From IMG/VR virus record IMGVR_UViG_3300027798_000017, positions 59,253 through 123,252 of that record: a DNA stretch of 64,000 bases; one strand, written 5' to 3'. Made by a program: the position numbers and the translations under genes. Each line of letters starts with the position of its first letter. Position 1 is the first letter of the stretch. Below are positions 1 through 64,000 of this stretch, one piece after another. The notes under the pieces are model-generated. The model saw only the letters and a program-made list of their open reading frames with translations, searched no databases and was not told the origin of the DNA. The DNA is from a virus.

Positions 1-733
1 CTGCCAATGGAGATGACCATACTGTGTAATTTCTAAAATCAACACCTTCTAATACAAGAAATGATTGATCCATCTCAAGATCTGTATACGTACTAAAATT
101 AAGTACTGGAAATGTAGAATCATAAATTCTAGTATCCATGTTAAGTAGAGTTATATTTCCATAGTAATATTCTACATTTTCAGTAACAAGCTCAGGATCA
201 ACAGAAATATAATCAAACATGTCATCACCTGTAAGCACAGATGGTCCACCAATATATTCAAATCCTTTATTAAAACTTGCAAGTGCACTATCTGCAAGAA
301 ATACCCATTTGTAAAATTCTGCATCACTATACTTCCTAACAATATCACTAATATCTTTGGATAAGTTTTCATGTAAAACGCTTCCATTCCAAACGTCAGG
401 AGTTTCACCAGTAGCAGTGAACACTACCCCAACAGCATTCTCAGCAGCACCTACATTAGTAAAATCATCACCTTCTTCTAAATAGTCAATAATATACTTC
501 TGACCAATAACAAGAGAACTACCACTATTAATACCATCGTTATTAGAAGCTTGTCCTAAGATGTTAAATAATACTCTACCACGAGCATTATAATCTGTGT
601 CAATACCAGTAGCTAAATCAATTTGTGACAACGCATAGTTTACGTGGCCAACTGCACCATCTCTACGATCTGCTTCAGTAGCAGAAAACCCAGAGAAGTC
701 TACATTAATTAAGTTAATTTTTTGTGTTTTCAT
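1..733 (-). CDS. Partial virion/tail-associated protein (runs off the window start; missing from the ORF track)
   Basis: ATG at 733; open frame MKTQKINLINVDFSGFSATEADRRDG...GDDFTNVGAAENAVGVVFTATGETPDVW...; the DFTNVGA..N..GVVF.ATG.TP stretch is typical of phage tail/structural proteins. Confidence 0.7.
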   Translation of the reverse strand, partial: MKTQKINLINVDFSGFSATEADRRDGAVGHVNYALSQIDLATGIDTDYNARGRVLFNILGQASNNDGINSGSSLVIGQKYIIDYLEEGDDFTNVGAAENAVGVVFTATGETPDVWNGSVLHENLSKDISDIVRKYSDAEFYKWVFLADSALASFNKGFEYIGGPSVLTGDDMFDYISVDPELVTENVEYYYGNITLLNMDTRIYDSTFPVLNFSTYTDLEMDQSFLVLEGVDFRNYTVWSSPLA

Positions 734-758
734 TGCGCAATGTGTTTATGTTTACACT

Positions 759-767
759 ATAAGTTAC
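759..767 (-). promoter_or_regulatory. Candidate late promoter motif, variant copy
   Basis: Minus strand GTAACTTAT about 26 nt upstream of ATG 733; resembles TACTATCTTAT at 36727-36737 and 44529-44539. Confidence 0.35.
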
Positions 768-843
768 AAAAAAAAATTTCTATATAAAAATTTTTCAAGT
801 ACTGAAATTTCTCTGAGGAAGAGATTATGGGTACTGTCTATGC

Positions 844-894
844 TACAGCTCCCCCAGTCCACGCCAGAACACAGCACCCCCCATGATATCCAGG
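844..894 (+). repeat. ACAGCA-C5/6-A early motif, two tandem copies (844-856 partial, 871-894 full)
   Basis: TACAGCTCCCCCA and ACAGCACCCCCCATGATATCCAGG; near-identical to 1471-1494 and 3124-3146. Confidence 0.8.
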
Positions 895-910
895 ACAAAA
901 AACCTATACA

Positions 911-1000
911 ATGTACAAAACATACTACATTGCAGGAGTACAAATCATTGCATTGTCTCTGTCAGAAGCATACGCTTACTACAGAAACAACTGCATGTGA
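911..1000 (+). CDS. 29-aa small protein MYKTYYIAGVQIIALSLSEAYAYYRNNCM
   Basis: ATG 17 nt after the repeated motif, A-rich leader; pattern similarity to the 31-aa ORF at 15631-15726. Confidence 0.6.
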   Translation: MYKTYYIAGVQIIALSLSEAYAYYRNNCM

Positions 1001-1122
1001 TTTCAAAGACTTGGTGGGATGCCAAGTGCCTGCGCAGGACGAGCCACAGGGAGACTAATCATCTCTCTGTGATACTCTATTAACTGTTGTCCTACTCTCT
1101 TACGTACATGATTACTCATGAT

Positions 1123-1210
1123 AGGCATTAGCATTGTGGCCATTAGAATTACAATGCACATTTTAATTTAGAACCTTGTGGTACTTCAGGTCAACCACAC
1201 CTATGTTATG
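1123..1210 (+). repeat. Conserved 5' leader, copy 1
   Basis: AGGCAT..TGGCC.TTAGAATTA...TTTTAATTTA..ACCTT.TGGT...CAGGTCAACCA...TTATG; shared with 1492-1576. Confidence 0.8.
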
Positions 1211-1465
1211 CGAGTTATAATCACAAACCCAACAGTAGTCCTTGATCACATCACTGATGATAAGGCCTATGGCATTCTAGAGTTACATGACTTAAGTAAC
1301 TCACTTACGATGCAGATCAAAGGTTCAATAGACATCCTTGAAAGACTCATCAGTTCTACTCCAACATTCAAGAGCAGAATTGATGGCAAGGAGTTTCACT
1401 ACCTGCGCAATGCTGAATTGCAGTATGACAAGCATGGTGATGTAGAGTGGATACAAGTTATCTAA
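1208..1465 (+). CDS. Hypothetical early protein (MRVIITNPT...)
   Basis: ORF; ATG 1208 chosen because it aligns with the ATG of the second leader copy. Confidence 0.75.
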   Translation: MRVIITNPTVVLDHITDDKAYGILELHDLSNSLTMQIKGSIDILERLISSTPTFKSRIDGKEFHYLRNAELQYDKHGDVEWIQVI

Positions 1466-1470
1466 CAAAT

Positions 1471-1576
1471 ACAGCAACCCCCAAGATATTCAGGCATACG
1501 TACTATGGCCTTTAGAATTATAGTACACAATTTTAATTTAACCTTTTGGTGCAGGTCAACCATTCCCACGATTATG
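1471..1576 (+). repeat. ACAGCAACCCCCA motif (1471-1494) fused to conserved 5' leader copy 2 (1492-1576)
   Basis: Direct sequence comparison with 871-894 and 1123-1210. Confidence 0.8.
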
Positions 1577-2065
1577 GCAACAAACGCTGTAACTATCAAA
1601 GCTAATACTAAGGGAGTATTAGTTAACGTCTATGCTACTAACAAGGAGTATGGATACATTGTTCTGGAAACCGTAGCTACTGTCTTTGATGGCGGTTGGA
1701 TACGTGATTCTAAACGCACCTGCCTCATGAGAGGTACAGTTGAGCGTTTGGAGAAATTGGTCGCTGCAACCAAGTCTCTTCCAGGACGCATTGCAGTGCG
1801 CGAGTATTTGGAGGATGAAATTCCTGCAGATGTGGCTAAAGCCAACTTGCGTGATGACGTGACGTTTGACGAGGCTATTGAGCCATATGTTAAACGCGCA
1901 GGTCAGGATGGCGTGCTACTCACTAGAGGTGGCAAACGCATTGTGAGATTCTGTGAGTATGATGGCGCTGCTATCATTACTGACATGACCATCTCTCATG
2001 ACAATGTCGCTGAGGTGACTGCTTCCAAAGCAGGTGGTGTTAAGAAAGAGGACGCACCATTCTAA
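1574..2065 (+). CDS. Conserved early protein, paralog A; acidic C-terminal tail EDAPF
   Basis: Shares YGYI.LE, GWIR..KRTCL.RG, PADVAK..LRDDV, Y.KRAG.DG..LT..G.RI.RF and SHDN.AEV with 3169-3666. Confidence 0.85.
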   Translation: MATNAVTIKANTKGVLVNVYATNKEYGYIVLETVATVFDGGWIRDSKRTCLMRGTVERLEKLVAATKSLPGRIAVREYLEDEIPADVAKANLRDDVTFDEAIEPYVKRAGQDGVLLTRGGKRIVRFCEYDGAAIITDMTISHDNVAEVTASKAGGVKKEDAPF

Positions 2066-2075
2066 ACAGTCCTAT

Positions 2076-2108
2076 GAGAGGCACGTCAAATAGGCGTGCT
2101 TCTCTTTT
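2076..2108 (+). terminator. Intrinsic terminator
   Basis: GAGAGGCACGTC-AAATA-GGCGTGCTTCTC stem followed by TTTT. Confidence 0.7.
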
Positions 2109-2131
2109 ATTAATCTTTAAAACAAATTACT

Positions 2132-2464
2132 ATGTGTAAGTACAATTTTACATTCATGGACTCACAACCTCTTGCAGAGTTCATGAAAGATAAGCAGATA
2201 CAAAATATGTTTCTGCATGAGGAGTCAGATGGCGTTAGATACGCTATTGGCAATATGAAGAATGGACGCTATGTTGTCATTCCTCTTGCCTCCACAGTAT
2301 CAGGTCTACACCTGAATCTGAATGTGTGCTGGGTTACTAATCCAAAACACAAGAGTCATCCACGTGAGTTTGTTCTACTATGTAGAAGCAAGTTCACTGA
2401 GGTACATGACTCTGAACTATCTGAGTCTGTTTCTGTCACCCTTAAAAACTATGGCAAGGTATGA
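2132..2464 (+). CDS. Hypothetical protein
   Basis: 110-aa ORF with A-rich leader. Confidence 0.7.
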   Translation: MCKYNFTFMDSQPLAEFMKDKQIQNMFLHEESDGVRYAIGNMKNGRYVVIPLASTVSGLHLNLNVCWVTNPKHKSHPREFVLLCRSKFTEVHDSELSESVSVTLKNYGKV

Positions 2465-2616
2465 CAAAGACAGTAATCTTATACCTCTGGGCAGTGTTAT
2501 GTCTAGGGGTATTTAGTGGCTTGCTGATGAGCTTTGGCTCTCACATGCTTCAAGCAGTTGGATTCATGTGCGTCTTCTGGGCGTGTATGCTAATGCCAAT
2601 GCTTGGCTCAAAATAA
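2461..2616 (+). CDS. 51-aa two-TM membrane protein (not in ORF track)
   Basis: ATGA overlap with the previous stop; MTKTVILYLWAVLCLGVFSGLLMSFGSHMLQAVGFMCVFWACMLMPMLGSK. Confidence 0.65.
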   Translation: MTKTVILYLWAVLCLGVFSGLLMSFGSHMLQAVGFMCVFWACMLMPMLGSK

Positions 2617-2665
2617 ACAGTTAACAGGGTGCTGTATCTCACCCTGTATTTTAAAACTATGTATT

Positions 2666-2905
2666 ATGGACAAAGGAACTTTGATTGATGTTGTAGCTAT
2701 GATTGATGCAAGAATTGATCAACTTAATAAAGACAAGAAAGCTATTGATGCTAGTGGCTATTCAGTACTTAGTAAAAAACTAAGCTTTGAAAGACTAGCA
2801 GGTGCAACAGTTGCTCTTGAATTATTAAGCCATCATTTGCAAAAAGCTATTGATGCTGATGTAGCTTCAATGGAGAACCAGATGGGGGAACCCATGAGCT
2901 ACTAA
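2666..2905 (+). CDS. Hypothetical helical protein (MDKGTLIDVVAM...)
   Basis: ORF with internal ATG after an AT-rich leader. Confidence 0.7.
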   Translation: MDKGTLIDVVAMIDARIDQLNKDKKAIDASGYSVLSKKLSFERLAGATVALELLSHHLQKAIDADVASMENQMGEPMSY

Positions 2906-3095
2906 TAACCACCCATTGGGGACAAACTGCACACACGATGCATAGATGATGGAGTACACTCTGTCACACGTTGCGTCAAGTTGTGCAGTTTTTTGTCCTC
3001 TTGGTGGAGATGAATGGTGGAATGTAGGTTGACATACGATACGCATGCAGTTTTTTCCCCAGGGTGATGAAAGGTAATAAACAACCCATGGGGAA
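2903..3095. repeat. Nested inverted/direct repeat block
   Basis: CACCCATTGGGGACAAACTGCA is complementary to both TGCAGTTTTTTGTCCTCTTGGTG and TGCAGTTTTTTCCCCAGGGTG; TAATAA.CA.CCCAT.GGGGA recurs near 3075-3094. Confidence 0.7.
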
Positions 3096-3123
3096 TGGTG
3101 TACAACACGTTGATCTGTCCAAT

Positions 3124-3146
3124 ACAGCAACCCCCATTGAACTCAG
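3124..3146 (+). repeat. ACAGCAACCCCCA early motif, copy upstream of paralog B
   Basis: ACAGCAACCCCCATTGAACTCAG, 23 nt before ATG 3169. Confidence 0.8.
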
Positions 3147-3168
3147 TATAAATTTAAACTCTTGATGT

Positions 3169-3666
3169 ATGAGTAATGTAAGAATTGTCCCTGGAAAGAA
3201 GGGATCTGTAGTGACAGCGTATGATTCAAACGCTGATTTTGGTTATGTGCAATTAGAGCAAAGTGCTATTGTAATGACCGCTGGATGGATTCGCGAAGTT
3301 AAGCGCACGTGCTTATTACGCGGTAAGACTGCTACGCTTGAGCAGTTCGTAAGCTCTTGTAAAGGTTTGCAAGTAGCTGGTAAATTGGTAGCCCTTGAGT
3401 TCCTAGAATCTCAAGTACCTGCTGATGTAGCTAAGGAGTTTCTGCGTGATGACGTAAGCTATGAGGAGGCTATTGATAGTTATATCAAGCGTGCTGGTGC
3501 TGATGGTCCTGCGTTGACAAGCAATGGAGAACGTATTTTACGCTTTGTTAAGTGGGATACTGCTGATCAATTGCATGATGTGAATGTTTCTCACGATAAT
3601 CAAGCAGAGGTTAGCGCGTCTAAAGCACTTGAGAGTGGTAAAGGCATGTTGCCAGGTGGTGAATAA
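3169..3666 (+). CDS. Conserved early protein, paralog B
   Basis: Clear homology to 1574-2065. Confidence 0.85.
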   Translation: MSNVRIVPGKKGSVVTAYDSNADFGYVQLEQSAIVMTAGWIREVKRTCLLRGKTATLEQFVSSCKGLQVAGKLVALEFLESQVPADVAKEFLRDDVSYEEAIDSYIKRAGADGPALTSNGERILRFVKWDTADQLHDVNVSHDNQAEVSASKALESGKGMLPGGE

Positions 3667-3685
3667 CAAGTAACTACCTGATTTA

Positions 3686-3730
3686 GAGGAGGTAAGAGTG
3701 GGGGATCAGTCCCTCACTATACCTTTCTTT
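3686..3730 (+). terminator. Probable terminator hairpin
   Basis: AGTGGGGGA-TCAG-TCCCTCACT core with flanking pairing and a T-rich tail. Confidence 0.55.
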
Positions 3731-3806
3731 GCTTTTAGTTTTTTGCCACAATAACACAATGAATTTACGTACTATATAGCTATTAACCACATTAAAACCC
3801 ACGTCT

Positions 3807-4028
3807 ATGACAAACATTCTATTAGTTACCATTGATAAGTATTACTCCTATGAAGAAGCTAAACAACATATGTTAGCACAAGGAGTTAATTGGCTTGGTT
3901 GGCTTAACTCTGGTATTACTCTTCCTAAGGGTAATTATGAGAAAGCATTTAGTAATAGGTCAGGTTCATCCTGTCTATATGTTGATCCTGTTAAAAGGAT
4001 TGCGTACTCTGTTGATATGGGAGATTAA
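3807..4028 (+). CDS. Hypothetical protein ending YSVDMGD
   Basis: 73-aa ORF. Confidence 0.7.
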   Translation: MTNILLVTIDKYYSYEEAKQHMLAQGVNWLGWLNSGITLPKGNYEKAFSNRSGSSCLYVDPVKRIAYSVDMGD

Positions 4029-4220
4029 GTTCTCCCTTTTTTCTTATCATATTATTCTGATTTGCAAGTCAGTTTTTTATGAGAAAGCCATTCCTATTGA
4101 CTATGTAGGGATTTGCAGGTAAGAGTCCTGATTTAAGTATACATTGTTGTTGCCCTCAGAGTTTAGATACTCATGGCGTATGCGTTAAGTTCCCTTGTGG
4201 AACTACTGAAACAACCTATT

Positions 4221-4340
4221 ACTCTCATCCAAGCAGGACACCTGAAGAGGTGTATAAAGAATACAATTTATATTGGCAGTAACTTGCACACCATCAGTGG
4301 TATGGAAAATTAAGTCAAGGGTTGCAACCTTGTGAGAGTA
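4221..4340 (+). ncRNA. Candidate tRNA-like multibranch structured RNA
   Basis: 7-bp closing stem ACTCTCA/TGAGAGT plus A, directly stacked on 5-bp stem CAAGG/CCTTG with 7-nt loop GTTGCAA; inner stems TCCA/TGGA, GCAGG/CTTGC, ACACCT/AGGTGT, ACCA/TGGT. Confidence 0.55.
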
Positions 4341-4553
4341 CGAAAAGGGATTTTAATATAGCTTCTTTTATTCCCTTAAGCTGTCTAACCAACAGTCAAA
4401 CAAAGAAAAAAACTAGGTTAGGTGATATTACTGTGGTGGTAATAGTGAACTAACTGATGTTTTCTCCAAGCTATGGATAACAGCTCAAAAAGCTAACAGC
4501 TTATACAGTGCTCATAACAAACTGTGTTATAGACTACTCTCTAGTAGGGTAGT

Positions 4554-4675
4554 CTATTTTTAATGTACCATTCCTGATTCCCAAGGTCAGGCAGTTGTAA
4601 TCGAAATTAGATGTATGTATATAACACATACTACCTATAGGTTACAACTGAGTACAGAGGGGATCTACAAAATAG
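4554..4675 (+). ncRNA. Twister-like self-cleaving ribozyme (P1-type arrangement with long P5)
   Basis: UAA-UGUA(C)...CCUGA-UUCCCAAGG-UCAGG-[CAGUUGUAA/UUACAACUG]-AG-UACA-GAGGG matches the twister core order (UAA, P2, P4 with UCCCAAG loop, P2', GAGGG); P1 is weak or bulged. Confidence 0.6.
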
Positions 4676-4694
4676 TAACTTATAAATCAAAAAT

Positions 4695-4985
4695 ATGACA
4701 TTTGAAGACTTGAAATTTGAAAACAATGAGTGGATGGGTGAATATTCTCATCATCTTTTTGACAACCACTATGGTGTGTCTGTTATACGTGGAGAATACA
4801 CTAAGGGTGGTAAGGAAGGTTTGTATGAACTTGCAGTAATACACATGGGACCTAAAGACAAAGAGTCTACCCTTGTGTATGATACACCTATTACTTGTGA
4901 TGTTATAGGTTATTTGACACCAGGAGACGTGACCAAAGTGATGAAAGAAGTCAGTGAGTTACCTCTTAGAGAAATAATGCAATAA
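4695..4985 (+). CDS. Conserved phage hypothetical protein
   Basis: F.N.YGVSVI...GG..GLYELAV...YDTPIT.DVIGYLT pattern widespread in phages. Confidence 0.8.
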   Translation: MTFEDLKFENNEWMGEYSHHLFDNHYGVSVIRGEYTKGGKEGLYELAVIHMGPKDKESTLVYDTPITCDVIGYLTPGDVTKVMKEVSELPLREIMQ

Positions 4986-5006
4986 CCGTGGGAAGTTAAA
5001 GCAAGG

Positions 5007-5042
5007 AGGAGGAGTGTGTAATACATTCCTCCTTTTTTTTTA
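5007..5042 (+). terminator. Intrinsic terminator
   Basis: AGGAGGAGTGT-GTAAT-ACATTCCTCCT followed by a long T run. Confidence 0.8.
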
Positions 5043-5072
5043 TCAGAAATTTAATAACCAATAATAAAACAA

Positions 5073-5327
5073 ATGAAAAGAGAAAATTTAAAGTGGGCAA
5101 TTGCATCAGTAGTATTAGCATTTGGAACAGGACTATTTATAGGAGCTGTATACAATGCTGATCCTGCTAAAAGATTTGAAGATGTAAAAATTGGTGGCAA
5201 TATTGATATTGAATACTACCTGGAAGTATCAGAAGATAGTATCTGGGTAGAAGGTGTTGATAGCAAAAATGTGTATTCAGGTAAATATTCTGAACTTGAC
5301 AGCTTGATTACGCTAGACAATCTATAA
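5073..5327 (+). CDS. Membrane-anchored/exported hypothetical protein
   Basis: N-terminal hydrophobic helix WAIASVVLAFGTGLFIGAV. Confidence 0.75.
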   Translation: MKRENLKWAIASVVLAFGTGLFIGAVYNADPAKRFEDVKIGGNIDIEYYLEVSEDSIWVEGVDSKNVYSGKYSELDSLITLDNL

Positions 5328-5356
5328 ATTAGTATTCATTTTTTTAATTATAACAT

Positions 5357-5569
5357 ATGCAGAATTCAAACAATGCCACTAGAGGTAGTGCTAAGCTTGT
5401 ACCAAAGTCTGATGCATCTAACGCTTCCAACAACTTACGTCAGGAGTTGAGCACGCTAATCAATAAGAACAGAGTTTCTATTGATAAAAGTGTGTTTGCT
5501 AAAACTGACCAAGAGAAGTTGGAGCTGAAGATAGCAAAAGCTAAGTACAAGGCTGGTTTTACTAAGTAG
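5357..5569 (+). CDS. Hypothetical basic protein
   Basis: 70-aa ORF. Confidence 0.65.
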   Translation: MQNSNNATRGSAKLVPKSDASNASNNLRQELSTLINKNRVSIDKSVFAKTDQEKLELKIAKAKYKAGFTK

Positions 5570-5694
5570 GTTACTGCTTAGTAACTTACTAGTTAGTAAC
5601 TTACTCTTTAAAAATCCTACTAAAAAGGTTGGCTGGAGCTTGGATAACCACAAGGCTCCATTTTTTATGATATGTCCTGAGCTAAAGTAGCTCA
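5559..5694. repeat. Palindrome, tandem repeat and hairpin cluster
   Basis: TTACTAAGTAG/CTGCTTAGTAA hairpin; TTAGTAACTTACT at 5578-5590 and 5593-5605; TGGAGC/GCTCCA hairpin with T run; TGAGCTA/TAGCTCA. Confidence 0.6.
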
Positions 5695-5763
5695 ATCTCT
5701 GCTATAATGGAGTTACTCTTTGGTTTACCAAGGAGTTTCTCTGTTGTGGTTAATTTAAACTGC

Positions 5764-6018
5764 ATGAAGAAAAGTGGTATGATTCCTATGTCCAATCTTT
5801 TACAAAAAGATTATCTTGGTGATTGGATTGTTATTAAAAGCATGTATAACATAGCAGAAGATAACATTGATGTGGGAAGTAGAATAACTTCTACAACTCA
5901 TAAGATATCAAACCTCAGCGAAATACCACAGAATTTATTAAAACATGGAAGTATTGTTGATGGTTTTTTGACAAAAGACATGTTTCATATTACGTACATT
6001 AGAAAAGAAAAAATATGA
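5764..6018 (+). CDS. Hypothetical protein
   Basis: ORF coupled to the next gene; start uncertain. Confidence 0.6.
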   Translation: MKKSGMIPMSNLLQKDYLGDWIVIKSMYNIAEDNIDVGSRITSTTHKISNLSEIPQNLLKHGSIVDGFLTKDMFHITYIRKEKI

Positions 6019-6293
6019 AAATAATAATGATTATTTTGGTCCTGTTAGGTGTGACCAGTGCTGATGCACAAAAGACCTATTCAAAACACTTGACAAGATC
6101 TGAGAAAAAATTCGTAAATTGCGTACTCAACTATGAAAAAGAGACAATTTGTGAAATTACAAAACGTCTTGATAATCACATAGTTCTTGAATTCCCTTCA
6201 ACTATATATGTTCTTAATCCACAAGGATACATTGAAGATGTATGGATATTAGGTGATGCAGATTGGATTAAATTAGGAAAAGAATCAGAATGA
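6015..6293 (+). CDS. Signal-peptide-bearing hypothetical protein
   Basis: MKIIMIILVLLGVTSADA-Q signal-like N-terminus. Confidence 0.7.
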   Translation: MKIIMIILVLLGVTSADAQKTYSKHLTRSEKKFVNCVLNYEKETICEITKRLDNHIVLEFPSTIYVLNPQGYIEDVWILGDADWIKLGKESE

Positions 6294-6493
6294 TGGAGAG
6301 TATTTGCAAACGATGTATATCAGATACAGCAATTGTGTGTGCAATGTGCACAGATGGATTAAGAGAGGACAATGTTGTCCTAAAAGGTATTTTTAATGGA
6401 TCAAAACCAATAAGATCATGGGAGAAAGTAAAACAAAAAAAGGAAGTATCAACCTTAAGAAAAATGATGCAAAGTCTAAAGAGACACTTTTAA
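6290..6493 (+). CDS. Small Zn-ribbon-like protein
   Basis: CKRC...CAMC pair; ATGA coupling. Confidence 0.55.
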   Translation: MMESICKRCISDTAIVCAMCTDGLREDNVVLKGIFNGSKPIRSWEKVKQKKEVSTLRKMMQSLKRHF

Positions 6494-6810
6494 CAAAAGC
6501 TGATTTTGATTTAGCATTAGAAACAATAGACAACCAAAGTAATGAAATTGAATATTGGAAAGAAGCTGTTGTGCGTGCAAAAAATGGAGAAGAACATTAC
6601 TTGAATCTTTTAGACCAAGAGTACAAAAAGAATGATGAAATTTTTCAATTTGTAAAAAGCAACATTCAGCGTTTGAAGTATGCGTTCAAAATGGGATTTG
6701 ATGCCACAGGTTCAGTTACATATGCTGATATTGACTACAATCTTAATTTGTTACCTCGCATGTTAGAGCACAAGTTTTTCAAAGAAGAGAAAGAGGAGAA
6801 GGAACAGTAG
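6418..6810 (+). CDS. Hypothetical coiled-coil protein
   Basis: 130-aa ORF. Confidence 0.7.
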   Translation: MGESKTKKGSINLKKNDAKSKETLLTKADFDLALETIDNQSNEIEYWKEAVVRAKNGEEHYLNLLDQEYKKNDEIFQFVKSNIQRLKYAFKMGFDATGSVTYADIDYNLNLLPRMLEHKFFKEEKEEKEQ

Positions 6811-6909
6811 ATATTTTGCAGTGGTTGTAAAAAGACCATGAAGGTGGGTGTGTACATGACGTATGCATCCACTTTTTTATGGATAGTATTCACAATTAAA
6901 TTTAATCAA

Positions 6910-7179
6910 ATGAGTATAAGTAAAAGAATTAACAAACTTGAAGAAAAGAAACTCAAGTACATGAATGAACTAGAAGATCTACATATATCTGAACCATCTG
7001 AAAAGTGGTACAAGGAACGTAGGTATGAGCTAGAATCTCAAATTGGAATGATTGAATCTGTTATTCATGATTTAGAATCTGAACAAAAGATGATGCGTCC
7101 ATTTTTTTGGACATTATTAGGATTTATTTTTATTGCTGGTATTATAGTATTGTACAGATTTGTTAAATTAAAAATGTAG
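6910..7179 (+). CDS. Coiled-coil protein with C-terminal TM helix
   Basis: FFWTLLGFIFIAGIIVLY near the C-terminus. Confidence 0.7.
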   Translation: MSISKRINKLEEKKLKYMNELEDLHISEPSEKWYKERRYELESQIGMIESVIHDLESEQKMMRPFFWTLLGFIFIAGIIVLYRFVKLKM

Positions 7180-7183
7180 TATT

Positions 7184-7420
7184 ATGAGAACTGACGTAGA
7201 TGTCATTGAATCTGTAATTGGATTTGATTTGAATGTTACAATAACGTATTGTAATGAAGATGGCGTAGAAACTCCAATTAGTAATAAATGTAGATCTGTT
7301 CCTTATTTAGGAGATGAAAAAGCAAATGTTGGAACCTCAACAGCTTATTGTAACTTTTTTACCAATTTTAATCAAGCGTTGCTGAGCAAAATCAAAGATT
7401 ATCAATCAATAAATTATTAA
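7184..7420 (+). CDS. Hypothetical protein
   Basis: ORF in a tightly packed operon. Confidence 0.65.
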   Translation: MRTDVDVIESVIGFDLNVTITYCNEDGVETPISNKCRSVPYLGDEKANVGTSTAYCNFFTNFNQALLSKIKDYQSINY

Positions 7421-7421
7421 A

Positions 7422-7640
7422 ATGGGCAGAATGAAAGAGTTATTCATGCAACTGCGTGAAAAAGAAGAGGAACAAGATCCATATGATGGATTAGATGACG
7501 CTTACTGGCAAGATAGAGCCAGATATCAAGAACTTTATGAGAAAGAGCTTCGTGAAGAAATGAACAGAGATGCTGAGTTGCCAGACAACAAGAAAATTCC
7601 ACCATGTTCAGCGCATGATTTTGAAAATCCTTTACCATAA
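7422..7640 (+). CDS. Hypothetical acidic protein (MGRMKELFM...)
   Basis: ORF; N-terminus typical of small Bacteroidota-phage proteins. Confidence 0.7.
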   Translation: MGRMKELFMQLREKEEEQDPYDGLDDAYWQDRARYQELYEKELREEMNRDAELPDNKKIPPCSAHDFENPLP

Positions 7641-7643
7641 AGT

Positions 7644-7871
7644 ATGATAGTATTATATCTTTTTATCCTATTGGCGTATGTGTTCAACACAACAGTAGTA
7701 TTTAACTATGCAAAGGATTGTGGCAAATTTGAATCTATTGATTTAATACATATTCTTTTTAGTCCACTTACAGTAGTAAACATGTTTTTGATAAAGTTTT
7801 TATCACATTTTATTCCTCTTGACTATGTTATATGGTCTAGAAACAATGACAAAAATAACGCACAGCGTTGA
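7644..7871 (+). CDS. Small membrane protein
   Basis: Two hydrophobic segments. Confidence 0.65.
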   Translation: MIVLYLFILLAYVFNTTVVFNYAKDCGKFESIDLIHILFSPLTVVNMFLIKFLSHFIPLDYVIWSRNNDKNNAQR

Positions 7872-7897
7872 TTATTAACCCTTTAATCTTTTTAAAA

Positions 7898-8425
7898 ATG
7901 GAAAAATATGCATCCATCACAGCCACAGCACAAGGATATGTTACTTACGATCTTAATGGTCAAGCAAAAATGCTTAAGTATGACAAACTTGTACAAAACA
8001 AAAACACTCATTCTAATAGAGTAAAAGTTACTCAGGAAGAGATTGAGAAAATACACCTTAACATGATTCAACGTAGTATGTATCGTAGACTAATGTATGG
8101 TCTTAAAGAATACACACCTGAACAAGTTGCAAGTTTTTCTCCAAGTACACTCAGCAAAATTGTTGCTGATTACAAGAAAGCAAAGCAGTATTTGCATATT
8201 CTAAAATCAAAAAAACTGTTTGGTCCAGAAACAATGCTTATGAATGCACTGTTTCCACATGCCAAAATTGGTGAAAAAGACTTTGATTGGTTTTTAGATT
8301 TGCCTAAAACAGCAACTTTGCGTAACTTAGGAATAACAACACGTACTGTCATTGATGAATTTGTCAGACGCAAGTTGTTGCCAAAGAATTTTTATGAATT
8401 ACAAACACAAATTCAACTACCATGA
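7898..8425 (+). CDS. Conserved crAss-like hypothetical protein
   Basis: LN..QR.MYRRLMYGL..Y and TLR.LGIT......F...KLLPKNFY patterns. Confidence 0.75.
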   Translation: MEKYASITATAQGYVTYDLNGQAKMLKYDKLVQNKNTHSNRVKVTQEEIEKIHLNMIQRSMYRRLMYGLKEYTPEQVASFSPSTLSKIVADYKKAKQYLHILKSKKLFGPETMLMNALFPHAKIGEKDFDWFLDLPKTATLRNLGITTRTVIDEFVRRKLLPKNFYELQTQIQLP

Positions 8426-8730
8426 GTGAGCAATCAAAAGCATTTAAAGGCTTGACAAATGAAGAAATAATCATGATATACTATCGTTTTGATAAGTATT
8501 TAACAGGATTGAAATTAAATCTTGAAAAAAACATGATTAGCAAGAATGTAGAAACTCCTTTTGGTAATGGAATCGTTACGATTTCAGTACCAGAGGAGCA
8601 TGTTGACCAATTTAAGCAATCACAGTATTATGGATTACTTAATTCAATAGTGGCTAAGCTAAAGCCAATTGTAGAACTCATTGAAGAATTTGATGAAACA
8701 ATGAAAGAGTTAGCTCAAGAAGTAAAATAA
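8422..8730 (+). CDS. Hypothetical protein
   Basis: 102-aa ORF with ATGA coupling. Confidence 0.7.
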   Translation: MSEQSKAFKGLTNEEIIMIYYRFDKYLTGLKLNLEKNMISKNVETPFGNGIVTISVPEEHVDQFKQSQYYGLLNSIVAKLKPIVELIEEFDETMKELAQEVK

Positions 8731-8747
8731 CTATTAAAATATTAAAT

Positions 8748-9263
8748 ATGAGCAAAAACTCAATTTTAGCAGATCTTCATAAGTTATTTGAAGTAGATTT
8801 AAAAGGAAAAAGCTATTTTTCTCACATGTTAGTAGCAATGGAAGTTAGCGAAGATGGTACGCCTGTAGGTGCTGTTGTAAAGATGAAATGTTCTCCTATT
8901 CTTGCACTAGGCATAATTGATCTTCTTCATGAAAAGCTTTCTGAAGCACGTGATCAAGTTTTAGAACAACTTGCAAGCTATGAAAAAGAAAACATGCAAA
9001 AACAAGATTGTGATGACGAAGAGGACTTAAATAATCCTGAAATTAAAGAACTAATTCAAAATGCATTGCAATCACTTAGTGATGATGACAAAGAGTTTTT
9101 TGTAGATTCTCAAAGACGTGCTATGGCTGCTTTATTGGCAAATGACGAACAAACATTGAAAGCTATTATAGCTGAGATGCGTGCTTTTGTTGATAGCAAA
9201 AAGAAAAATGGAGGAAATGACTCCAAAGATTTTGACATAAATGACTTCAAGGGAAGTTTCTGA
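8748..9263 (+). CDS. Hypothetical acidic helical protein
   Basis: 171-aa ORF. Confidence 0.75.
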   Translation: MSKNSILADLHKLFEVDLKGKSYFSHMLVAMEVSEDGTPVGAVVKMKCSPILALGIIDLLHEKLSEARDQVLEQLASYEKENMQKQDCDDEEDLNNPEIKELIQNALQSLSDDDKEFFVDSQRRAMAALLANDEQTLKAIIAEMRAFVDSKKKNGGNDSKDFDINDFKGSF

Positions 9264-9349
9264 CAAAAGTATTAACTCAAAAGAGTTTGTTGACAAGTTG
9301 CAGTTAAGTACTGCTATGAATTTTTATTAATCTTTTTAAATAAGGTAAG

Positions 9350-10636
9350 ATGATCCTATTGCAAACAATTATTGAAGGTACAAGTTACCAATTAAAAACA
9401 CTTCCTGGTCAAGCGTTTGAGAAAAAACTGACAAGAAGTATAGAGGACTTGAAAATTACAGGTCCTATTGCTGAATTTGCAAAGTTCCCACTAGGAACTA
9501 TATTTGTTGCAGATGAGTATGATTTTCCAGAAGATGATCATTTACACATTATGAAAGAGCATGTAACAGCATTGTTCTTTGAGAAATCTGTATTCCCTAT
9601 CTCTTTACTAGGAGAAGAAAAGATTCAACAAGTTTGTGATTTTGCTATTGACTATATGTTAGATAGTGGAACACATGATGTTGAACATGTAAAATCTATT
9701 GCTGGACAATTTGCAGCTTATGGCTACAAGTATGACTGGGATGAGAAAACTGCTGTAAAACCTATTGATGAAGGTTCTATTCCAACAGGTACAAACATCA
9801 AACGTACCATTGCTACACATTATCCAGTTCCAAAACGTGAGGATTGTGGTTTCCACATTGATCCAGACATCTGGTTCTTGATGGTGCGTAATGTATTGCG
9901 TGGAGAGAATACTTTGCTTATGGGACCAACAGGTTCAGGTAAGACAGAGATTCTTGTGCATTTGGCAAAAGCTATGAATAAAGAATTATTTACTCAAGAC
10001 ATGGGTACTGTTCAAGATGCTCAGTCAGCTTTGCTAGGTGTTCACCGCATCAACAAAGAAGGTCATTCATCATTTGACTATGCTCCTTTTGTTGGACACA
10101 TTAAGTCTGGTGGTATTGTTCTTTTAGATGAGCTAAATCGTTCACCTCTTGCAGCAAATAATATCTTGTTTCCATGTTTGGATAAAAGACGTTACTTGCC
10201 AATTGACATCGCTTGTGATGAAGGTGAAAGATCTATTCCTGTATCTGATGGAACAGTATTTTTTGCAACTGCTAACATTGGTTCTGAGTATTCTGGTACA
10301 CATGCAATAGATAGAGCGTTATTAGACCGCTTCTTTCCTATTGAGCTTGATTATCCAAAACTTGAGGATGAGATTAAAATCTTAATGTTGCGTACTGGCG
10401 TTGAAGAGAAAGTTGCAACAGCAATCGTTAAAGTATCTAATGAGATACGCAAGCAGTACAAAGAGCAGGAATTATCTTCTGCGATTTCAGTTCGTCACAC
10501 ACTTCAGGCAGCAAGTTTGGTGTCTGATGGGTTTGAAGTAGATAAAGCATTGCTTTCTACTATTATGCCTCTCTTTGAAGATGGTATAGGCGTGTCTGAG
10601 CGTAGTAAGGTACTTTCCATAGTATCTGCGTTCTAA
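9350..10636 (+). CDS. MoxR-family AAA+ ATPase (CbbQ/NorQ/CobS-like) with extra N-terminal domain
   Basis: Walker A GPTGSGKT, Walker B LLDELNR, FFATAN, ALLDRF, C-terminal ISVR. Confidence 0.9.
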   Translation: MILLQTIIEGTSYQLKTLPGQAFEKKLTRSIEDLKITGPIAEFAKFPLGTIFVADEYDFPEDDHLHIMKEHVTALFFEKSVFPISLLGEEKIQQVCDFAIDYMLDSGTHDVEHVKSIAGQFAAYGYKYDWDEKTAVKPIDEGSIPTGTNIKRTIATHYPVPKREDCGFHIDPDIWFLMVRNVLRGENTLLMGPTGSGKTEILVHLAKAMNKELFTQDMGTVQDAQSALLGVHRINKEGHSSFDYAPFVGHIKSGGIVLLDELNRSPLAANNILFPCLDKRRYLPIDIACDEGERSIPVSDGTVFFATANIGSEYSGTHAIDRALLDRFFPIELDYPKLEDEIKILMLRTGVEEKVATAIVKVSNEIRKQYKEQELSSAISVRHTLQAASLVSDGFEVDKALLSTIMPLFEDGIGVSERSKVLSIVSAF

Positions 10637-10674
10637 AGACATGCTGTAGTAGGATCAGCGATGTAGATAATGAG

Positions 10675-10703
10675 AGAGGGACATCAGTGTCCTTCTCTCT
10701 TTT
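10675..10703 (+). terminator. Terminator-like hairpin between the AAA+ and vWA genes
   Basis: AGAGGGACA-TCAG-TGTCCTTCT stem followed by a T-rich tail. Confidence 0.6.
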
Positions 10704-10725
10704 CTATTAATTTAATTTAGAATAT

Positions 10726-12594
10726 ATGAGCAAATTTGCTAAAGACTGGTTTGGTAGGAAAAAAGAAGAAGCCTACACATACCAAGACAACAGAAACAGA
10801 TTCTTCAATTGGGATAGTGGAAGAAGTAATTACTCTTCTTTCTTTACAAGATCTAATGATAGTCTTCAAACATCTGCAAAGATGATTGGATCTATGTTTA
10901 GAGTTATTGGTGTTCCTAGAACATTTGACTATAAGGCAGCTGAGCCTAAAAAAAGCACTGACATTCAGGTTCCAATACACATGCTAAAAGATGAGGATGG
11001 TAAATTTAAAGAACCAAATCCTGATATCTTAGATGCATTTTATGGTGCTGCTATACAAAATGCTGCGCTTGCGTCTATGCAAACAACCAGCGAGTATGGT
11101 AAGTCTATTACTTGTAGAAGTACAGATAGAAAAGGGTTTTCTTTGAAAGATTACATGTTTAGTATCTTGAATACAGAACGTGTGGACAAGAAGTTGGCCA
11201 ATAGATTACCTGGCTACTTAAAGTTTGTTCAGAAATACAAAGATCATTTGTATGACAAAAACTATGTGCCAATGAATCCAGAGGAAAAAGCTCAGAAAAG
11301 ATTACTTGATCTTGTCACAAGAATGTTAAGGTATCCAGCTAATGTTACTGAAGAAGAACTTGATGAATTTGCTAAACCATTAAAGCAAATTGAAAGATTA
11401 CTCAAAAAGCATGGTGGTATTCCTGAAACATCTGAAGACTGTTCTTCTATGGCTTCTAGTCTTGCTAACATAGTATACAAGTATGCTGAGGATGAAGAAG
11501 AACCACCAAAAAGTAGTAAAGATGATAGTGAAGGTGATGATGATGGTGAGGATGAAAAGAAATCTCCTTCAGGTTCTGGTAGTGATCCAGGTAAACCAGA
11601 AATGGATAAGTCTGAAATCAATGAGCTTGCCAAAGAAATGATGAAATCAACATTTGGTGAAGATGACTCTGATGCAAGTGACGAAGAAGAAATGTCAGCA
11701 TTTAATGATTTTGTAGATGATATGACAAGTGAATCGTCAGCACCAAAACCAAAAATCAACTATGATGATGAAGGCATAACTACTGATGGGACTGTTAGTT
11801 TTATTAAATCAAGTTCTAACAAGAGGAATTATCAAGATTGTCTTAAAAGAATTGATACAACTAAAGCTGCTGTACTTCAGAAGTTATTTTCACGTAAAAG
11901 CAAGAATTATCAATTTTCTATGAGATCAATGCGTTCAGGTAGATTGGATACTAATAAAATTGCAGAAGCAGTTCAAAGAGTTCCAACTGTATATGAGCGT
12001 TATGGTCAAGTAAAGACTGATGATATTTGTGTAGGTGTTTTGATTGATGAGTCAGGTTCTATGTGTGGTAGTAAAATACAGAAAGCACGTGAAGCTGCAG
12101 TGTTTATCAATGAAGTCTTTAAAGGTATGCGCGATGTTAAACTTTTTATGTATGGTCATACTGCTGATGAATCAGGTAGTGGAACAACTCAAATTAGAAT
12201 TTATCGTGAGCCAGGATATCATGTAGAACAACATGCATTAGGTTCAGTAGACGCAAGAAGCAATAACCGTGATGGTGATGCAATCCTTGCTACTGCTAAG
12301 CGTATCAGAAAACATACAGAAAATCCAGGTATTATATTTGTTCTTTCTGATGGTCAACCTTCTGCATATGACTACAATGGTTCAGAAGCCATACGTGATA
12401 CTCGTGAAAAAGTCACTAAAGCACAAAATCTTGGTTTTCAAGTGATTCAGATTGCTATTGAGGAGTCTGTTCCTTCCATTCAAATGTTTGATTACTTTAT
12501 CAAAATGACAGATATCAAAAATCTACCAAGAGAAATGGTAGGATACATGTCACGTAAGATAGACAAACTTATCAAGGAACGTGTTACTTTGTAA
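10726..12594 (+). CDS. vWA-domain MoxR partner (CobT/NorD-like)
   Basis: MIDAS DESGSM, SGRLD, NRDGDAI, VLSDGQP; acidic low-complexity linker. Confidence 0.9.
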   Translation: MSKFAKDWFGRKKEEAYTYQDNRNRFFNWDSGRSNYSSFFTRSNDSLQTSAKMIGSMFRVIGVPRTFDYKAAEPKKSTDIQVPIHMLKDEDGKFKEPNPDILDAFYGAAIQNAALASMQTTSEYGKSITCRSTDRKGFSLKDYMFSILNTERVDKKLANRLPGYLKFVQKYKDHLYDKNYVPMNPEEKAQKRLLDLVTRMLRYPANVTEEELDEFAKPLKQIERLLKKHGGIPETSEDCSSMASSLANIVYKYAEDEEEPPKSSKDDSEGDDDGEDEKKSPSGSGSDPGKPEMDKSEINELAKEMMKSTFGEDDSDASDEEEMSAFNDFVDDMTSESSAPKPKINYDDEGITTDGTVSFIKSSSNKRNYQDCLKRIDTTKAAVLQKLFSRKSKNYQFSMRSMRSGRLDTNKIAEAVQRVPTVYERYGQVKTDDICVGVLIDESGSMCGSKIQKAREAAVFINEVFKGMRDVKLFMYGHTADESGSGTTQIRIYREPGYHVEQHALGSVDARSNNRDGDAILATAKRIRKHTENPGIIFVLSDGQPSAYDYNGSEAIRDTREKVTKAQNLGFQVIQIAIEESVPSIQMFDYFIKMTDIKNLPREMVGYMSRKIDKLIKERVTL

Positions 12595-12669
12595 TTGAAA
12601 TATTATGTAACTCTTGGTTTAATCATTGAGAGTTACATTTTATTTATTAAATTTATTAAATTTAAAGTT

Positions 12670-12786
12670 ATGAAATTTACCAATAAAAGAAAAAGAATAA
12701 AAGCAACTGACAAACTTGCTAAAAGAAAAACAAGACTTAAAAATAAAACAACCATAAAAAGAACTAACAATGAAGAAGGGGACTAG
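12670..12786 (+). CDS. 38-aa highly basic peptide
   Basis: MKFTNKRKRIKATDKLAKRKTRLKNK... Confidence 0.5.
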   Translation: MKFTNKRKRIKATDKLAKRKTRLKNKTTIKRTNNEEGD

Positions 12787-12991
12787 AACTTGGATGTTAT
12801 CATATATGGTAATTATGCATTTATTGGCAATAATTGGTAGTACAGGTATAGTCATGTATATGTCATTATGTTATCCTGGATTATGGAATTGGTTAATACT
12901 GGTTTTTGTTTCATTCTTTAATTATTTTGTATTTGATAGCATGTTTACATATATCAGAAGAATACAGAGAAGAAGAAAAACAAAGTTGTGA
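12770..12991 (+). CDS. Two-TM membrane protein
   Basis: Two hydrophobic helices and a basic tail. Confidence 0.65.
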   Translation: MKKGTRTWMLSYMVIMHLLAIIGSTGIVMYMSLCYPGLWNWLILVFVSFFNYFVFDSMFTYIRRIQRRRKTKL

Positions 12992-13182
12992 AACACTTCT
13001 TTAAATATTTAATTGTATGGATAAGCCAAAACTTATCTGTACCATTCTGGATGGTAGGTCACGTACATTTGATGTCCACTATATATGAGGACATTCATGA
13101 AATAATAGCATCCTGTGGTATGAATATACTAGTTGCTATTGGATTTATTATTGATTATTTAGAACAAAAAAAGAAGTTATGA
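12988..13182 (+). CDS. Small membrane protein
   Basis: WISQNLS.PFWMVGHVHL pattern; GTGA coupling. Confidence 0.7.
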   Translation: MKHFFKYLIVWISQNLSVPFWMVGHVHLMSTIYEDIHEIIASCGMNILVAIGFIIDYLEQKKKL

Positions 13183-13505
13183 AAACACAATTAGAAGAAG
13201 CTGCTGAAAAATATCTACAAGAATGGAGACTGGTAAATAATATACATTTATCTAATGTAATTCATGCAGAAAGATGTAAAAATGATTTTATAGCAGGTGC
13301 TAAATGGCAGGCTGAAAGAATGTATAGTGAGGAAGATATGATAAATTTTGCTAAGTATATACTATCTAAAGAAGTTACAATAGCAAAAAGTCTATCAGAT
13401 GTAAGTAGTTATTTACCTAAAGAATTTCAACTTTTATCAGGTGAATTAGAACACAATGGTAAAAAACTGCTCAAAGAATGGTTTGAACAATTTAAAAAGA
13501 AGTAA
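13179..13505 (+). CDS. Modular hypothetical protein (LEEAAE...AGAKWQAERMYSEED...WFEQFKKK)
   Basis: Recurrent small-protein family of Bacteroidota phages. Confidence 0.75.
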   Translation: MKTQLEEAAEKYLQEWRLVNNIHLSNVIHAERCKNDFIAGAKWQAERMYSEEDMINFAKYILSKEVTIAKSLSDVSSYLPKEFQLLSGELEHNGKKLLKEWFEQFKKK

Positions 13506-13508
13506 GAT

Positions 13509-13757
13509 ATGAAAACAGCAGTAGAGTTTATGGCAAGTGAATTACTTTATTTGGATAATGAGTATGATATGAAACTTATTAATAAAAATGAATATCAAGC
13601 AAAAAGAAAAGAAATAATTGAACAAGCCAAAGAAATGGAGAAAGAGCAGATAATGACAGCATTTACTCAAGGAGATATATTTGGAGCAGATTTCTTTGAC
13701 AGAGTAAATATAACAGCAGAAGAATACTACAACGAAACCTTTAAATCAGAAGAATGA
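13509..13757 (+). CDS. Modular hypothetical protein (KTAVE...QAKEMEKEQI...YYNETFKSE)
   Basis: Recurrent small-protein family of Bacteroidota phages. Confidence 0.75.
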   Translation: MKTAVEFMASELLYLDNEYDMKLINKNEYQAKRKEIIEQAKEMEKEQIMTAFTQGDIFGADFFDRVNITAEEYYNETFKSEE

Positions 13758-14146
13758 TAAAGAACTTTAGTGATCCTTATATACTCTTATTGAGTTACAA
13801 TCCCTGTGATGTATTTAATTATTTTAATGTAACTGAAATGCATGGATTATCTTTAAAAGAATGTCAAGCTCATGCAAATACAAAAGATAGTGCATACATA
13901 GCAGGATGGAGCAATTTTGTACCAAAAGAATATGGTGACTATGATCAAAATGACAAAAGATTTGTATTCATTAATCTTGCTAGATGTAATGATGATATTG
14001 AAGCTATGGGTTTAATCATGCATGAGCTTATGCATCAGTCATTCTTTATACATGATTACAATATGGACAGAGAAGAAGAAATTATCACATGGGCAGAAGA
14101 AGAATCTTATGAAGTATTCAAGTTAGTTAAAAAAGAAAATAAATAA
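13754..14146 (+). CDS. Small zincin-like metalloprotein
   Basis: HELMH (HExxH) followed by EEE. Confidence 0.7.
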   Translation: MIKNFSDPYILLLSYNPCDVFNYFNVTEMHGLSLKECQAHANTKDSAYIAGWSNFVPKEYGDYDQNDKRFVFINLARCNDDIEAMGLIMHELMHQSFFIHDYNMDREEEIITWAEEESYEVFKLVKKENK

Positions 14147-14149
14147 AAT

Positions 14150-14233
14150 ATGAAAAGATTATTTAAGTATCTAGCATGGCTAGAAAGAGAGAAAATTAAT
14201 GCTATGATGCATTGTGGAAAAGGATTTAACTAA
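14150..14233 (+). CDS. 27-aa peptide MKRLFKYLAWLEREKINAMMHCGKGFN
   Basis: ATG right after the previous stop with an A-rich leader. Confidence 0.5.
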   Translation: MKRLFKYLAWLEREKINAMMHCGKGFN

Positions 14234-14254
14234 TTAAAGATTATCAGCTAGCCA

Positions 14255-14600
14255 AACCAGAGTCATTCAACGTCAATCATGATACACTTTTTTATACTTG
14301 TATAGAATTGTGTTATTGAAGTACAAGCAATCAAGTGGTTAAAAGCATATCTGTTGACTACCAGGAATAGGTTGGACTCCAAAACATTGAGGAGTATAAA
14401 TAAAATATCAGCAGTAATGTTGGACGTGTTGTTCCCTTGAGAAAGGAAGAAGTTTGATGGAGTGCTAACTTGCACTACAACGCGAATGAGTTCTCAGCTT
14501 GACCCTACATATGAGGGTGCTAAAACTAGAGTAACTAAAAACCGTGCTACAGGTTGCCTGCAGGGAATAGATCTGAGGACACTGGGAAAGACTAGAATTA
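14255..14600 (+). ncRNA. Candidate structured RNA region including a pseudoknot
   Basis: GAGTC/GACTC closes domain 1 (14260-14379); CGTGTTGT/ACAACGCG closes domain 2; loop TGAGAA (14438-14443) is complementary to TTCTCA (14491-14496); further hairpins to 14595. Confidence 0.5.
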
Positions 14601-14628
14601 ACTTTTTTATTAACCAAAAACAAATGCT

Positions 14629-15090
14629 ATGGCAGAAACTGTAACAGAAGTTCTCATAGGACATGTTGCTGTGGATTCAGGTCAGTTAATGATCTGTGAT
14701 CCATGCTACATTGATTCTGAATGGGAGAATGAAGATTTTGAAGACATTAGAGTCTACAAAAATGAACACACTGGTAGAACCTTAACTTATGGAAAGGATT
14801 TTGCAAACTATGAAGAGGTGTTACCAGAATATGGTAAAACCATGAATGTTCTAATATCAGAGCATGATTGGCAAATTGCAGAGCGACCTAATCCAAAAAG
14901 TGGATTTAGCTACAATGCATGTGCACAAGCAACTTTGTCAGAAGATGGACATGGTGAGCTTTCATTTAAAATGGGTCACACGGGTGCTGGTTTAGCATTT
15001 AGTACTGCATTTGGAGATGGAATGTATCCTGTGTATGCTCATTATGATGAGGAGGGAACTATTATTTCAGTAACTGTACATCTTCAGTAA
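14629..15090 (+). CDS. DUF4241-like protein
   Basis: VDSGQLMICDPCY and GDGMYPVYA motifs. Confidence 0.7.
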   Translation: MAETVTEVLIGHVAVDSGQLMICDPCYIDSEWENEDFEDIRVYKNEHTGRTLTYGKDFANYEEVLPEYGKTMNVLISEHDWQIAERPNPKSGFSYNACAQATLSEDGHGELSFKMGHTGAGLAFSTAFGDGMYPVYAHYDEEGTIISVTVHLQ

Positions 15091-15091
15091 G

Positions 15092-15274
15092 ATGAGTACG
15101 TTTGAGTTTACTGATGAACTCTTTGAAGAGTTTAAATCTCTTTATGAGAAGAGTGTCAAGGATGAAAAAGAATCCTTTGAGTTTCAAGGGCATGAGGTGC
15201 TTACATCTTACGCCAAGTATGTTATTCAATATTTAGAACAAAATGACACAAGCAAAACAAATAGCAAAAGCTAA
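15092..15274 (+). CDS. Hypothetical protein
   Basis: F.FQGHEVLT.YAKYVI.YL pattern. Confidence 0.7.
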   Translation: MSTFEFTDELFEEFKSLYEKSVKDEKESFEFQGHEVLTSYAKYVIQYLEQNDTSKTNSKS

Positions 15275-15479
15275 AGAAATCCTTCGCAGAGAAGGATATT
15301 TTGTTGACAATTTATGGCATATTGATGACATACAATATCGTTACAACTGTGACGATGATGCACAATCACATGAAATACTAAACACTGCATTGACAAATGA
15401 AGCAACCATGAACCAAATTTGGTTTTCAATAGACATGATTGCTCAAAATGATGGTTTAACCTTAATAACAGAAGACTAA
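15243..15479 (+). CDS. Hypothetical protein
   Basis: GYFVDNLWHIDD pattern. Confidence 0.7.
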   Translation: MTQAKQIAKAKEILRREGYFVDNLWHIDDIQYRYNCDDDAQSHEILNTALTNEATMNQIWFSIDMIAQNDGLTLITED

Positions 15480-15631
15480 TGGAAGACATAACTGATGATA
15501 TTTTAAGAGAAATGGCTGAAAAGTATATGATAGAAGAAAGCTATGGTAAACCTCAACCTGATTTATATGTAGGTTTTTTAGCTGGTTTTAAAACAGCAAT
15601 TAATTTAATAAAAACTAAAATAGAAGACTAA
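15479..15631 (+). CDS. 50-aa hypothetical protein (not in ORF track), flanked by 15-bp direct repeats
   Basis: TAATG coupling on both sides; AGAAGACTAATGGAA at 15470-15484 and 15622-15636. Confidence 0.65.
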   Translation: MEDITDDILREMAEKYMIEESYGKPQPDLYVGFLAGFKTAINLIKTKIED

Positions 15632-15726
15632 TGGAAAAACAACTATTTATAATTGATGGTTACAGAATATGGGCAAAGACCTATGAAGATGCTTATGCAA
15701 ATTATCTAGTAATATCAAGATTATGA
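15631..15726 (+). CDS. 31-aa protein MEKQLFIIDGYRIWAKTYEDAYANYLVISRL
   Basis: Coupled start and stop; similar to 911-1000. Confidence 0.6.
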   Translation: MEKQLFIIDGYRIWAKTYEDAYANYLVISRL

Positions 15727-15908
15727 CAGAAAAAGAAAAAGCTAATGAAATGTATGCTTATGCTATTAAACTACATGGTGATGAGAAAGCTAAAGAAGAA
15801 TCATTAAAATCTGCCATAGCAACTCATTCATTAGCACCATATCAAGATGGTAGAATGAAAGCTAGAAGTTATTGGGAAAGAGTAATTGAACATTTAAAGA
15901 AAAAATAA
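15723..15908 (+). CDS. Hypothetical protein
   Basis: ORF with ATGA coupling. Confidence 0.65.
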   Translation: MTEKEKANEMYAYAIKLHGDEKAKEESLKSAIATHSLAPYQDGRMKARSYWERVIEHLKKK

Positions 15909-15913
15909 TTATT

Positions 15914-16138
15914 ATGGCAACATTTAATGTAGATGTAGAATTTGACAAAATGATGGAAGCTATTGGTCTTGGTGAAATGCCTAAAAATGATTTACAATAC
16001 ACTGAAATGCGTAAAGGATTTATTGGTGGATGCATGTCAATGTTTCAAACTGTTGTAAATTTGCAAACACTTGATGATGAGACAGCAATGAGAGAGCTTA
16101 CTGCAATTTCAGAACATTTAATGAACGTAAAAATTTAA
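15914..16138 (+). CDS. Hypothetical protein
   Basis: Q..EMRK.F.GG pattern. Confidence 0.7.
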   Translation: MATFNVDVEFDKMMEAIGLGEMPKNDLQYTEMRKGFIGGCMSMFQTVVNLQTLDDETAMRELTAISEHLMNVKI

Positions 16139-16142
16139 GATT

Positions 16143-16457
16143 ATGGCAACCACTGAAAAAAGAATGCCCAGAGCAAAACGTATTGATAACGTTGCAATGA
16201 ACTGTTACAGAGAGCTATTTGCTAACAGTACTCCTATAGGAGATTTTGACAAAATGATGGCTGAAGCTGACAAGAATGAACTTGGACAGCTTGCAATACC
16301 ATTTATGGATTATGAACTTGAAGAAGAAAAGTTTGAAGAGATTATTCAAAAACACATGAATGACAAATCTATTAAGCTATCAGCCCATGAAAAACGTGGG
16401 TTTAGTGTATCAATTCGTTTAGGATGTTCTCCTAAGTTTAAATCAAAAAGTTTGTAG
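16143..16457 (+). CDS. Hypothetical protein
   Basis: CYRELF.NSTP..DFD...LGCSP pattern. Confidence 0.7.
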   Translation: MATTEKRMPRAKRIDNVAMNCYRELFANSTPIGDFDKMMAEADKNELGQLAIPFMDYELEEEKFEEIIQKHMNDKSIKLSAHEKRGFSVSIRLGCSPKFKSKSL

Positions 16458-16494
16458 TAACTTTGGTAAATGTAAACATCATAAATTTATTGTT

Positions 16495-16686
16495 ATGGAA
16501 TATAAATTAGAACAAGTAGCTACTGATAAGTATGTAGTATTATACAAGAGTAATGTATTCATCTTTTTTACAAGATGGCTGTATGTAAAAGAATCTGATT
16601 CAAACGCAATCAGATATTTCGCTAGCAAAAGAGCAGCGCAAGCTTATATCAATTATAAGACAAATCCTAACATGAAATGGAAATAG
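16495..16686 (+). CDS. Hypothetical protein
   Basis: ORF downstream of TAACTTTG (16458-16465). Confidence 0.65.
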   Translation: MEYKLEQVATDKYVVLYKSNVFIFFTRWLYVKESDSNAIRYFASKRAAQAYINYKTNPNMKWK

Positions 16687-16687
16687 T

Positions 16688-16936
16688 ATGGAACATGAGT
16701 TTAACAACTTTATAGTTGTCACAAACTCTGAATCAACTAAACATTCAAAACCAGTAGTAGTAATAGATTTTACCAATTGTGATGGTCCTGATTATAAAAT
16801 AATGGGTTACATCATGGGTAAAGCTATGCATACTGCTGGTATTGTATATGATGGATGTTGGGATTCAGATGAAGACAATATGATAGCATGGGCAGAAAGT
16901 GCTGCTCAAGAGATTTTTGAGAAATTCTTTAAATAA
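16688..16936 (+). CDS. Hypothetical protein
   Basis: ORF. Confidence 0.65.
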   Translation: MEHEFNNFIVVTNSESTKHSKPVVVIDFTNCDGPDYKIMGYIMGKAMHTAGIVYDGCWDSDEDNMIAWAESAAQEIFEKFFK

Positions 16937-16946
16937 AAAATATGTA

Positions 16947-17504
16947 ATGAATATAGAACTAGACAAAGCAATTGCAAGGTTTCAAGAACAAAATAAAAAC
17001 TTTGCAGTAAAATACATGAATGAAAATGGTGAAATGCCAATGTTAGTAGCATTCCTAACACAAGATGACAATAAAGAGTTTGTAACGGTTGCTGCACCTC
17101 AACTAGCTGCATTACATACACAAGAAGACAAACCTAGATTTATTGCTGCAGTTAAGCAAGCAATTCAAGTAGTCAAACCTGTTGCTTTAGCATTTATTAC
17201 TGAAGCATGGATTATAAAAAGGAAAAAAGATGAACATATTGACACAAACATTCGCCCATCATTATCACCTGATAGAGCAGAAGTAGTAATGGTGCAAATA
17301 GAGTCATATAAAAACGCAGCATTGCATCTTTATGACATTATTCGCCATACATCTGGTGAAATTTCTTTAGAATATGATGAAGAATACAGCAATGAAAAGA
17401 TTGACAAATCAGATGTTGATGGTACATTTTCAAATCTACTTAAAGAAAACTATGACAAATTCTATAGAGAAATCTTAGATAGTATTAACAAAAATCAAAA
17501 CTAA
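16947..17504 (+). CDS. Hypothetical protein
   Basis: FITEAW...RPS..PDR.EVV.VQIES pattern. Confidence 0.75.
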   Translation: MNIELDKAIARFQEQNKNFAVKYMNENGEMPMLVAFLTQDDNKEFVTVAAPQLAALHTQEDKPRFIAAVKQAIQVVKPVALAFITEAWIIKRKKDEHIDTNIRPSLSPDRAEVVMVQIESYKNAALHLYDIIRHTSGEISLEYDEEYSNEKIDKSDVDGTFSNLLKENYDKFYREILDSINKNQN

Positions 17505-17510
17505 AAAATC

Positions 17511-17822
17511 ATGGATATTAATGTAACAAGCAAAAGCTATACGCTTACAGAAGATTACGTAAACAAAGATGGCAAAGTGATAACAGCTTCAGTTAAACTA
17601 ATTGTGAATGAATCACAATCAAAATTTGAAGTAATACCTGGTGATAACATGGATTCTTTTTACTATACATCTCGTATGCCAGCAGATTATGCAATGTGGG
17701 CAGCAGTTGCAAAACTTACTTACATGGCTGTAGAATTTGGTATTAAAGAATTAAGGTTAGAAATCAAAAATCCTAAAGATTTAGAAGAAGTTCCTTTTCC
17801 AGAAACAAGCGATGACAAATAA
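17511..17822 (+). CDS. Hypothetical protein
   Basis: ORF. Confidence 0.7.
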   Translation: MDINVTSKSYTLTEDYVNKDGKVITASVKLIVNESQSKFEVIPGDNMDSFYYTSRMPADYAMWAAVAKLTYMAVEFGIKELRLEIKNPKDLEEVPFPETSDDK

Positions 17823-18129
17823 TGAAAAGTATCTGAGAAATCAGTTAAGTGCATTGACAACAGATTGGAGTCATATGGACTGGAGAAAAATAAGAAACAT
17901 AGATTATTTTTTTTCAGACTATATGCCTGTTGAGCAAGGTCTTTTGCACAAGATAGAGAGAATCAGATACTACAATGACAATGGAGTTGTCAAACCTTAT
18001 TCGCGTCCTGTAATTGAAATGAAAATTGATGAAATAGAACGCAAGAACAATAAGCAAAAATCATTACTTGATCCATCAAAAAAAGAAGTCACAGATGAAG
18101 AAGCTGATAGTGATAGACCATTCGTGTGA
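17812..18129 (+). CDS. Hypothetical protein
   Basis: ORF. Confidence 0.65.
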   Translation: MTNNEKYLRNQLSALTTDWSHMDWRKIRNIDYFFSDYMPVEQGLLHKIERIRYYNDNGVVKPYSRPVIEMKIDEIERKNNKQKSLLDPSKKEVTDEEADSDRPFV

Positions 18130-18265
18130 AACAGTTACTGTTTATCCTTATGATGAGAATGTATGGGAGTGCCCAGAAGATTATACTACTGAAGATGGCG
18201 TATATGTAATCAATAGTGATTGCACATGGATTGTTGTCTCAGAAGTTAATATCAAAATTATATAA
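18095..18265 (+). CDS. Hypothetical protein
   Basis: MKKLIVIDHS...; abuts the next start. Confidence 0.55.
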   Translation: MKKLIVIDHSCETVTVYPYDENVWECPEDYTTEDGVYVINSDCTWIVVSEVNIKII

Positions 18266-18266
18266 T

Positions 18267-18665
18267 ATGTCACATCCTTTACATCACAGCATCTCCTCTG
18301 CAAAGAAATGGGGAGGTGAGGCAGAAGATTATTTACCAATTCATAATTGGTTTGACGAAACTAAGATGCATTATCCAGATATGCGTCATAGAGCATTACG
18401 CCATCATGCAGAAGGTATCTTTTGGTGTGAGAAAGAGTTTGGCGTATACATAGTAAACTCTGCTGGTAAAAAAGTACCTGTCAGAACACTTGGCGAACAA
18501 CATTGCATGGAAGACATTGGATGGATTCCTACAATCAAAGATTACCTTGACAACATGAACATCGTAGGATGGATGTACAAACCTGGCGAAGGAAGAAAAG
18601 TTCTTAAAGAAATCGCAGAAGAAAAATCAGATTATGTTAAACAATCAAAAACAAAATTACCATGA
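18267..18665 (+). CDS. His-rich DUF6915-like protein
   Basis: HPLHHSISSAKKWGG..EDYLPIHNWFDETK...HRALRHHAEGIF...EQHCMEDIG.IPT. Confidence 0.8.
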   Translation: MSHPLHHSISSAKKWGGEAEDYLPIHNWFDETKMHYPDMRHRALRHHAEGIFWCEKEFGVYIVNSAGKKVPVRTLGEQHCMEDIGWIPTIKDYLDNMNIVGWMYKPGEGRKVLKEIAEEKSDYVKQSKTKLP

Positions 18666-19360
18666 CAATAGAAGATGTAATAAAATGGTGTGATGAGAAA
18701 TCACAAGATGGCAAAGAAGTAGCAATATGCTGGGAAGGTGGAGGAGACTCTGGCTGGGTATATATACAAGTTGATGGAGAATCATCAAGTGATCCTGAAG
18801 CTGAATGGCTGGTTGATAGAATGTGTAGCATTCTTGATTATGGCTCTTGGGCTGGTGAGTTCAATGCCAATGGTATAGCTGTATATGATCCTGTGACAAA
18901 AATGTTTGAAGGTGAAGATATTTATAGTGAGGACACAACTGAGTCATTAGAACTTCAAATTGAAAATGCAATAGTTGTAAAAATACCCAAAAAGTTTTAC
19001 TTTGATGAATTAGAAATCAACATTGAGAATATTCTTGATGGAGGTACAGTATCAATAGTTCCTAAAGTAAAAAATGGTTTTCTCAGTACTGAGTTAATTA
19101 CTTTATGTGAATCATTACAAGATGATTTTATAGAAAAAGCATTAGAAGCTCTAAACGGTAATGTTCCTAATGCAGAATGGTCTGGTTGGCAAACTGAACA
19201 ATGGGATGAAGAAGGTGTTGCAGAAGCTGCAAAACTTGATTATGACAATTATATTTTTAGAGTTACCAGTCTTGAATACGTGGGCTATGAAGAATCATTA
19301 ACAGGTGTTTGTATTGATTTAAAAGAGTATGCAGAAAACTTAAATGATCAAGAATTATGA
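18662..19360 (+). CDS. DUF6878-like acidic protein
   Basis: WEGGGDSG, YGSWAGEF...G motifs. Confidence 0.65.
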   Translation: MTIEDVIKWCDEKSQDGKEVAICWEGGGDSGWVYIQVDGESSSDPEAEWLVDRMCSILDYGSWAGEFNANGIAVYDPVTKMFEGEDIYSEDTTESLELQIENAIVVKIPKKFYFDELEINIENILDGGTVSIVPKVKNGFLSTELITLCESLQDDFIEKALEALNGNVPNAEWSGWQTEQWDEEGVAEAAKLDYDNYIFRVTSLEYVGYEESLTGVCIDLKEYAENLNDQEL

Positions 19361-20064
19361 TAACAGAAGAAAAAACAAAACAGTATTACATGGAAAACAT
19401 GCCAGTGGACGAGAATTCTGCTAAAATGTATTGGAAAAAACTTTATAAAACTTATGACAATTTTTATAACAATGTTATTGGTGGCAAAACTCATCCAGAA
19501 GTTCAATCTTTTGCTGATTCCATAGAACACTCTTGGAATGATACTCCAGATATAACTGTGTCAATGGCTTTTGCAGAAAAGAATATTGAAATTAGACGCT
19601 TGTATTTTAAAGCAATTGGTGTGATTGATTTGTTTAAGGAATTAAAACCAGTGCTTGTTGACAAACAAACTCTTGAAAAAGAAGGTGTTTCTTGGTTAGA
19701 GAACAATACAGAAGTTTCAAAAACAATGAAAGATGAGTATGAACTGTATGAAATTGAAGGTGCAAGATTATTTCCTGAAGAAAAAAGTGAATTTCGTGTT
19801 AAAAATGCTACTATTTATGCAGTAAGATGCTGGTGTAGCACAACAAATCGCGAGTATTGGATTTATGTACCAAATAATATTGGTAGAAGTAAAGATGCAC
19901 TTGAAGCAATTGCATGGACTGTCCAGTTGAACATTACAGATCCTGAGTATATTTATAGACAAGGAGATGTTATTTTAGCAAAACACTCATCAACAAGTAA
20001 AGATTGCAGACCATATCATTTAAGTAAAGAACAGTATATTAAACTTTTAAAATCAGAATCATAA
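19357..20064 (+). CDS. DUF6745-like protein with C-terminal RQGDV segment
   Basis: N.EIRR..IG, VRCWCSTT.REY...VP, ALEAIAWT, YRQGDV. Confidence 0.7.
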   Translation: MITEEKTKQYYMENMPVDENSAKMYWKKLYKTYDNFYNNVIGGKTHPEVQSFADSIEHSWNDTPDITVSMAFAEKNIEIRRLYFKAIGVIDLFKELKPVLVDKQTLEKEGVSWLENNTEVSKTMKDEYELYEIEGARLFPEEKSEFRVKNATIYAVRCWCSTTNREYWIYVPNNIGRSKDALEAIAWTVQLNITDPEYIYRQGDVILAKHSSTSKDCRPYHLSKEQYIKLLKSES

Positions 20065-20330
20065 TGGATAATCACACAAATGGTTGGGAATCAACCACAA
20101 AACTACAATTAACACCAGGTGGTGAGCCACAAAAGCACATAATGACTGCTAATAAACCTTTTGGGTATAAACACAAAACTGATCAAGCAATTGATTTAAT
20201 AGTAAAAAACCCTACAGTTATTACTCATGATGAGCATGACAAAATGGTGTTAGAACCAGGTACTTACAGTAAGACAAATCAAATGGAATTTGATCCATTT
20301 AACAACACTGTGTCTTATATTTTTGACTAA
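20064..20330 (+). CDS. Small His-containing partner of DUF6745-like proteins
   Basis: KH...ITHDEHDKMVLEPGTY...Q.EFDPF. Confidence 0.7.
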   Translation: MDNHTNGWESTTKLQLTPGGEPQKHIMTANKPFGYKHKTDQAIDLIVKNPTVITHDEHDKMVLEPGTYSKTNQMEFDPFNNTVSYIFD

Positions 20331-20331
20331 T

Positions 20332-20361
20332 AAAAAAGGGGGACCTAAATCCCCCTTTCTT
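20332..20361. terminator. Bidirectional intrinsic terminator
   Basis: AAAAAAGGGGGA-CCTAAA-TCCCCCTTTCTT. Confidence 0.8.
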
Positions 20362-20410
20362 AGTAACAATTAAAATAATCATAAAAAACAAACAGAGTCG
20401 AAGCTGTCTG
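20332..20410 (-). ncRNA. Candidate small regulatory RNA
   Basis: Minus-strand TATATTTG (20413-20420), 5' hairpin CAGACAG/CTGTTTG, U-rich single-stranded middle, terminator GGGGGA-TTTAGG-TCCCCC plus T6. Confidence 0.5.
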
Positions 20411-20461
20411 TACAAATATACATGAATTATTGATAATTGGATATTTTAATTAACTTTTTTT

Positions 20462-20469
20462 TAACTTTG
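20462..20469 (+). promoter_or_regulatory. Bacteroidota housekeeping -7 element TAnnTTTG
   Basis: TAACTTTG 4 nt before the dUTPase ATG; similar elements at 16458, 21463, 25142, 28452, 29466 (+) and 24365-24372, 20413-20420 (-). Confidence 0.6.
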
Positions 20470-20473
20470 ATAT

Positions 20474-20905
20474 ATGAGTAATATAAAATTAAAAATAAAA
20501 AAGCTGCATCCAGACGCAGTAATACCTTGTTACGCTAAAGCTGGTGACGCAGGTATGGACTTAGTAGCCATCAGTGAAGAGTGGAATAAAGACAGTACAA
20601 TGGTGACATATGACACAGGATTATCTTTAGAAATTCCTGAAGGTTATGTTGGTCTTTTATTTCCTAGAAGTTCAGTAAGTAAAACAACTTTGAATTTAGC
20701 CAATTCTGTTGGTGTAATTGATTCAGGTTATAGAGGTTCTCTTATGCTTAAATTTAGATACCTTGAAGAAGGTGATGTTTATGATATTGGAGATAGAGTG
20801 GCACAACTTGTCATTATGAAATTACCATTTGTAGAAATCATAGAAGTAGCTGAGTTATCATCATCTGAAAGAGGTGAAGGTGGATTTGGCAGTACAGGAA
20901 AATGA
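20474..20905 (+). CDS. dut: Trimeric dUTPase
   Basis: AGMDL, PRSS, GVIDSGYRG, RVAQLV, RGEGGFGSTG. Confidence 0.97.
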   Translation: MSNIKLKIKKLHPDAVIPCYAKAGDAGMDLVAISEEWNKDSTMVTYDTGLSLEIPEGYVGLLFPRSSVSKTTLNLANSVGVIDSGYRGSLMLKFRYLEEGDVYDIGDRVAQLVIMKLPFVEIIEVAELSSSERGEGGFGSTGK

Positions 20906-21056
20906 AACATTTGTTTGTCAAAATATTATTCTATTCAAGAAAGTTTGGTCTAGGTCTTTACTTGGAGAAAATGCCTTTGGTGTTTGCTTACAAGTATAAG
21001 ATTACATTTCAAATTGCGTGGATAGAATGTTGTATTTTTTTAATCTACAAAAAATC

Positions 21057-21428
21057 ATGGAAAAAATTAATATGAAAAGTGCTCAAGTACAGGTTATAGG
21101 AGAGCATAGCTCTGTCTATCTGTATACACATGACAATGCAAGTACATTAGTATCTGTTGTACATGAGGTTCTTTCAAGAAGACAAAGATGGGATGATGCA
21201 GATTATCTTACACGTATGATTTTTTGCGCAATGATTCCATATGATAAATGGTCTGATGACAAAGGATTTGGAATTGGCAGTCAGTACTGCGTGGATACAA
21301 ATCTTTTAATTGTTATTAATGTTATCACAAAACACGTAAGTATTAGTAGCTGTGGAAGTGGTGTTGACAGTGTCACCATGGAATTAGAAGACTTTGTACA
21401 AAATTTTTTTAGAAGAGCAGAATTTTAA
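21057..21428 (+). CDS. Conserved phage hypothetical protein
   Basis: VYLYTH...RWDD.DYLTRMIFC.M...GFGI. Confidence 0.75.
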   Translation: MEKINMKSAQVQVIGEHSSVYLYTHDNASTLVSVVHEVLSRRQRWDDADYLTRMIFCAMIPYDKWSDDKGFGIGSQYCVDTNLLIVINVITKHVSISSCGSGVDSVTMELEDFVQNFFRRAEF

Positions 21429-21523
21429 TAGCTATGTAGTACGTTAAATTTTTTATATTTCTTATATTTGTACCAAGCTTTTGTTAGAATAGTTTAACTT
21501 AGTTCTTTAATATTTTGCTAAAC

Positions 21524-21817
21524 ATGCTATACCAATTACCAAATGGTAAATGTATTGAGTTGAAAGTAGAACAATATGCTGGAATGTCTGATTTTGAATG
21601 GGACAGAATGCTTAAAGAATTAGAGGCTGCTAATTGGGGAGATGAAGTAAATGATCCTTTTGCGATAAGTGTTTTGTATTATGGACCATCTAAAAAAAGA
21701 GATGAGGATTACAATGATGATAACATTATTGAACATGAACCTGATCTTGTTGATATCTCTGACATAGATAAACTAACTGACAGTGATTTCATTGACATTG
21801 ACAACATAGAAATCTGA
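21524..21817 (+). CDS. Conserved crAss-like acidic protein
   Basis: MLYQLPNGKCIE...NDPF..SVL with a very acidic tail. Confidence 0.75.
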   Translation: MLYQLPNGKCIELKVEQYAGMSDFEWDRMLKELEAANWGDEVNDPFAISVLYYGPSKKRDEDYNDDNIIEHEPDLVDISDIDKLTDSDFIDIDNIEI

Positions 21818-21835
21818 GCTTGCTAGATAAATTAT

Positions 21836-22252
21836 ATGCAAGTAAAACTTAAAAAATGTTCTAGCTGTGAGCTGGACAAAATGATCTGGAAAAACCATGA
21901 GGGTAATAAATACTGCAAAGACTGCTGGTACTCTCAAGAGGTGACTAAAACACCATCAAACAAAAGATCAATTAAACCAAAATCTGATAAAAAAGACGTA
22001 CTTGATGTTTTATACAGCAAGATGCGTAAAGAGTTCTTAAATGAACCTTTAAACTCTACATGTAGAGCAAAATTGCCTGAGTGCATGGGTCAATTCAAGG
22101 AGAATTTGACAGTGCACCATACTAAGGGAAGAGGGTTATATTATCTTGATAAGAAAACCTGGATACCTTTGTGTTTATCTTGCCATCAATGGGTAGAAAC
22201 TCATCCAAAAGAAGCAAGAGAAATGAATTTGTCACAATCTAAATTAACTTAA
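21836..22252 (+). CDS. Zn-finger/HNH-type nuclease
   Basis: CSSC/CKDC; C....PEC...HHTKGRG...LCLSCHQWVETHP. Confidence 0.75.
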   Translation: MQVKLKKCSSCELDKMIWKNHEGNKYCKDCWYSQEVTKTPSNKRSIKPKSDKKDVLDVLYSKMRKEFLNEPLNSTCRAKLPECMGQFKENLTVHHTKGRGLYYLDKKTWIPLCLSCHQWVETHPKEAREMNLSQSKLT

Positions 22253-22253
22253 A

Positions 22254-22553
22254 ATGAAAAAGTTTATTGGCTATTTTATAATAGGAGCCACAACAAAACA
22301 AGATGCAGTAGATGAAAGAGGATTACTGCTATGGTCATCAAAAAAACCAAATGCAATTATAAGATTCTTTAACAAAGTTCTTCTAAACATTCAATGGATT
22401 GACAAGACAAAAGTTCTTGAAGAAAAAGGTGTTAGAGGAATAAAAGAAAACAATACGCAAATGTTCAAAGTTGTTCCAAAAAGAGAAAACAAATATGAAA
22501 AACCGCGAGATTATCCAAGAAGAAGCCCTAAAGGCGATACAGGGGAAGCGTAA
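22254..22553 (+). CDS. Hypothetical protein
   Basis: KPN.I.RFF...LL...W.D pattern. Confidence 0.65.
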   Translation: MKKFIGYFIIGATTKQDAVDERGLLLWSSKKPNAIIRFFNKVLLNIQWIDKTKVLEEKGVRGIKENNTQMFKVVPKRENKYEKPRDYPRRSPKGDTGEA

Positions 22554-23598
22554 AGCAGGTTTAGGCATATCAATGGGTGTAGGTAAAACTTTAATAGGTC
22601 TAAAGTACATTGATAAGTTACACCCTACATGTATGTTTAAACGTTACCTTATAGTTGGTCCTAAACTAGCTGTATGGGATAGCTGGAAAGCTGAGTGTAT
22701 TAAGCACAAAATGACTCATTTGCTACCACATTTAGAGTTCTCAACCTATCTTTCACTTAAAAAAGTAGACAGCACCATGTATGATGTTGTAATACTTGAT
22801 GAGTGTCATAGTTTGAAACACTCTCATGATGCATGGCTTAATGCATTTTCAGGTAAAATTCTTGGTCTTACAGGTACGCCTCCAAGATACAAGTCTTCTG
22901 AGAAAGGTGAAATGGTTGCTAATTACTGTCCAATTCAATACACTTACATAACAGATGATGCTATTGATGATTCAATTCTTAATGACTATAAAATTATGGT
23001 GCACATGTTATCACTTAGTGATGAACGCAACATGAAAGTCAAGAAGAAAGATGGTTCATTCTTTTTAAATAGTGAGCAAAAAGCATATGCTTACTGGACT
23101 GATCAGCTTAGAAGAATCATGTCACCAAAAGAAACGCAGATAAAGCGTATTATGAGAATGAAAGCTATAATGACTTTTCCAACAAAAGAACGCTATGCAA
23201 AGCAATTATTAGAAATGATGCATGATAAATGTATTGTCTTTTGTAATACTACTGAGCAAGCAGATTGGATTTGTGAGGATAGTTATCATAGTAAGAATTC
23301 AGATAGTGAGGAAAACTTATATCAATTCAAATCAGGAAACATTACAAAACTTGCTTGTGTCCAGCAACTAAATGAAGGTGTTAATATTCCAAATTTAAAA
23401 GCTGGTATAATATTACATTCATATAGTAATGAACGTCAAAGTAATCAGCGTATAGGAAGGTTGCTAAGGTTAAATCCTGATGATAAAGCAACAATACACA
23501 TTCTTGGTTATAAAAACACAGTAGATATGGACTGGATTGCTGAAGCATTGAAAGACATAGATCCTAAGAAAATTGTTTATACAGAACCATATGCATAA
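22495..23598 (+). CDS. Superfamily 2 DExH helicase
   Basis: MGVGKT, DECH, GLTGTP, EGVNIP, QRIGRLLR. Confidence 0.92.
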   Translation: MKNREIIQEEALKAIQGKRKAGLGISMGVGKTLIGLKYIDKLHPTCMFKRYLIVGPKLAVWDSWKAECIKHKMTHLLPHLEFSTYLSLKKVDSTMYDVVILDECHSLKHSHDAWLNAFSGKILGLTGTPPRYKSSEKGEMVANYCPIQYTYITDDAIDDSILNDYKIMVHMLSLSDERNMKVKKKDGSFFLNSEQKAYAYWTDQLRRIMSPKETQIKRIMRMKAIMTFPTKERYAKQLLEMMHDKCIVFCNTTEQADWICEDSYHSKNSDSEENLYQFKSGNITKLACVQQLNEGVNIPNLKAGIILHSYSNERQSNQRIGRLLRLNPDDKATIHILGYKNTVDMDWIAEALKDIDPKKIVYTEPYA

Positions 23599-23980
23599 TA
23601 CAACAATCAAAGTAATTATTAATGGCACTGAGATATTGCCTGCGTCTCCAGAAGATGCAGGTAAACTCAAGTTGTTTAACATGGGTGTTAAAAAAGGACA
23701 GGAGCTAGAAGCTTACATTACTGTTCTTACAAATGACGATAAAACAGCAGGGCAACTTGCTAAGGTTCACGCACTTATACGTGAGATTGCAAACTCAACT
23801 GGTCATTCTATTGATGAAATAAAAATGATAGTAAAAGAAAAAGCTGGCCTCTACATTGTAGCAACCAGCTCTTCATCAGCAGGTTTTAAAAGTTTTGCAG
23901 ATTGTTCTAAACAAGAAATGTCAGCATCAATAGAAAGTTGTATTGCACTAGGACATGATCTTGGAATTTATCTTTACTGA
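23591..23980 (+). CDS. NinB/YbcN-like protein
   Basis: QLAKVHALIREIA..TGH...EIK...KSFADCSK.EMS. Confidence 0.6.
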   Translation: MHNTTIKVIINGTEILPASPEDAGKLKLFNMGVKKGQELEAYITVLTNDDKTAGQLAKVHALIREIANSTGHSIDEIKMIVKEKAGLYIVATSSSSAGFKSFADCSKQEMSASIESCIALGHDLGIYLY

Positions 23981-24348
23981 TTTGATGATTCTTCTTGATC
24001 TTCTAACCTTTCTTCAGCTTTTTCCATAGCATCGCGAAGTTCAGCAATAGTCATTTTTTCAAAAAAGTCAGCTTCTTTTGCAGCTTTTTCAAATTCTCTA
24101 CAAAGAATTAAAAGAGTTTCATATTGAACAATCCAAGATTTTGACACTTTACGTGATGCAATTTCCTGATGAGATGCTTGCACCTCTGATACAGGTTTAC
24201 CTTCTAAAAGAAATGCAATAACATTTTGAATTCTTTTATAGTATCCTGTACTCATTTTGATGCTTACAATAGCATCTTCTTTAATGACCTCTACCATTTG
24301 ATCATCTGATCCTGATGGTAAGAATGATTTAATTACTTCTTCTGACAT
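23974..24348 (-). CDS. Hypothetical protein, lone minus-strand gene in the replication block
   Basis: 124-aa ORF with its own TAACTTTG element at 24365-24372. Confidence 0.75.
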   Translation of the reverse strand: MSEEVIKSFLPSGSDDQMVEVIKEDAIVSIKMSTGYYKRIQNVIAFLLEGKPVSEVQASHQEIASRKVSKSWIVQYETLLILCREFEKAAKEADFFEKMTIAELRDAMEKAEERLEDQEESSNQ

Positions 24349-24381
24349 ATAATTTTAATTTAATCAAAGTTACTAAAAGTT

Positions 24382-25125
24382 ATGGAAAAACAAACAATTA
24401 AACTTAATGCTAAAGATGTTGCAGAAAAACTGTACAACATGATTAAATCAAGTGATTCAGGATGGCATGATTTGCTAAAAGGATTTTTAGTATCTGAGGA
24501 TTTTGTTACTATAGTCAAGACTCTTGAGGAGCTTGTTAATGATGACATAAGGTTTACACCCCCTCTCAGAATGGTGTTCAGGGCATTTACAGAATGTCCA
24601 TTTGACAAATTAAAAGTAGTGATGGTTGGACAAGATCCATATCCACAACTAGGTGTTGCAGATGGTATTGCTTTTAGCTGTGGTAACACTGGTAAAGCTG
24701 AAACATCTTTGCGATATATACATCGCGCAATAACAAAAACAGTATACAGTACTGACGATACAAAAGATTTGAGTACAGATTTATCCACTTGGAGTAACCA
24801 AGGTATACTTATGCTAAACACATCACTTACCACTGAGGTTGGTAAAATTGGAAAACATTTTGCAATATGGGATCCATTTGTAAAGTATCTTATAGACATG
24901 TTAAATTCTAAGTCTATAAACGCAAAAAAACCCATTGTCTGGGCATTTTTAGGTAAAAAAGCACAAGAGTTAGAGGATCTTTTAGATGATTCTCAAGTTA
25001 TCTTAAGAGCAAGTCACCCTGCCTCTGCTGCATATGCACGTGAGAAAATGTGGGACTGCAATGATATATTCAACAAGATAAATTCTGAACTTAAAAGTCA
25101 AAACTCTACTCAAATTGTATGGTAA
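24382..25125 (+). CDS. ung: Family 1 uracil-DNA glycosylase
   Basis: GQDPYP, ADGIAFS, W..QGILMLN..LT, SHPAS. Confidence 0.95.
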   Translation: MEKQTIKLNAKDVAEKLYNMIKSSDSGWHDLLKGFLVSEDFVTIVKTLEELVNDDIRFTPPLRMVFRAFTECPFDKLKVVMVGQDPYPQLGVADGIAFSCGNTGKAETSLRYIHRAITKTVYSTDDTKDLSTDLSTWSNQGILMLNTSLTTEVGKIGKHFAIWDPFVKYLIDMLNSKSINAKKPIVWAFLGKKAQELEDLLDDSQVILRASHPASAAYAREKMWDCNDIFNKINSELKSQNSTQIVW

Positions 25126-25169
25126 TTTGACAAATTTTTATTATATTTGCTTATCAAAAAAATTTATTT

Positions 25170-26189
25170 ATGTATAACAAACCAGAGGCTGGATCTTCAG
25201 CATCTCATGGACCCCCATCTCATGTAAAACCATGGCGTAAGTATAGTGATATACTACAAGAAAGCCTTGATTATATTGAGAAACGTGCCAGAAAAGAAAT
25301 CAAATCTTTAAGAACTTCATGGGAAGGTTTTAATAAAATTGGTCTTAATGGTATTGAATGGCAATCATTGTATATTCTTGCAGCAAGACCTGGTGTTGGT
25401 AAGACACTTGTCGCAGCAACATTGGCCAGAAATCTACAAGAATTAAATACTGAACAAGATTTTATGGTTTTGCATTTTCAATTTGAAATGCTAGGAAGAA
25501 ATATGGGCATTAGAGAAATGTCTTCTGCAAACAATATGGATATTAGATATCTACAGTCTGCAGAAGATGATGGTATGCCTCCTTTTTCCAAAGGCGATCA
25601 CGCAAAATTAGTGGAATACCTTGGTAAACAAAAAACACGTAAAGAATATGTTATAGATAGATCAATGACTGTATCAGAAATGAGGTATTGGATTGTGAGC
25701 TTCTATGAGGAACATAAAAAACCTTTTGTGGTTACACTTGACCACACGCTATTGGTTCGCCAAGCAGCTTCAGAAACAAGTAAACAAATTACATTGCAAA
25801 ATCTTGCCACAATGTTGACTGAGATGAAGAATTCACTACCTGTGACATTTATAATTCTTACTCAGTTAAATAGAGACATTGACAATGCTGAAAGACAGAA
25901 GCCAGGTAAGTTGGAGAATTTTCCAACTGAAGCAGATGTTTTTGGAAGCGACTATCTCTTACAATGTGCAGACGTGATGATTGCGTATAACAGGCCAGCC
26001 AAGTATAATATAAGCAGGTATGGCCCTCAAAAGTATATCATTACTGCAAGCGACAAGTATTTACTAGCGATGCATGTTCTCAAAAACAGGTTTGGAGAGA
26101 CAGGTATTCAATGGTATAAGGCAGATTATGCAAAAATGGAAATTGTTGAAGTAGATGAGCCTGCAAAGGAGCCATTTAAACCAAAGTAA
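25170..26189 (+). CDS. DnaB-like replicative helicase (C-terminal RecA-fold domain)
   Basis: AARPGVGKT, FEM, LDH, LTQLNR, ADV, KNRFG. Confidence 0.9.
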   Translation: MYNKPEAGSSASHGPPSHVKPWRKYSDILQESLDYIEKRARKEIKSLRTSWEGFNKIGLNGIEWQSLYILAARPGVGKTLVAATLARNLQELNTEQDFMVLHFQFEMLGRNMGIREMSSANNMDIRYLQSAEDDGMPPFSKGDHAKLVEYLGKQKTRKEYVIDRSMTVSEMRYWIVSFYEEHKKPFVVTLDHTLLVRQAASETSKQITLQNLATMLTEMKNSLPVTFIILTQLNRDIDNAERQKPGKLENFPTEADVFGSDYLLQCADVMIAYNRPAKYNISRYGPQKYIITASDKYLLAMHVLKNRFGETGIQWYKADYAKMEIVEVDEPAKEPFKPK

Positions 26190-26209
26190 TAATAATTAAA
26201 TTTTAACAA

Positions 26210-26833
26210 ATGAGTAGTTTTAAAGCTGCAACAGAAACAAAAAAAGAAAAAGGTATTAAAGAGCTTACTGTGGATTATGCTCCTTTTTGGGAAAACCTTT
26301 TTACCAACATGGGTATCTCCAATCCAAAGTTTGGTGCTAAACTCTGTTACATGGGTAAAGAGTTTGGAGAAACAAGATTAGAATGTGTGCGTTTTTGGAG
26401 TAGTGAACTCTCTTCTGGTCAAGATTTCTATGTAGAAATGTTTGACTGGGATAAAGAACACTATGATCGCGTAAACAGAAAGTTGTACAGATTGGTTAAT
26501 AATCCAAACTGGAAACTTAATCCTTCAAAGTATGTAGAAGTAGAAACGTCTAGTGATGGTAAAACTAACACAACATATGCTGTAAGATCGTCTGATTTAG
26601 AATTAGTTAATTCTACATCAGTAACTGCAAGATATGCTGAAGTTATAACTGCACCAAGTTTTGGTTATGAAGAAGAAGAAATGCCAGGTGGTATGTATTC
26701 TGAGAAAGAAGATACCCATTACAGTGCAATGACCATGCGTGACTACTATTGTATCAAACACAATGTGCCATTGTCAAATAAGACATGGTTAAATGACTTA
26801 ATTAAACAATCAAAATCATATGTCAACAAGTAA
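26210..26833 (+). CDS. Conserved crAss-like hypothetical protein
   Basis: C-terminal MTMRDYYCI...VPLSNK.WLNDLI. Confidence 0.75.
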   Translation: MSSFKAATETKKEKGIKELTVDYAPFWENLFTNMGISNPKFGAKLCYMGKEFGETRLECVRFWSSELSSGQDFYVEMFDWDKEHYDRVNRKLYRLVNNPNWKLNPSKYVEVETSSDGKTNTTYAVRSSDLELVNSTSVTARYAEVITAPSFGYEEEEMPGGMYSEKEDTHYSAMTMRDYYCIKHNVPLSNKTWLNDLIKQSKSYVNK

Positions 26834-27596
26834 AGAACCAGAAGCAAAGCCAACAGGTTTTGTTCTTCCAATGCAGAAGTTAAAAGCTGAAGTGAAAAGT
26901 CCAAAGAATCTTGTAATATTTAGTAAGCCTAAGGTTGGTAAAACAACTTTGTTATCACAACTTGATAATTGTCTTATTATTGATTTAGAAGATGGTACTG
27001 ATTATGTTGAAGCAATAAAACTTAAAGCAAGATCTATTGCTGATATTGTTACTATTGGTAACATGATCATGGAAGCAAAGAAGCCTTATAAGTACATTGC
27101 ACTAGATACTATTACTGCTCTTGAATCATTATGCGTACCTTATGCTGAAGAACTATATTCTAAAACTCTTATGGGTAAAGAATGGTTCACCAAGCATAAA
27201 GCACAGTATGGTAATATTTTAAATATGCCAAATGGTGCTGGATACCCATGGTTACGTCAAGCTTTTGAGAAAGTTCTTAACTATGTCAAAACCTTAGCAC
27301 CTCATGTTATTTTTGTTGGTCACATCAAAGATACTCTACTAGAGAAAAATGGTGCAGAGTTTAACTCACTTGATCTTGATTTGACAGGTAAGTTAAAGCG
27401 TATTACTACATCTAATTCAGATGCTATTGGATACATTTACAGAAAAGGTAAAAAGAACATTCTTAGTTTTATGACAACTGACGAAATAGCTTGTGGCGCA
27501 CGCCCTGAGCACTTGAGAAATCAAGAAATTGTTATCTCTGAACCAGGAGAAGATGGCAATATTGTAACAAACTGGGATAAAATTTATATTGATTAA
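26820..27596 (+). CDS. AAA_24/Sak4-like P-loop ATPase
   Basis: SKPKVGKTT, IIDLEDG, IALDT, SDAIGY. Confidence 0.85.
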   Translation: MSTSKEPEAKPTGFVLPMQKLKAEVKSPKNLVIFSKPKVGKTTLLSQLDNCLIIDLEDGTDYVEAIKLKARSIADIVTIGNMIMEAKKPYKYIALDTITALESLCVPYAEELYSKTLMGKEWFTKHKAQYGNILNMPNGAGYPWLRQAFEKVLNYVKTLAPHVIFVGHIKDTLLEKNGAEFNSLDLDLTGKLKRITTSNSDAIGYIYRKGKKNILSFMTTDEIACGARPEHLRNQEIVISEPGEDGNIVTNWDKIYID

Positions 27597-27615
27597 TATT
27601 AAAAAACAAAAAATT

Positions 27616-28398
27616 ATGTTTAAGTCTAGTGATTTTAAAGAAAAAGCAGGTGGTAATGGTATTTCAAAAATAATCCAACCAGGTACACACTATTGCAGAA
27701 TTGTAGATATATATTTGGATGCTCCATCTTATGATAAAGAAGCATACTTTGTCGCAATCAAACTTGAAGGTGTTGACAGAGGTGATGATTTTGCTGGTTT
27801 AGATCTTGATAAAAATAATCCAAGCCTTGGAAAATACAGAGGTCAAGTTGGTACTATCAAATCTGGACAATATGCATTTAGCACATACACATATGAAGGT
27901 AAGCAAATTCAAAGAGATCAACAGATCTATAATTGGATGAATCACCTTGCAAAGCAAATGGGTATTTTACAAGCAATGAATGAAAAAGGCGTTGAAGGTG
28001 AAACTATTGAAGAATATGTTACTGAGGTACGTAAGTATCTTATTGATCCAGAGTTATGGGGTTACTTTACAATTGCTGGTAAAGAATACTTTAATGAAGG
28101 ATACACTAATCCAAATTACAGATTGTTCTTACCTAAAGCAGAGCCACGTAAAAGCTTATATCCATTCTCTGCACTAGAAGATGATGACAGAAAAGCGTTG
28201 AACTTGATAGAGTACAACTCTGAAGTTCATATTATTCTATCTAAAGAAAGACCTGCTACTGAGGAGCCTGCTGAAGAAGTTCAATCTTTTGAGCCAACTA
28301 CTGGCATTGAACCTAAAACAGATTCTATTGCAGATGATTTTCCAAGTCCTGGTGATACACCAATGAGTGACATTGAGTTACCATTTAGCAGTAAGTAA
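27616..28398 (+). CDS. Probable single-stranded DNA-binding protein
   Basis: Follows the Sak4-like ATPase; I.PG.H..RI start; acidic tail ending DIELPFSSK. Confidence 0.6.
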   Translation: MFKSSDFKEKAGGNGISKIIQPGTHYCRIVDIYLDAPSYDKEAYFVAIKLEGVDRGDDFAGLDLDKNNPSLGKYRGQVGTIKSGQYAFSTYTYEGKQIQRDQQIYNWMNHLAKQMGILQAMNEKGVEGETIEEYVTEVRKYLIDPELWGYFTIAGKEYFNEGYTNPNYRLFLPKAEPRKSLYPFSALEDDDRKALNLIEYNSEVHIILSKERPATEEPAEEVQSFEPTTGIEPKTDSIADDFPSPGDTPMSDIELPFSSK

Positions 28399-28413
28399 TA
28401 ATTTCAAAAGTTA

Positions 28414-28450
28414 AGAGGGTGAGCGCAATGCTTACCCTTTTTCTTTTTTT
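28414..28450 (+). terminator. Intrinsic terminator
   Basis: AGGGTGAGC-GCAAT-GCTTACCCT followed by T runs. Confidence 0.8.
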
Positions 28451-28463
28451 ATAGATTTGTAAT

Positions 28464-29468
28464 ATGTTTTCAAGTAGAAAGTTTTTTAATTCAGCCAATG
28501 ATATACCAGATGCTTGGATTTTTAAATATTATCTTGGACTATCACAAGACTTTGATGGTAAAACCCTTAGAGTCAAAAGTATTTTCAATGTCAATGACAA
28601 AACACCTTCGTTGTTTTTATTTTTTAGCAAAGAGCAAAACAAAATTGTTTACAAATGCCATTCAACTGGCAAATCTGGAGATGCAATAAAGTTAGTACAA
28701 GAATTATTTGAACTTTCATATCTTAAAGCTTCTGAGAAAATTGTTAATGATTATTATGAATTTTGCAAAACTGGTAAATACATAGAAGTTGAAATGACGC
28801 TGTCTAATATTAAATGGTCTGTTGTAGAACATACAACAAGATCGTGGTGTAAACATGACGCAGAGTTTTGGTTAAAGTATAACATAGGTAGCAGTATGCT
28901 TCAAAAGTATAATGTGTTACCACTTCAATCTTATACAATAGGACAAGTAAATTCTGAATCTGGAGAAGTGTCAGGTAAAATTGAGAATATTGGTACAAAC
29001 ATTTATGGTTATTTTTCCAAAGATGGTCTTTACAAGGTGTATAATCCTAAAAGTAAAAGGTTTAAATTCTTTTTACAAAATGGTAATTACACTCAAGGTA
29101 CTGATCAATTAGAAAATCATACTACACTGGTAATAGCATCATCACTTAAAGATGTAATGGCTATTAAAAGTCTTGGTTTAACTATAGATTGTGTTGCACC
29201 AAACAGTGAAAGTACAAAATTGAGTTTGTTACAAATTGAAAAGTATAAATCACTGTATAAACATGTAATAGTTTGCATGGACAGTGATCAAGCAGGTGTA
29301 AGCTCAATGAAATATTATGATGAAACGTATGGTTTACCTTTCATTTATTTGCCAAGAGAAAAAGACATAAGTGATATTATAAAATATCATGGTAAAGATG
29401 TTGCATTACATGATTTTTATCCTAAACTTCAAAATGCAATGGAAAAATATGTCGCTAAAAATCCTTAA
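28464..29468 (+). CDS. DNA primase (TOPRIM)
   Basis: Degenerate Zn-binding N-terminus (DKTPS...KCHSTG.SGDA), SLKDVM, APNSE, DSDQAG, KDISD. Confidence 0.88.
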   Translation: MFSSRKFFNSANDIPDAWIFKYYLGLSQDFDGKTLRVKSIFNVNDKTPSLFLFFSKEQNKIVYKCHSTGKSGDAIKLVQELFELSYLKASEKIVNDYYEFCKTGKYIEVEMTLSNIKWSVVEHTTRSWCKHDAEFWLKYNIGSSMLQKYNVLPLQSYTIGQVNSESGEVSGKIENIGTNIYGYFSKDGLYKVYNPKSKRFKFFLQNGNYTQGTDQLENHTTLVIASSLKDVMAIKSLGLTIDCVAPNSESTKLSLLQIEKYKSLYKHVIVCMDSDQAGVSSMKYYDETYGLPFIYLPREKDISDIIKYHGKDVALHDFYPKLQNAMEKYVAKNP

Positions 29469-29491
29469 ATTTGTGTACTAACATTAAATTT

Positions 29492-29953
29492 ATGAGCAAT
29501 TGGATTTATAACCCTAACAATGGATTAGGTAAGGAAGTTCTTTCTATTGAAGACTTTCCCAATTTTGAAGAAGCTGTTGGATTTGTCTATATGATAACCA
29601 ACACAATTACTGGAAGATTTTACATAGGTAAGAAAAGTCTATACAGTGAAAGAAAGACAAAGATCTCTATCAGAGAGAAAACGCAGACAAAGACAAGAAA
29701 AACTTTCAAGCGTGTAGTAAAAGAATCAACATGGAAATCTTATTATGGTTCTTGTGAAGAGTTAAAGTTTGAACTTGAACTTGTAGGACCATCTTATTTT
29801 AAACGTGAGATTCTAGAAGTGTGTTATTCCAAAAAATACCTTGGATACTGTGAGATTTCACATCAAATGAAAAATGATGTGTTAACAGCAAACAGTTATA
29901 ATGGCAACATTATGGGTAAATACTTTCCATCAGATATGGAAAATTCTAATTAA
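29492..29953 (+). CDS. GIY-YIG family endonuclease
   Basis: GFVYMITN..TGRFYIGKK, W..YYGS, FKREIL, YN.NI. Confidence 0.8.
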   Translation: MSNWIYNPNNGLGKEVLSIEDFPNFEEAVGFVYMITNTITGRFYIGKKSLYSERKTKISIREKTQTKTRKTFKRVVKESTWKSYYGSCEELKFELELVGPSYFKREILEVCYSKKYLGYCEISHQMKNDVLTANSYNGNIMGKYFPSDMENSN

Positions 29954-29959
29954 AAATTT

Positions 29960-31003
29960 ATGGGAAAATTTGTAGCACAAGTACCTCTTTCTGAACGTAT
30001 TCAGAAGGAGCAAGAATTTTTTGACAAAGACTTTTTGATGTCTTATTCTGGTTTAAATAAATTATTATTTAGTCCAGCAGCATTTTATAAACATTATGTT
30101 TTAGGACAAAAAGAAGACGTTATAGACAAAAACATGATTGAAGGTTCACTTATTCATTGTTTATTATTAAAACCTGAAGACTTTGACAATCAATTTGTTA
30201 TATGTGTTGAGGACCTACCAAGTGACAATCCACGCAGTGTGTTACACACAGTCTTTAATCATTATAAAGAATTAACAAAAGATGGTGATACGCGTGAAAA
30301 CCTTGAAGAATTTTCAGGTGCAATACTTGATGTTTTAAAAGATATAAATCTGTATCAATCTCTTAAAACAGATGCACAGAGAGTAGAGAAAATGATTAAC
30401 ACAAAGCATAATGCTTATTGGGACTATTTGAAAAAAGCAGAAGGACGTGTTGTCATTGATCAAGAAGTTTATAACTTCTGTAAATCTGTAGTAGAGAAAA
30501 TTACATCAACTGTTTCAGTTATGGATGTGATGGGCTTTTTTGCAGATTCTTTCTCACCTGTTGAAAAACACAATGAGATTCAGTTGGTGAAATTTGCAGA
30601 CAATCCATATTTTGGCCTGCGTGGCATTATTGACAATCTTGTAGTAGATCATGCTGCTAAAGAAATTCGTGTAAATGACCTGAAGAAAACAGGTAAATCT
30701 ATTTCACAATTTACTGATAGTATAGAGTATTTTAAATACTGGATACAAGCATCTATTTACAAGAAATTAGTAGAGCATGTGTATACATCTCAGCCAAAGT
30801 ATTTAGGGTATAAGATTACTTTTAGATTCTTGGTAGTAGATCCATTTATGCAAATTGCTCCTATCAGAATTTCTGATGAAACTCTTGCCAAATGGGAAGA
30901 GGAAACTGACAAAATGCTTGATGAGGCAAAGTATCACTTTGAAACAAAGAACTTTGAGTTACCTTACAAGTTTATTGTTAACAATAATGAATTAGTATTA
31001 TGA
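29960..31003 (+). CDS. PD-(D/E)xK exonuclease (RecE/DUF3799-like)
   Basis: SYSGL, GSLIHC.LL.P, RGIIDNL, NDLKKT, Y.IQASIY. Confidence 0.85.
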   Translation: MGKFVAQVPLSERIQKEQEFFDKDFLMSYSGLNKLLFSPAAFYKHYVLGQKEDVIDKNMIEGSLIHCLLLKPEDFDNQFVICVEDLPSDNPRSVLHTVFNHYKELTKDGDTRENLEEFSGAILDVLKDINLYQSLKTDAQRVEKMINTKHNAYWDYLKKAEGRVVIDQEVYNFCKSVVEKITSTVSVMDVMGFFADSFSPVEKHNEIQLVKFADNPYFGLRGIIDNLVVDHAAKEIRVNDLKKTGKSISQFTDSIEYFKYWIQASIYKKLVEHVYTSQPKYLGYKITFRFLVVDPFMQIAPIRISDETLAKWEEETDKMLDEAKYHFETKNFELPYKFIVNNNELVL

Positions 31004-31527
31004 TAAAACAAATGTATAAGCAGTATTTTCAAAAGTCTTATACTTTTTTGTATCCTCTGCTTGGTTTCAAGCGTACAAGAGATCCAAGGCCAGTGCAGGT
31101 TTATGTGCATTGGCCAGAGGAGTTTCCAGATGATGAGCGCAAACTTGTTTGCATTTATCAAAAGGAAGATACTGATCAGTGGTTAACGTTTGAAAAAAAC
31201 AAATTAATGACACACACCCTGTTAGATTATGTAGTACCACTTTGCGATGGTAGAGTTGCTTACATATTTGACATGAACCCAAGCGCGTATGACTATGATT
31301 TATTTATCCAAGGTAAATATTCTAAGTTTTCGCAAAACGCCAAAAGGCATTTATCTGACTATTATGGTATACATACTCCTGAATGGGCTTATGTAGAATC
31401 ATTTATATTTCCTAAAAAGTATTTCAAAGACTATGCAGAAATGCTGCTAATTGATGTAGCAACGCTACAAGAAGTTGGTGAACTTTGTGACAAATACAAT
31501 AAAGAAAAAGAAACGTACAAATTGTAA
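31000..31527 (+). CDS. Conserved crAss-like hypothetical protein
   Basis: YFQKS..FLYPLLG, F..GKYSKFS, L.EVGELCD. Confidence 0.75.
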   Translation: MIKQMYKQYFQKSYTFLYPLLGFKRTRDPRPVQVYVHWPEEFPDDERKLVCIYQKEDTDQWLTFEKNKLMTHTLLDYVVPLCDGRVAYIFDMNPSAYDYDLFIQGKYSKFSQNAKRHLSDYYGIHTPEWAYVESFIFPKKYFKDYAEMLLIDVATLQEVGELCDKYNKEKETYKL

Positions 31528-31545
31528 TTTTAAAAATCAAGTAAT

Positions 31546-31995
31546 ATGAACTCTAGTGTTAAAAATATGGTAGTGTATTCTACTAAATGGAATGATAAAC
31601 CAACATTTCGTATGATGCCTGTTGACAAAGATTGTCCTTATAATGAGGCAATATTTGATCCTGAGCAAAAGGTTCTTGCTATTATCTCAAAAGATATTAA
31701 AGAGAAACCAATGATGATGCCTCGCCTTACAGAAAAAGGTGACATTGTTCCTACAAAACGTGCTGATGGAAATCAAGGATGGCAAGAACAACGCGTGATT
31801 ATTCCTGCGTACTATGAATATTATTTAGAAGACATCAATGACATTGTTGCATTTGTAAAAAGATTTGCAATTAATGATGATTCAAAAGTGTTTAGTGATG
31901 TTCTTCACTCAGCATTTGAATTAGGTGACATGTTTACTGAAGAAGGTAAAAAAGAAATTGTTGAGAAAATCAAAAAATCCAAAGAACAAAAATAA
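31546..31995 (+). CDS. Conserved crAss-like hypothetical protein
   Basis: TFRMMPV..DCPY.EAIFDP..KVLAIISK. Confidence 0.75.
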   Translation: MNSSVKNMVVYSTKWNDKPTFRMMPVDKDCPYNEAIFDPEQKVLAIISKDIKEKPMMMPRLTEKGDIVPTKRADGNQGWQEQRVIIPAYYEYYLEDINDIVAFVKRFAINDDSKVFSDVLHSAFELGDMFTEEGKKEIVEKIKKSKEQK

Positions 31996-33980
31996 TGAGA
32001 GAAAGAGAATTCTGGGTAATGGATTATGAAACCATTGTGAATTGTTTTGTTGCAGTGTTTGAACCATATAATAAAGATGAACGAAAAGTTTTTATTATTG
32101 ACAAACACCAAAATGATGCTGCAAAGTTTATTAAGTTTCTCATTGAATCACGAAAATCTAAGGATTGGCATTTTGGATATAATAATCTTGCGTTTGATGC
32201 TCAGATTACTGAGTTTATACTAGAAAACAAAGATGAGTTTTTACATCCAAGTGCAGATGGTGAATCTCTTGCAGATAGAATATATGAATATGCTCAGTAT
32301 GTAATTGGTAAATCTGATAGAAATGAGTTTGTTGATTATCCAGAATTCAAACTTTCAATTAAATGTGTTGATATATATAAACTTAATCATTGGGATAGTA
32401 ACGCCAAGCGTACATCTTTAAAATGGACACAGTTTAGTATGGACTGGCACAATGTTGAAGAAATGCCACACCCTCATTATGAGAGAGTTATGAATAGAGA
32501 AACATTAGATATGGTAGTTGACTACTGTATTAATGATGTTAAATCTACCAAGGCAATATTCAATATGAAAGATTCTAAGGGTACAAGAGTTATGGTATCA
32601 CAGATTAATCTGCGTGCTAAACTTAGTGAAACTTATAATGTCAATTTATATTCTGCTAGTGAGCCAAGGATTTCCAAGGAAATATTTCTTCATTTTCTTT
32701 CTGAGAAGCTAGGTCTTGATAAAAAACAAATTAGAGACATGAGGACATATCGTAAAAACGTTGTTATACGCGATATCATTTTGCCATGTGTAAAGTTTGA
32801 AACTCATGACTTTATTGGTGTACATAACTGGTTTAAAAATCTAGTTGTAGATACAACAATTCTTGATGGTGGTGATGAAGAACTCAAGAAAAAAGGACCA
32901 AGTTATAACATGCTGCACAAGGGTGTCAATACTGTATATGCACTAGGTGGCATTCATGGTTGTATTAAACCTGGCATTTATAAACCAGAACTTGGCAGAA
33001 AGATTGTCAGTGTAGATGTTACAAGTTTTTATCCTAATCTTGCTATCAAGAATGGATGGTCTCCTGCACAAATACCAAAAGATGATTTCTGTGAGTTGTA
33101 TGAATGGTTTTTTGAAGAAAGAAAGAAGTATCCAAAGTCAGATCCTTTAAATTATCTTTTCAAGATTATATTAAATTCTACTTATGGTTTAAGTAAGAGC
33201 AAGTATTCATTTTTATATGATCCAGAGTTAACTTTTAGGATTACTGTAAATGGTCAGCTGCTTTTATCTATGCTGTATGAAATGGTTACTACAAGAATTC
33301 CTAACTCACAACCTCTGATGCAAAATACAGATGGTTTAGAGTTTGTGATAGATGAAAAAGATGAAGCCTATTTCTTTGAGATTTGCAAAGAGTGGGAAGA
33401 TATGACTCAACTACAACTTGAATCTGTTGATTATCAAAAAATGATTATTGGTGACGTCAACAATTACATTGCAATTTATGATGATGGTAAGACAAAATGT
33501 AAAGGTAGATTTGAATTTCAAGAACTTCCTTTACACAAGAACAAGTCTAACTTAATAATACCAAAAGCTTGGTATGAGTATTTTGTGAATGGTGTTGATC
33601 CCAAAGATTATGTTCAAAGCAACAAGAACATATTTGACTATTGTACTGGTTCCAAAATAAAAGGCAACTGGTTTTTTATTGAAAAAGGCATTGAAGCTGG
33701 CGAATATTATGAACGCAAACTTCAAAAGCTTGTCAGATACTTTGTATCTACTAAAGGTACAAAGATTGTCAAGTGTCATCCAGATGGAAGACAAATACAA
33801 TTAGAAAGTGGCCCAATACATCAAACTATTTTCAACAAAGCAGAAATGCGTGCTTGGGAAGATTACAACATAGATGATAAATATTATCTAAACAAAATTT
33901 ATGATGAAATCAAAAAGATTGAGAGTGAGTCAGAAGTTATTCCTACAAATTTATATCAACAGTTAAAATTAGAATTATGA
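31995..33980 (+). CDS. Family B DNA polymerase with 3'-5' exonuclease
   Basis: Exo motifs DYET, GYNNLAFD, YCINDV; polymerase motifs DVTSFYPN, KIILNSTYG, NTDG. Confidence 0.95.
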   Translation: MREREFWVMDYETIVNCFVAVFEPYNKDERKVFIIDKHQNDAAKFIKFLIESRKSKDWHFGYNNLAFDAQITEFILENKDEFLHPSADGESLADRIYEYAQYVIGKSDRNEFVDYPEFKLSIKCVDIYKLNHWDSNAKRTSLKWTQFSMDWHNVEEMPHPHYERVMNRETLDMVVDYCINDVKSTKAIFNMKDSKGTRVMVSQINLRAKLSETYNVNLYSASEPRISKEIFLHFLSEKLGLDKKQIRDMRTYRKNVVIRDIILPCVKFETHDFIGVHNWFKNLVVDTTILDGGDEELKKKGPSYNMLHKGVNTVYALGGIHGCIKPGIYKPELGRKIVSVDVTSFYPNLAIKNGWSPAQIPKDDFCELYEWFFEERKKYPKSDPLNYLFKIILNSTYGLSKSKYSFLYDPELTFRITVNGQLLLSMLYEMVTTRIPNSQPLMQNTDGLEFVIDEKDEAYFFEICKEWEDMTQLQLESVDYQKMIIGDVNNYIAIYDDGKTKCKGRFEFQELPLHKNKSNLIIPKAWYEYFVNGVDPKDYVQSNKNIFDYCTGSKIKGNWFFIEKGIEAGEYYERKLQKLVRYFVSTKGTKIVKCHPDGRQIQLESGPIHQTIFNKAEMRAWEDYNIDDKYYLNKIYDEIKKIESESEVIPTNLYQQLKLEL

Positions 33981-34798
33981 AAAGAACAGTAAGTGGCATG
34001 GATGCCTATGCAAAAATCTTATCTACTGCATTGCCAGAGAAAACAGATACTTACACTCCTATATCACATGCAAGTGTGATTAATCGTGTGAGAAGTGAAA
34101 TAACCAGTGCTGGTTTTATTATCACTGGAGAAGACTACAGGTGTACTAATGATGGGCAAATTGCTCTAGGTACGTTGAGATTAAATTACAAAGCAGATTC
34201 AGACATAGAGCTGTCTGCTAATTTTACCAATTCCTACAACAAACAATTAGCATTTAGATTCAATTTAGGTGGTCTTGTAAAAGTTTGTATGAATGGTATG
34301 ATGCTGAACAACAGCAAATTTGGCAAATACAAACGCGTGCACAAAGGTGCAGCAGATCTTTTAGCAGAAGGTATTATTAGTGAATACATTAATAATGCTG
34401 GTGAATACTGGGACTCTTTGGTTCAACACAAAGACTCTATGAAAGAAATATTATTAAGCACCACTGCACAACATGATATTCTAGGTGAATTGTTCATGAG
34501 AAAAGATGTGATTAATACTATGCAACTCAATAACATAAAGAAAGAGTTTAGTAAACCTTCTTTTGACTACAAGGTTGATACTGATTCTGCATGGGCTTTC
34601 TATAATCATATTACATTGTCTTTGAAAGACTCACATCCATCAGATTGGTTGGATCACCAAGTTAAAGTACATGAAGTATTTTCAACAATGTTTAATCTTG
34701 ATGATTGTCCAATAGATGAATTATCAGATTCTGATTTTGAAGAAGTATTTCCTGATGAACATGAATTACAACACTTGACTATGACATCCGCTTCTTAA
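33977..34798 (+). CDS. DUF932/DUF945-like protein
   Basis: YTPISH, NSYNK, G..V.VCMNGM, RVHKG, SAW.FYN.IT. Confidence 0.75.
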   Translation: MKRTVSGMDAYAKILSTALPEKTDTYTPISHASVINRVRSEITSAGFIITGEDYRCTNDGQIALGTLRLNYKADSDIELSANFTNSYNKQLAFRFNLGGLVKVCMNGMMLNNSKFGKYKRVHKGAADLLAEGIISEYINNAGEYWDSLVQHKDSMKEILLSTTAQHDILGELFMRKDVINTMQLNNIKKEFSKPSFDYKVDTDSAWAFYNHITLSLKDSHPSDWLDHQVKVHEVFSTMFNLDDCPIDELSDSDFEEVFPDEHELQHLTMTSAS

Positions 34799-34825
34799 TA
34801 ACATTAAGCAAGTTCTGTAGAAAGC

Positions 34826-34855
34826 AAAAATCCCCTATTACTAGGGGACTTTTTA
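34826..34855. terminator. Bidirectional terminator between convergent blocks
   Basis: AAAAATCCCCTA-TTAC-TAGGGGACTTTTT. Confidence 0.8.
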
Positions 34856-34898
34856 CAGAAGAAGAAAAACCACTAAACATTAAGCATAGTAGCATCTT

Positions 34899-35045
34899 TT
34901 ATCGCCCTTGCCCTTTATAGCTCTTGCGATAGTGTTTTGAGTTCTTAGAATATGATGTCTTTGTTTTAGAATGGACACCTGGTCTAGAAACTTTTGATTT
35001 CTTCAATGAAGATGTGTTAGCTACTGAATTAACCTTCGCTGCCAT
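34899..35045 (-). CDS. 48-aa basic protein ending YKGQGR (not in ORF track)
   Basis: MAAKVNSVANTSSLKKSKVSRPGVHSKTKTSYSKNSKHYRKSYKGQGR; common small phage protein pattern. Confidence 0.75.
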   Translation of the reverse strand: MAAKVNSVANTSSLKKSKVSRPGVHSKTKTSYSKNSKHYRKSYKGQGR

Positions 35046-35214
35046 CTTTTGTAGGAGTTTTGTCTACTACTGACCAGATAAGACCAGCAAGTGTTACAAC
35101 AGAACCAATAATTTCAGTTAATGTAGACTCATCTACATAACCACGTACAACAAGAAAACCTCCTGCGAAAGTTAAAATGTGTCTTGCAATACCTAGGATT
35201 TGTAATTTATTCAT
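35029..35214 (-). CDS. Putative holin (2 TM)
   Basis: LGIARHILTFAGGFLV..G...IIGSVVTLAGLIWS; adjacent to the amidase. Confidence 0.75.
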   Translation of the reverse strand: MNKLQILGIARHILTFAGGFLVVRGYVDESTLTEIIGSVVTLAGLIWSVVDKTPTKDGSEG

Positions 35215-35217
35215 GAT

Positions 35218-35904
35218 TTATGATTTAAGGGATTTCAACATTGCTATCATCTTTGGTTGAGGAGAGATGTCAGACTTATCTTTTCTATAAGAATTGTGTG
35301 TATACACGCCTGGAACTCCTTTGAGTGCGTTTACAGAAACATTCCACATATCTGCTAGGTTGTAGTTAAGTGGAATACTGTAAATTTTACTCCAATAAAC
35401 AAGTAATTGTCTCACAGATTCAATCTGTGCATCTGTGTATGCGTGATAGTAAGTATATCCTTTATAAGGCTTCTCTAATGTGCATACTTGATCAACTGGA
35501 ACTACTCTATCAACATAGTTGTAGAACTTACCATCATTCTTTAAAGTTAATGGTCCCCAGTTACAGATTTCAATGCCAATAGCAAGTTTATCTAATCTTT
35601 GGTAAGGTACTCCTACTGATCTAAAAACATCTGGTTTAATTCCAAGATGGTATGCCCAGTATTTAGATGAGAATGCTTGACAAATTTCACCATCAGTTGT
35701 ATCTGATGATAAACCTTTACCAGAAATTACAATACATGTTGCAATTCTACCTCTGTCATCTGCATTCCACATTTTTATTGTACCAACACCTGAAGAGTTT
35801 CCTGCAGTGTGATGCAACACAATTTGTGTTTTTTTAGTTTCTTCTTTGACATACTGACTTTCTGACAAAGGAACCTGTTTGATTTTGGATAAATTTAATT
35901 CCAT
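35218..35904 (-). CDS. Endolysin, N-acetylmuramoyl-L-alanine amidase (Amidase_2 type)
   Basis: IVLHHTAG, WAYHLG, IGIEICN, YTDAQI, THNS..KDKSD..P. Confidence 0.9.
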   Translation of the reverse strand: MELNLSKIKQVPLSESQYVKEETKKTQIVLHHTAGNSSGVGTIKMWNADDRGRIATCIVISGKGLSSDTTDGEICQAFSSKYWAYHLGIKPDVFRSVGVPYQRLDKLAIGIEICNWGPLTLKNDGKFYNYVDRVVPVDQVCTLEKPYKGYTYYHAYTDAQIESVRQLLVYWSKIYSIPLNYNLADMWNVSVNALKGVPGVYTHNSYRKDKSDISPQPKMIAMLKSLKS

Positions 35905-35906
35905 AG

Positions 35907-36206
35907 TTATCTACTTAAAATTAATTGTTTAACAGCGTCTGATAATTCACTAACATTTTTTGCCAGATTTTTTATTTCAAGTTGCGTAAGTTCTTGTATA
36001 GCTTGATACTTTAATTGATTCTCTTGTTGAACCAGTTCAATTTTACCTTTGAGCTTACCAAGTTCTTCATTCATTTTTGTATAATTTGTCATTAAAAATT
36101 CAACATCTTTTCTAGTATCCATATATGCTGTTCTTAAAAAGAAACCAAATATTGTAAATACTGATCCTGCAATAAATAAAACAATTGTTAAAGTTGATGT
36201 GTCCAT
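35907..36206 (-). CDS. TM plus coiled-coil lysis-associated protein
   Basis: N-terminal TM helix then heptad-rich region; within the lysis cassette. Confidence 0.65.
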   Translation of the reverse strand: MDTSTLTIVLFIAGSVFTIFGFFLRTAYMDTRKDVEFLMTNYTKMNEELGKLKGKIELVQQENQLKYQAIQELTQLEIKNLAKNVSELSDAVKQLILSR

Positions 36207-36694
36207 TTTCCTAAGGTTATTTTGTAAATTATGTAAAAAAGAATTAATAAAAACGTGATACCACCAAGAACAGCAAGAAAATTGATATACCATGGTACAT
36301 ACTTTATTTCTTTAGCTGGTAAGGTTTTGATTACATCGCGTGTTTTTGTAATAGTTACTCCTGGAACATTCACATATTGAGTTTTGACTATTACAGTGCT
36401 TGTAAGTTTATTGTTTTTAAGAGTTTGCTTAAGGCGTACAAGTTCACCATCTTTTTCAGAAAGTCTTTTAATGTAAACATTACCTAATGAATCACAATAA
36501 AGACTATCTACAACAATAGTTGTATCACCAGGAACAGTGACAATTTTATCTTTGTATTCAGTAACAGTAATTGTACTGTCTTTTGAAGGACAAAGCTTGC
36601 AATATCTATCTAAACGTTTTTGCATACGCTTACTTGCATCACATGATGTCAAGATTATTGCCAATAATGTAAGCAGTACAAAAAGTTTTTTCAT
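36188..36694 (-). CDS. Putative unimolecular spanin
   Basis: Lipoprotein signal MKKLFVLLTLLAIILTS-C, beta-rich middle, C-terminal TM helix. Confidence 0.65.
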   Translation of the reverse strand: MKKLFVLLTLLAIILTSCDASKRMQKRLDRYCKLCPSKDSTITVTEYKDKIVTVPGDTTIVVDSLYCDSLGNVYIKRLSEKDGELVRLKQTLKNNKLTSTVIVKTQYVNVPGVTITKTRDVIKTLPAKEIKYVPWYINFLAVLGGITFLLILFYIIYKITLGKWTHQL

Positions 36695-36726
36695 AGTCTT
36701 TTTTTGTACTCTCACCTCCCTCAAGT

Positions 36727-36737
36727 ATAAGATAGTA
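36727..36737 (-). promoter_or_regulatory. Candidate late promoter motif TACTATCTTAT
   Basis: Identical 11-mer at 44529-44539; both head minus-strand late operons. Confidence 0.5.
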
Positions 36738-36871
36738 CAAATATCTGAAATTACATGGAATTACTTACACATTTTTAAAAAAAAAATTATTATAATCATT
36801 TGGCACAAAACTTAAAATTTACGATATTTGTTGCCCTTCCTTTTTTTATATAAAACCTTAAAATTATAATT

Positions 36872-38779
36872 ATGACAGAAACAAAAGCTAACGCTGACGT
36901 TACCCCTTGGGGACCAGTAGGTTATGTTACGTATAAGCGTACATATTCAAGACCTACAAAAAGTGGAAAATCAGAAGAATGGTCTGATACAATTGAACGT
37001 GTGGTTGAATCATGCAGAGACCAACTAAATGTTGGATTTACAGAAGCAGAAGAGCATGCACTTAGAGAGATTATGCTAAAATTAAAAGGTACAGTAGCAG
37101 GAAGATTTTTGTGGCAATTAGGTACAAAAACCGTTGACAAATTAGGACTACCATCTTTGCAAAATTGTGCCTTTGTTGTTTGTGATGAACCTATTAGACC
37201 TTTTACATGGGCATTTGAAATGCTTATGCTAGGTTCAGGTGTAGGATTTAACATTCAGCGTGAGCATGTGTACCAAATACCTAAGATTTTGAAGAAGGTA
37301 AAAGTAGAGCGCATTGATGTGAATGACGCTGACTTTATTGTGCCTGATTCAAGAGAAGGTTGGGTAGAACTTATGAGACGTGTGCTTGAAGCATCATTTA
37401 TAACAGGCAAAGGATTTACTTATGCTTGTCATTTGATACGCTCAAAAGGATCACCTATTAAAGGTTTTGGAGGAACTGCATCAGGACCACAAGATTTAGT
37501 ATGGGGTATTGGAGAAATTAACACTATTCTTAATGCAAGATCAGGTAAAAGAGTACGTCCTGTTGACTGCCTTGACATTATGAACATTATTGGACGTATT
37601 GTTGTTGCAGGTAATGTTAGACGCTCAGCTCAAATTGCACTAGGTGACTATGATGATTTTGAGTTTCTACGTGCAAAACGCTGGGACCTTGGAGGAATTC
37701 CTAACTGGCGTGCAATGAGCAACAACTCAGTAATATGTGATGACATAACAAAGTTGCCAGAAGAATTTTGGGAAGGTTACAATGGTAATGGTGAACCGTA
37801 TGGTTTAATAAATCTTGATGCTGCTCGCAGAATGGGTAGAACAGGTGACACTACATATCCAGATCCTGAAGTAATGGGTTTTAATCCATGTGCAGAACAG
37901 TCTTTAGCTAATTATGAGACTTGTTGCTTGGCAGAAATATATCTTCCAAATATCAACTCGTATGCTGATTTAGCTAAAACAGCTTTAATCCTTTACAGAA
38001 TCAATAAACATTCTTTGGCTATGAAATGTGAAATCAAAGAAACTGAAGACATTGTACACAAAAACATGAGAATGGGTATTGGTGTTACAGGATATCTTCA
38101 AGCTTCTGATGAACAACGTAGTTGGCTTTCTGAGTGTTACAATTTACTAAGAAGGTATGATACTGAGTATAGTGAAAAGAATGGATTTAATCCATCAATA
38201 AAACTTACAACAGTAAAACCTTCAGGCACATTAAGTTTGTTAGCTGGAGTGACCTCTGGTGCTCATCCTGCATACTCTGAGTTTTACATACGCAGAATTA
38301 GAATGTCTTCTGATAGTCCAGTTGTTAATGTGTGTAGAAAGAATGGGTTTCCATTAGAGTTCCAGCGTAATTTTGATGGCACTGAAGATCATAGTACTGT
38401 TGTAGTATCATTTCCATGCAAGTTTCCAAAAGGAACATTGCTAGCAAATGACATGACTGCAGTTGATCAGCTTGAAGTAATCAAACGTTTACAAACAGAA
38501 TGGTCTGACAATGCTGTTTCAGTTACAATTTACTATCGCAAGCATGAGCTTGATGAAATTAAAGCGTGGCTGGTGAGTAACTATTTCAATGTTAAGTCAG
38601 TGTCTTTCTTATTGCACAATGAGCATGGTTTTGATCAAGCACCATTGGAAGAAATTACAGAAGAGAAATATCTTGAGCTTTCAGCAACAGTTGTTCCAAT
38701 TTCATCATTTGATAGTACTATCAATCTTGATGATATGGACATTGCAGATTGTGAAGGAGGAGCTTGTCCTGTTAGATAA
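36872..38779 (+). CDS. nrdJ: Class II (adenosylcobalamin-dependent) ribonucleotide reductase, monomeric RTPR-like
   Basis: YKRTYSR, GRFLW, QNCAF, GNVRRSA, NPCAEQ, TVKPSGT, C-terminal CEGGACPVR. Confidence 0.95.
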   Translation: MTETKANADVTPWGPVGYVTYKRTYSRPTKSGKSEEWSDTIERVVESCRDQLNVGFTEAEEHALREIMLKLKGTVAGRFLWQLGTKTVDKLGLPSLQNCAFVVCDEPIRPFTWAFEMLMLGSGVGFNIQREHVYQIPKILKKVKVERIDVNDADFIVPDSREGWVELMRRVLEASFITGKGFTYACHLIRSKGSPIKGFGGTASGPQDLVWGIGEINTILNARSGKRVRPVDCLDIMNIIGRIVVAGNVRRSAQIALGDYDDFEFLRAKRWDLGGIPNWRAMSNNSVICDDITKLPEEFWEGYNGNGEPYGLINLDAARRMGRTGDTTYPDPEVMGFNPCAEQSLANYETCCLAEIYLPNINSYADLAKTALILYRINKHSLAMKCEIKETEDIVHKNMRMGIGVTGYLQASDEQRSWLSECYNLLRRYDTEYSEKNGFNPSIKLTTVKPSGTLSLLAGVTSGAHPAYSEFYIRRIRMSSDSPVVNVCRKNGFPLEFQRNFDGTEDHSTVVVSFPCKFPKGTLLANDMTAVDQLEVIKRLQTEWSDNAVSVTIYYRKHELDEIKAWLVSNYFNVKSVSFLLHNEHGFDQAPLEEITEEKYLELSATVVPISSFDSTINLDDMDIADCEGGACPVR

Positions 38780-38785
38780 TCACAA

Positions 38786-38815
38786 AAGGCTGTGTAAAAG
38801 CAGCCTTATTTTTTT
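38786..38815 (+). terminator. Intrinsic terminator
   Basis: AAGGCTG-TGTAAAAG-CAGCCTT followed by a T run. Confidence 0.7.
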
Positions 38816-38820
38816 ATATT

Positions 38821-39072
38821 ATGGAAGTTTTATGCATTAATTCTGACAAACTACCTCCTGGAGGAGAAATTGAAGAAGGTATGAATTATTCAGTTGAAAC
38901 TGAGTTCATCAATAACTTTGAGCAAAAAGTCTACATCATTAAAGGTGTGACAAATAAAGGAAGAACCAAATATGGTTTACCCTGGATTGGCTATAGAGCA
39001 GACAGATTTGTTCCCTTACAAGAACACTCTGCATCTGCAAAAGAAAAAAAATACGAACATTTATTAAACTAA
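38821..39072 (+). CDS. Hypothetical protein
   Basis: VLCIN...IEEG..Y.V...Y.ADRF pattern. Confidence 0.7.
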   Translation: MEVLCINSDKLPPGGEIEEGMNYSVETEFINNFEQKVYIIKGVTNKGRTKYGLPWIGYRADRFVPLQEHSASAKEKKYEHLLN

Positions 39073-39073
39073 C

Positions 39074-39679
39074 ATGAAAGAATTCTTTGATTACTTGGTT
39101 AAGCACAAGCTTAGTCCAAATGGCTTCTACGTGTTACATTCTATGTTCAATGGCTATGAGCATTCAAATTTCATTAATGTACGCAGTGAGCAGTATCGTC
39201 TTGCTTTATCTGATTACATGAAAGAAGTGAATGGTATCTATGTGCTAACAACCCTTGGAAAAGGAGTTTTACGCAATGGTCAAAAGATATTAGAAAAAGC
39301 ACCACCAAAAAAGAAAGTACCATTTGAAGAATGGGAAGAAAACATCATCAGGTACAATGAGCATTTTCCTAAAGGAAAACGTCCTGATTCAGCACATGCT
39401 TATCGCACAAACCCTAAAGAACTTTATGACAGATTCATTTGGTTTTTTAATGAGTATCCTGAGTACACTTGGGATCTTGTATTTCAAGCAATAGGTCAAT
39501 ATGCTGATGCATTTAATGAATCTGGTGACTACCAGTACATGTCAAACTCTAAGTATTTTGTTAAGAAAGAAGATAAGAATAAACAAGTAACATCTAATCT
39601 TGGAACAATGTGTTGGAATATTGTTGAAGGTAATGACGCAGATATTGTGAATGAAGGTTTTCATTACTTTGGTCCATGA
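39074..39679 (+). CDS. Conserved crAss-like protein, possible winged-helix/replication-associated
   Basis: LSPNGFYVL, LT.LG, FPKGKRP, RF.WFF.EYPEYTW, YM.NS.YF. Confidence 0.65.
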   Translation: MKEFFDYLVKHKLSPNGFYVLHSMFNGYEHSNFINVRSEQYRLALSDYMKEVNGIYVLTTLGKGVLRNGQKILEKAPPKKKVPFEEWEENIIRYNEHFPKGKRPDSAHAYRTNPKELYDRFIWFFNEYPEYTWDLVFQAIGQYADAFNESGDYQYMSNSKYFVKKEDKNKQVTSNLGTMCWNIVEGNDADIVNEGFHYFGP

Positions 39680-39951
39680 GTGGAGATGTACATGACATAA
39701 ATCTTATTCATGATTTGATAAAATCTGGATATTCTATTGAAAGAATAAATCAAATGACTGGATACACAATCTCATATTTGACAAGAAACTTTAAATGCTT
39801 CTATAAGAAGAAAGAAGATTCAATATTTGGATATAAAGATTCTGCATATTATTTTACAGAAGATGAGATGCTTTCTGAACCTGTATACACCTATGAAAGT
39901 CTCAGTGATTCTGAGAAAGCAATTTATGATGAACTGGCAGATGATGATTAG
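39676..39951 (+). CDS. Small HTH-like protein
   Basis: LIKSGYSIERINQMTGYTISYL resembles a helix-turn-helix. Confidence 0.55.
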   Translation: MSGDVHDINLIHDLIKSGYSIERINQMTGYTISYLTRNFKCFYKKKEDSIFGYKDSAYYFTEDEMLSEPVYTYESLSDSEKAIYDELADDD

Positions 39952-40181
39952 TCTACCATCTCATCTTTTTTAGAAGAATCCATAACAGTCAATTGTGACA
40001 AGGCAGCAGTAATGCTACCAGTCACTACAAGGTATCCACTGATTGTTACAAAAGCAGTAGGTAAAGCAATAGGTGCTGCAATTAATATAGTACCTATTGC
40101 ACCTGCAGCTAATCCAATTTTCTGTACTATTTTCCAGAACTTAGGAGTTGGTGCATTCCATCTTGTTTTCAACTCTTTCAT
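39948..40181 (-). CDS. Second putative holin/membrane protein
   Basis: RW.APTPKFW..VQ.IG followed by two hydrophobic helices. Confidence 0.65.
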   Translation of the reverse strand: MKELKTRWNAPTPKFWKIVQKIGLAAGAIGTILIAAPIALPTAFVTISGYLVVTGSITAALSQLTVMDSSKKDEMVD

Positions 40182-40215
40182 TTATCTTTGTTTAATACAA
40201 GCATTTTTACTTAGC

Positions 40216-40527
40216 TTATAGCATATCAATTATTACTTCATATCCTTGTTGCTCATAAGCTATCTTAGCATATTTGTGAGCTGTATCTAAAGATTGTACT
40301 TCTGTTGGCTCAAGATTAGCTTTATAGTTACCAATAGGAACATCTGTATAAAGCATTTTACCTTCTTCAAATGTTGTTATGTTAGCAAATGTTGCTACTT
40401 CACCTTCAATAGTAGTACCTGGAAAATCTCCTAAGAATCTAATTCTACCATAAACTTGTGTAAGTTCAATGTCAGTTCCTGAAATTGTAATCTTTTTTTC
40501 TTCTGTTGCTCTAATTAAAATTGCCAT
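40216..40527 (-). CDS. Small tail-fibre-associated protein
   Basis: Immediately downstream of a fibre gene. Confidence 0.55.
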   Translation of the reverse strand: MAILIRATEEKKITISGTDIELTQVYGRIRFLGDFPGTTIEGEVATFANITTFEEGKMLYTDVPIGNYKANLEPTEVQSLDTAHKYAKIAYEQQGYEVIIDML

Positions 40528-40539
40528 ACTATATATTTT

Positions 40540-41718
40540 TTATGCTAAGATTCCTAAATTTCGCAATGCTCTAACTACTTTTTCAAGCGTATAGCCATCA
40601 AAAGTGTCATCGTGTTTTACAGTGCCACCACTTCCACTAACTACTGTGGCAGGTGTTACTGCTGTTGTTTCTTGATACAACTTAACAATAGAGCCATTCT
40701 CTGTTCTAAAATGTGGAGCAGCATTGCCTGTTGTTATGTCATTTGAGTATTGTTTATATCCATCTGTAATTGAACCTGTTGGTGCTGTACCGTTGGGTAT
40801 ATAAATAGTATGACTATCAGCTATATTTTCCGTTGGAGTTCCTATTAAAATATTTGACCTTCCCGTAATTGATGCTCTTGTTGTTGGGGTAGAATTATTA
40901 TAATTTAAGTCAAAGTCAAATTGACAATTTTGAAATACACCACTTCCGCCAAGATGCGTATGTTTCATTTTTAAAATTCCTCCAATATTTCCAAAATCAT
41001 TTCCAGTCCATGTGGTTGTAAATGCTATACCATTTTGTCCATTAACATCACTATTGCTATTGAAACAAGCAGGTATATTTGGATTAGTAGTACTACTGTT
41101 AACATGAAATCTATAATTTGCAGTTGTTCTACCTACTGCTAATTTGCCATCAGCCCCAGCATTAAACCATGATGTTCCTTGTAAAACACCACTTAAATTA
41201 ATCATGTTACCAAAATTATTGCCTACATACAAGCCATTTGCTGGGTCAAATTCAGTATAATATGTTGAACCTTGCATTCTTGTCTTACCATCACCAGTTG
41301 ATTGAAAAGTATTAAGTGTATCAGCACTATTCCTAACTCTAAATGCTATGTCAGTTGATAATGCACCTTGCGACCTTACATCAAGACTTACTGTACTTGC
41401 AGGTGTAGCACCTATTCCTAATCTTTTATTAGTATTATCCCAAAAGAATGCGGCATCTTGCTGAACTACTCCTCCTGCTTGAAAAAACACTCTACCATCT
41501 GTTCCTGTTGAAGTTGTTGTACCTACTGTGATTCCTCCTGCTGCTGCACTAAATATTTCTTGGACAACTCCTGTAGAATCCTTATAATGCACTAACTTAT
41601 CTGCCTTATTATAAAAATAAGTTGAGTTAGATACACTACTCCAATCTGCCGAACTATCAGTAACTACTGTGTAGTTAATAGCACCTGCCATTGATGTTGT
41701 CACTGTTGTTATTGCCAT
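40540..41718 (-). CDS. Tail fibre / receptor-binding protein
   Basis: FFWDNTNKRLGIG.TP repeats, G/T/N-rich, C-terminal helix GYTLEKVVRALRNLGILA. Confidence 0.8.
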   Translation of the reverse strand: MAITTVTTSMAGAINYTVVTDSSADWSSVSNSTYFYNKADKLVHYKDSTGVVQEIFSAAAGGITVGTTTSTGTDGRVFFQAGGVVQQDAAFFWDNTNKRLGIGATPASTVSLDVRSQGALSTDIAFRVRNSADTLNTFQSTGDGKTRMQGSTYYTEFDPANGLYVGNNFGNMINLSGVLQGTSWFNAGADGKLAVGRTTANYRFHVNSSTTNPNIPACFNSNSDVNGQNGIAFTTTWTGNDFGNIGGILKMKHTHLGGSGVFQNCQFDFDLNYNNSTPTTRASITGRSNILIGTPTENIADSHTIYIPNGTAPTGSITDGYKQYSNDITTGNAAPHFRTENGSIVKLYQETTAVTPATVVSGSGGTVKHDDTFDGYTLEKVVRALRNLGILA

Positions 41719-41720
41719 GA

Positions 41721-42035
41721 TTAAACTGTAAATGTATTATAAAAGTTATCAAATACTAATTTTTCAGAGTCTGATAAAGCATCATAAAGTACATCATGCA
41801 TTGATTTAACTTCTAATGATTCAACTAATAAAAGAACATATCTTTTTACATCTTCCTCTGTTATAAAAACTTGATTATATTTTTCTGGAGTTTTGCTATT
41901 TACCAAATCAATAAAACTTTGATAAGATAAAGATTCATTTCCTGATAAATCACTTATCATATGTGTTGTTACAACTGACTCAACACTACTTATTATTTCA
42001 TTATAATCTAATAAGATATCTATTTTTGTTATCAT
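41721..42035 (-). CDS. Small tail-associated protein
   Basis: Coupled downstream of the beta-helix gene. Confidence 0.55.
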   Translation of the reverse strand: MITKIDILLDYNEIISSVESVVTTHMISDLSGNESLSYQSFIDLVNSKTPEKYNQVFITEEDVKRYVLLLVESLEVKSMHDVLYDALSDSEKLVFDNFYNTFTV

Positions 42036-43363
42036 AATAATATATTTCCTTGATTATCTTGAGTATTAATTATTCCTTGTGTCACATTAACATTAACTGG
42101 TGTGGATGCAATTTTAAATGAATTGTTTGAGTATTTACAGTCACTTGCTGCTACTGAATTTATGCAATTAGCTGATGCATTTACAGTCTCAAGTACACAA
42201 TTTATAATTTGATTTTTTGCTTGTCCAGAACTATCATTGCCTGTTCCACTTATCCTGACTGCATGACCTCCTGCATTATTCCAAGTAGAGGATATTGTAC
42301 AATTTATTAAATATGCACCAGATGGAACATTTGCCACAATAGCACCACCAGAGCTGAAAAATCCATTATAGTATTTATATCTACCATCACCATAATTGAA
42401 ATGAATAAATATTGCATGATTTGTAGAAGAATACCCCCAACAACCATTGGTTACAACTGAATAATAACAAATTCCAGAAGTTGTTATAGCAACGCAATTA
42501 TTTGCTGATCCTGAACCTGAATTAACAAGAGGACCAGTAGAATCAAAACAATTTCCTGTATTAGTTGTAACAGTACAATTATAAGAAGAACCAGCATTAA
42601 TACCTATACCACTTGTTATACAGTTGACAACACATTCTCTTGTTGTGGAGTTGCTAATACCACATCCACTTTGAGTTTGTATTATACATTGCTTTAAAGT
42701 ACAACTATATGCTCCACTAGAAGTTCCATTACATGTAATAATAGCATTATTTAATGTAATAACTTGAGATCCAATAAATGCAGTACCAGCACCATTTGTA
42801 ACACAATTTACACTATTTAATATTGCTGATTTCAATGCATCTGTTGATGCAATTTGTGAGTTACCAGATGTAACAGTATACTTAATAACGCAACTATTAA
42901 AGTCAACTGTTGACGTAGCATATAAAGAAGTTGCTGTAAAGGCAAATATTACAGCACCAGTTGATGTAGTATTAGTTCTTGTAATATTTATATTATAAAA
43001 AGCAAATGTACCACTAGCATTTGCTGAATCAGAAAACATTATACCAGAGTTATTAGTATAGGTATATGTGTGACCATTACCATTTATAATAACTCCACTT
43101 TTCATAGCAATAGTAACATTTCCTGTTTCTGTAACATCAGCAAATAATTCAATAGTCTGTCCTGCTACTGCTGCTGCCATAGCAAGAGTAAAAGTGGTAT
43201 AGTAAGTATATACTCCACTTGCATCTGATATACCCCAAATACCTGATGAAACTGCAGGTATATCATTTATAGTTGCAAATACATTACTTGCAGATGGGTT
43301 ATTTGCACCTACTGCTGCTTGATATTCATCATTAGGCAGATCTCTATTTATAAATGTTTTCAT
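42032..43363 (-). CDS. Tailspike-like right-handed beta-helix protein
   Basis: AA.AGQTIELFADV start; N/C/S/G-rich short strand repeats (NC, INC ladders). Confidence 0.75.
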   Translation of the reverse strand: MKTFINRDLPNDEYQAAVGANNPSASNVFATINDIPAVSSGIWGISDASGVYTYYTTFTLAMAAAVAGQTIELFADVTETGNVTIAMKSGVIINGNGHTYTYTNNSGIMFSDSANASGTFAFYNINITRTNTTSTGAVIFAFTATSLYATSTVDFNSCVIKYTVTSGNSQIASTDALKSAILNSVNCVTNGAGTAFIGSQVITLNNAIITCNGTSSGAYSCTLKQCIIQTQSGCGISNSTTRECVVNCITSGIGINAGSSYNCTVTTNTGNCFDSTGPLVNSGSGSANNCVAITTSGICYYSVVTNGCWGYSSTNHAIFIHFNYGDGRYKYYNGFFSSGGAIVANVPSGAYLINCTISSTWNNAGGHAVRISGTGNDSSGQAKNQIINCVLETVNASANCINSVAASDCKYSNNSFKIASTPVNVNVTQGIINTQDNQGNILL

Positions 43364-43365
43364 AA

Positions 43366-44487
43366 TTAAGAGTTATAAGTTATAATAAGTGGTCCACTTC
43401 CAAGAACGTCATATCCAAATGCACTTGCTGGATAAGTATTGTTACCTCCAGCATCCATTGATATAGAAACACCTGGAGGAATAGTTTCATAACTTGTACC
43501 ACCATCAAAAGTAATTTGCTCATTATCAGAACCACTATTAAAGAATGTAATTGAATATACAGGTACTGCAATAAAACCTGTTCCTGTTATATATACTTTT
43601 AGATTAGGTGTTCTCACAAAAGGAACTTGATTTACATCTAATGCTTGATATGTAGGGCCTCCTGTTGTAGTTAATCTTTCAGGTGCTAGTGAAACTAAAT
43701 CATCTGCATACAATCCTACAGGTAATGGACTTGCAGATGCTACAATTACACCATCAGAACATATTGATACTGAATCAGTTGCACAAACTAAATCTCTAAT
43801 GTCAAGATCTGTAGCAGTAACAGCAATATTTAGATTTGTAATGTTTACATCCAGTGTTCCAGTTGTTAACTCTGTGAGAATATCATCTAATGTAGTTCCT
43901 TGATCAAAAAATTCTGTTGCTTGCGCAGCACAATAAGTAACTGCAACTGCATTACCACAAGTGGTAGTATTTCCAAGTGGACTTATAATGGTAGCATTTA
44001 CACTTCCTCCAGGCCCAACCCATTCAAGTGGCCCTACTGGTGTATACAAAGTACCATCAGGATTATAGTAGTATATTGCAATATATGATTGACTATCTTG
44101 ATCCCAAACTTTTACTTGCAAAACAATTTTATCAAAATTACCAGTATCTATAACAAACACACCTTCAACATCTGTTTGTGCTTGCAAGGTTGCAAGGATT
44201 GAATTTAAAACTGCTGCATTGCTACAAAGACCTGTGTTAAGTGTATACCACGACTCCCAAGTAGCAACGTTTGCATATGGTGCACCAGATTGTTGTCTGA
44301 TGTTTGCAAAAGGTATGCTGTAAAATGCTTGAGGTACACTTTCTGTTCTGAAAAATGTAATATCATAAGTAGTGCTAGGTGTTAGTAGTTTTGTGACAAG
44401 AACATTAGCGCAATGTTCCTCAAAATAATTATCATTCTCATCTATAATAATTATATAGTTGTTGCTTTTATAAACTTTGTAAACCAT
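43366..44487 (-). CDS. Tail/virion structural protein
   Basis: Beta-rich; ATDLDIRDL....DSV motif; heads the fibre operon. Confidence 0.65.
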   Translation of the reverse strand: MVYKVYKSNNYIIIIDENDNYFEEHCANVLVTKLLTPSTTYDITFFRTESVPQAFYSIPFANIRQQSGAPYANVATWESWYTLNTGLCSNAAVLNSILATLQAQTDVEGVFVIDTGNFDKIVLQVKVWDQDSQSYIAIYYYNPDGTLYTPVGPLEWVGPGGSVNATIISPLGNTTTCGNAVAVTYCAAQATEFFDQGTTLDDILTELTTGTLDVNITNLNIAVTATDLDIRDLVCATDSVSICSDGVIVASASPLPVGLYADDLVSLAPERLTTTGGPTYQALDVNQVPFVRTPNLKVYITGTGFIAVPVYSITFFNSGSDNEQITFDGGTSYETIPPGVSISMDAGGNNTYPASAFGYDVLGSGPLIITYNS

Positions 44488-44528
44488 TTTTCTTCAGTTT
44501 TAGTATTTAATGCTGCACTACCTCAGTA

Positions 44529-44539
44529 ATAAGATAGTA
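44529..44539 (-). promoter_or_regulatory. Candidate late promoter motif TACTATCTTAT
   Basis: Identical to 36727-36737, in the 73-nt gap before ATG 44487. Confidence 0.5.
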
Positions 44540-44560
44540 ATTATTTTTTTATCATCAAAA

Positions 44561-47500
44561 TTATTGATTACGTTTTAGTACATCAATTTTATAATTTGGA
44601 TCAAGTATATCTCTAAAGTTTTTAAGACCAGTTAAATCTACAAAATCTTTTCCAAATTTTGCATCACCCTTTTCATAAGCTCCTGATTTTCTTGAATAGA
44701 AAGCATCTTTCCAAACTTCCTGATACAATTCAGAATCATAATTTGGATCTGGTTCTTCACCACCATTCATTGTCATAGCCATGCCATATTTTAAACCATG
44801 GTTGAGCATCTTAATTGTTGCTGAGAATTCACGTACAAATGGTATTGCTGTAGTAAAATTCTTAACATACTCCTGAGAACCTTCTCCAACTGGAAACATA
44901 GAAACAGTTTCTGCTTTTGTACCCCAAATAACTCTTATTGCATTACCTTCAAGTATACTCAACTCCTCATCATCATCATCTCTACGCCTTACAAATGATA
45001 ATAACAACATACTAATCACTGTGAGCAATGCCATTGCAATTGCATCACGTCTTGCATGATGCACACGTTTTGAATAAAAATCTCCAGCATCAACTGTCTT
45101 AACAACAGTACCTGTTTTTGGATCTTTTATTACATATGTTTTTACACCACCTGAAAGTCCCATCTTAGAAAGTGTATCTGAACCCACAAGAAATTCTTTC
45201 ATAGTATTTCCAACACCAAAAAGTTTCATTGCTCTTCCAAAAGCTCTCCAATATCCAATTGATACTTCTGAACCTTCCCAGTTAGGACGCAAGTATCCAA
45301 ATCTATTTAAGAATTGTGGAACCAAGAATTTTCTAAAAAAGAAAACCATCTTACCAAGTACCCTACTTTCAAATTCTGTTTGATCTGCACTAGCATAGTT
45401 ACCTTGTGCTCTACGCATTTCTGAATAAATAATATTTCTTATACGCTTTTCATCTTCTTTAGTATAGTTTACATCATTTCTGATAACCAAGTTTCCATCA
45501 ACATCTTTAATGTATGCCTCATGAGATGACACCATTACAATTTCACCTTTAGCATCACGTTTAAAGATCTTATCACCTGTAATAGGATCAATGCTTTCAA
45601 TTTGTTCAAATTTATAGTTATTCATTATTGCATACATTACTGTAACTGCAATTTCTGTATCACCTTTATCTTGAAGCATATATCCAAGATCACCAATAGA
45701 TGTTAATTTCTCAGCAAGCCTGCGTCCTTTTGAACCTGATGAATCTTGAAAGTATTTAATAATATCTTTTTGTGCAGGATTCATCATTCTATAAAGCATT
45801 GTTGTTTCAGACAAGTCAGATATGCGTCCCCAATCCTTAAGATAGTTTGACAAAAATCCACTGTATCCATATACTTTACCTTTTGCAAAAAGCCAATCTT
45901 TCTTACTGTAGTGTGCGCTATCGCTACCACCAGCAGCTAAAAAAGCTTGAACATTACCTGACGTATAGTTTTTTGTTTGATTGGCAATGTCAAATCCAAT
46001 TCTGATAAAACTAGTGTACTTAAAGAATCCATCAATAACTTTTTTTGTAGCTCTACCAGCATCAGTTGTGTTTTCAGTTATACCATACAAGAACTTCTTG
46101 TTTTCAAATTCAACAATCTTTAAAAGATTATCTATCTCAGCAAGTTTTTTCTCTATGTCAATTTTTGTTTTTTCTCCAGTTTTTTCATCTGTAACATAAA
46201 TCTCACCTTTCAAACGATCCTTTGCCAATTGATTACGCTGCAGTTTCATAAACTCAATAAATCCCTTAGATACAGGTGCAACTTCTTGCATAGAAATGTT
46301 CATGTGAGCTTCAGTAGTCCACTTCATAAAAGAACCAATCGCATCTGAAGATTGTATTTCTTCTCCTAATTGATTAGAAAAACGCATTCTTATACGTGAA
46401 CTAATATCACCATAAATGTTTTCTGACATATCTTGTTGACCCATTGCTTTAAAATGCTTGTCAACAAATGACTTATACTGTTTAGAAAAACCTTTTCCAA
46501 AACTCTCATTTGCAATACCTTCTATCAAAGATGACGCAAATCCTGGAACTTGGTATCCAATTTTTCTACCTTCAATTTTCTTTTGTAAATCAAAGTATAT
46601 ATCCATCATGCTATTATAAAAATCAAACTGTTCTTTGTTATTTAAAAGCTGAAGATATTTATCACTAATGTTTTTACTTGGACCAGCTTTAGGATCAATA
46701 TAATAATGACCATCACTGTCTACTTTTATTTCTTTTGGTAATGGAACACCTTCAGGTCCTTTTATAAAATTTGGATTGTAAGCTCCTGGTTTCATATTCA
46801 ATCTACCAGAAACATGAAGTGCTTTTATATTTTCAGGATCTTCTTGTAATTCTTCTATTTGTGCATTTGATAATCTTTTGTCATCCAGTGTCCAGTTACC
46901 AAGACGTAAACGTTTTACTTTATAATATTTTGGATTTGGTACTTGTTCCATGTACTTATCTACAACAGTAGCTGAAGGAAGTCTTTCAAAGTTAAATGAT
47001 TTAGGAACCTTGTATGCTCTTAAATCTTTTTTAACTGTGATACTTTCATACTTATTGTAATGATTTTTTTCAAACCATGTTTGAAATTCACCTTCTACTC
47101 TACCAAATCTAGTAACAGCAAATATAACATCATCTTCAGCTGCTTGTATATCAGCATCCACACCTTTATTTCTTGCAAGTGTGAGATTGTTTTGTGATAA
47201 CACAATCTGAGTATAAGCATTCTCAAGAATTCTATATCTAGTGTCAAACTCTTTATTGTAAATTGGATTAATTTCAAATGAAACAAGTTTTCTTATTTCT
47301 TGAGTTATCCTTGCAACTTCTCTTTTTTCATCTTTTGTAAGAGTTGAAGGTGTGCCTTTTTTACCTTCAATGATATCTTCTATTTCAGCCTCAATAGAAT
47401 CAAGTTCCATAACTTCCTCATCAGTCAAATACTTAGGATTAAATCTTCCTGCATTTTTGTAAGGAGCCATGATACGTTTTTTTCTATCAAACAACTCTTT

Positions 47501-50500
47501 AATTTCAGGATCACTTGAAAGATACTCTGCACGTTGGTCATATAATTCACTTACTGCTTCATACCAATCAGCTGTTGGACGTGTTACTGTATTTAAACCA
47601 TACCATTTGTCAAGTTTTTCTTTGTCATCAGAGTAAAGCACCTTAGCATTTTTCTCCATAACCCTGAAAAAGTTATCATTGGTATCATACTCATACAACT
47701 CATCAAGTTTTTCCATGTACTCAGCATACTCAGGACTACGTTCCATTGCTTGTAAACGTAAATCTTTTAATGCAGCATCAAGTTCTTGAAGTCTGTCAAA
47801 ATCCATTTCTTCAAGTAAAACTTCATTACCTCTACCAACACTGTGTAAAATTACTTCTTGCTCAAGATATATCTTCTGCATTGCATCACGTATATCTTCA
47901 GGAAGCTTTAATTGTAAATTATAAAATTCATCAACATATGGTAGATTGGCATTATTCAACATCCACTCAATCATACCATTATTATGATTATCTCTCTCAG
48001 CTTTTTTATCGTTGTATTTTTGTTCTGCGTCTGCTTTTTCTGGTGTATTAAACTTCTCATTATACACAGCACGCAATTCATATACTTCTTTATTCAGTAT
48101 ACGTAGCTTTTGTTGGAATCCTTTGTATGTGTTTTCATACTCAGCACTGAAAGGTTTAATATAAGTAAGTATTTTTTTACTTGTTATCTCACCAGTTTTT
48201 GAATCATAAAAAGATACTTCACGCCATTCTGAAACTGCTTTATTCAAATCCTCAACAGAAAAACCTTTGTCAAGAAGTTGTCTACGTAATCTATCAAACT
48301 TTTGTAGTTTGGCATCATTCATTACATTGTATTCTGCTTGAGATTTAAAATCTTTGAGCATTGTTGTAAATGCAGAAATTGCCAAGTCAGAATTTGATGC
48401 TGAGGCAATAGCAGAATCCATCATCCAACCACCAAGTATTGTATCAGAACCAGCATAAGGATTTGGCATACCAGCATAAAAAGGTTGTGTATGATCAGTA
48501 ACCCCACTAATGTATTTCTCCATTGCTTCTTCTGAGAATTCAAATCCTTGAAGTAACATTTCAATTTGCATAATACGTTTTTCAACTCTTGATATTTCTG
48601 CAAGTACAATAGAGCCATTAGGACCCATTGCTTCTTTTACTTTTTCTCTAAAGTTTTTGTTTGTAAGACTAAAGAATTTAATTTTTGCTTGCTTGTATAA
48701 CCCAAGTTTAGGATTTGTTTTTAATTTTTCAGCTTCTTCATTTAAGCGTTCTAATTCTATTTCAAGTGCTTGGCGTTTTTGTTCATTTACTTTACCAAAT
48801 ACAGATTCACCTGGAGACATCATTACTGTAACAGCATTGGCCATACCAATTTTCTTCCAGTCTGATTGTATTTGTTCTGCATAGATTGTAAGTTGTGTCA
48901 ATCGTTGTCTCACAGGACTATCTACACCAATTTTGTTTTCTTCATTTTCTGCAGCCTCATTAACAATCTGATTCATTACTTCAATTACAGCGTCAAGTAC
49001 TACACTTTTATTAAATGCTTCACGTACCTTATCAAGATTACGTATTTTGTCATTTGGTGAACCAGTCATGTATGCATCAAGAGCCATTCTTGAAATTTTG
49101 CTCATTGTCTCCAAGTCTTGCTCCATAACATTAAGAGCATTAAAAAAGTTAGCGGAGTTTACAAGTGCATTTGGATTTGTAGTTTTAAGTTTGTCTACAA
49201 TTTTCTTAAAGTTATTCAGTGTATCTCTACGCGCAGCAAGAAGTTCTTCATACTTTTTATCGCGATTAGGTTTGTTTTTTGCTTCATTAATATCTTCATA
49301 AATCTTTGCAATTTGTCCATCAATAATGTCATCAAGAACTTTGACAAAATCTTTCATGTTTTTATCAGTAGGATTAATGTCAAATAATTCTTCTGGTGAT
49401 TTACTTTTTATTTCTTCTTCAGTAAATTCACCTGTTGGTATTTCAATAGCAGCTGCACGTTTTACTTTAAACACAACATCATTTGTTGAATCAACATTTG
49501 AGAACCAATAACCATCTGTAGTTAATCTTGCACTACGTGCTTGATCATAATACTCCTGATCTTCAAATACATGAAGTACACTAGCAACATATGAATTATC
49601 ATTTTCATCAATCTGATACATTAAAGATGATATAGTTTTATTTGCTACATCAATGCCTCCTTGTTTCAGGATGTTGTCATAAATATCTAACTGCATCATC
49701 CATACATCATATGTAGAACGCAAAGATATTTTTTGAAATTCTGTTGCTACGCCAGGTGTATTAGCAATTGGATACCTTTTGTTGGCTAGTTCTATGAGAG
49801 CCTTGTCAACTACAACTTCATTTTGTCCACTGAATGGATTTCGCTCAGTAAGATACTTAATCTTTTTAGTTTTAAAGTCATAGATATGAACACGTCCCAC
49901 TGAGTCAATCATCAAAATATCAAGACGCCCAATAACCTTACTACCAGAAAGAGATGTTCCAACAATTGTAACCTCTGGAAGTATCACATAACCACTAGCA
50001 TTTTTACTATTAACATGCTGTACTAATCCAAATGCCATCTCATACATCTCTTCTTTTGTAAGTTTCTGTATTTCAAATGGATTTTTTTTAGTGTATGCCT
50101 CATAAGCTTTTTCAAAAAACTCCTCATTGTAAATTTGAGCAATTGTTTTACCTGACTTCAGTGCCTCAACCTGTCCAATTTCAAGCAACTCATGCATAAA
50201 TGTACCAAACAGTTTGAATGCTTCATATTCTTTTGGATCACCTTTAAAGTCAGAAGAACCAATGAACTTGGATACACTTAACGTTTTTTCAATAGGGCTA
50301 CCATTTTTTGCTGCTTCAATGTTTGAGTTAAGAAAATCTTGATATAAATCATTCATCTCTATTAGTTTCTCTATAGTGGCACGTTGTGCAAGATTTGAAC
50401 GTAGTTTTACTGTTTCCAACATTGCTCGCTGCTGCACTGATCTGCTTAACTTAAACTGATCTGATGCAAGAGAAAGTTGTTCATCCTTATCCTGAATACG

Positions 50501-50647
50501 CAATTGTTTTAATAAATCTTTTGCTTTGTCAACAGATGGAATCTCATTATTATTTATAACAAACGCAGTCATTGCATCTGCTTCATTACCTAAAGCTATT
50601 AGTAAATCTTTCCAGGCTTGGTCATTTATATTTGGACATGCACTCAT
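44561..50647 (-). CDS. Giant virion cargo/ejection protein (2028 aa) with N-terminal PD-(D/E)xK-like domain and C-terminal hydrophobic helix
   Basis: GTFMHELLE...GRLDILMID..G.VHIYDFKT...QLDIY; C-terminal QGNY, FFFRKFL.P...RFG, AMALLTVISMLLLSFV. Confidence 0.85.
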   Translation of the reverse strand: MSACPNINDQAWKDLLIALGNEADAMTAFVINNNEIPSVDKAKDLLKQLRIQDKDEQLSLASDQFKLSRSVQQRAMLETVKLRSNLAQRATIEKLIEMNDLYQDFLNSNIEAAKNGSPIEKTLSVSKFIGSSDFKGDPKEYEAFKLFGTFMHELLEIGQVEALKSGKTIAQIYNEEFFEKAYEAYTKKNPFEIQKLTKEEMYEMAFGLVQHVNSKNASGYVILPEVTIVGTSLSGSKVIGRLDILMIDSVGRVHIYDFKTKKIKYLTERNPFSGQNEVVVDKALIELANKRYPIANTPGVATEFQKISLRSTYDVWMMQLDIYDNILKQGGIDVANKTISSLMYQIDENDNSYVASVLHVFEDQEYYDQARSARLTTDGYWFSNVDSTNDVVFKVKRAAAIEIPTGEFTEEEIKSKSPEELFDINPTDKNMKDFVKVLDDIIDGQIAKIYEDINEAKNKPNRDKKYEELLAARRDTLNNFKKIVDKLKTTNPNALVNSANFFNALNVMEQDLETMSKISRMALDAYMTGSPNDKIRNLDKVREAFNKSVVLDAVIEVMNQIVNEAAENEENKIGVDSPVRQRLTQLTIYAEQIQSDWKKIGMANAVTVMMSPGESVFGKVNEQKRQALEIELERLNEEAEKLKTNPKLGLYKQAKIKFFSLTNKNFREKVKEAMGPNGSIVLAEISRVEKRIMQIEMLLQGFEFSEEAMEKYISGVTDHTQPFYAGMPNPYAGSDTILGGWMMDSAIASASNSDLAISAFTTMLKDFKSQAEYNVMNDAKLQKFDRLRRQLLDKGFSVEDLNKAVSEWREVSFYDSKTGEITSKKILTYIKPFSAEYENTYKGFQQKLRILNKEVYELRAVYNEKFNTPEKADAEQKYNDKKAERDNHNNGMIEWMLNNANLPYVDEFYNLQLKLPEDIRDAMQKIYLEQEVILHSVGRGNEVLLEEMDFDRLQELDAALKDLRLQAMERSPEYAEYMEKLDELYEYDTNDNFFRVMEKNAKVLYSDDKEKLDKWYGLNTVTRPTADWYEAVSELYDQRAEYLSSDPEIKELFDRKKRIMAPYKNAGRFNPKYLTDEEVMELDSIEAEIEDIIEGKKGTPSTLTKDEKREVARITQEIRKLVSFEINPIYNKEFDTRYRILENAYTQIVLSQNNLTLARNKGVDADIQAAEDDVIFAVTRFGRVEGEFQTWFEKNHYNKYESITVKKDLRAYKVPKSFNFERLPSATVVDKYMEQVPNPKYYKVKRLRLGNWTLDDKRLSNAQIEELQEDPENIKALHVSGRLNMKPGAYNPNFIKGPEGVPLPKEIKVDSDGHYYIDPKAGPSKNISDKYLQLLNNKEQFDFYNSMMDIYFDLQKKIEGRKIGYQVPGFASSLIEGIANESFGKGFSKQYKSFVDKHFKAMGQQDMSENIYGDISSRIRMRFSNQLGEEIQSSDAIGSFMKWTTEAHMNISMQEVAPVSKGFIEFMKLQRNQLAKDRLKGEIYVTDEKTGEKTKIDIEKKLAEIDNLLKIVEFENKKFLYGITENTTDAGRATKKVIDGFFKYTSFIRIGFDIANQTKNYTSGNVQAFLAAGGSDSAHYSKKDWLFAKGKVYGYSGFLSNYLKDWGRISDLSETTMLYRMMNPAQKDIIKYFQDSSGSKGRRLAEKLTSIGDLGYMLQDKGDTEIAVTVMYAIMNNYKFEQIESIDPITGDKIFKRDAKGEIVMVSSHEAYIKDVDGNLVIRNDVNYTKEDEKRIRNIIYSEMRRAQGNYASADQTEFESRVLGKMVFFFRKFLVPQFLNRFGYLRPNWEGSEVSIGYWRAFGRAMKLFGVGNTMKEFLVGSDTLSKMGLSGGVKTYVIKDPKTGTVVKTVDAGDFYSKRVHHARRDAIAMALLTVISMLLLSFVRRRDDDDEELSILEGNAIRVIWGTKAETVSMFPVGEGSQEYVKNFTTAIPFVREFSATIKMLNHGLKYGMAMTMNGGEEPDPNYDSELYQEVWKDAFYSRKSGAYEKGDAKFGKDFVDLTGLKNFRDILDPNYKIDVLKRNQ

Positions 50648-50648
50648 C

Positions 50649-51236
50649 TTATAAACATTTTATTTTTTCAAGTATCTCATCATTAGTGTAGTTCATGCCA
50701 CGTAAGTTTGTTGCTAAGTCTTTAGCAGCTTGTGCAAACTTATCAATACGCATTCTTTTACTACCATCACTATAAAGATACTCAATTACTGCTGGAGTTA
50801 GTTCTAGGTTTGCCATATCTTCATACATATCATAAAGAGGATTACTAGATTCTTCATTGTCAAAAAGATAATCATCATCATACTCTATACCTGCACGCTC
50901 AGCATCAGCACGTTGTATTGCGCGTGCCTCTTGTTCAGTAACAGCTTTCAAGTATTCATTGTAATAAACAGTGACAATATCCTGAGATGGATTAAAAACA
51001 ATCTCTTGACCATTGCTCATCTCATTACGATATGCGATATTACCCTTAAAATCTTTATTAGTTTTATTGACTATACTTTCAGCAACCTTGTAAACTTGTG
51101 ATTTGCCACTAGGAAATGCCTCATTAGAAATAAACAATCTATCAAAAGAAGTCTGTTGAACATTCTTTGAAACATGTGGTGCAATTGCTTTTTTTGTAAT
51201 TGCTTTTTTAATATCTGTTCTACATTTTAGTGCCAT
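50649..51236 (-). CDS. Small cargo-locus protein (195 aa), MALKC...KIKCL
   Basis: Fills the gap between the two giant genes with 2-nt and 1-nt spacers. Confidence 0.8.
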   Translation of the reverse strand: MALKCRTDIKKAITKKAIAPHVSKNVQQTSFDRLFISNEAFPSGKSQVYKVAESIVNKTNKDFKGNIAYRNEMSNGQEIVFNPSQDIVTVYYNEYLKAVTEQEARAIQRADAERAGIEYDDDYLFDNEESSNPLYDMYEDMANLELTPAVIEYLYSDGSKRMRIDKFAQAAKDLATNLRGMNYTNDEILEKIKCL

Positions 51237-51238
51237 AC

Positions 51239-54200
51239 CTAACAATTATTTTCGTCTGTTGGATCAATGCTTGGTCTATTAGTTGGTTTAATAATGGTTT
51301 TATTTTGACCAGCAAGACCTAGAATTGCCTTTCTGTTTCCATCATTCTCACCCCACATCATCTTTTTATTAGTTGTCAAAGATATGATAGTATTTTTAGA
51401 TGTTACTATATATTCAGAATCTTTATACTCAATAATTTTTGCAATCATTTCAAGAGTCTTCATATTTGTTTCTGCTACTGATATTTTAGCTTTAGCACCT
51501 TCAAGTAGTGGATTATATATTTGCCATGTCCCATCTTCATTTTGCTTAGTGACAATATAAGTTTCACCATTATATTTTACATACCTACCTCGTTGTAACT
51601 TTGGAACCTCAGAAACATTTGATGTACCTTCGCCCATTACATTTTTAAGTAGCTGATCTAAAAGATCATTGCCAAATTCAATCTGAGATTTTGAAGCACC
51701 TTTCTCAGAAGATATTCCATCTACTATATCACCTGCATTTTTTTCTAATTGGTCTTTAGAAGGATCTTGTTCTATAATTACATTTTCAGTAGGGTCTTTT
51801 AAATCGTCAGGTATTTTAACATTTTCATTTACTGTTGTACTAATTTTTTCATCTTTCTTAGCAGTATCAATAATGTTAGTGTTAAATACAATTGCTTCTT
51901 TCTTATCAATGTAACGTTTGTATGCATTTGCATTTTCTGTTGTAAATGCTATTGGACTAAGAGCTTCTGACGCATATTGATCAGGTATCACTGAATACTT
52001 AGCGTAAGTCCCAACGTTTGTCAATGTTGTTTTGCCAACAATAGAATCATAAAGATTTGAGCCAATTGATTTTCCACCAGCAGCGTTACCATCAACTCCT
52101 TGTAGAACAAATGTTTTTATACCAATTCTTAGTATACTTGGGAATACATACTCAGATGAATCAGGTTCACTCATATCTTTTACAACACCAAACATTTTAC
52201 CTAATGTCACATTTGCTTTTTCATTCTTATTTGACAATCTTATTGTAAACTCGTCAGTAAGCGCATCTGCAATGTTTATAACATCAGTTTTTGCCAAATC
52301 AATACTTTCTGGAAGTTGCAAATCTAATGCGTCAAGTGTAAAGTTTATTGCTTTCACTTTGGCAGTTGTCAAACTTTCTGAATCAGGAGTTACAGATTGA
52401 TCTAAAAACGCTTTTACCAATGGTTTTGAGAACTGTGGTTTTTTAAAGTTTACTGAAAATACTACAGAACGCGTGTTCATTTTACCATCCTTACCTTTGT
52501 TTTTAAACTTAGGTATCTTTTGATTGTTATTTTCTGAAGACGCAGCATATGCAAGTTGAGTAAACATCTCATCAAAGAATGTTACTACACCAGTATCTGT
52601 TGTCTCACCAGTGTATGCTTTAATAAAGTTCTCAAAAGCTTCTTCAAAATTTGGACTAGTGGTTACATTTTGAATACCATCTATGAATTCCTGAATATAA
52701 CCAGACAATGGAATCAATAACTCTGCTGGCATAAGTCCTATGAAAGAACCTTCTTTATGTTGAAGACCTGTTCTTACCACATCATGATAAAATAAGTTTT
52801 TAATAAACTGTCGTTCTTCTACCATGCCACTGTTATACAACTGAGCAATAGCATCAGCTACCTTTCCTGCATAGTCACCTTTTACTTTAGCTTTACTTAT
52901 CATAGATATGAATCTTTCATTGATACCTTGATAAGATTTACCATTATAAATTACTGTTGCTGTATTTTTTGAATCTGCAGAACGTAATAATTTTAGAAAC
53001 TCATTCTTAGGATACTTTTCTCTGAATTTTTCTACTTGTGCAAATAGGTCATTTGTAAACCAATACTCAGGTGAGAATGTTTTTAAAATCATTTCATCAT
53101 CCTTATCATATATTGACTGTACATATTCATTATCAGAAGTTCTTGACGCAGGAAACGTCATCTTGAACTTGTTAAGTGACAAGAAACTTGTCAAAGTATT
53201 TGCAACAGTTTTTGGATCTTCAAAATATCCTTTAAATGCATTAGTAATTGGTTTAAAGAAAGGTGTTCTTTCTAAGAATATTTTTGAAAATTGCTCATTG
53301 GCATCGTCAAGTGCATCTTTTAAAATAGACCATACTTGATCATCTTCAAACAACTTAGCAGCTGACTCTTTCGTAAAGAGTTTTTCATCTTCAATAAGCT
53401 CAGTTATATTATCACGCATTTTGTCAAATGCTACAAGACTTGGATTCAAACGCTTGAATAAATTTGTTATACTAGCAGCTCTATTAATAGCCCATGTTTG
53501 TTGTGCTTGTTTTGCATAGAATGTAAGAAGAACCATTTTCATCTCAGCCTCAGTAAGCATCTCATTAGTTTTGTCATAAACCATTTCAAAACCAATTGAT
53601 GATGGCGTAAGTTCATTATTCTTGAGAGCGTAAATATTTAATTTTTGTGCTTCAAATCCAATTCGCACTGCCAATGGGTCATCCATAACAGCAAAATCTT
53701 TAAATGACTTGCTTGTAAAGAATCCTGCAGACTTTAATTTATTAAATGCATCTTCATTTTCTTCAATTAAATCTGAAAGTTGATTTTTAATAGCCTGATT
53801 ATAAAATAAATAATCTTGTTCTAAGTCTTCTGATAATGCAAATTGAGATTGCTGAACTGCTAATGCAGCTTTACGCACTTCAGGTAAGAAGTTAAAGGCT
53901 ACTGCAAAGTCTGGATCTAACCCTACACCTATCATTGCTAGTGTTGTACTAGCATTTATCTCATTCATTTGAAGAGCTGATGGTATTGGGTCCTTAGCAC
54001 CATCTGCAAACATACCAAGTATGTTACCAATGATTGCAATAACTCTGTCTTCATTTTCATTAAGCTGGCCAAACGTATCTTTAAGAACAATGCTTTTGTC
54101 TAGTTTTTGATATGCCCAAACTATCCCTTTGTCAGAAAGTTTTAAATTATATTGACTTGCTAGAGATAAAAACTTATTCATTACAGCAGTACGTCCAATA

Positions 54201-57200
54201 CCATCCTTATTCATGTTGTTTTCTACCTTTGACTCAATCATGCTGGTAGGAGTAAACAAGTTAGATTTTTTAGATATTGTTTTTAAATCAATACCAAATC
54301 TTTCAAGTATATCTTTAAACTCTTGAGTAGATGAGCGTTGGTTTATGTACAAATACTTAAACACAGCTTCATTACCAAGAATCTTTATACTTGCAGCAAG
54401 ATTTTGATTCTGAAATTTAGGTGATACCATTTCTGAGAAAGCAGGTCTTGCATTGAATTGAGAAACATTACTTGGCATATTAAACTTAGCAAGCACATCC
54501 ATAATTGACTGATACTCAAACATTGTATCAATGTATCGCATTTTTTCTTTTAAGACTCTTTGCTCGTCAACAGATTGTTTTCTAATTGCTTTTAAATCAC
54601 CAAGTTCTCTACCATACGCATTTCTTGTTTTTGCAAGCTCTCTATTTTCTGGATTTTGTTCAGCTAATTCTTTTGCATTGACATAAAAATCTTTTGATTC
54701 TTTAGTCAACTCAAACATGTAACTTGTAAAATCTTTTTGGTCTGTGTATTTTGACTTTACAATTTTCTGGTCAAAATGTTCTGTCAAATCTTCAATTGTA
54801 AATCCTAGATTTTCAATAATTTCAAACAGCGCACCACCCATTGGCATTTCAATTGTGCCTTGCTCTATTAGTTCTTTTTTGCGTTGTTTAATCAAAGGAC
54901 CAATGTCTTCATGTTTTGACATGTAATGCATAAACTCAATAAACTGACCTGTATCTATGTCTTTATATTGACTATAATCTCCATACAAGTTATAGTTACC
55001 TTTTCCATTTTTGTAATATGACATCATTCTTCCAAACAAGGAGTCAATATCAAAGTCAGAACCTGATAATAGATGCACAAAATGTGGCACAATAATGTTA
55101 TTCATTTTAGATGAATCAACATAATCAACAACTTTAATTACTATCATAGAACGCTTGTCCTCAGTAGGTATACGAGTAGCAAACATTTTGGTTAGATTTT
55201 GTTTATAGAATGCTTCTTGTTGTTGATTTTCAAAGAATGGTTTTGGTATTATAGCTTCAACAAAATAAATCTTACTACCATCTGCTTGTGTTTCAATACT
55301 AACACCCAAAGGCCTTGAACGTAACTTTCTATCTTTAAAAGCTTCTGGATTAGCAGCATACTCTTCTGTTGTAATAACCTGATTTGTGGCAGGGTCAACT
55401 AGTACATTGTAACCAAATGAACTTTCATGGAAGTTTTTAAATCCAGATACTTTCTCATCAGTCACATTTTTACTGTACTGAGCAATCATATAATACTCAA
55501 GTGTAGTTCTTATCAAACTCAAATTAGGGCTGAATACTGGTTTGCCATCTGGTTTAACAGCAAACATGTCCAGGATATTTTTAGGAGCACTCTGCAACTG
55601 AAGGCTTTCACGTATCATTGTAAATATTTTACCCAGCTCAAAGTCATCACCTTTTCTGAGAACTTCAGTAAAGTATAATAATCTAGCTTTTGTAGATTTA
55701 CGCAATGAAAGTTGATAGTCATTAAGAGAACGTTTTACATTTTCTATTGAAAGAATATCATCTTCAGTCAAAATATCTCCAGCTTTTCTAGCTTCTATTT
55801 CTATAACCTCTCTAAATTGATCTTCAGCAATATTTGCTGGTAACAACATCTTAGCTTGTACAGAATGTTTTGCTTTGTCTTTGACTCCACTTGTTTCTAC
55901 CTGTAGATATTTAGCACTATTAGGAACATCCAATGCTGCCATTCTAAAATTAATGTATCCACTTTCTGTTCTTTCTGCTTTCATTACATCAAGTGGTAAC
56001 AGTGTAGCATTTTTAGAAGATGTGGTATCCATCAACTGATCAATTTGAAATATTTCCATTGAACTTAAAATGTCATGTAGTATTTTACGATGAGGCATTG
56101 GTTCATAATATTCATGAATTGATTTGTAAACATTTTCAATTTCAGTATTTATTCTTGCTGTTTCATTAATTGTATCAGCTTCTGTTGAAGCTAGCTCACG
56201 ATCTTTACGTAAGTCATATGCTTGCATGTATAATCCATGAAGTTCATCATATACTCGTGCAGTTGCATCAGCTACAGATTCATCTGTATTTGGTTTAATT
56301 ATAAGAGTACTTACATCTGTTCTATCAATGTATCCTTCAGATAATTTGTGATAAATGTTTCTATCTGCTGTAATTGTCTTCTTAGCATTGTTCACAATCT
56401 TCATTGACTCAAGATATTTTGTCTCTTGCTCTGTCAATGCTCTATAATGTTTAGCAATTAAAATATACATGCCACGTTCATCTAGTCTTCCTAGAGTATC
56501 ATGCATATCCATTTGATGCATTAATGTTGAAATACTTTGACCATCAAACACCTCACGCATCATGTCAGCCCATTTGACAGTGCTACCATTGATACTTTCT
56601 TTTACACCATCAATTGCTTTCTCATAACCTTCAAGAAGTTGCTCACGTACTAATTCACTAGGAATAGTAAAATCAGAAATGATTTCTCCACTAGAATAAT
56701 AAGGACCATACTGTGGCATTTGCTCATGTATAAATCCAGTAATTGTATTCATGTATGCAACTCTATGTGTTCCATCTTTCATGTTGGAACCAGATGCAAC
56801 AATCTTTTTCAAACGTTTTACATAGTCCTGAGCATTCTTAACATTCAAAGCCATGTCACCATCCATCAACTGATTTAAGTGCAAACTGTTTCTCCAATTA
56901 CCCATGAACATATCAAAAAGTAAATTCTCTATTGGATCTAATGCACTATCTGCTTTTGCACCATATGGTTGATTGTATGCGTCACTGATTTTTGTTTTGT
57001 CAGAAGCTGCATAACCTTGACTAATAGTCTTTGGTAGCATATCTGAAGTGTAATATTGAGTAGGAAACTTAACTTTTGCACCTGGTCTTGGATCAACTAT
57101 TTCTTTACCAACAGGTATCGAAACTTTTGTAATTGCACCAAGTTTTTCAAGAGTATCAAGATATGCTTGAAATTCTTTCCTTGCATATTCATCAAGTGCC

Positions 57201-60200
57201 TCAAGTAAATCTTTAGGATCTATTTCATTAAATGGTACTTGATTTTTTGCAAGATCAATTAAATCTTCATTTAATGAAGCATTTTCATCATTCTCAAAAA
57301 AGTCACTTAGAATATTAAATTTGTATGCTCTCAAGTCTTTGCTGTCTACATTAATAGTAACACCATCGTCTTCTAGTACAGCATTATATTTATTTACAAG
57401 TTCATTACTTTTACCACTTTCATAATCACGTTTTAGATCAAGTCTGCGTGCCCATTCACGTGACATTCTGTTATACTCCTGACCAACAATACCAACAAGA
57501 TCTTCTACAATTTTTAAATGTTTACCTTGATATAGTATTTGACCTCTATCATTTGTTTCCTTTTTATCTTTTGATGTAAAAGGTTCATATAATGCAGATA
57601 TCAAAAAGTTTGTAGATGTTGCTTCTAATTGATGAAAAGATCTAAAGTAAGTTGTTACTTCTGTACCAGCTTTATTAGCAGTTGTTTTTCTATCCATGAA
57701 AGCAAGAATCTGCAACATGTGCAATGATCTTTCATCTACTGATTTAAACGTTTGTCCTTTTTTAGCTACATCCCCAATACGTTGTTGAACACCACCAAAC
57801 ATTGCAACTGTAAAGTTTTGCAAAAATAAGTTTATTTTTTCTGTGTCCTTGTTGACTTCGCCTTTTAGTAAGCCACCAAGTAAAACATTATCTTCCAAAA
57901 ATGTTCTAAGCGTGTTCTCATAGTAAGGATCATCTGCTAGTGCTTCTTCTAAAGTCATTGTTTGCAAACGCTGACCAAGCATGATTAATGGATTGTATTT
58001 TGCAAAACGAAATATTGATTTTCCTTCTGCATTCTTAATTACACTAGGAATATCTGTTGGATCATATTTAACAGCATACGCAGATGCTTTTTTCAAAATA
58101 ACAAGCAAACGTTTTGCATCTTTATTTTTTGTTTTGTCATCGTCCAGTATATTTCTAATACGTGAGTTTGGTGCTCCTGATTCCAAGTATGCAGAATCAA
58201 GTATAGCTACTAAACTTCTGAAAAAATCTTTCTCAAGATACTGTTGCTGTTTTACAAAGCTTTCGTTTATATCATAAAACTTTTGTATTTTTAAATCTAC
58301 ATCATTTGTTACTTTGTTTTCTTCAGCATTCATTGCCAAAATGGAAAGCTCAACTAATGATCTAGGAACAGTCATTCCAATTGTTGTCAACGCATTGTGA
58401 ACTTGATTTGTCAATTGCTCTAACTTGAGTGTTTGACCAAATTGACTTGACAATATATCTGGAGTACTCATGAATGTAGTACCAAAAGTTTTTAAGAATT
58501 GTACTGCATCTTTAAACTCCTGAGTTGATGCTTCAGTAGAATGTTTTTTAATGAAGTTAGCTACTATGTCATTACGTTTTTTTGTAATGTCAGCATCCAT
58601 AACTTTATCAAACATCCTAAATGTAACATCTTTTTCTTGAAGTGCACTTTCAATATTACCACCTTGCACTTCATCTATTACAACTTTCTTAGGTGATGCT
58701 ACATTAAACATTACATAGTTTAGTTCTACGCCATGTAGCACTTCAGTAATCAAATTTAAAAGTTGCTTGTTTGTTTGTGCAACACCTTGAGAATCAGCTT
58801 TTGTTCTTGTCTGAATCTCATCATAAATTATTTTTAAATCTTTACCTACTGCTTCAAATCCATCTTTAATCATCTGCTCAGACATAATACCAATCGTATC
58901 AATGATATTTTTTGGCTGTACGCTTGCTGTAATTTTTAGTAATGTTGGAAATAAAACTTGACCATCAATCATACGTGGAAAGTTGACACCTGTTTCAGCA
59001 TCAAACTCATCACTTCTTAATGTTGAAAAGAATCTTCTTATTTGAGAAACATATGAATCCATTCTGTTTTGCTCACCCATTCCTGAATCAAAATCATTGT
59101 TCTCAACTTCTTCTTTTGCAGAAACTCTTTCGTCATCTTGTACTTCATTTGCATTTTCACCAGTAAATGTATTTTCTATTTCATCAGTGTCAAGTGTAAA
59201 CTCATCATTATCGCGTTGTATTTTAACAGAGTTTGCTTTATCATATTTATCTTTGGTAAGTCTAGACAAAACTTCAAATGAATATTGACCCATTGTATTG
59301 TCTATGGTTTCACCATTGATAAGACTTTCACCATTCTTTTCTGATTTATTATCAAATTTAATGTCACCTGTAAGATTGATATCATTTACATTTAAACCTT
59401 TCATTCTACCTCCAAGTATAAACCTGTAAGTAGATATTATTTGACTATACTTTTGTTCTATTAAATCACGCTTTTCAGGATTTTGAGCAACAAGTTTTTC
59501 CATGCTGTATACTTCATTTAGCACTTTGTCAACAGCACGTTGGAATCTTATATCAAATGTGTCTGATTGAACATTATCCTGAAACATTACACCAACCACC
59601 ATATTAATCAACTGATCCTGTTCTCCTGGTGATAGTACAGACTTTGCTCTTGCAACATTACCTTCCTCATTCAAATAGAATTGTTTAAGTCCTGGTATAA
59701 GCTCATACGCAACTTGCCCATTGTATATGTTTGACTTGATTGATGCTGTTTTGTAGTATCCACGTTTTACGCGACCATACACATAATCAATTTCATTCTT
59801 ATTTCTGACAAAGAAGTTAATTAATTTTTTCAACATGTCAAAGAATTTCTGCATTGCTGTTTTAGGAGCTGTCTTTCTTTCTTTGCCCATGTAGTTTTGA
59901 AAACCATCTGCAAGTATCTCTTCAGCAATAAGTTCTACAAGCGTGTCGTAATTTGTAACAGACATGTTTCTAACTCTTGCAAACTCCTTAACATTTTCTG
60001 CTGAAAACTTAGCAGAATGTTTTGGATCATCCATTACCTGTTTGATCAAAGCTTTACGCTCATTCTCAGAAAGAAGATATCTAAACACACCGTGGAATGC
60101 CTCATGAAAAACAGTTCCTTTTGCTGTAACAACATCATTAAGATATATTACTTTGTCCTTAAACATACCTAGTACTGTGCCATCAATACGTGCAAGATTA

Positions 60201-63200
60201 ATTATGTCACGCATTGAAGTTGCATCAATGCCAAACTGAGGTAAGTTTTCTGCCAACCACTCTGCTTCAGATGCTATATCTTCTTTTGTTGCTACTTCAA
60301 AATCTGAATCAAGAGTAATAGAAAATGGTGGTATATCAATAACATCATCATCCTCACTTTCTGCTTCATCAGTATTATCTTGTTTTGTTACATCTTCTTT
60401 ACCTGTATCACTTAATGGAAGTGGAGCATCAGTTGGATTCTCTGGTGTAATTTTTACTGGAGCATTTTCCTTTTCTGCTACTTCATTTATAATATCCTTT
60501 TCTGCTTGAGTATGATCCATGTTCTCAGTAGCTTCATCAGCTTTTGCAACATTTACTGCAGACTTTGCAACAAGTTTAAAAGAACGTCTACCTGATGACT
60601 CAAGTATCTTTACATTTTTTAAAGATTTGTTGTAAGTTGAGCGAGCGTTATATGGATCACCTGCATTATCTGGAGATACAATATTTAGTATTTGTCTACC
60701 TTCAGCATTTTCATATGCAAATAAGTTATCTACTGTAAAGTTTTCTGCAAAGTCTTCTTTCAATGCTTCAAGAAATTCATCAAAAACACCCTTTCCAGTT
60801 TGTTCATTTGTTGGATTTTCTTTAAAACGTTTTGTCACAGTATCCATTACAAGAGTTGTAAAGTTGTTCTGAGCATCTACTACGTTTTTAGCTAATTCTT
60901 TTACACTGTCAGGTGTTGTAGGCAATTGTGCCAAATCATAAACAGCAGTATAAAACTCAAGAAGTTGTTCTGGATTGTTTAAATCTAAACTAGCCAATGA
61001 TGGAACTTCCATCTTTACACGCTGTACAGTTGCACCTTCTTTTAGTGCTTTAGCTAACTTGTTGATTTCAGCTTCTGGAAGCACAATGTTATATGCAGCC
61101 TTTGTACCAGAATCTACAATAATTTTTTGATACTTTTCTCTTGCTGCACCTTTACTAAATGGACGTATTTCAATTTGTAATTGACTTTGTTTTAATGGTG
61201 AGCCTTTAACAGTCATTGGAGCAGATACTGCAAATCCAATACTTAACGCCATACCTTTGCCACCTTTTACTGCTATAGGTTGGAATTGATACGTGTTGCG
61301 ATCCATTTGTTCAACAGCCTTACCCTTTGTCTTACCAGTAGACTGATTACTAATAACATCAGATACAATTGTAATAAACTTTGCAAAGAATTCTGGATTT
61401 TCTAATTGCCATACAGATTGAGCTATTGCATACGTTATTGTACCATCTGCTCTAAACTTGATAACAAAGTTTGGAGTTTTGTTTGCTTTATACGTATCTT
61501 GTCCATTATTTATAAGACTAAGCAAACGTTCATCTTCAGCCTTAAACATTTCTCTAATCTGTGGCTCAAGATTCATTTGATTTGAATACTCTATCTCAGT
61601 TAAATACACAGCCTTTCCATCAGGAGTTTTTACCTGAATACGCTCATTACCAGATAATAACTTTACTTGTTTGTAGATTATTGATTTCATTTTATAATCA
61701 ACAACCTTTGTATAGTAAAATGGTAATTTGCGTTCTTCTTCTATGGTTATTTCACCATTTGAATTTAAAGTTACAACTGTAACAACCTTACTCATTTGAG
61801 GATTTTTTTCTATTATTTCCTTAAGTGATGTTTTTACAGGAGTTGTTGATCTTGAATTTGTAAAATCATACATCTGCATAAATTCATCAGTAACTTCTAC
61901 TGATGTACCTGAAGCAAATGCATTTTTTATTTTATATGAAATCTTATCTTTAAATTCTTGAAACAATTTCTGAGAAGCAACAAGAGATGTAATATCTGAT
62001 TCTTGCATGTTTTCAGTAACAGCTCCAGTTCTTTTTAAAGACAATGCTTTTAAAAGTTCTAAATGTCCTGGGTTGGACATGTCAAGTCTTTCTGTTGTAT
62101 TATCTGCTGAGACAAATACAAAGTTGTCCATTGAATAAATATGAAACTTTGAACCAGTAGAAAGTATCTCTCCAACTAATGCAAAGTCCTGCTCACTAGC
62201 TTTTGGACGTGACACAGTTAATACTTTTGCATTTGGATCAGACTCAAGTTGTGCAACCTGAGTTGAGTTCTCAAATGTTTCATGATTTCTATTTATTAAT
62301 CCAGCTTTCTGAGGATCATCATTTGCTACTTCTTTCATACGAGCAACACGCATATCACCAAGTTCACTTAATCTTACAGCAGTTATCTTTACACCTGAAG
62401 AAGGTGACGCCATTTTATTTAATTCAGTAGTAACAACTTCTTGTTCAGCTGGATCAATTGCACTTATAGATAATCCTGATAAAAGAAAATCTTCTTTGAA
62501 AACTTGCTTACCATCATTTGAGTCTGAAAAATCTGCAGGACGTGCATCTTTTTTGTTAATGACATCTGTCATATCTAGTTCAACAACTGAACTATCATCT
62601 TCAACTTGAAACAAAACACCATCAACTCCTAAAACTTCAATCATACGCCCATCGCTAAATGTCACAAGAACATTAGAAAGCTCTGCTTCTTCAGCTATTG
62701 AGTTTATTGATATATAAGATGACTTTGGTTGTAACGTGTCTATAAAACTATCTATCTGATTAAACAACACTTGTTTATATGCAGTGTCTACATTAGATAA
62801 GTTTGTGATAACATCTTTTAATGCACCACGTATTTGATCTATTGCTTCAGTTTTATCATCAATAGTTTCAAATTTATGAGTGTTAATATAATTTTTAAGC
62901 AACGTAAGAGTTGGAATTATATCCTGTGGTGTAATCAATCTTTGATTTGCAAGTTTATCTATTGCAGTTGATACACCTTCAAAAGTTTGCAATCTTGGTT
63001 TTTTAATTTCAAGAATAACAAATGCATTTTTTACATAGTCCTTAGTATCATCAATTTTTGTGACAAGGTTGATAATATCAACACCCTTGCCAATTGTATA
63101 TTTTGTTTCATCTAAACCAGAAAGCCCATTGTAAATATGAGCCATGTTATGTAGAGCTAATTTCTTTTGCTCATCTGTTAAATCTGCTTCAAGAATAAAC

Positions 63201-63298
63201 TTTGCAGCATTGTCAAAGTTTCTATATATTTCTGGATTTAACTTAATTAAGTTTTCTACTACAGGTATATATTGTTCAGTAGTTAATGCACATGCCAT
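51239..63298 (-). CDS. Virion RNA polymerase polyprotein (4019 aa), crAss-like two-barrel type, with zincin-like domain
   Basis: Catalytic GSDFDIDSL (about 55043-55057), upstream TRIPT, DGQS, KR..K; HEAFH...EEILAD.F zincin motif (60092-60106); ADGAKDP. Confidence 0.92.
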   Translation of the reverse strand: MACALTTEQYIPVVENLIKLNPEIYRNFDNAAKFILEADLTDEQKKLALHNMAHIYNGLSGLDETKYTIGKGVDIINLVTKIDDTKDYVKNAFVILEIKKPRLQTFEGVSTAIDKLANQRLITPQDIIPTLTLLKNYINTHKFETIDDKTEAIDQIRGALKDVITNLSNVDTAYKQVLFNQIDSFIDTLQPKSSYISINSIAEEAELSNVLVTFSDGRMIEVLGVDGVLFQVEDDSSVVELDMTDVINKKDARPADFSDSNDGKQVFKEDFLLSGLSISAIDPAEQEVVTTELNKMASPSSGVKITAVRLSELGDMRVARMKEVANDDPQKAGLINRNHETFENSTQVAQLESDPNAKVLTVSRPKASEQDFALVGEILSTGSKFHIYSMDNFVFVSADNTTERLDMSNPGHLELLKALSLKRTGAVTENMQESDITSLVASQKLFQEFKDKISYKIKNAFASGTSVEVTDEFMQMYDFTNSRSTTPVKTSLKEIIEKNPQMSKVVTVVTLNSNGEITIEEERKLPFYYTKVVDYKMKSIIYKQVKLLSGNERIQVKTPDGKAVYLTEIEYSNQMNLEPQIREMFKAEDERLLSLINNGQDTYKANKTPNFVIKFRADGTITYAIAQSVWQLENPEFFAKFITIVSDVISNQSTGKTKGKAVEQMDRNTYQFQPIAVKGGKGMALSIGFAVSAPMTVKGSPLKQSQLQIEIRPFSKGAAREKYQKIIVDSGTKAAYNIVLPEAEINKLAKALKEGATVQRVKMEVPSLASLDLNNPEQLLEFYTAVYDLAQLPTTPDSVKELAKNVVDAQNNFTTLVMDTVTKRFKENPTNEQTGKGVFDEFLEALKEDFAENFTVDNLFAYENAEGRQILNIVSPDNAGDPYNARSTYNKSLKNVKILESSGRRSFKLVAKSAVNVAKADEATENMDHTQAEKDIINEVAEKENAPVKITPENPTDAPLPLSDTGKEDVTKQDNTDEAESEDDDVIDIPPFSITLDSDFEVATKEDIASEAEWLAENLPQFGIDATSMRDIINLARIDGTVLGMFKDKVIYLNDVVTAKGTVFHEAFHGVFRYLLSENERKALIKQVMDDPKHSAKFSAENVKEFARVRNMSVTNYDTLVELIAEEILADGFQNYMGKERKTAPKTAMQKFFDMLKKLINFFVRNKNEIDYVYGRVKRGYYKTASIKSNIYNGQVAYELIPGLKQFYLNEEGNVARAKSVLSPGEQDQLINMVVGVMFQDNVQSDTFDIRFQRAVDKVLNEVYSMEKLVAQNPEKRDLIEQKYSQIISTYRFILGGRMKGLNVNDINLTGDIKFDNKSEKNGESLINGETIDNTMGQYSFEVLSRLTKDKYDKANSVKIQRDNDEFTLDTDEIENTFTGENANEVQDDERVSAKEEVENNDFDSGMGEQNRMDSYVSQIRRFFSTLRSDEFDAETGVNFPRMIDGQVLFPTLLKITASVQPKNIIDTIGIMSEQMIKDGFEAVGKDLKIIYDEIQTRTKADSQGVAQTNKQLLNLITEVLHGVELNYVMFNVASPKKVVIDEVQGGNIESALQEKDVTFRMFDKVMDADITKKRNDIVANFIKKHSTEASTQEFKDAVQFLKTFGTTFMSTPDILSSQFGQTLKLEQLTNQVHNALTTIGMTVPRSLVELSILAMNAEENKVTNDVDLKIQKFYDINESFVKQQQYLEKDFFRSLVAILDSAYLESGAPNSRIRNILDDDKTKNKDAKRLLVILKKASAYAVKYDPTDIPSVIKNAEGKSIFRFAKYNPLIMLGQRLQTMTLEEALADDPYYENTLRTFLEDNVLLGGLLKGEVNKDTEKINLFLQNFTVAMFGGVQQRIGDVAKKGQTFKSVDERSLHMLQILAFMDRKTTANKAGTEVTTYFRSFHQLEATSTNFLISALYEPFTSKDKKETNDRGQILYQGKHLKIVEDLVGIVGQEYNRMSREWARRLDLKRDYESGKSNELVNKYNAVLEDDGVTINVDSKDLRAYKFNILSDFFENDENASLNEDLIDLAKNQVPFNEIDPKDLLEALDEYARKEFQAYLDTLEKLGAITKVSIPVGKEIVDPRPGAKVKFPTQYYTSDMLPKTISQGYAASDKTKISDAYNQPYGAKADSALDPIENLLFDMFMGNWRNSLHLNQLMDGDMALNVKNAQDYVKRLKKIVASGSNMKDGTHRVAYMNTITGFIHEQMPQYGPYYSSGEIISDFTIPSELVREQLLEGYEKAIDGVKESINGSTVKWADMMREVFDGQSISTLMHQMDMHDTLGRLDERGMYILIAKHYRALTEQETKYLESMKIVNNAKKTITADRNIYHKLSEGYIDRTDVSTLIIKPNTDESVADATARVYDELHGLYMQAYDLRKDRELASTEADTINETARINTEIENVYKSIHEYYEPMPHRKILHDILSSMEIFQIDQLMDTTSSKNATLLPLDVMKAERTESGYINFRMAALDVPNSAKYLQVETSGVKDKAKHSVQAKMLLPANIAEDQFREVIEIEARKAGDILTEDDILSIENVKRSLNDYQLSLRKSTKARLLYFTEVLRKGDDFELGKIFTMIRESLQLQSAPKNILDMFAVKPDGKPVFSPNLSLIRTTLEYYMIAQYSKNVTDEKVSGFKNFHESSFGYNVLVDPATNQVITTEEYAANPEAFKDRKLRSRPLGVSIETQADGSKIYFVEAIIPKPFFENQQQEAFYKQNLTKMFATRIPTEDKRSMIVIKVVDYVDSSKMNNIIVPHFVHLLSGSDFDIDSLFGRMMSYYKNGKGNYNLYGDYSQYKDIDTGQFIEFMHYMSKHEDIGPLIKQRKKELIEQGTIEMPMGGALFEIIENLGFTIEDLTEHFDQKIVKSKYTDQKDFTSYMFELTKESKDFYVNAKELAEQNPENRELAKTRNAYGRELGDLKAIRKQSVDEQRVLKEKMRYIDTMFEYQSIMDVLAKFNMPSNVSQFNARPAFSEMVSPKFQNQNLAASIKILGNEAVFKYLYINQRSSTQEFKDILERFGIDLKTISKKSNLFTPTSMIESKVENNMNKDGIGRTAVMNKFLSLASQYNLKLSDKGIVWAYQKLDKSIVLKDTFGQLNENEDRVIAIIGNILGMFADGAKDPIPSALQMNEINASTTLAMIGVGLDPDFAVAFNFLPEVRKAALAVQQSQFALSEDLEQDYLFYNQAIKNQLSDLIEENEDAFNKLKSAGFFTSKSFKDFAVMDDPLAVRIGFEAQKLNIYALKNNELTPSSIGFEMVYDKTNEMLTEAEMKMVLLTFYAKQAQQTWAINRAASITNLFKRLNPSLVAFDKMRDNITELIEDEKLFTKESAAKLFEDDQVWSILKDALDDANEQFSKIFLERTPFFKPITNAFKGYFEDPKTVANTLTSFLSLNKFKMTFPASRTSDNEYVQSIYDKDDEMILKTFSPEYWFTNDLFAQVEKFREKYPKNEFLKLLRSADSKNTATVIYNGKSYQGINERFISMISKAKVKGDYAGKVADAIAQLYNSGMVEERQFIKNLFYHDVVRTGLQHKEGSFIGLMPAELLIPLSGYIQEFIDGIQNVTTSPNFEEAFENFIKAYTGETTDTGVVTFFDEMFTQLAYAASSENNNQKIPKFKNKGKDGKMNTRSVVFSVNFKKPQFSKPLVKAFLDQSVTPDSESLTTAKVKAINFTLDALDLQLPESIDLAKTDVINIADALTDEFTIRLSNKNEKANVTLGKMFGVVKDMSEPDSSEYVFPSILRIGIKTFVLQGVDGNAAGGKSIGSNLYDSIVGKTTLTNVGTYAKYSVIPDQYASEALSPIAFTTENANAYKRYIDKKEAIVFNTNIIDTAKKDEKISTTVNENVKIPDDLKDPTENVIIEQDPSKDQLEKNAGDIVDGISSEKGASKSQIEFGNDLLDQLLKNVMGEGTSNVSEVPKLQRGRYVKYNGETYIVTKQNEDGTWQIYNPLLEGAKAKISVAETNMKTLEMIAKIIEYKDSEYIVTSKNTIISLTTNKKMMWGENDGNRKAILGLAGQNKTIIKPTNRPSIDPTDENNC

Positions 63299-63309
63299 TT
63301 CTTAAGAGT

Positions 63310-64000
63310 TTATTTAAAACAAGAATTTATCTTTCTCAATTGGTCAAGGACTGTATCTTCAGACACTTGTTCCTCACTAACAAATTTACTATTTTTTTGT
63401 GACATAGCCTGAGCAACTCTTACTGATGATTCATTAATTGCAGTTAATCTGGCAGCAGATAGTTCTTCTTTAGCTTTAGTAATATTAGCATCAATTTCTG
63501 TTGTGTCTACTTTAACGAGTGTTGCAGTTGTAGATCCTACTTTATTATTTATTGTATTTGAATTAGCATAAAATACCTCTGCTTTTTTTTCAACTACAAA
63601 TCCATCACCTTCTTTTTTTAAAATTCCAGGTTTTACAGTTACAATAATATTATTAGATCCTTGTGGATTTAACTCTTGAGTTACTGGTTTTATAAATCTT
63701 ATTGAATTACTAAGCATTCTATCAGATGAACTATCAGGTAGTATCCTGTATTCAAATTTACCATTACCTATTGGCCTTATTTCATACATACTACCACCTT
63801 TAATCAATTTAGTATCCAATTCACCAAATTTATTTTCACCAAGAGGCATAGATAAATAACCACTAGTATCTGGCCACTTCTCATTAATTAATTCTTGATA
63901 TGTTTTTCCAGTGGTTGATTGAGTAGGTTGAGCTTTTAATAAGTCTTGTTTTTGTTTTTCTAAAGATTCTATCTCAGCTTGTTTTCTTTTTAAATCAGCT
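63310..64000 (-). CDS. C-terminal part of another cargo-locus protein (start lies beyond the window)
   Basis: Frame stays open from 63849 to the window end (ADLKRKQAEIESLEKQ...); ends KINSCFK. Confidence 0.8.
   Translation of the reverse strand, partial: ADLKRKQAEIESLEKQKQDLLKAQPTQSTTGKTYQELINEKWPDTSGYLSMPLGENKFGELDTKLIKGGSMYEIRPIGNGKFEYRILPDSSSDRMLSNSIRFIKPVTQELNPQGSNNIIVTVKPGILKKEGDGFVVEKKAEVFYANSNTINNKVGSTTATLVKVDTTEIDANITKAKEELSAARLTAINESSVRVAQAMSQKNSKFVSEEQVSEDTVLDQLRKINSCFK

What the first reader, a model, noticed from the sequence alone, without database searches (positions are those of the whole stretch)
44561..64000. Terminal-cysteine daisy chain across four consecutive virion cargo/RNAP proteins
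Seen (manual scan of the translations): the 4019-aa vRNAP has exactly two Cys, residue 3 (MAC) and the last residue (DENNC). The 195-aa protein has two, residue 5 (MALKC) and the penultimate (KIKCL). The 2028-aa protein has one, residue 4 (MSACP), and none at its C-terminus. The visible 229 aa of the upstream gene has one, third from the end (NSCFK). That is six Cys in about 6,470 residues, all within five residues of a terminus. They form three C-end/N-end pairs that follow gene order, and the last gene lacks the unpaired C-terminal Cys. Other proteins here (RNR, PolB, tailspike) have ordinary or high Cys content. Established: N4 virion RNAP is cysteine-free, and crAss-like phages package and eject their giant RNAP-locus proteins. 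Inference: the proteins are joined head-to-tail by disulfides (or a Cys-dependent metal or thioester link) into one ordered chain that threads through the tail and is released in the reducing cytoplasm. The 195-aa protein would then be a modular link that can be inserted only because it carries both connectors.
Basis: partly seen in the sequence, partly recalled or inferred. Interest (0 to 1): 0.92.

Follow-up and report, generated by a model that had tools for sequence, protein, structure and literature searches.

The report
Cysteine couplers linking phage cargo proteins
Four consecutive proteins that this crAss-like phage probably carries in its particle, including its giant RNA polymerase, have cysteines only at the ends that face the neighbouring protein; the whole phage order keeps this rule, which suggests, though it is not yet shown, that disulfide bonds string the proteins together until they reach the host cytoplasm.

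Summary
The upstream gene is complete at 2001 aa and has one Cys, third from its end. The chain 2001-4019-195-2028 aa therefore holds 6 Cys in 8,243 residues, all within 5 residues of a terminus, as three C-end/N-end pairs in gene order.

The rule holds in distant homologues:
- Giant protein: 119/119 have a C-terminal Cys and 112/119 an N-terminal Cys.
- 2028 family: 59/60 have an N-terminal Cys, 0/60 a C-terminal one.
- 2001 family: 84/87 have a C-terminal Cys, 0/87 an N-terminal one.

Across related loci, adjacent genes pair strongly: 94 both, 144 neither, 14 mismatched. Natural fusions lack the pair.

The cultured phages phi14:2 and crAss001, and the metagenome-assembled prototype crAssphage, show the same rule. 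In crAss001 the partner genes lie on opposite strands.

No searched paper describes this for crassviruses. Cryo-EM of cyanopodophage A4 shows exactly such a bond (gp27 Cys1715 to gp26 Cys5; PMC12002296, passages read).

The disulfide here, and any threading or reductive release, remain inferred. This scan noted the same pattern earlier on other genomes. Verdict: real and strongly non-random, a multi-link variant of a known kind.

The parts
63310..64000 (-). C-terminal 229 aa of the first chain protein. Complete, it is 2001 aa and continues past the window end into the contig start. Its only Cys is residue 1999 (codon 63319-63321), in ...RKINSCFK*.
   Evidence: P0244 is identical. In the family, 84/87 have a Cys in the last 10 residues and 0/87 in the first 10.
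51239..63298 (-). 4019-aa giant protein, with a zincin-like HEAFH motif at 60092-60106 and the RNAP motif DFDID at 55043-55057. Cys 3 (63290-63292) and Cys 4019, the last residue (51242-51244). No internal Cys.
   Evidence: Residues about 2550-2757 match annotated crAss RNAP catalytic subunits by tblastn (best E 2e-12). In the family, 119/119 have a C-terminal Cys and 112/119 an N-terminal Cys.
50649..51236 (-). 195-aa adaptor with Cys 5 (51222-51224) and Cys 194 (50655-50657). It has an N-terminal alpha/beta module (about 1-100), a flexible linker, and a helical C-module (about 133-193) ending ...EKIKCL.
   Evidence: the only invariant columns are C5, L154 and C194; AF2 mean pLDDT 81.8.
44561..50647 (-). 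2028-aa last chain protein, starting MSACPN. Cys 4 (50636-50638) is its only Cys and there is none at the C-terminus. A PD-(D/E)XK nuclease-like region lies at about residues 145-276 (window about 49820-50215).
   Evidence: phrog_1218; precomputed PF12705 in homologues. 59/60 have an N-terminal Cys and 0/60 a C-terminal Cys.

Best explanation
The four genes encode the RNA-polymerase module of a distant crAss-like phage. In the cultured relatives phi14:2 and crAss001 these proteins are packaged in the virion as cargo.

Each break between two successive proteins is flanked by one Cys near the C-end of the first protein (0-7 residues from the end) and one near the N-end of the next (position 2-10).

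Most likely, the end of one protein docks on the start of the next through cognate connector sequences: ...INSCFK with MACxxxTxxY, ...DENNC with M(AL)KCRxDIKK, and ...EKIKCL with MSACPN. Once the particle is out of the reducing cytoplasm, the two thiols oxidise to an inter-protein disulfide. The result would be a head-to-tail hetero-tetramer, 2001-4019-195-2028, with no free Cys at either outer end.

The near-total absence of internal Cys prevents wrong pairings. After ejection into the reducing host cytoplasm the links would be cut and the proteins freed.

Shown here: the Cys pattern, its conservation, the pairing of neighbours, and its loss in fusions. Shown elsewhere: one such disulfide in phage A4. 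Inferred: the disulfide in this phage, when it forms, and its release.
For: 1. Pattern and chance.

2. Conservation:
- Giant family: 119/119 with a C-terminal Cys and 112/119 with an N-terminal Cys. The 7 without are 5 N-terminally shorter entries and 2 very distant ones.
- 2028 family: 59/60 N-terminal, 0/60 C-terminal.
- 2001 family: 84/87 C-terminal, 0/87 N-terminal.
- In the adaptor alignment the two Cys are 2 of only 3 invariant columns.

3. Pairing: among 252 unique adjacent ORF pairs in loci L001-L083, 94 have both Cys, 144 neither, 11 only the upstream one and 3 only the downstream one (Fisher p = 3e-52). Of 37 unique chains not cut by a locus end, 30 have 2-4 members and no unpaired terminal Cys.

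4. Fusion and split:
- 49/119 giant homologues end in the adaptor's C-module (...KCL). In the loci seen, such a giant is followed directly by the 2028-type gene. 31 of the 49 have no internal Cys.
- In L055, L076 and L079 the 2001-type protein is fused to the giant. That ORF has no N-terminal Cys and 0-1 internal Cys.

5. The rule does not depend on gene adjacency. In crAss001 and 12 related loci the first partner is encoded on the opposite strand. In three loci other ORFs separate the partners: ferritin-like or GIY-YIG genes in L070 and L074, and two ORFs without Pfam matches in L066.

6. phi14:2 fits exactly: g067 has one Cys (last residue), g066 has Cys 3 and 2179 of 2180, g065 has one Cys (residue 3).

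7. Precedent: in A4, the C-terminal helix of gp27 sits in a cleft of gp26 and Cys1715 bonds Cys5 (PMC12002296, passages). In the A-4L record these are the only Cys of the two proteins.

8. crAss001 virions do contain disulfides in structural proteins, and their cargo must partly unfold to pass the tail (PMC10172136, passages).
Against: - There is no chemical or structural evidence for the bond in any crassvirus.
- Virions assemble in a reducing cytoplasm, so oxidation must come later. Gut crassviruses live in an anoxic habitat.
- Exceptions exist. The giant in L050/L062 has an N-terminal Cys with no adjacent partner. Prototype crAssphage gp47 (857 aa) has a lone penultimate Cys with no evident partner, and gp44 has 7 internal Cys. 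Some giant homologues have up to 6 internal Cys.
- The L051-L057 group fits only if the second in-frame ATG (MSC...) is the true start.
- No sequence similarity to A4 gp27/gp26 was found, so the precedent is an analogy, not homology.
- In A4 the bond sits inside a folded pentameric ring, not an extended thread.
- The loci are related to one another, so the Fisher p-value overstates independence.
Confidence: 0.6

Rival explanations
1. The terminal Cys pairs do join neighbours, but through something other than a disulfide, for example a shared metal ion or another Cys-dependent covalent bond.
For: The comparative data show coupling of the two Cys, not its chemistry. The giant protein carries an invariant HExxH zincin motif, so the module does handle metal.
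Against: Each junction offers only one Cys per partner, and no conserved His, Asp or second Cys lies beside them. That is too few ligands for a normal Zn or Fe site. The one solved case is a disulfide.
Confidence: 0.08
2. Each terminal Cys acts on its own: homodimers through like ends, an N-to-C disulfide within one protein, or attachment to another virion part such as the portal or capsid.
For: The giant protein and the adaptor each have one Cys at both ends, so a ring within one molecule is conceivable. crAss001 gp57 forms homodimer disulfides (PMC10172136).
Against: The first and last chain members have a single Cys. Two-member chains have one Cys per protein (L035, L047, L055 and others). 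A Cys at one end of a gene predicts a Cys at the facing end of its neighbour (94 both against 14 mismatched). Both are lost together in fusions. Independent roles predict none of this.
Confidence: 0.07
3. There is no link. Cys is purged from proteins that cross the envelope, as in N4-like phages, and is merely tolerated at disordered termini, or the terminal Cys are marks for packaging or processing.
For: Cys suppression in ejected proteins is documented for Schitoviridae and was explained there by passage through the periplasm (PMC11445570, passages). Chain proteins here hold 0.018% internal Cys.
Against: Tolerance predicts sporadic terminal Cys. What is seen is near-invariance while flanking residues change, strict pairing with the neighbour, and none at the outer ends of the chain (0/87 and 0/60). 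N4-like ejection proteins have essentially no Cys, terminal ones included.
Confidence: 0.1
4. The pattern is a nucleotide-level or gene-calling artefact of tightly coupled stop and start regions.
For: The gaps between the genes are 11, 2 and 1 nt, and all six Cys codons are TGT.
Against: The rule holds with gaps from -23 to 80 nt, with quite different flanking sequences. It also holds when the partners lie on opposite strands or are separated by inserted genes.
Confidence: 0.02

Closest known systems
Cyanopodophage A4 (Anabaena phage A-4L) ejection proteins gp27 and gp26 (PNAS 2025, PMC12002296; passages read)
   Same: The upstream ejection protein has its only Cys three residues from the C-end (1715 of 1717). 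The next-encoded protein has its only Cys at residue 5. Cryo-EM shows the two disulfide-bonded in the virion, with the C-terminal helix of gp27 docked in gp26.
   Different: A4 has one link between two proteins in a 42-kb Saffermanviridae podophage (taxonomy line of KF356198), inside a folded pentameric pre-ejectosome, with no RNA polymerase among the four ejection proteins the paper describes. Here there are three links in series, a dedicated adaptor, an RNAP in the chain, and no detectable sequence similarity. The passages read do not generalise the bond or mention Cys depletion.
RNA-polymerase module cargo proteins of Crassvirales: phi14:2 gp67-gp66-gp65 and crAss001 gp47-gp50-gp49
   Same: These share the DFDxD RNAP motif, a zincin-like domain, giant size and gene order, with weak direct similarity. 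The same terminal-Cys rule holds. The proteins were detected in virions by mass spectrometry (PMC10172136; record notes).
   Different: The window's module has four members, with zincin and RNAP in one 4019-aa protein plus a 195-aa adaptor. Break points differ between lineages. The texts I could search (Drobysheva preprint; Bayfield 2023) do not mention cargo cysteines.
Cys-free ejection operon of Schitoviridae (N4 gp50-52, DEV gp71-73; PMC11445570, passages read)
   Same: Both are giant virion RNAPs ejected with partner proteins, with strong suppression of Cys.
   Different: The N4-like proteins have essentially no Cys at all, and the RNAP is reported as a different type (recalled: T7-like single-subunit). 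No match to any PDB chain, N4 vRNAP included, was found. Here Cys is kept exactly at the facing termini.
Inter-chain disulfide of AB toxins such as diphtheria or clostridial neurotoxins (recalled textbook knowledge; no call made)
   Same: A disulfide tethers two chains during membrane translocation and is reduced in the target cytosol to free the active part.
   Different: In toxins the two chains come from one nicked polypeptide. They are not serial, not end-to-end, not a phage system and not homologous. This is a functional analogy only.

Membership tests
Crassvirales virion RNA-polymerase module | Giant protein with the DFDxD catalytic motif of two-barrel RNAPs | tested here: met
   There is a single D.D.D match in the 4019 aa: DFDID at residues 2748-2752. 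It is invariant in 36 homologues.
Crassvirales virion RNA-polymerase module | Sequence similarity to RNAP catalytic subunits of named crassviruses | tested here: met
   tblastn with residues 2100-2800 hit 64 phage records, nearly all crAss-like by name. The match is about 23-30% identical over about 90-210 residues, with best E 2e-12. BLASTP to crAssphage gp44 gave 1e-13, crAss001 gp50 4e-9 and phi14:2 g066 3e-5, in a 13-protein database. A profile search against PDB sequences found nothing.
Crassvirales virion RNA-polymerase module | Zincin-like HExxH domain within the module | tested here: met
   HEAFH at residues 1065-1069 is invariant. The region matches the C-terminal part of crAss001 gp47 (E 2e-10).
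Crassvirales virion RNA-polymerase module | The proteins are packaged in the virion and ejected | not testable with these tools
   Known only for relatives: MS of crAss001 and record notes for phi14:2.
A4-type disulfide-coupled ejection proteins | Sole Cys near the C-end of one protein and sole Cys near the N-end of the next-encoded protein | tested here: met
   for the window; for A-4L.
A4-type disulfide-coupled ejection proteins | Disulfide observed in the virion | not testable with these tools
   This needs non-reducing gels, cross-link MS or cryo-EM.
A4-type disulfide-coupled ejection proteins | Homology to A4 gp27/gp26 | tested here: not met
   BLASTP gave no hit below E 0.49. Profile searches gave nothing below 0.027 in a 4-protein database.
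Schitoviridae (N4-like) Cys-free ejection proteins | Complete absence of Cys | tested here: not met
   Six terminal Cys are present.
Polyvalent proteins of phages (concept recalled from Iyer et al. 2017; not read here) | Giant protein with variable inserted effector domains | tested here: inconclusive
   Some homologues carry precomputed Pfam hits: RNase H PF00075, PF08719, PF13532 and ART-PolyVal PF18760. The window's own protein has no Pfam hit at E of 0.01 or better.

The most novel reading that the evidence does not exclude
The terminal Cys and their flanking connector modules form a portable coupling system that encodes order. It would turn separately encoded cargo proteins into one linear, redox-cleavable pseudo-polyprotein, about 8,200 residues here. 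Every bond lies within a few residues of a chain end, so the product has no loops or long branches. It could be pulled through the tail partly unfolded, as a single thread in gene order, and then fall apart by reduction in the cytoplasm. Adaptors like the 195-aa protein would be plug-in slots. In relatives they grow to 1273 aa between the same two connectors, which would let new payloads be spliced into the ejection train without a protease or a gene fusion.
Probability: 0.3. Interest if true: 0.9.

Novelty: new variant of a known kind. Interest (0 to 1): 0.8.

Why it matters
Crassviruses are reported to be the most abundant viruses of the human gut (PMC10172136 abstract). [quoted passage not shown]

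A conserved coupler of one Cys per protein end gives a concrete hypothesis that is cheap to test for that order, for 1:1 stoichiometry, and for release. It can be tested in two cultured phages, phi14:2 and crAss001.

It would also explain why these proteins are almost free of Cys, why the module can be split or fused at different places in different lineages, and how new payloads could be added. If true, it extends the single bond seen in phage A4 to a general principle of phage protein delivery.

Tried and rejected
- Complex prediction of the 195-aa protein with residues 1-230 of the 2028-aa protein, both as alignments. The result was no verdict (score 0.13 against a mark of 0.32). It counts neither for nor against.
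- Sequence and profile searches against PDB chains. The giant protein gave 0 hits. The 2028-aa protein gave only 3 weak hits with E of 0.006 or worse, taken as chance. The profile from alignment A4 gave 0 hits. phi14:2 gp66 was not recovered this way.
- hhalign of A4 against phi14:2 gp66 gave a degenerate 2-column alignment and was disregarded. hmmsearch with default filters found nothing. With --max it found crAss001 gp47 and gp50 and crAssphage gp44.
- Pfam and PHROGs on the four proteins gave nothing except phrog_1218 "exonuclease" on the 2028-aa protein.
- blastn of the junction region against phages gave no match. tblastn with the last 999 aa of the giant gave one marginal hit.
- A Foldseek search of the adaptor model against PDB gave nothing at E of 0.001 or better.
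- Pfam on ten longer adaptors gave one sub-threshold ART-PolyVal hit.
- Recoded stop codons as the reason for "missing" partners in L059-type loci were rejected. The partners lie on the other strand.
- Homology of the window proteins to A4 gp26-29 was not found.
- Literature searches found no paper that describes terminal Cys of crassvirus cargo proteins. Only the legends of Extended Data Tables 2 and 3 of PMC10172136 were seen, so a listed cargo disulfide could have escaped me.
Full report
**Observation.** The region holds four consecutive minus-strand genes.
- The 4019-aa protein has Cys 3 and Cys 4019 (last residue).
- The 195-aa protein (ATG at 51236) has Cys 5 and Cys 194.
- The 2028-aa protein has Cys 4 only.
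- The visible 229 aa of the upstream gene have one Cys, third from the end.

The window is the last 64 kb of a 123,252-bp contig whose two ends overlap. Read across that overlap, the upstream gene is 2001 aa and has that single Cys at 1999. An identical 2001-aa protein is in the protein collection (P0244). The chain therefore starts at the C-end of the 2001-aa protein and stops at the N-end of the 2028-aa protein: six Cys in 8,243 residues, three facing pairs, none at the two outer ends. The 895-aa protein further upstream has no Cys.

**Chance.** Other ORFs of this genome hold 1.33% Cys, so about 110 would be expected in 8,243 residues. Six randomly placed Cys would all lie within 5 residues of a terminus with probability 1.3e-14.

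**Conservation.** Three searches of the 5.8-billion-protein collection and one HMMER search of cluster representatives gave these counts, with Cys scored in the first or last 10 residues.
- 2028 family: 59 of 60 have an N-terminal Cys. The exception, P0054, is 1712 aa and N-terminally shorter. 0 of 60 have a C-terminal Cys. Identity falls to 32%.
- Giant family: 119 of 119 have a C-terminal Cys and 112 of 119 an N-terminal Cys. The 7 without are 5 shorter entries and the 2 most distant hits (P0178, P0179). 73 of 119 have no internal Cys.
- 2001 family: 84 of 87 have a C-terminal Cys. The 3 without end in unrelated sequence and look truncated. 0 of 87 have an N-terminal Cys.
- Adaptor family (64 new representatives): 47 have the N-terminal Cys and 53 the C-terminal one. 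Those that lack one mostly match only the other half of the query, so they are fragments or other architectures. 60 of 64 have no internal Cys.
- In an alignment of 16 adaptors the only invariant columns are C5, L154 and C194. In 36 giant proteins C3 and C4019 are invariant.

**Pairing across genes.** A scan of viral contigs with the giant-protein alignment returned 79 loci; three more came from the adaptor. I called plus-strand ORFs mechanically:
- The start was the first ATG.
- ORFs of 90 aa or more were kept.
- ORFs more than half contained in a longer one were dropped.

I then scored unique adjacent pairs. Both ORFs had to be 130 aa or more, the gap -30 to 100 nt, neither cut at the relevant end, and duplicates with identical 15-residue flanks were removed. 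Of 252 pairs, 94 have both Cys, 144 have neither, 11 have only the upstream one and 3 only the downstream one (Fisher p = 3e-52). The loci are related, so this p-value overstates independence.

The 14 mismatches fall into groups:
- Five are the crAssphage-like group. There the first ATG is followed 14 codons later by MSC, a likely true start.
- Five rows come from three loci in which other ORFs sit between the partners: ferritin-like in L070 and L074, plus a GIY-YIG/NUMOD1 endonuclease in L070, and two unannotated ORFs in L066.
- Three are small unrelated proteins.
- One (L050) is a giant protein with an N-terminal Cys and no adjacent partner.

Sixty-one unique chains were scored after loci whose longest ORF is under 2500 aa were dropped. 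Of these, 37 are not cut by a locus end:
- 30 have 2, 3 or 4 members (4, 22 and 4) and no unpaired terminal Cys.
- 4 have one unpaired Cys. In L029 the gene starts 291 nt from the contig start, in L066 and L074 other ORFs intervene, and in L081 the partner is on the other strand.
- 3 are single proteins of the crAssphage-like group.

The coupled Cys sit at residue 3 (46 cases), 4 (42), 5 (6), 6 (4), 7 (2) or 10 (1) of the downstream protein. In the upstream protein they sit 0 (21), 1 (36), 2 (29), 3 (7), 4 (5), 5 (2) or 7 (1) residues from the end. Internal Cys frequency in chain members is 0.018%.

**Fusions and splits.**
- 49 of 119 giant homologues end in the C-module of the adaptor (...KCL; BLASTP E of 1e-3 or better). 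None contains its N-module, and 31 of the 49 have no internal Cys. In such loci the giant is followed directly by the 2028-type gene (L009, L012, L017 and others).
- In L055, L076 and L079 the 2001-type protein is fused to the front of the giant. The 2001-aa query matches the fused ORF at residues 274-499 (L055), 80-980 (L076) and 306-703 (L079), upstream of the zincin region in each case. The fused ORFs (4019, 4770 and 4191 aa) have no N-terminal Cys and 0, 0 and 1 internal Cys.
- The protein before these fused ORFs has no C-terminal Cys.

So a Cys pair is present where there is a break and absent where the peptide chain is continuous, at two different junctions.

**Cognate connectors.** The sequences around the Cys fall into matched classes. 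...[IL]xK[IL]KC[L] precedes C[PI]N-type starts whichever protein carries the C-module. ...CF[KS] precedes M-x-C-x3-T-x2-Y. Acidic ...NNC or ...DC ends precede M(x)KC[KR]xDIK or MPCKI starts. This argues for specific docking before bonding.

**Cultured and reference phages.**
- phi14:2: g067 is 1797 aa with one Cys, its last residue. g066, annotated in the record as the catalytic RNAP subunit, is 2180 aa with Cys 3 and 2179. g065 is 1421 aa with one Cys, residue 3.
- crAss001: gp47 is 2341 aa with one Cys at 2339. gp50 is 2412 aa with Cys 5, 1334 and 2404. gp49 is 1349 aa with one Cys at 5.
- In crAss001, gp47 lies on the strand opposite to gp50 and gp49. Twelve crAss001-like loci show the same convergent layout and the same Cys. 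This excludes an explanation by translational coupling or local nucleotide sequence.
- Prototype crAssphage: gp45 has Cys 1956 of 1957 plus 2 internal Cys. gp44 starts MSC and has 7 internal Cys. gp47 (857 aa) has a lone penultimate Cys without an evident partner, which is an exception.

**What the proteins are.**
- The giant protein has one D.D.D match, DFDID at 2748-2752, and an invariant HEAFH at 1065-1069. Its residues about 2550-2757 match annotated RNAP catalytic subunits of crassviruses (64 records, best E 2e-12).
- Weak similarities link the 2001-aa protein to phi14:2 g067, and the 2028-aa protein to g065 and crAss001 gp49. The E-values (7e-5 and 4e-4) come from a 13-protein database.
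- Homologues of the 2028-aa protein carry PF12705.
- There are no Pfam or PDB sequence matches for the window's own proteins.
- The phage is thus a distant crAss-like phage. The virion location of these proteins is inferred from relatives.

**The adaptor.** AF2 gives a confident alpha/beta N-module (residues about 6-97, pLDDT around 90), a weak linker (123-132) and a helical C-module ending at Cys 194. No PDB fold match was found. Relatives keep both modules and both Cys while carrying 135-1273 aa between them. The N-module also heads proteins of 1200-3700 aa.

**Literature.**
- PMC11445570 (passages) documents Cys suppression in N4-like ejection proteins and relates it to the periplasm.
- PMC10172136 (passages and the Methods section on mass spectrometry) shows gp47, gp49 and gp50 in crAss001 virions, disulfides in tail and portal-vertex proteins, and a need for partial unfolding. 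It also describes reduced and non-reduced MS samples. The word "cysteine" does not occur in its main text.
- The phi14:2 preprint has no "cysteine" or "disulfide".
- Eight searches found no paper on terminal Cys in crassvirus cargo.
- After I had the results above, a look-up of this scan's earlier notes showed that the same pattern had been noted and followed up on other genomes. It also gave the lead to PMC12002296.
- I read that paper's passages. In cyanopodophage A4 the C-terminal helix of gp27 inserts into gp26 and Cys1715 bonds Cys5. In the A-4L record gp27 (1717 aa) and gp26 (1114 aa) each have only that Cys.
- There is no sequence similarity to the window's proteins.

**Mechanism.** The best-supported reading is that cognate ends dock and are locked by one disulfide per junction once the particle leaves the reducing cell. 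This gives a head-to-tail complex in gene order that reduction in the next host cell dissolves.
- Shown: the pattern, its conservation, the pairing, the loss in fusions, and the precedent.
- Inferred: the bond itself, its timing, and its release.

Whether the linked proteins form a folded stapled body, as in A4, or travel as one thread is open. The very short overhangs beyond each Cys fit the thread idea but do not prove it.

**Limits.**
- Supplements are closed.
- Start codons were assigned mechanically.
- The loci are not phylogenetically independent.
- The one complex prediction gave no verdict.

Noticed in passing
window 60092-60106 (minus strand): An invariant zincin-like HEAFH motif (residues 1065-1069) lies inside the same 4019-aa protein as the RNAP motif DFDID. 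In crAss001 the matching region lies at the C-end of gp47, a separate protein, so the break points of the module differ between lineages.
   Followed up: partly
L070:10447-10929 and L074:17983-18471: Ferritin-like genes (PF00210, E about 1e-22) sit exactly between two chain partners in two distant loci. L070 also has a GIY-YIG/NUMOD1 endonuclease there. The Cys pair is kept on the flanking proteins.
   Followed up: partly
genome contig C1, first and last ~687 bases (window about 63314-64000): The contig's two ends overlap inside the 2001-aa gene, and the overlap is imperfect: 3 mismatches in the first 200 bases, then the register is lost. I did not resolve whether this is an assembly overlap of a circular or permuted genome or a true terminal repeat.
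   Followed up: no
L084 (BK010471.1) gp47, locus 5069-7642: Prototype crAssphage gp47 (857 aa) has a single Cys at the penultimate residue. The next protein, gp46 (857 aa), has none. This terminal Cys has no evident partner.
   Followed up: no
genome contig C1 6002-8689 and 16367-19960 (outside the window): Proteins of 895 aa and 1197 aa upstream of the chain have no Cys at all. A Cys-free protein of about 870-1000 aa precedes the chain in most related loci.
   Followed up: no
homologues P0090, P0118, P0161, P0123 and others: Giant-protein homologues carry variable inserted domains in precomputed Pfam hits: RNase H PF00075, PF08719, PF13532, ART-PolyVal PF18760 and PF25176. The giant protein appears to act as a carrier of exchangeable enzymes.
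   Followed up: no
alignment A2, rows P0181, P0192 and P0233: Longer adaptors hold an insert with a GHPTIGK[ST] stretch that looks like a P-loop. Pfam found nothing in the longer adaptors it was given, which included P0181 but not P0192 or P0233.
   Followed up: partly
window 44561-50647, C-terminus: The last chain protein ends in a strongly conserved ...RIDxLKRNQ tail without Cys across the family. Its role is unknown.
   Followed up: no
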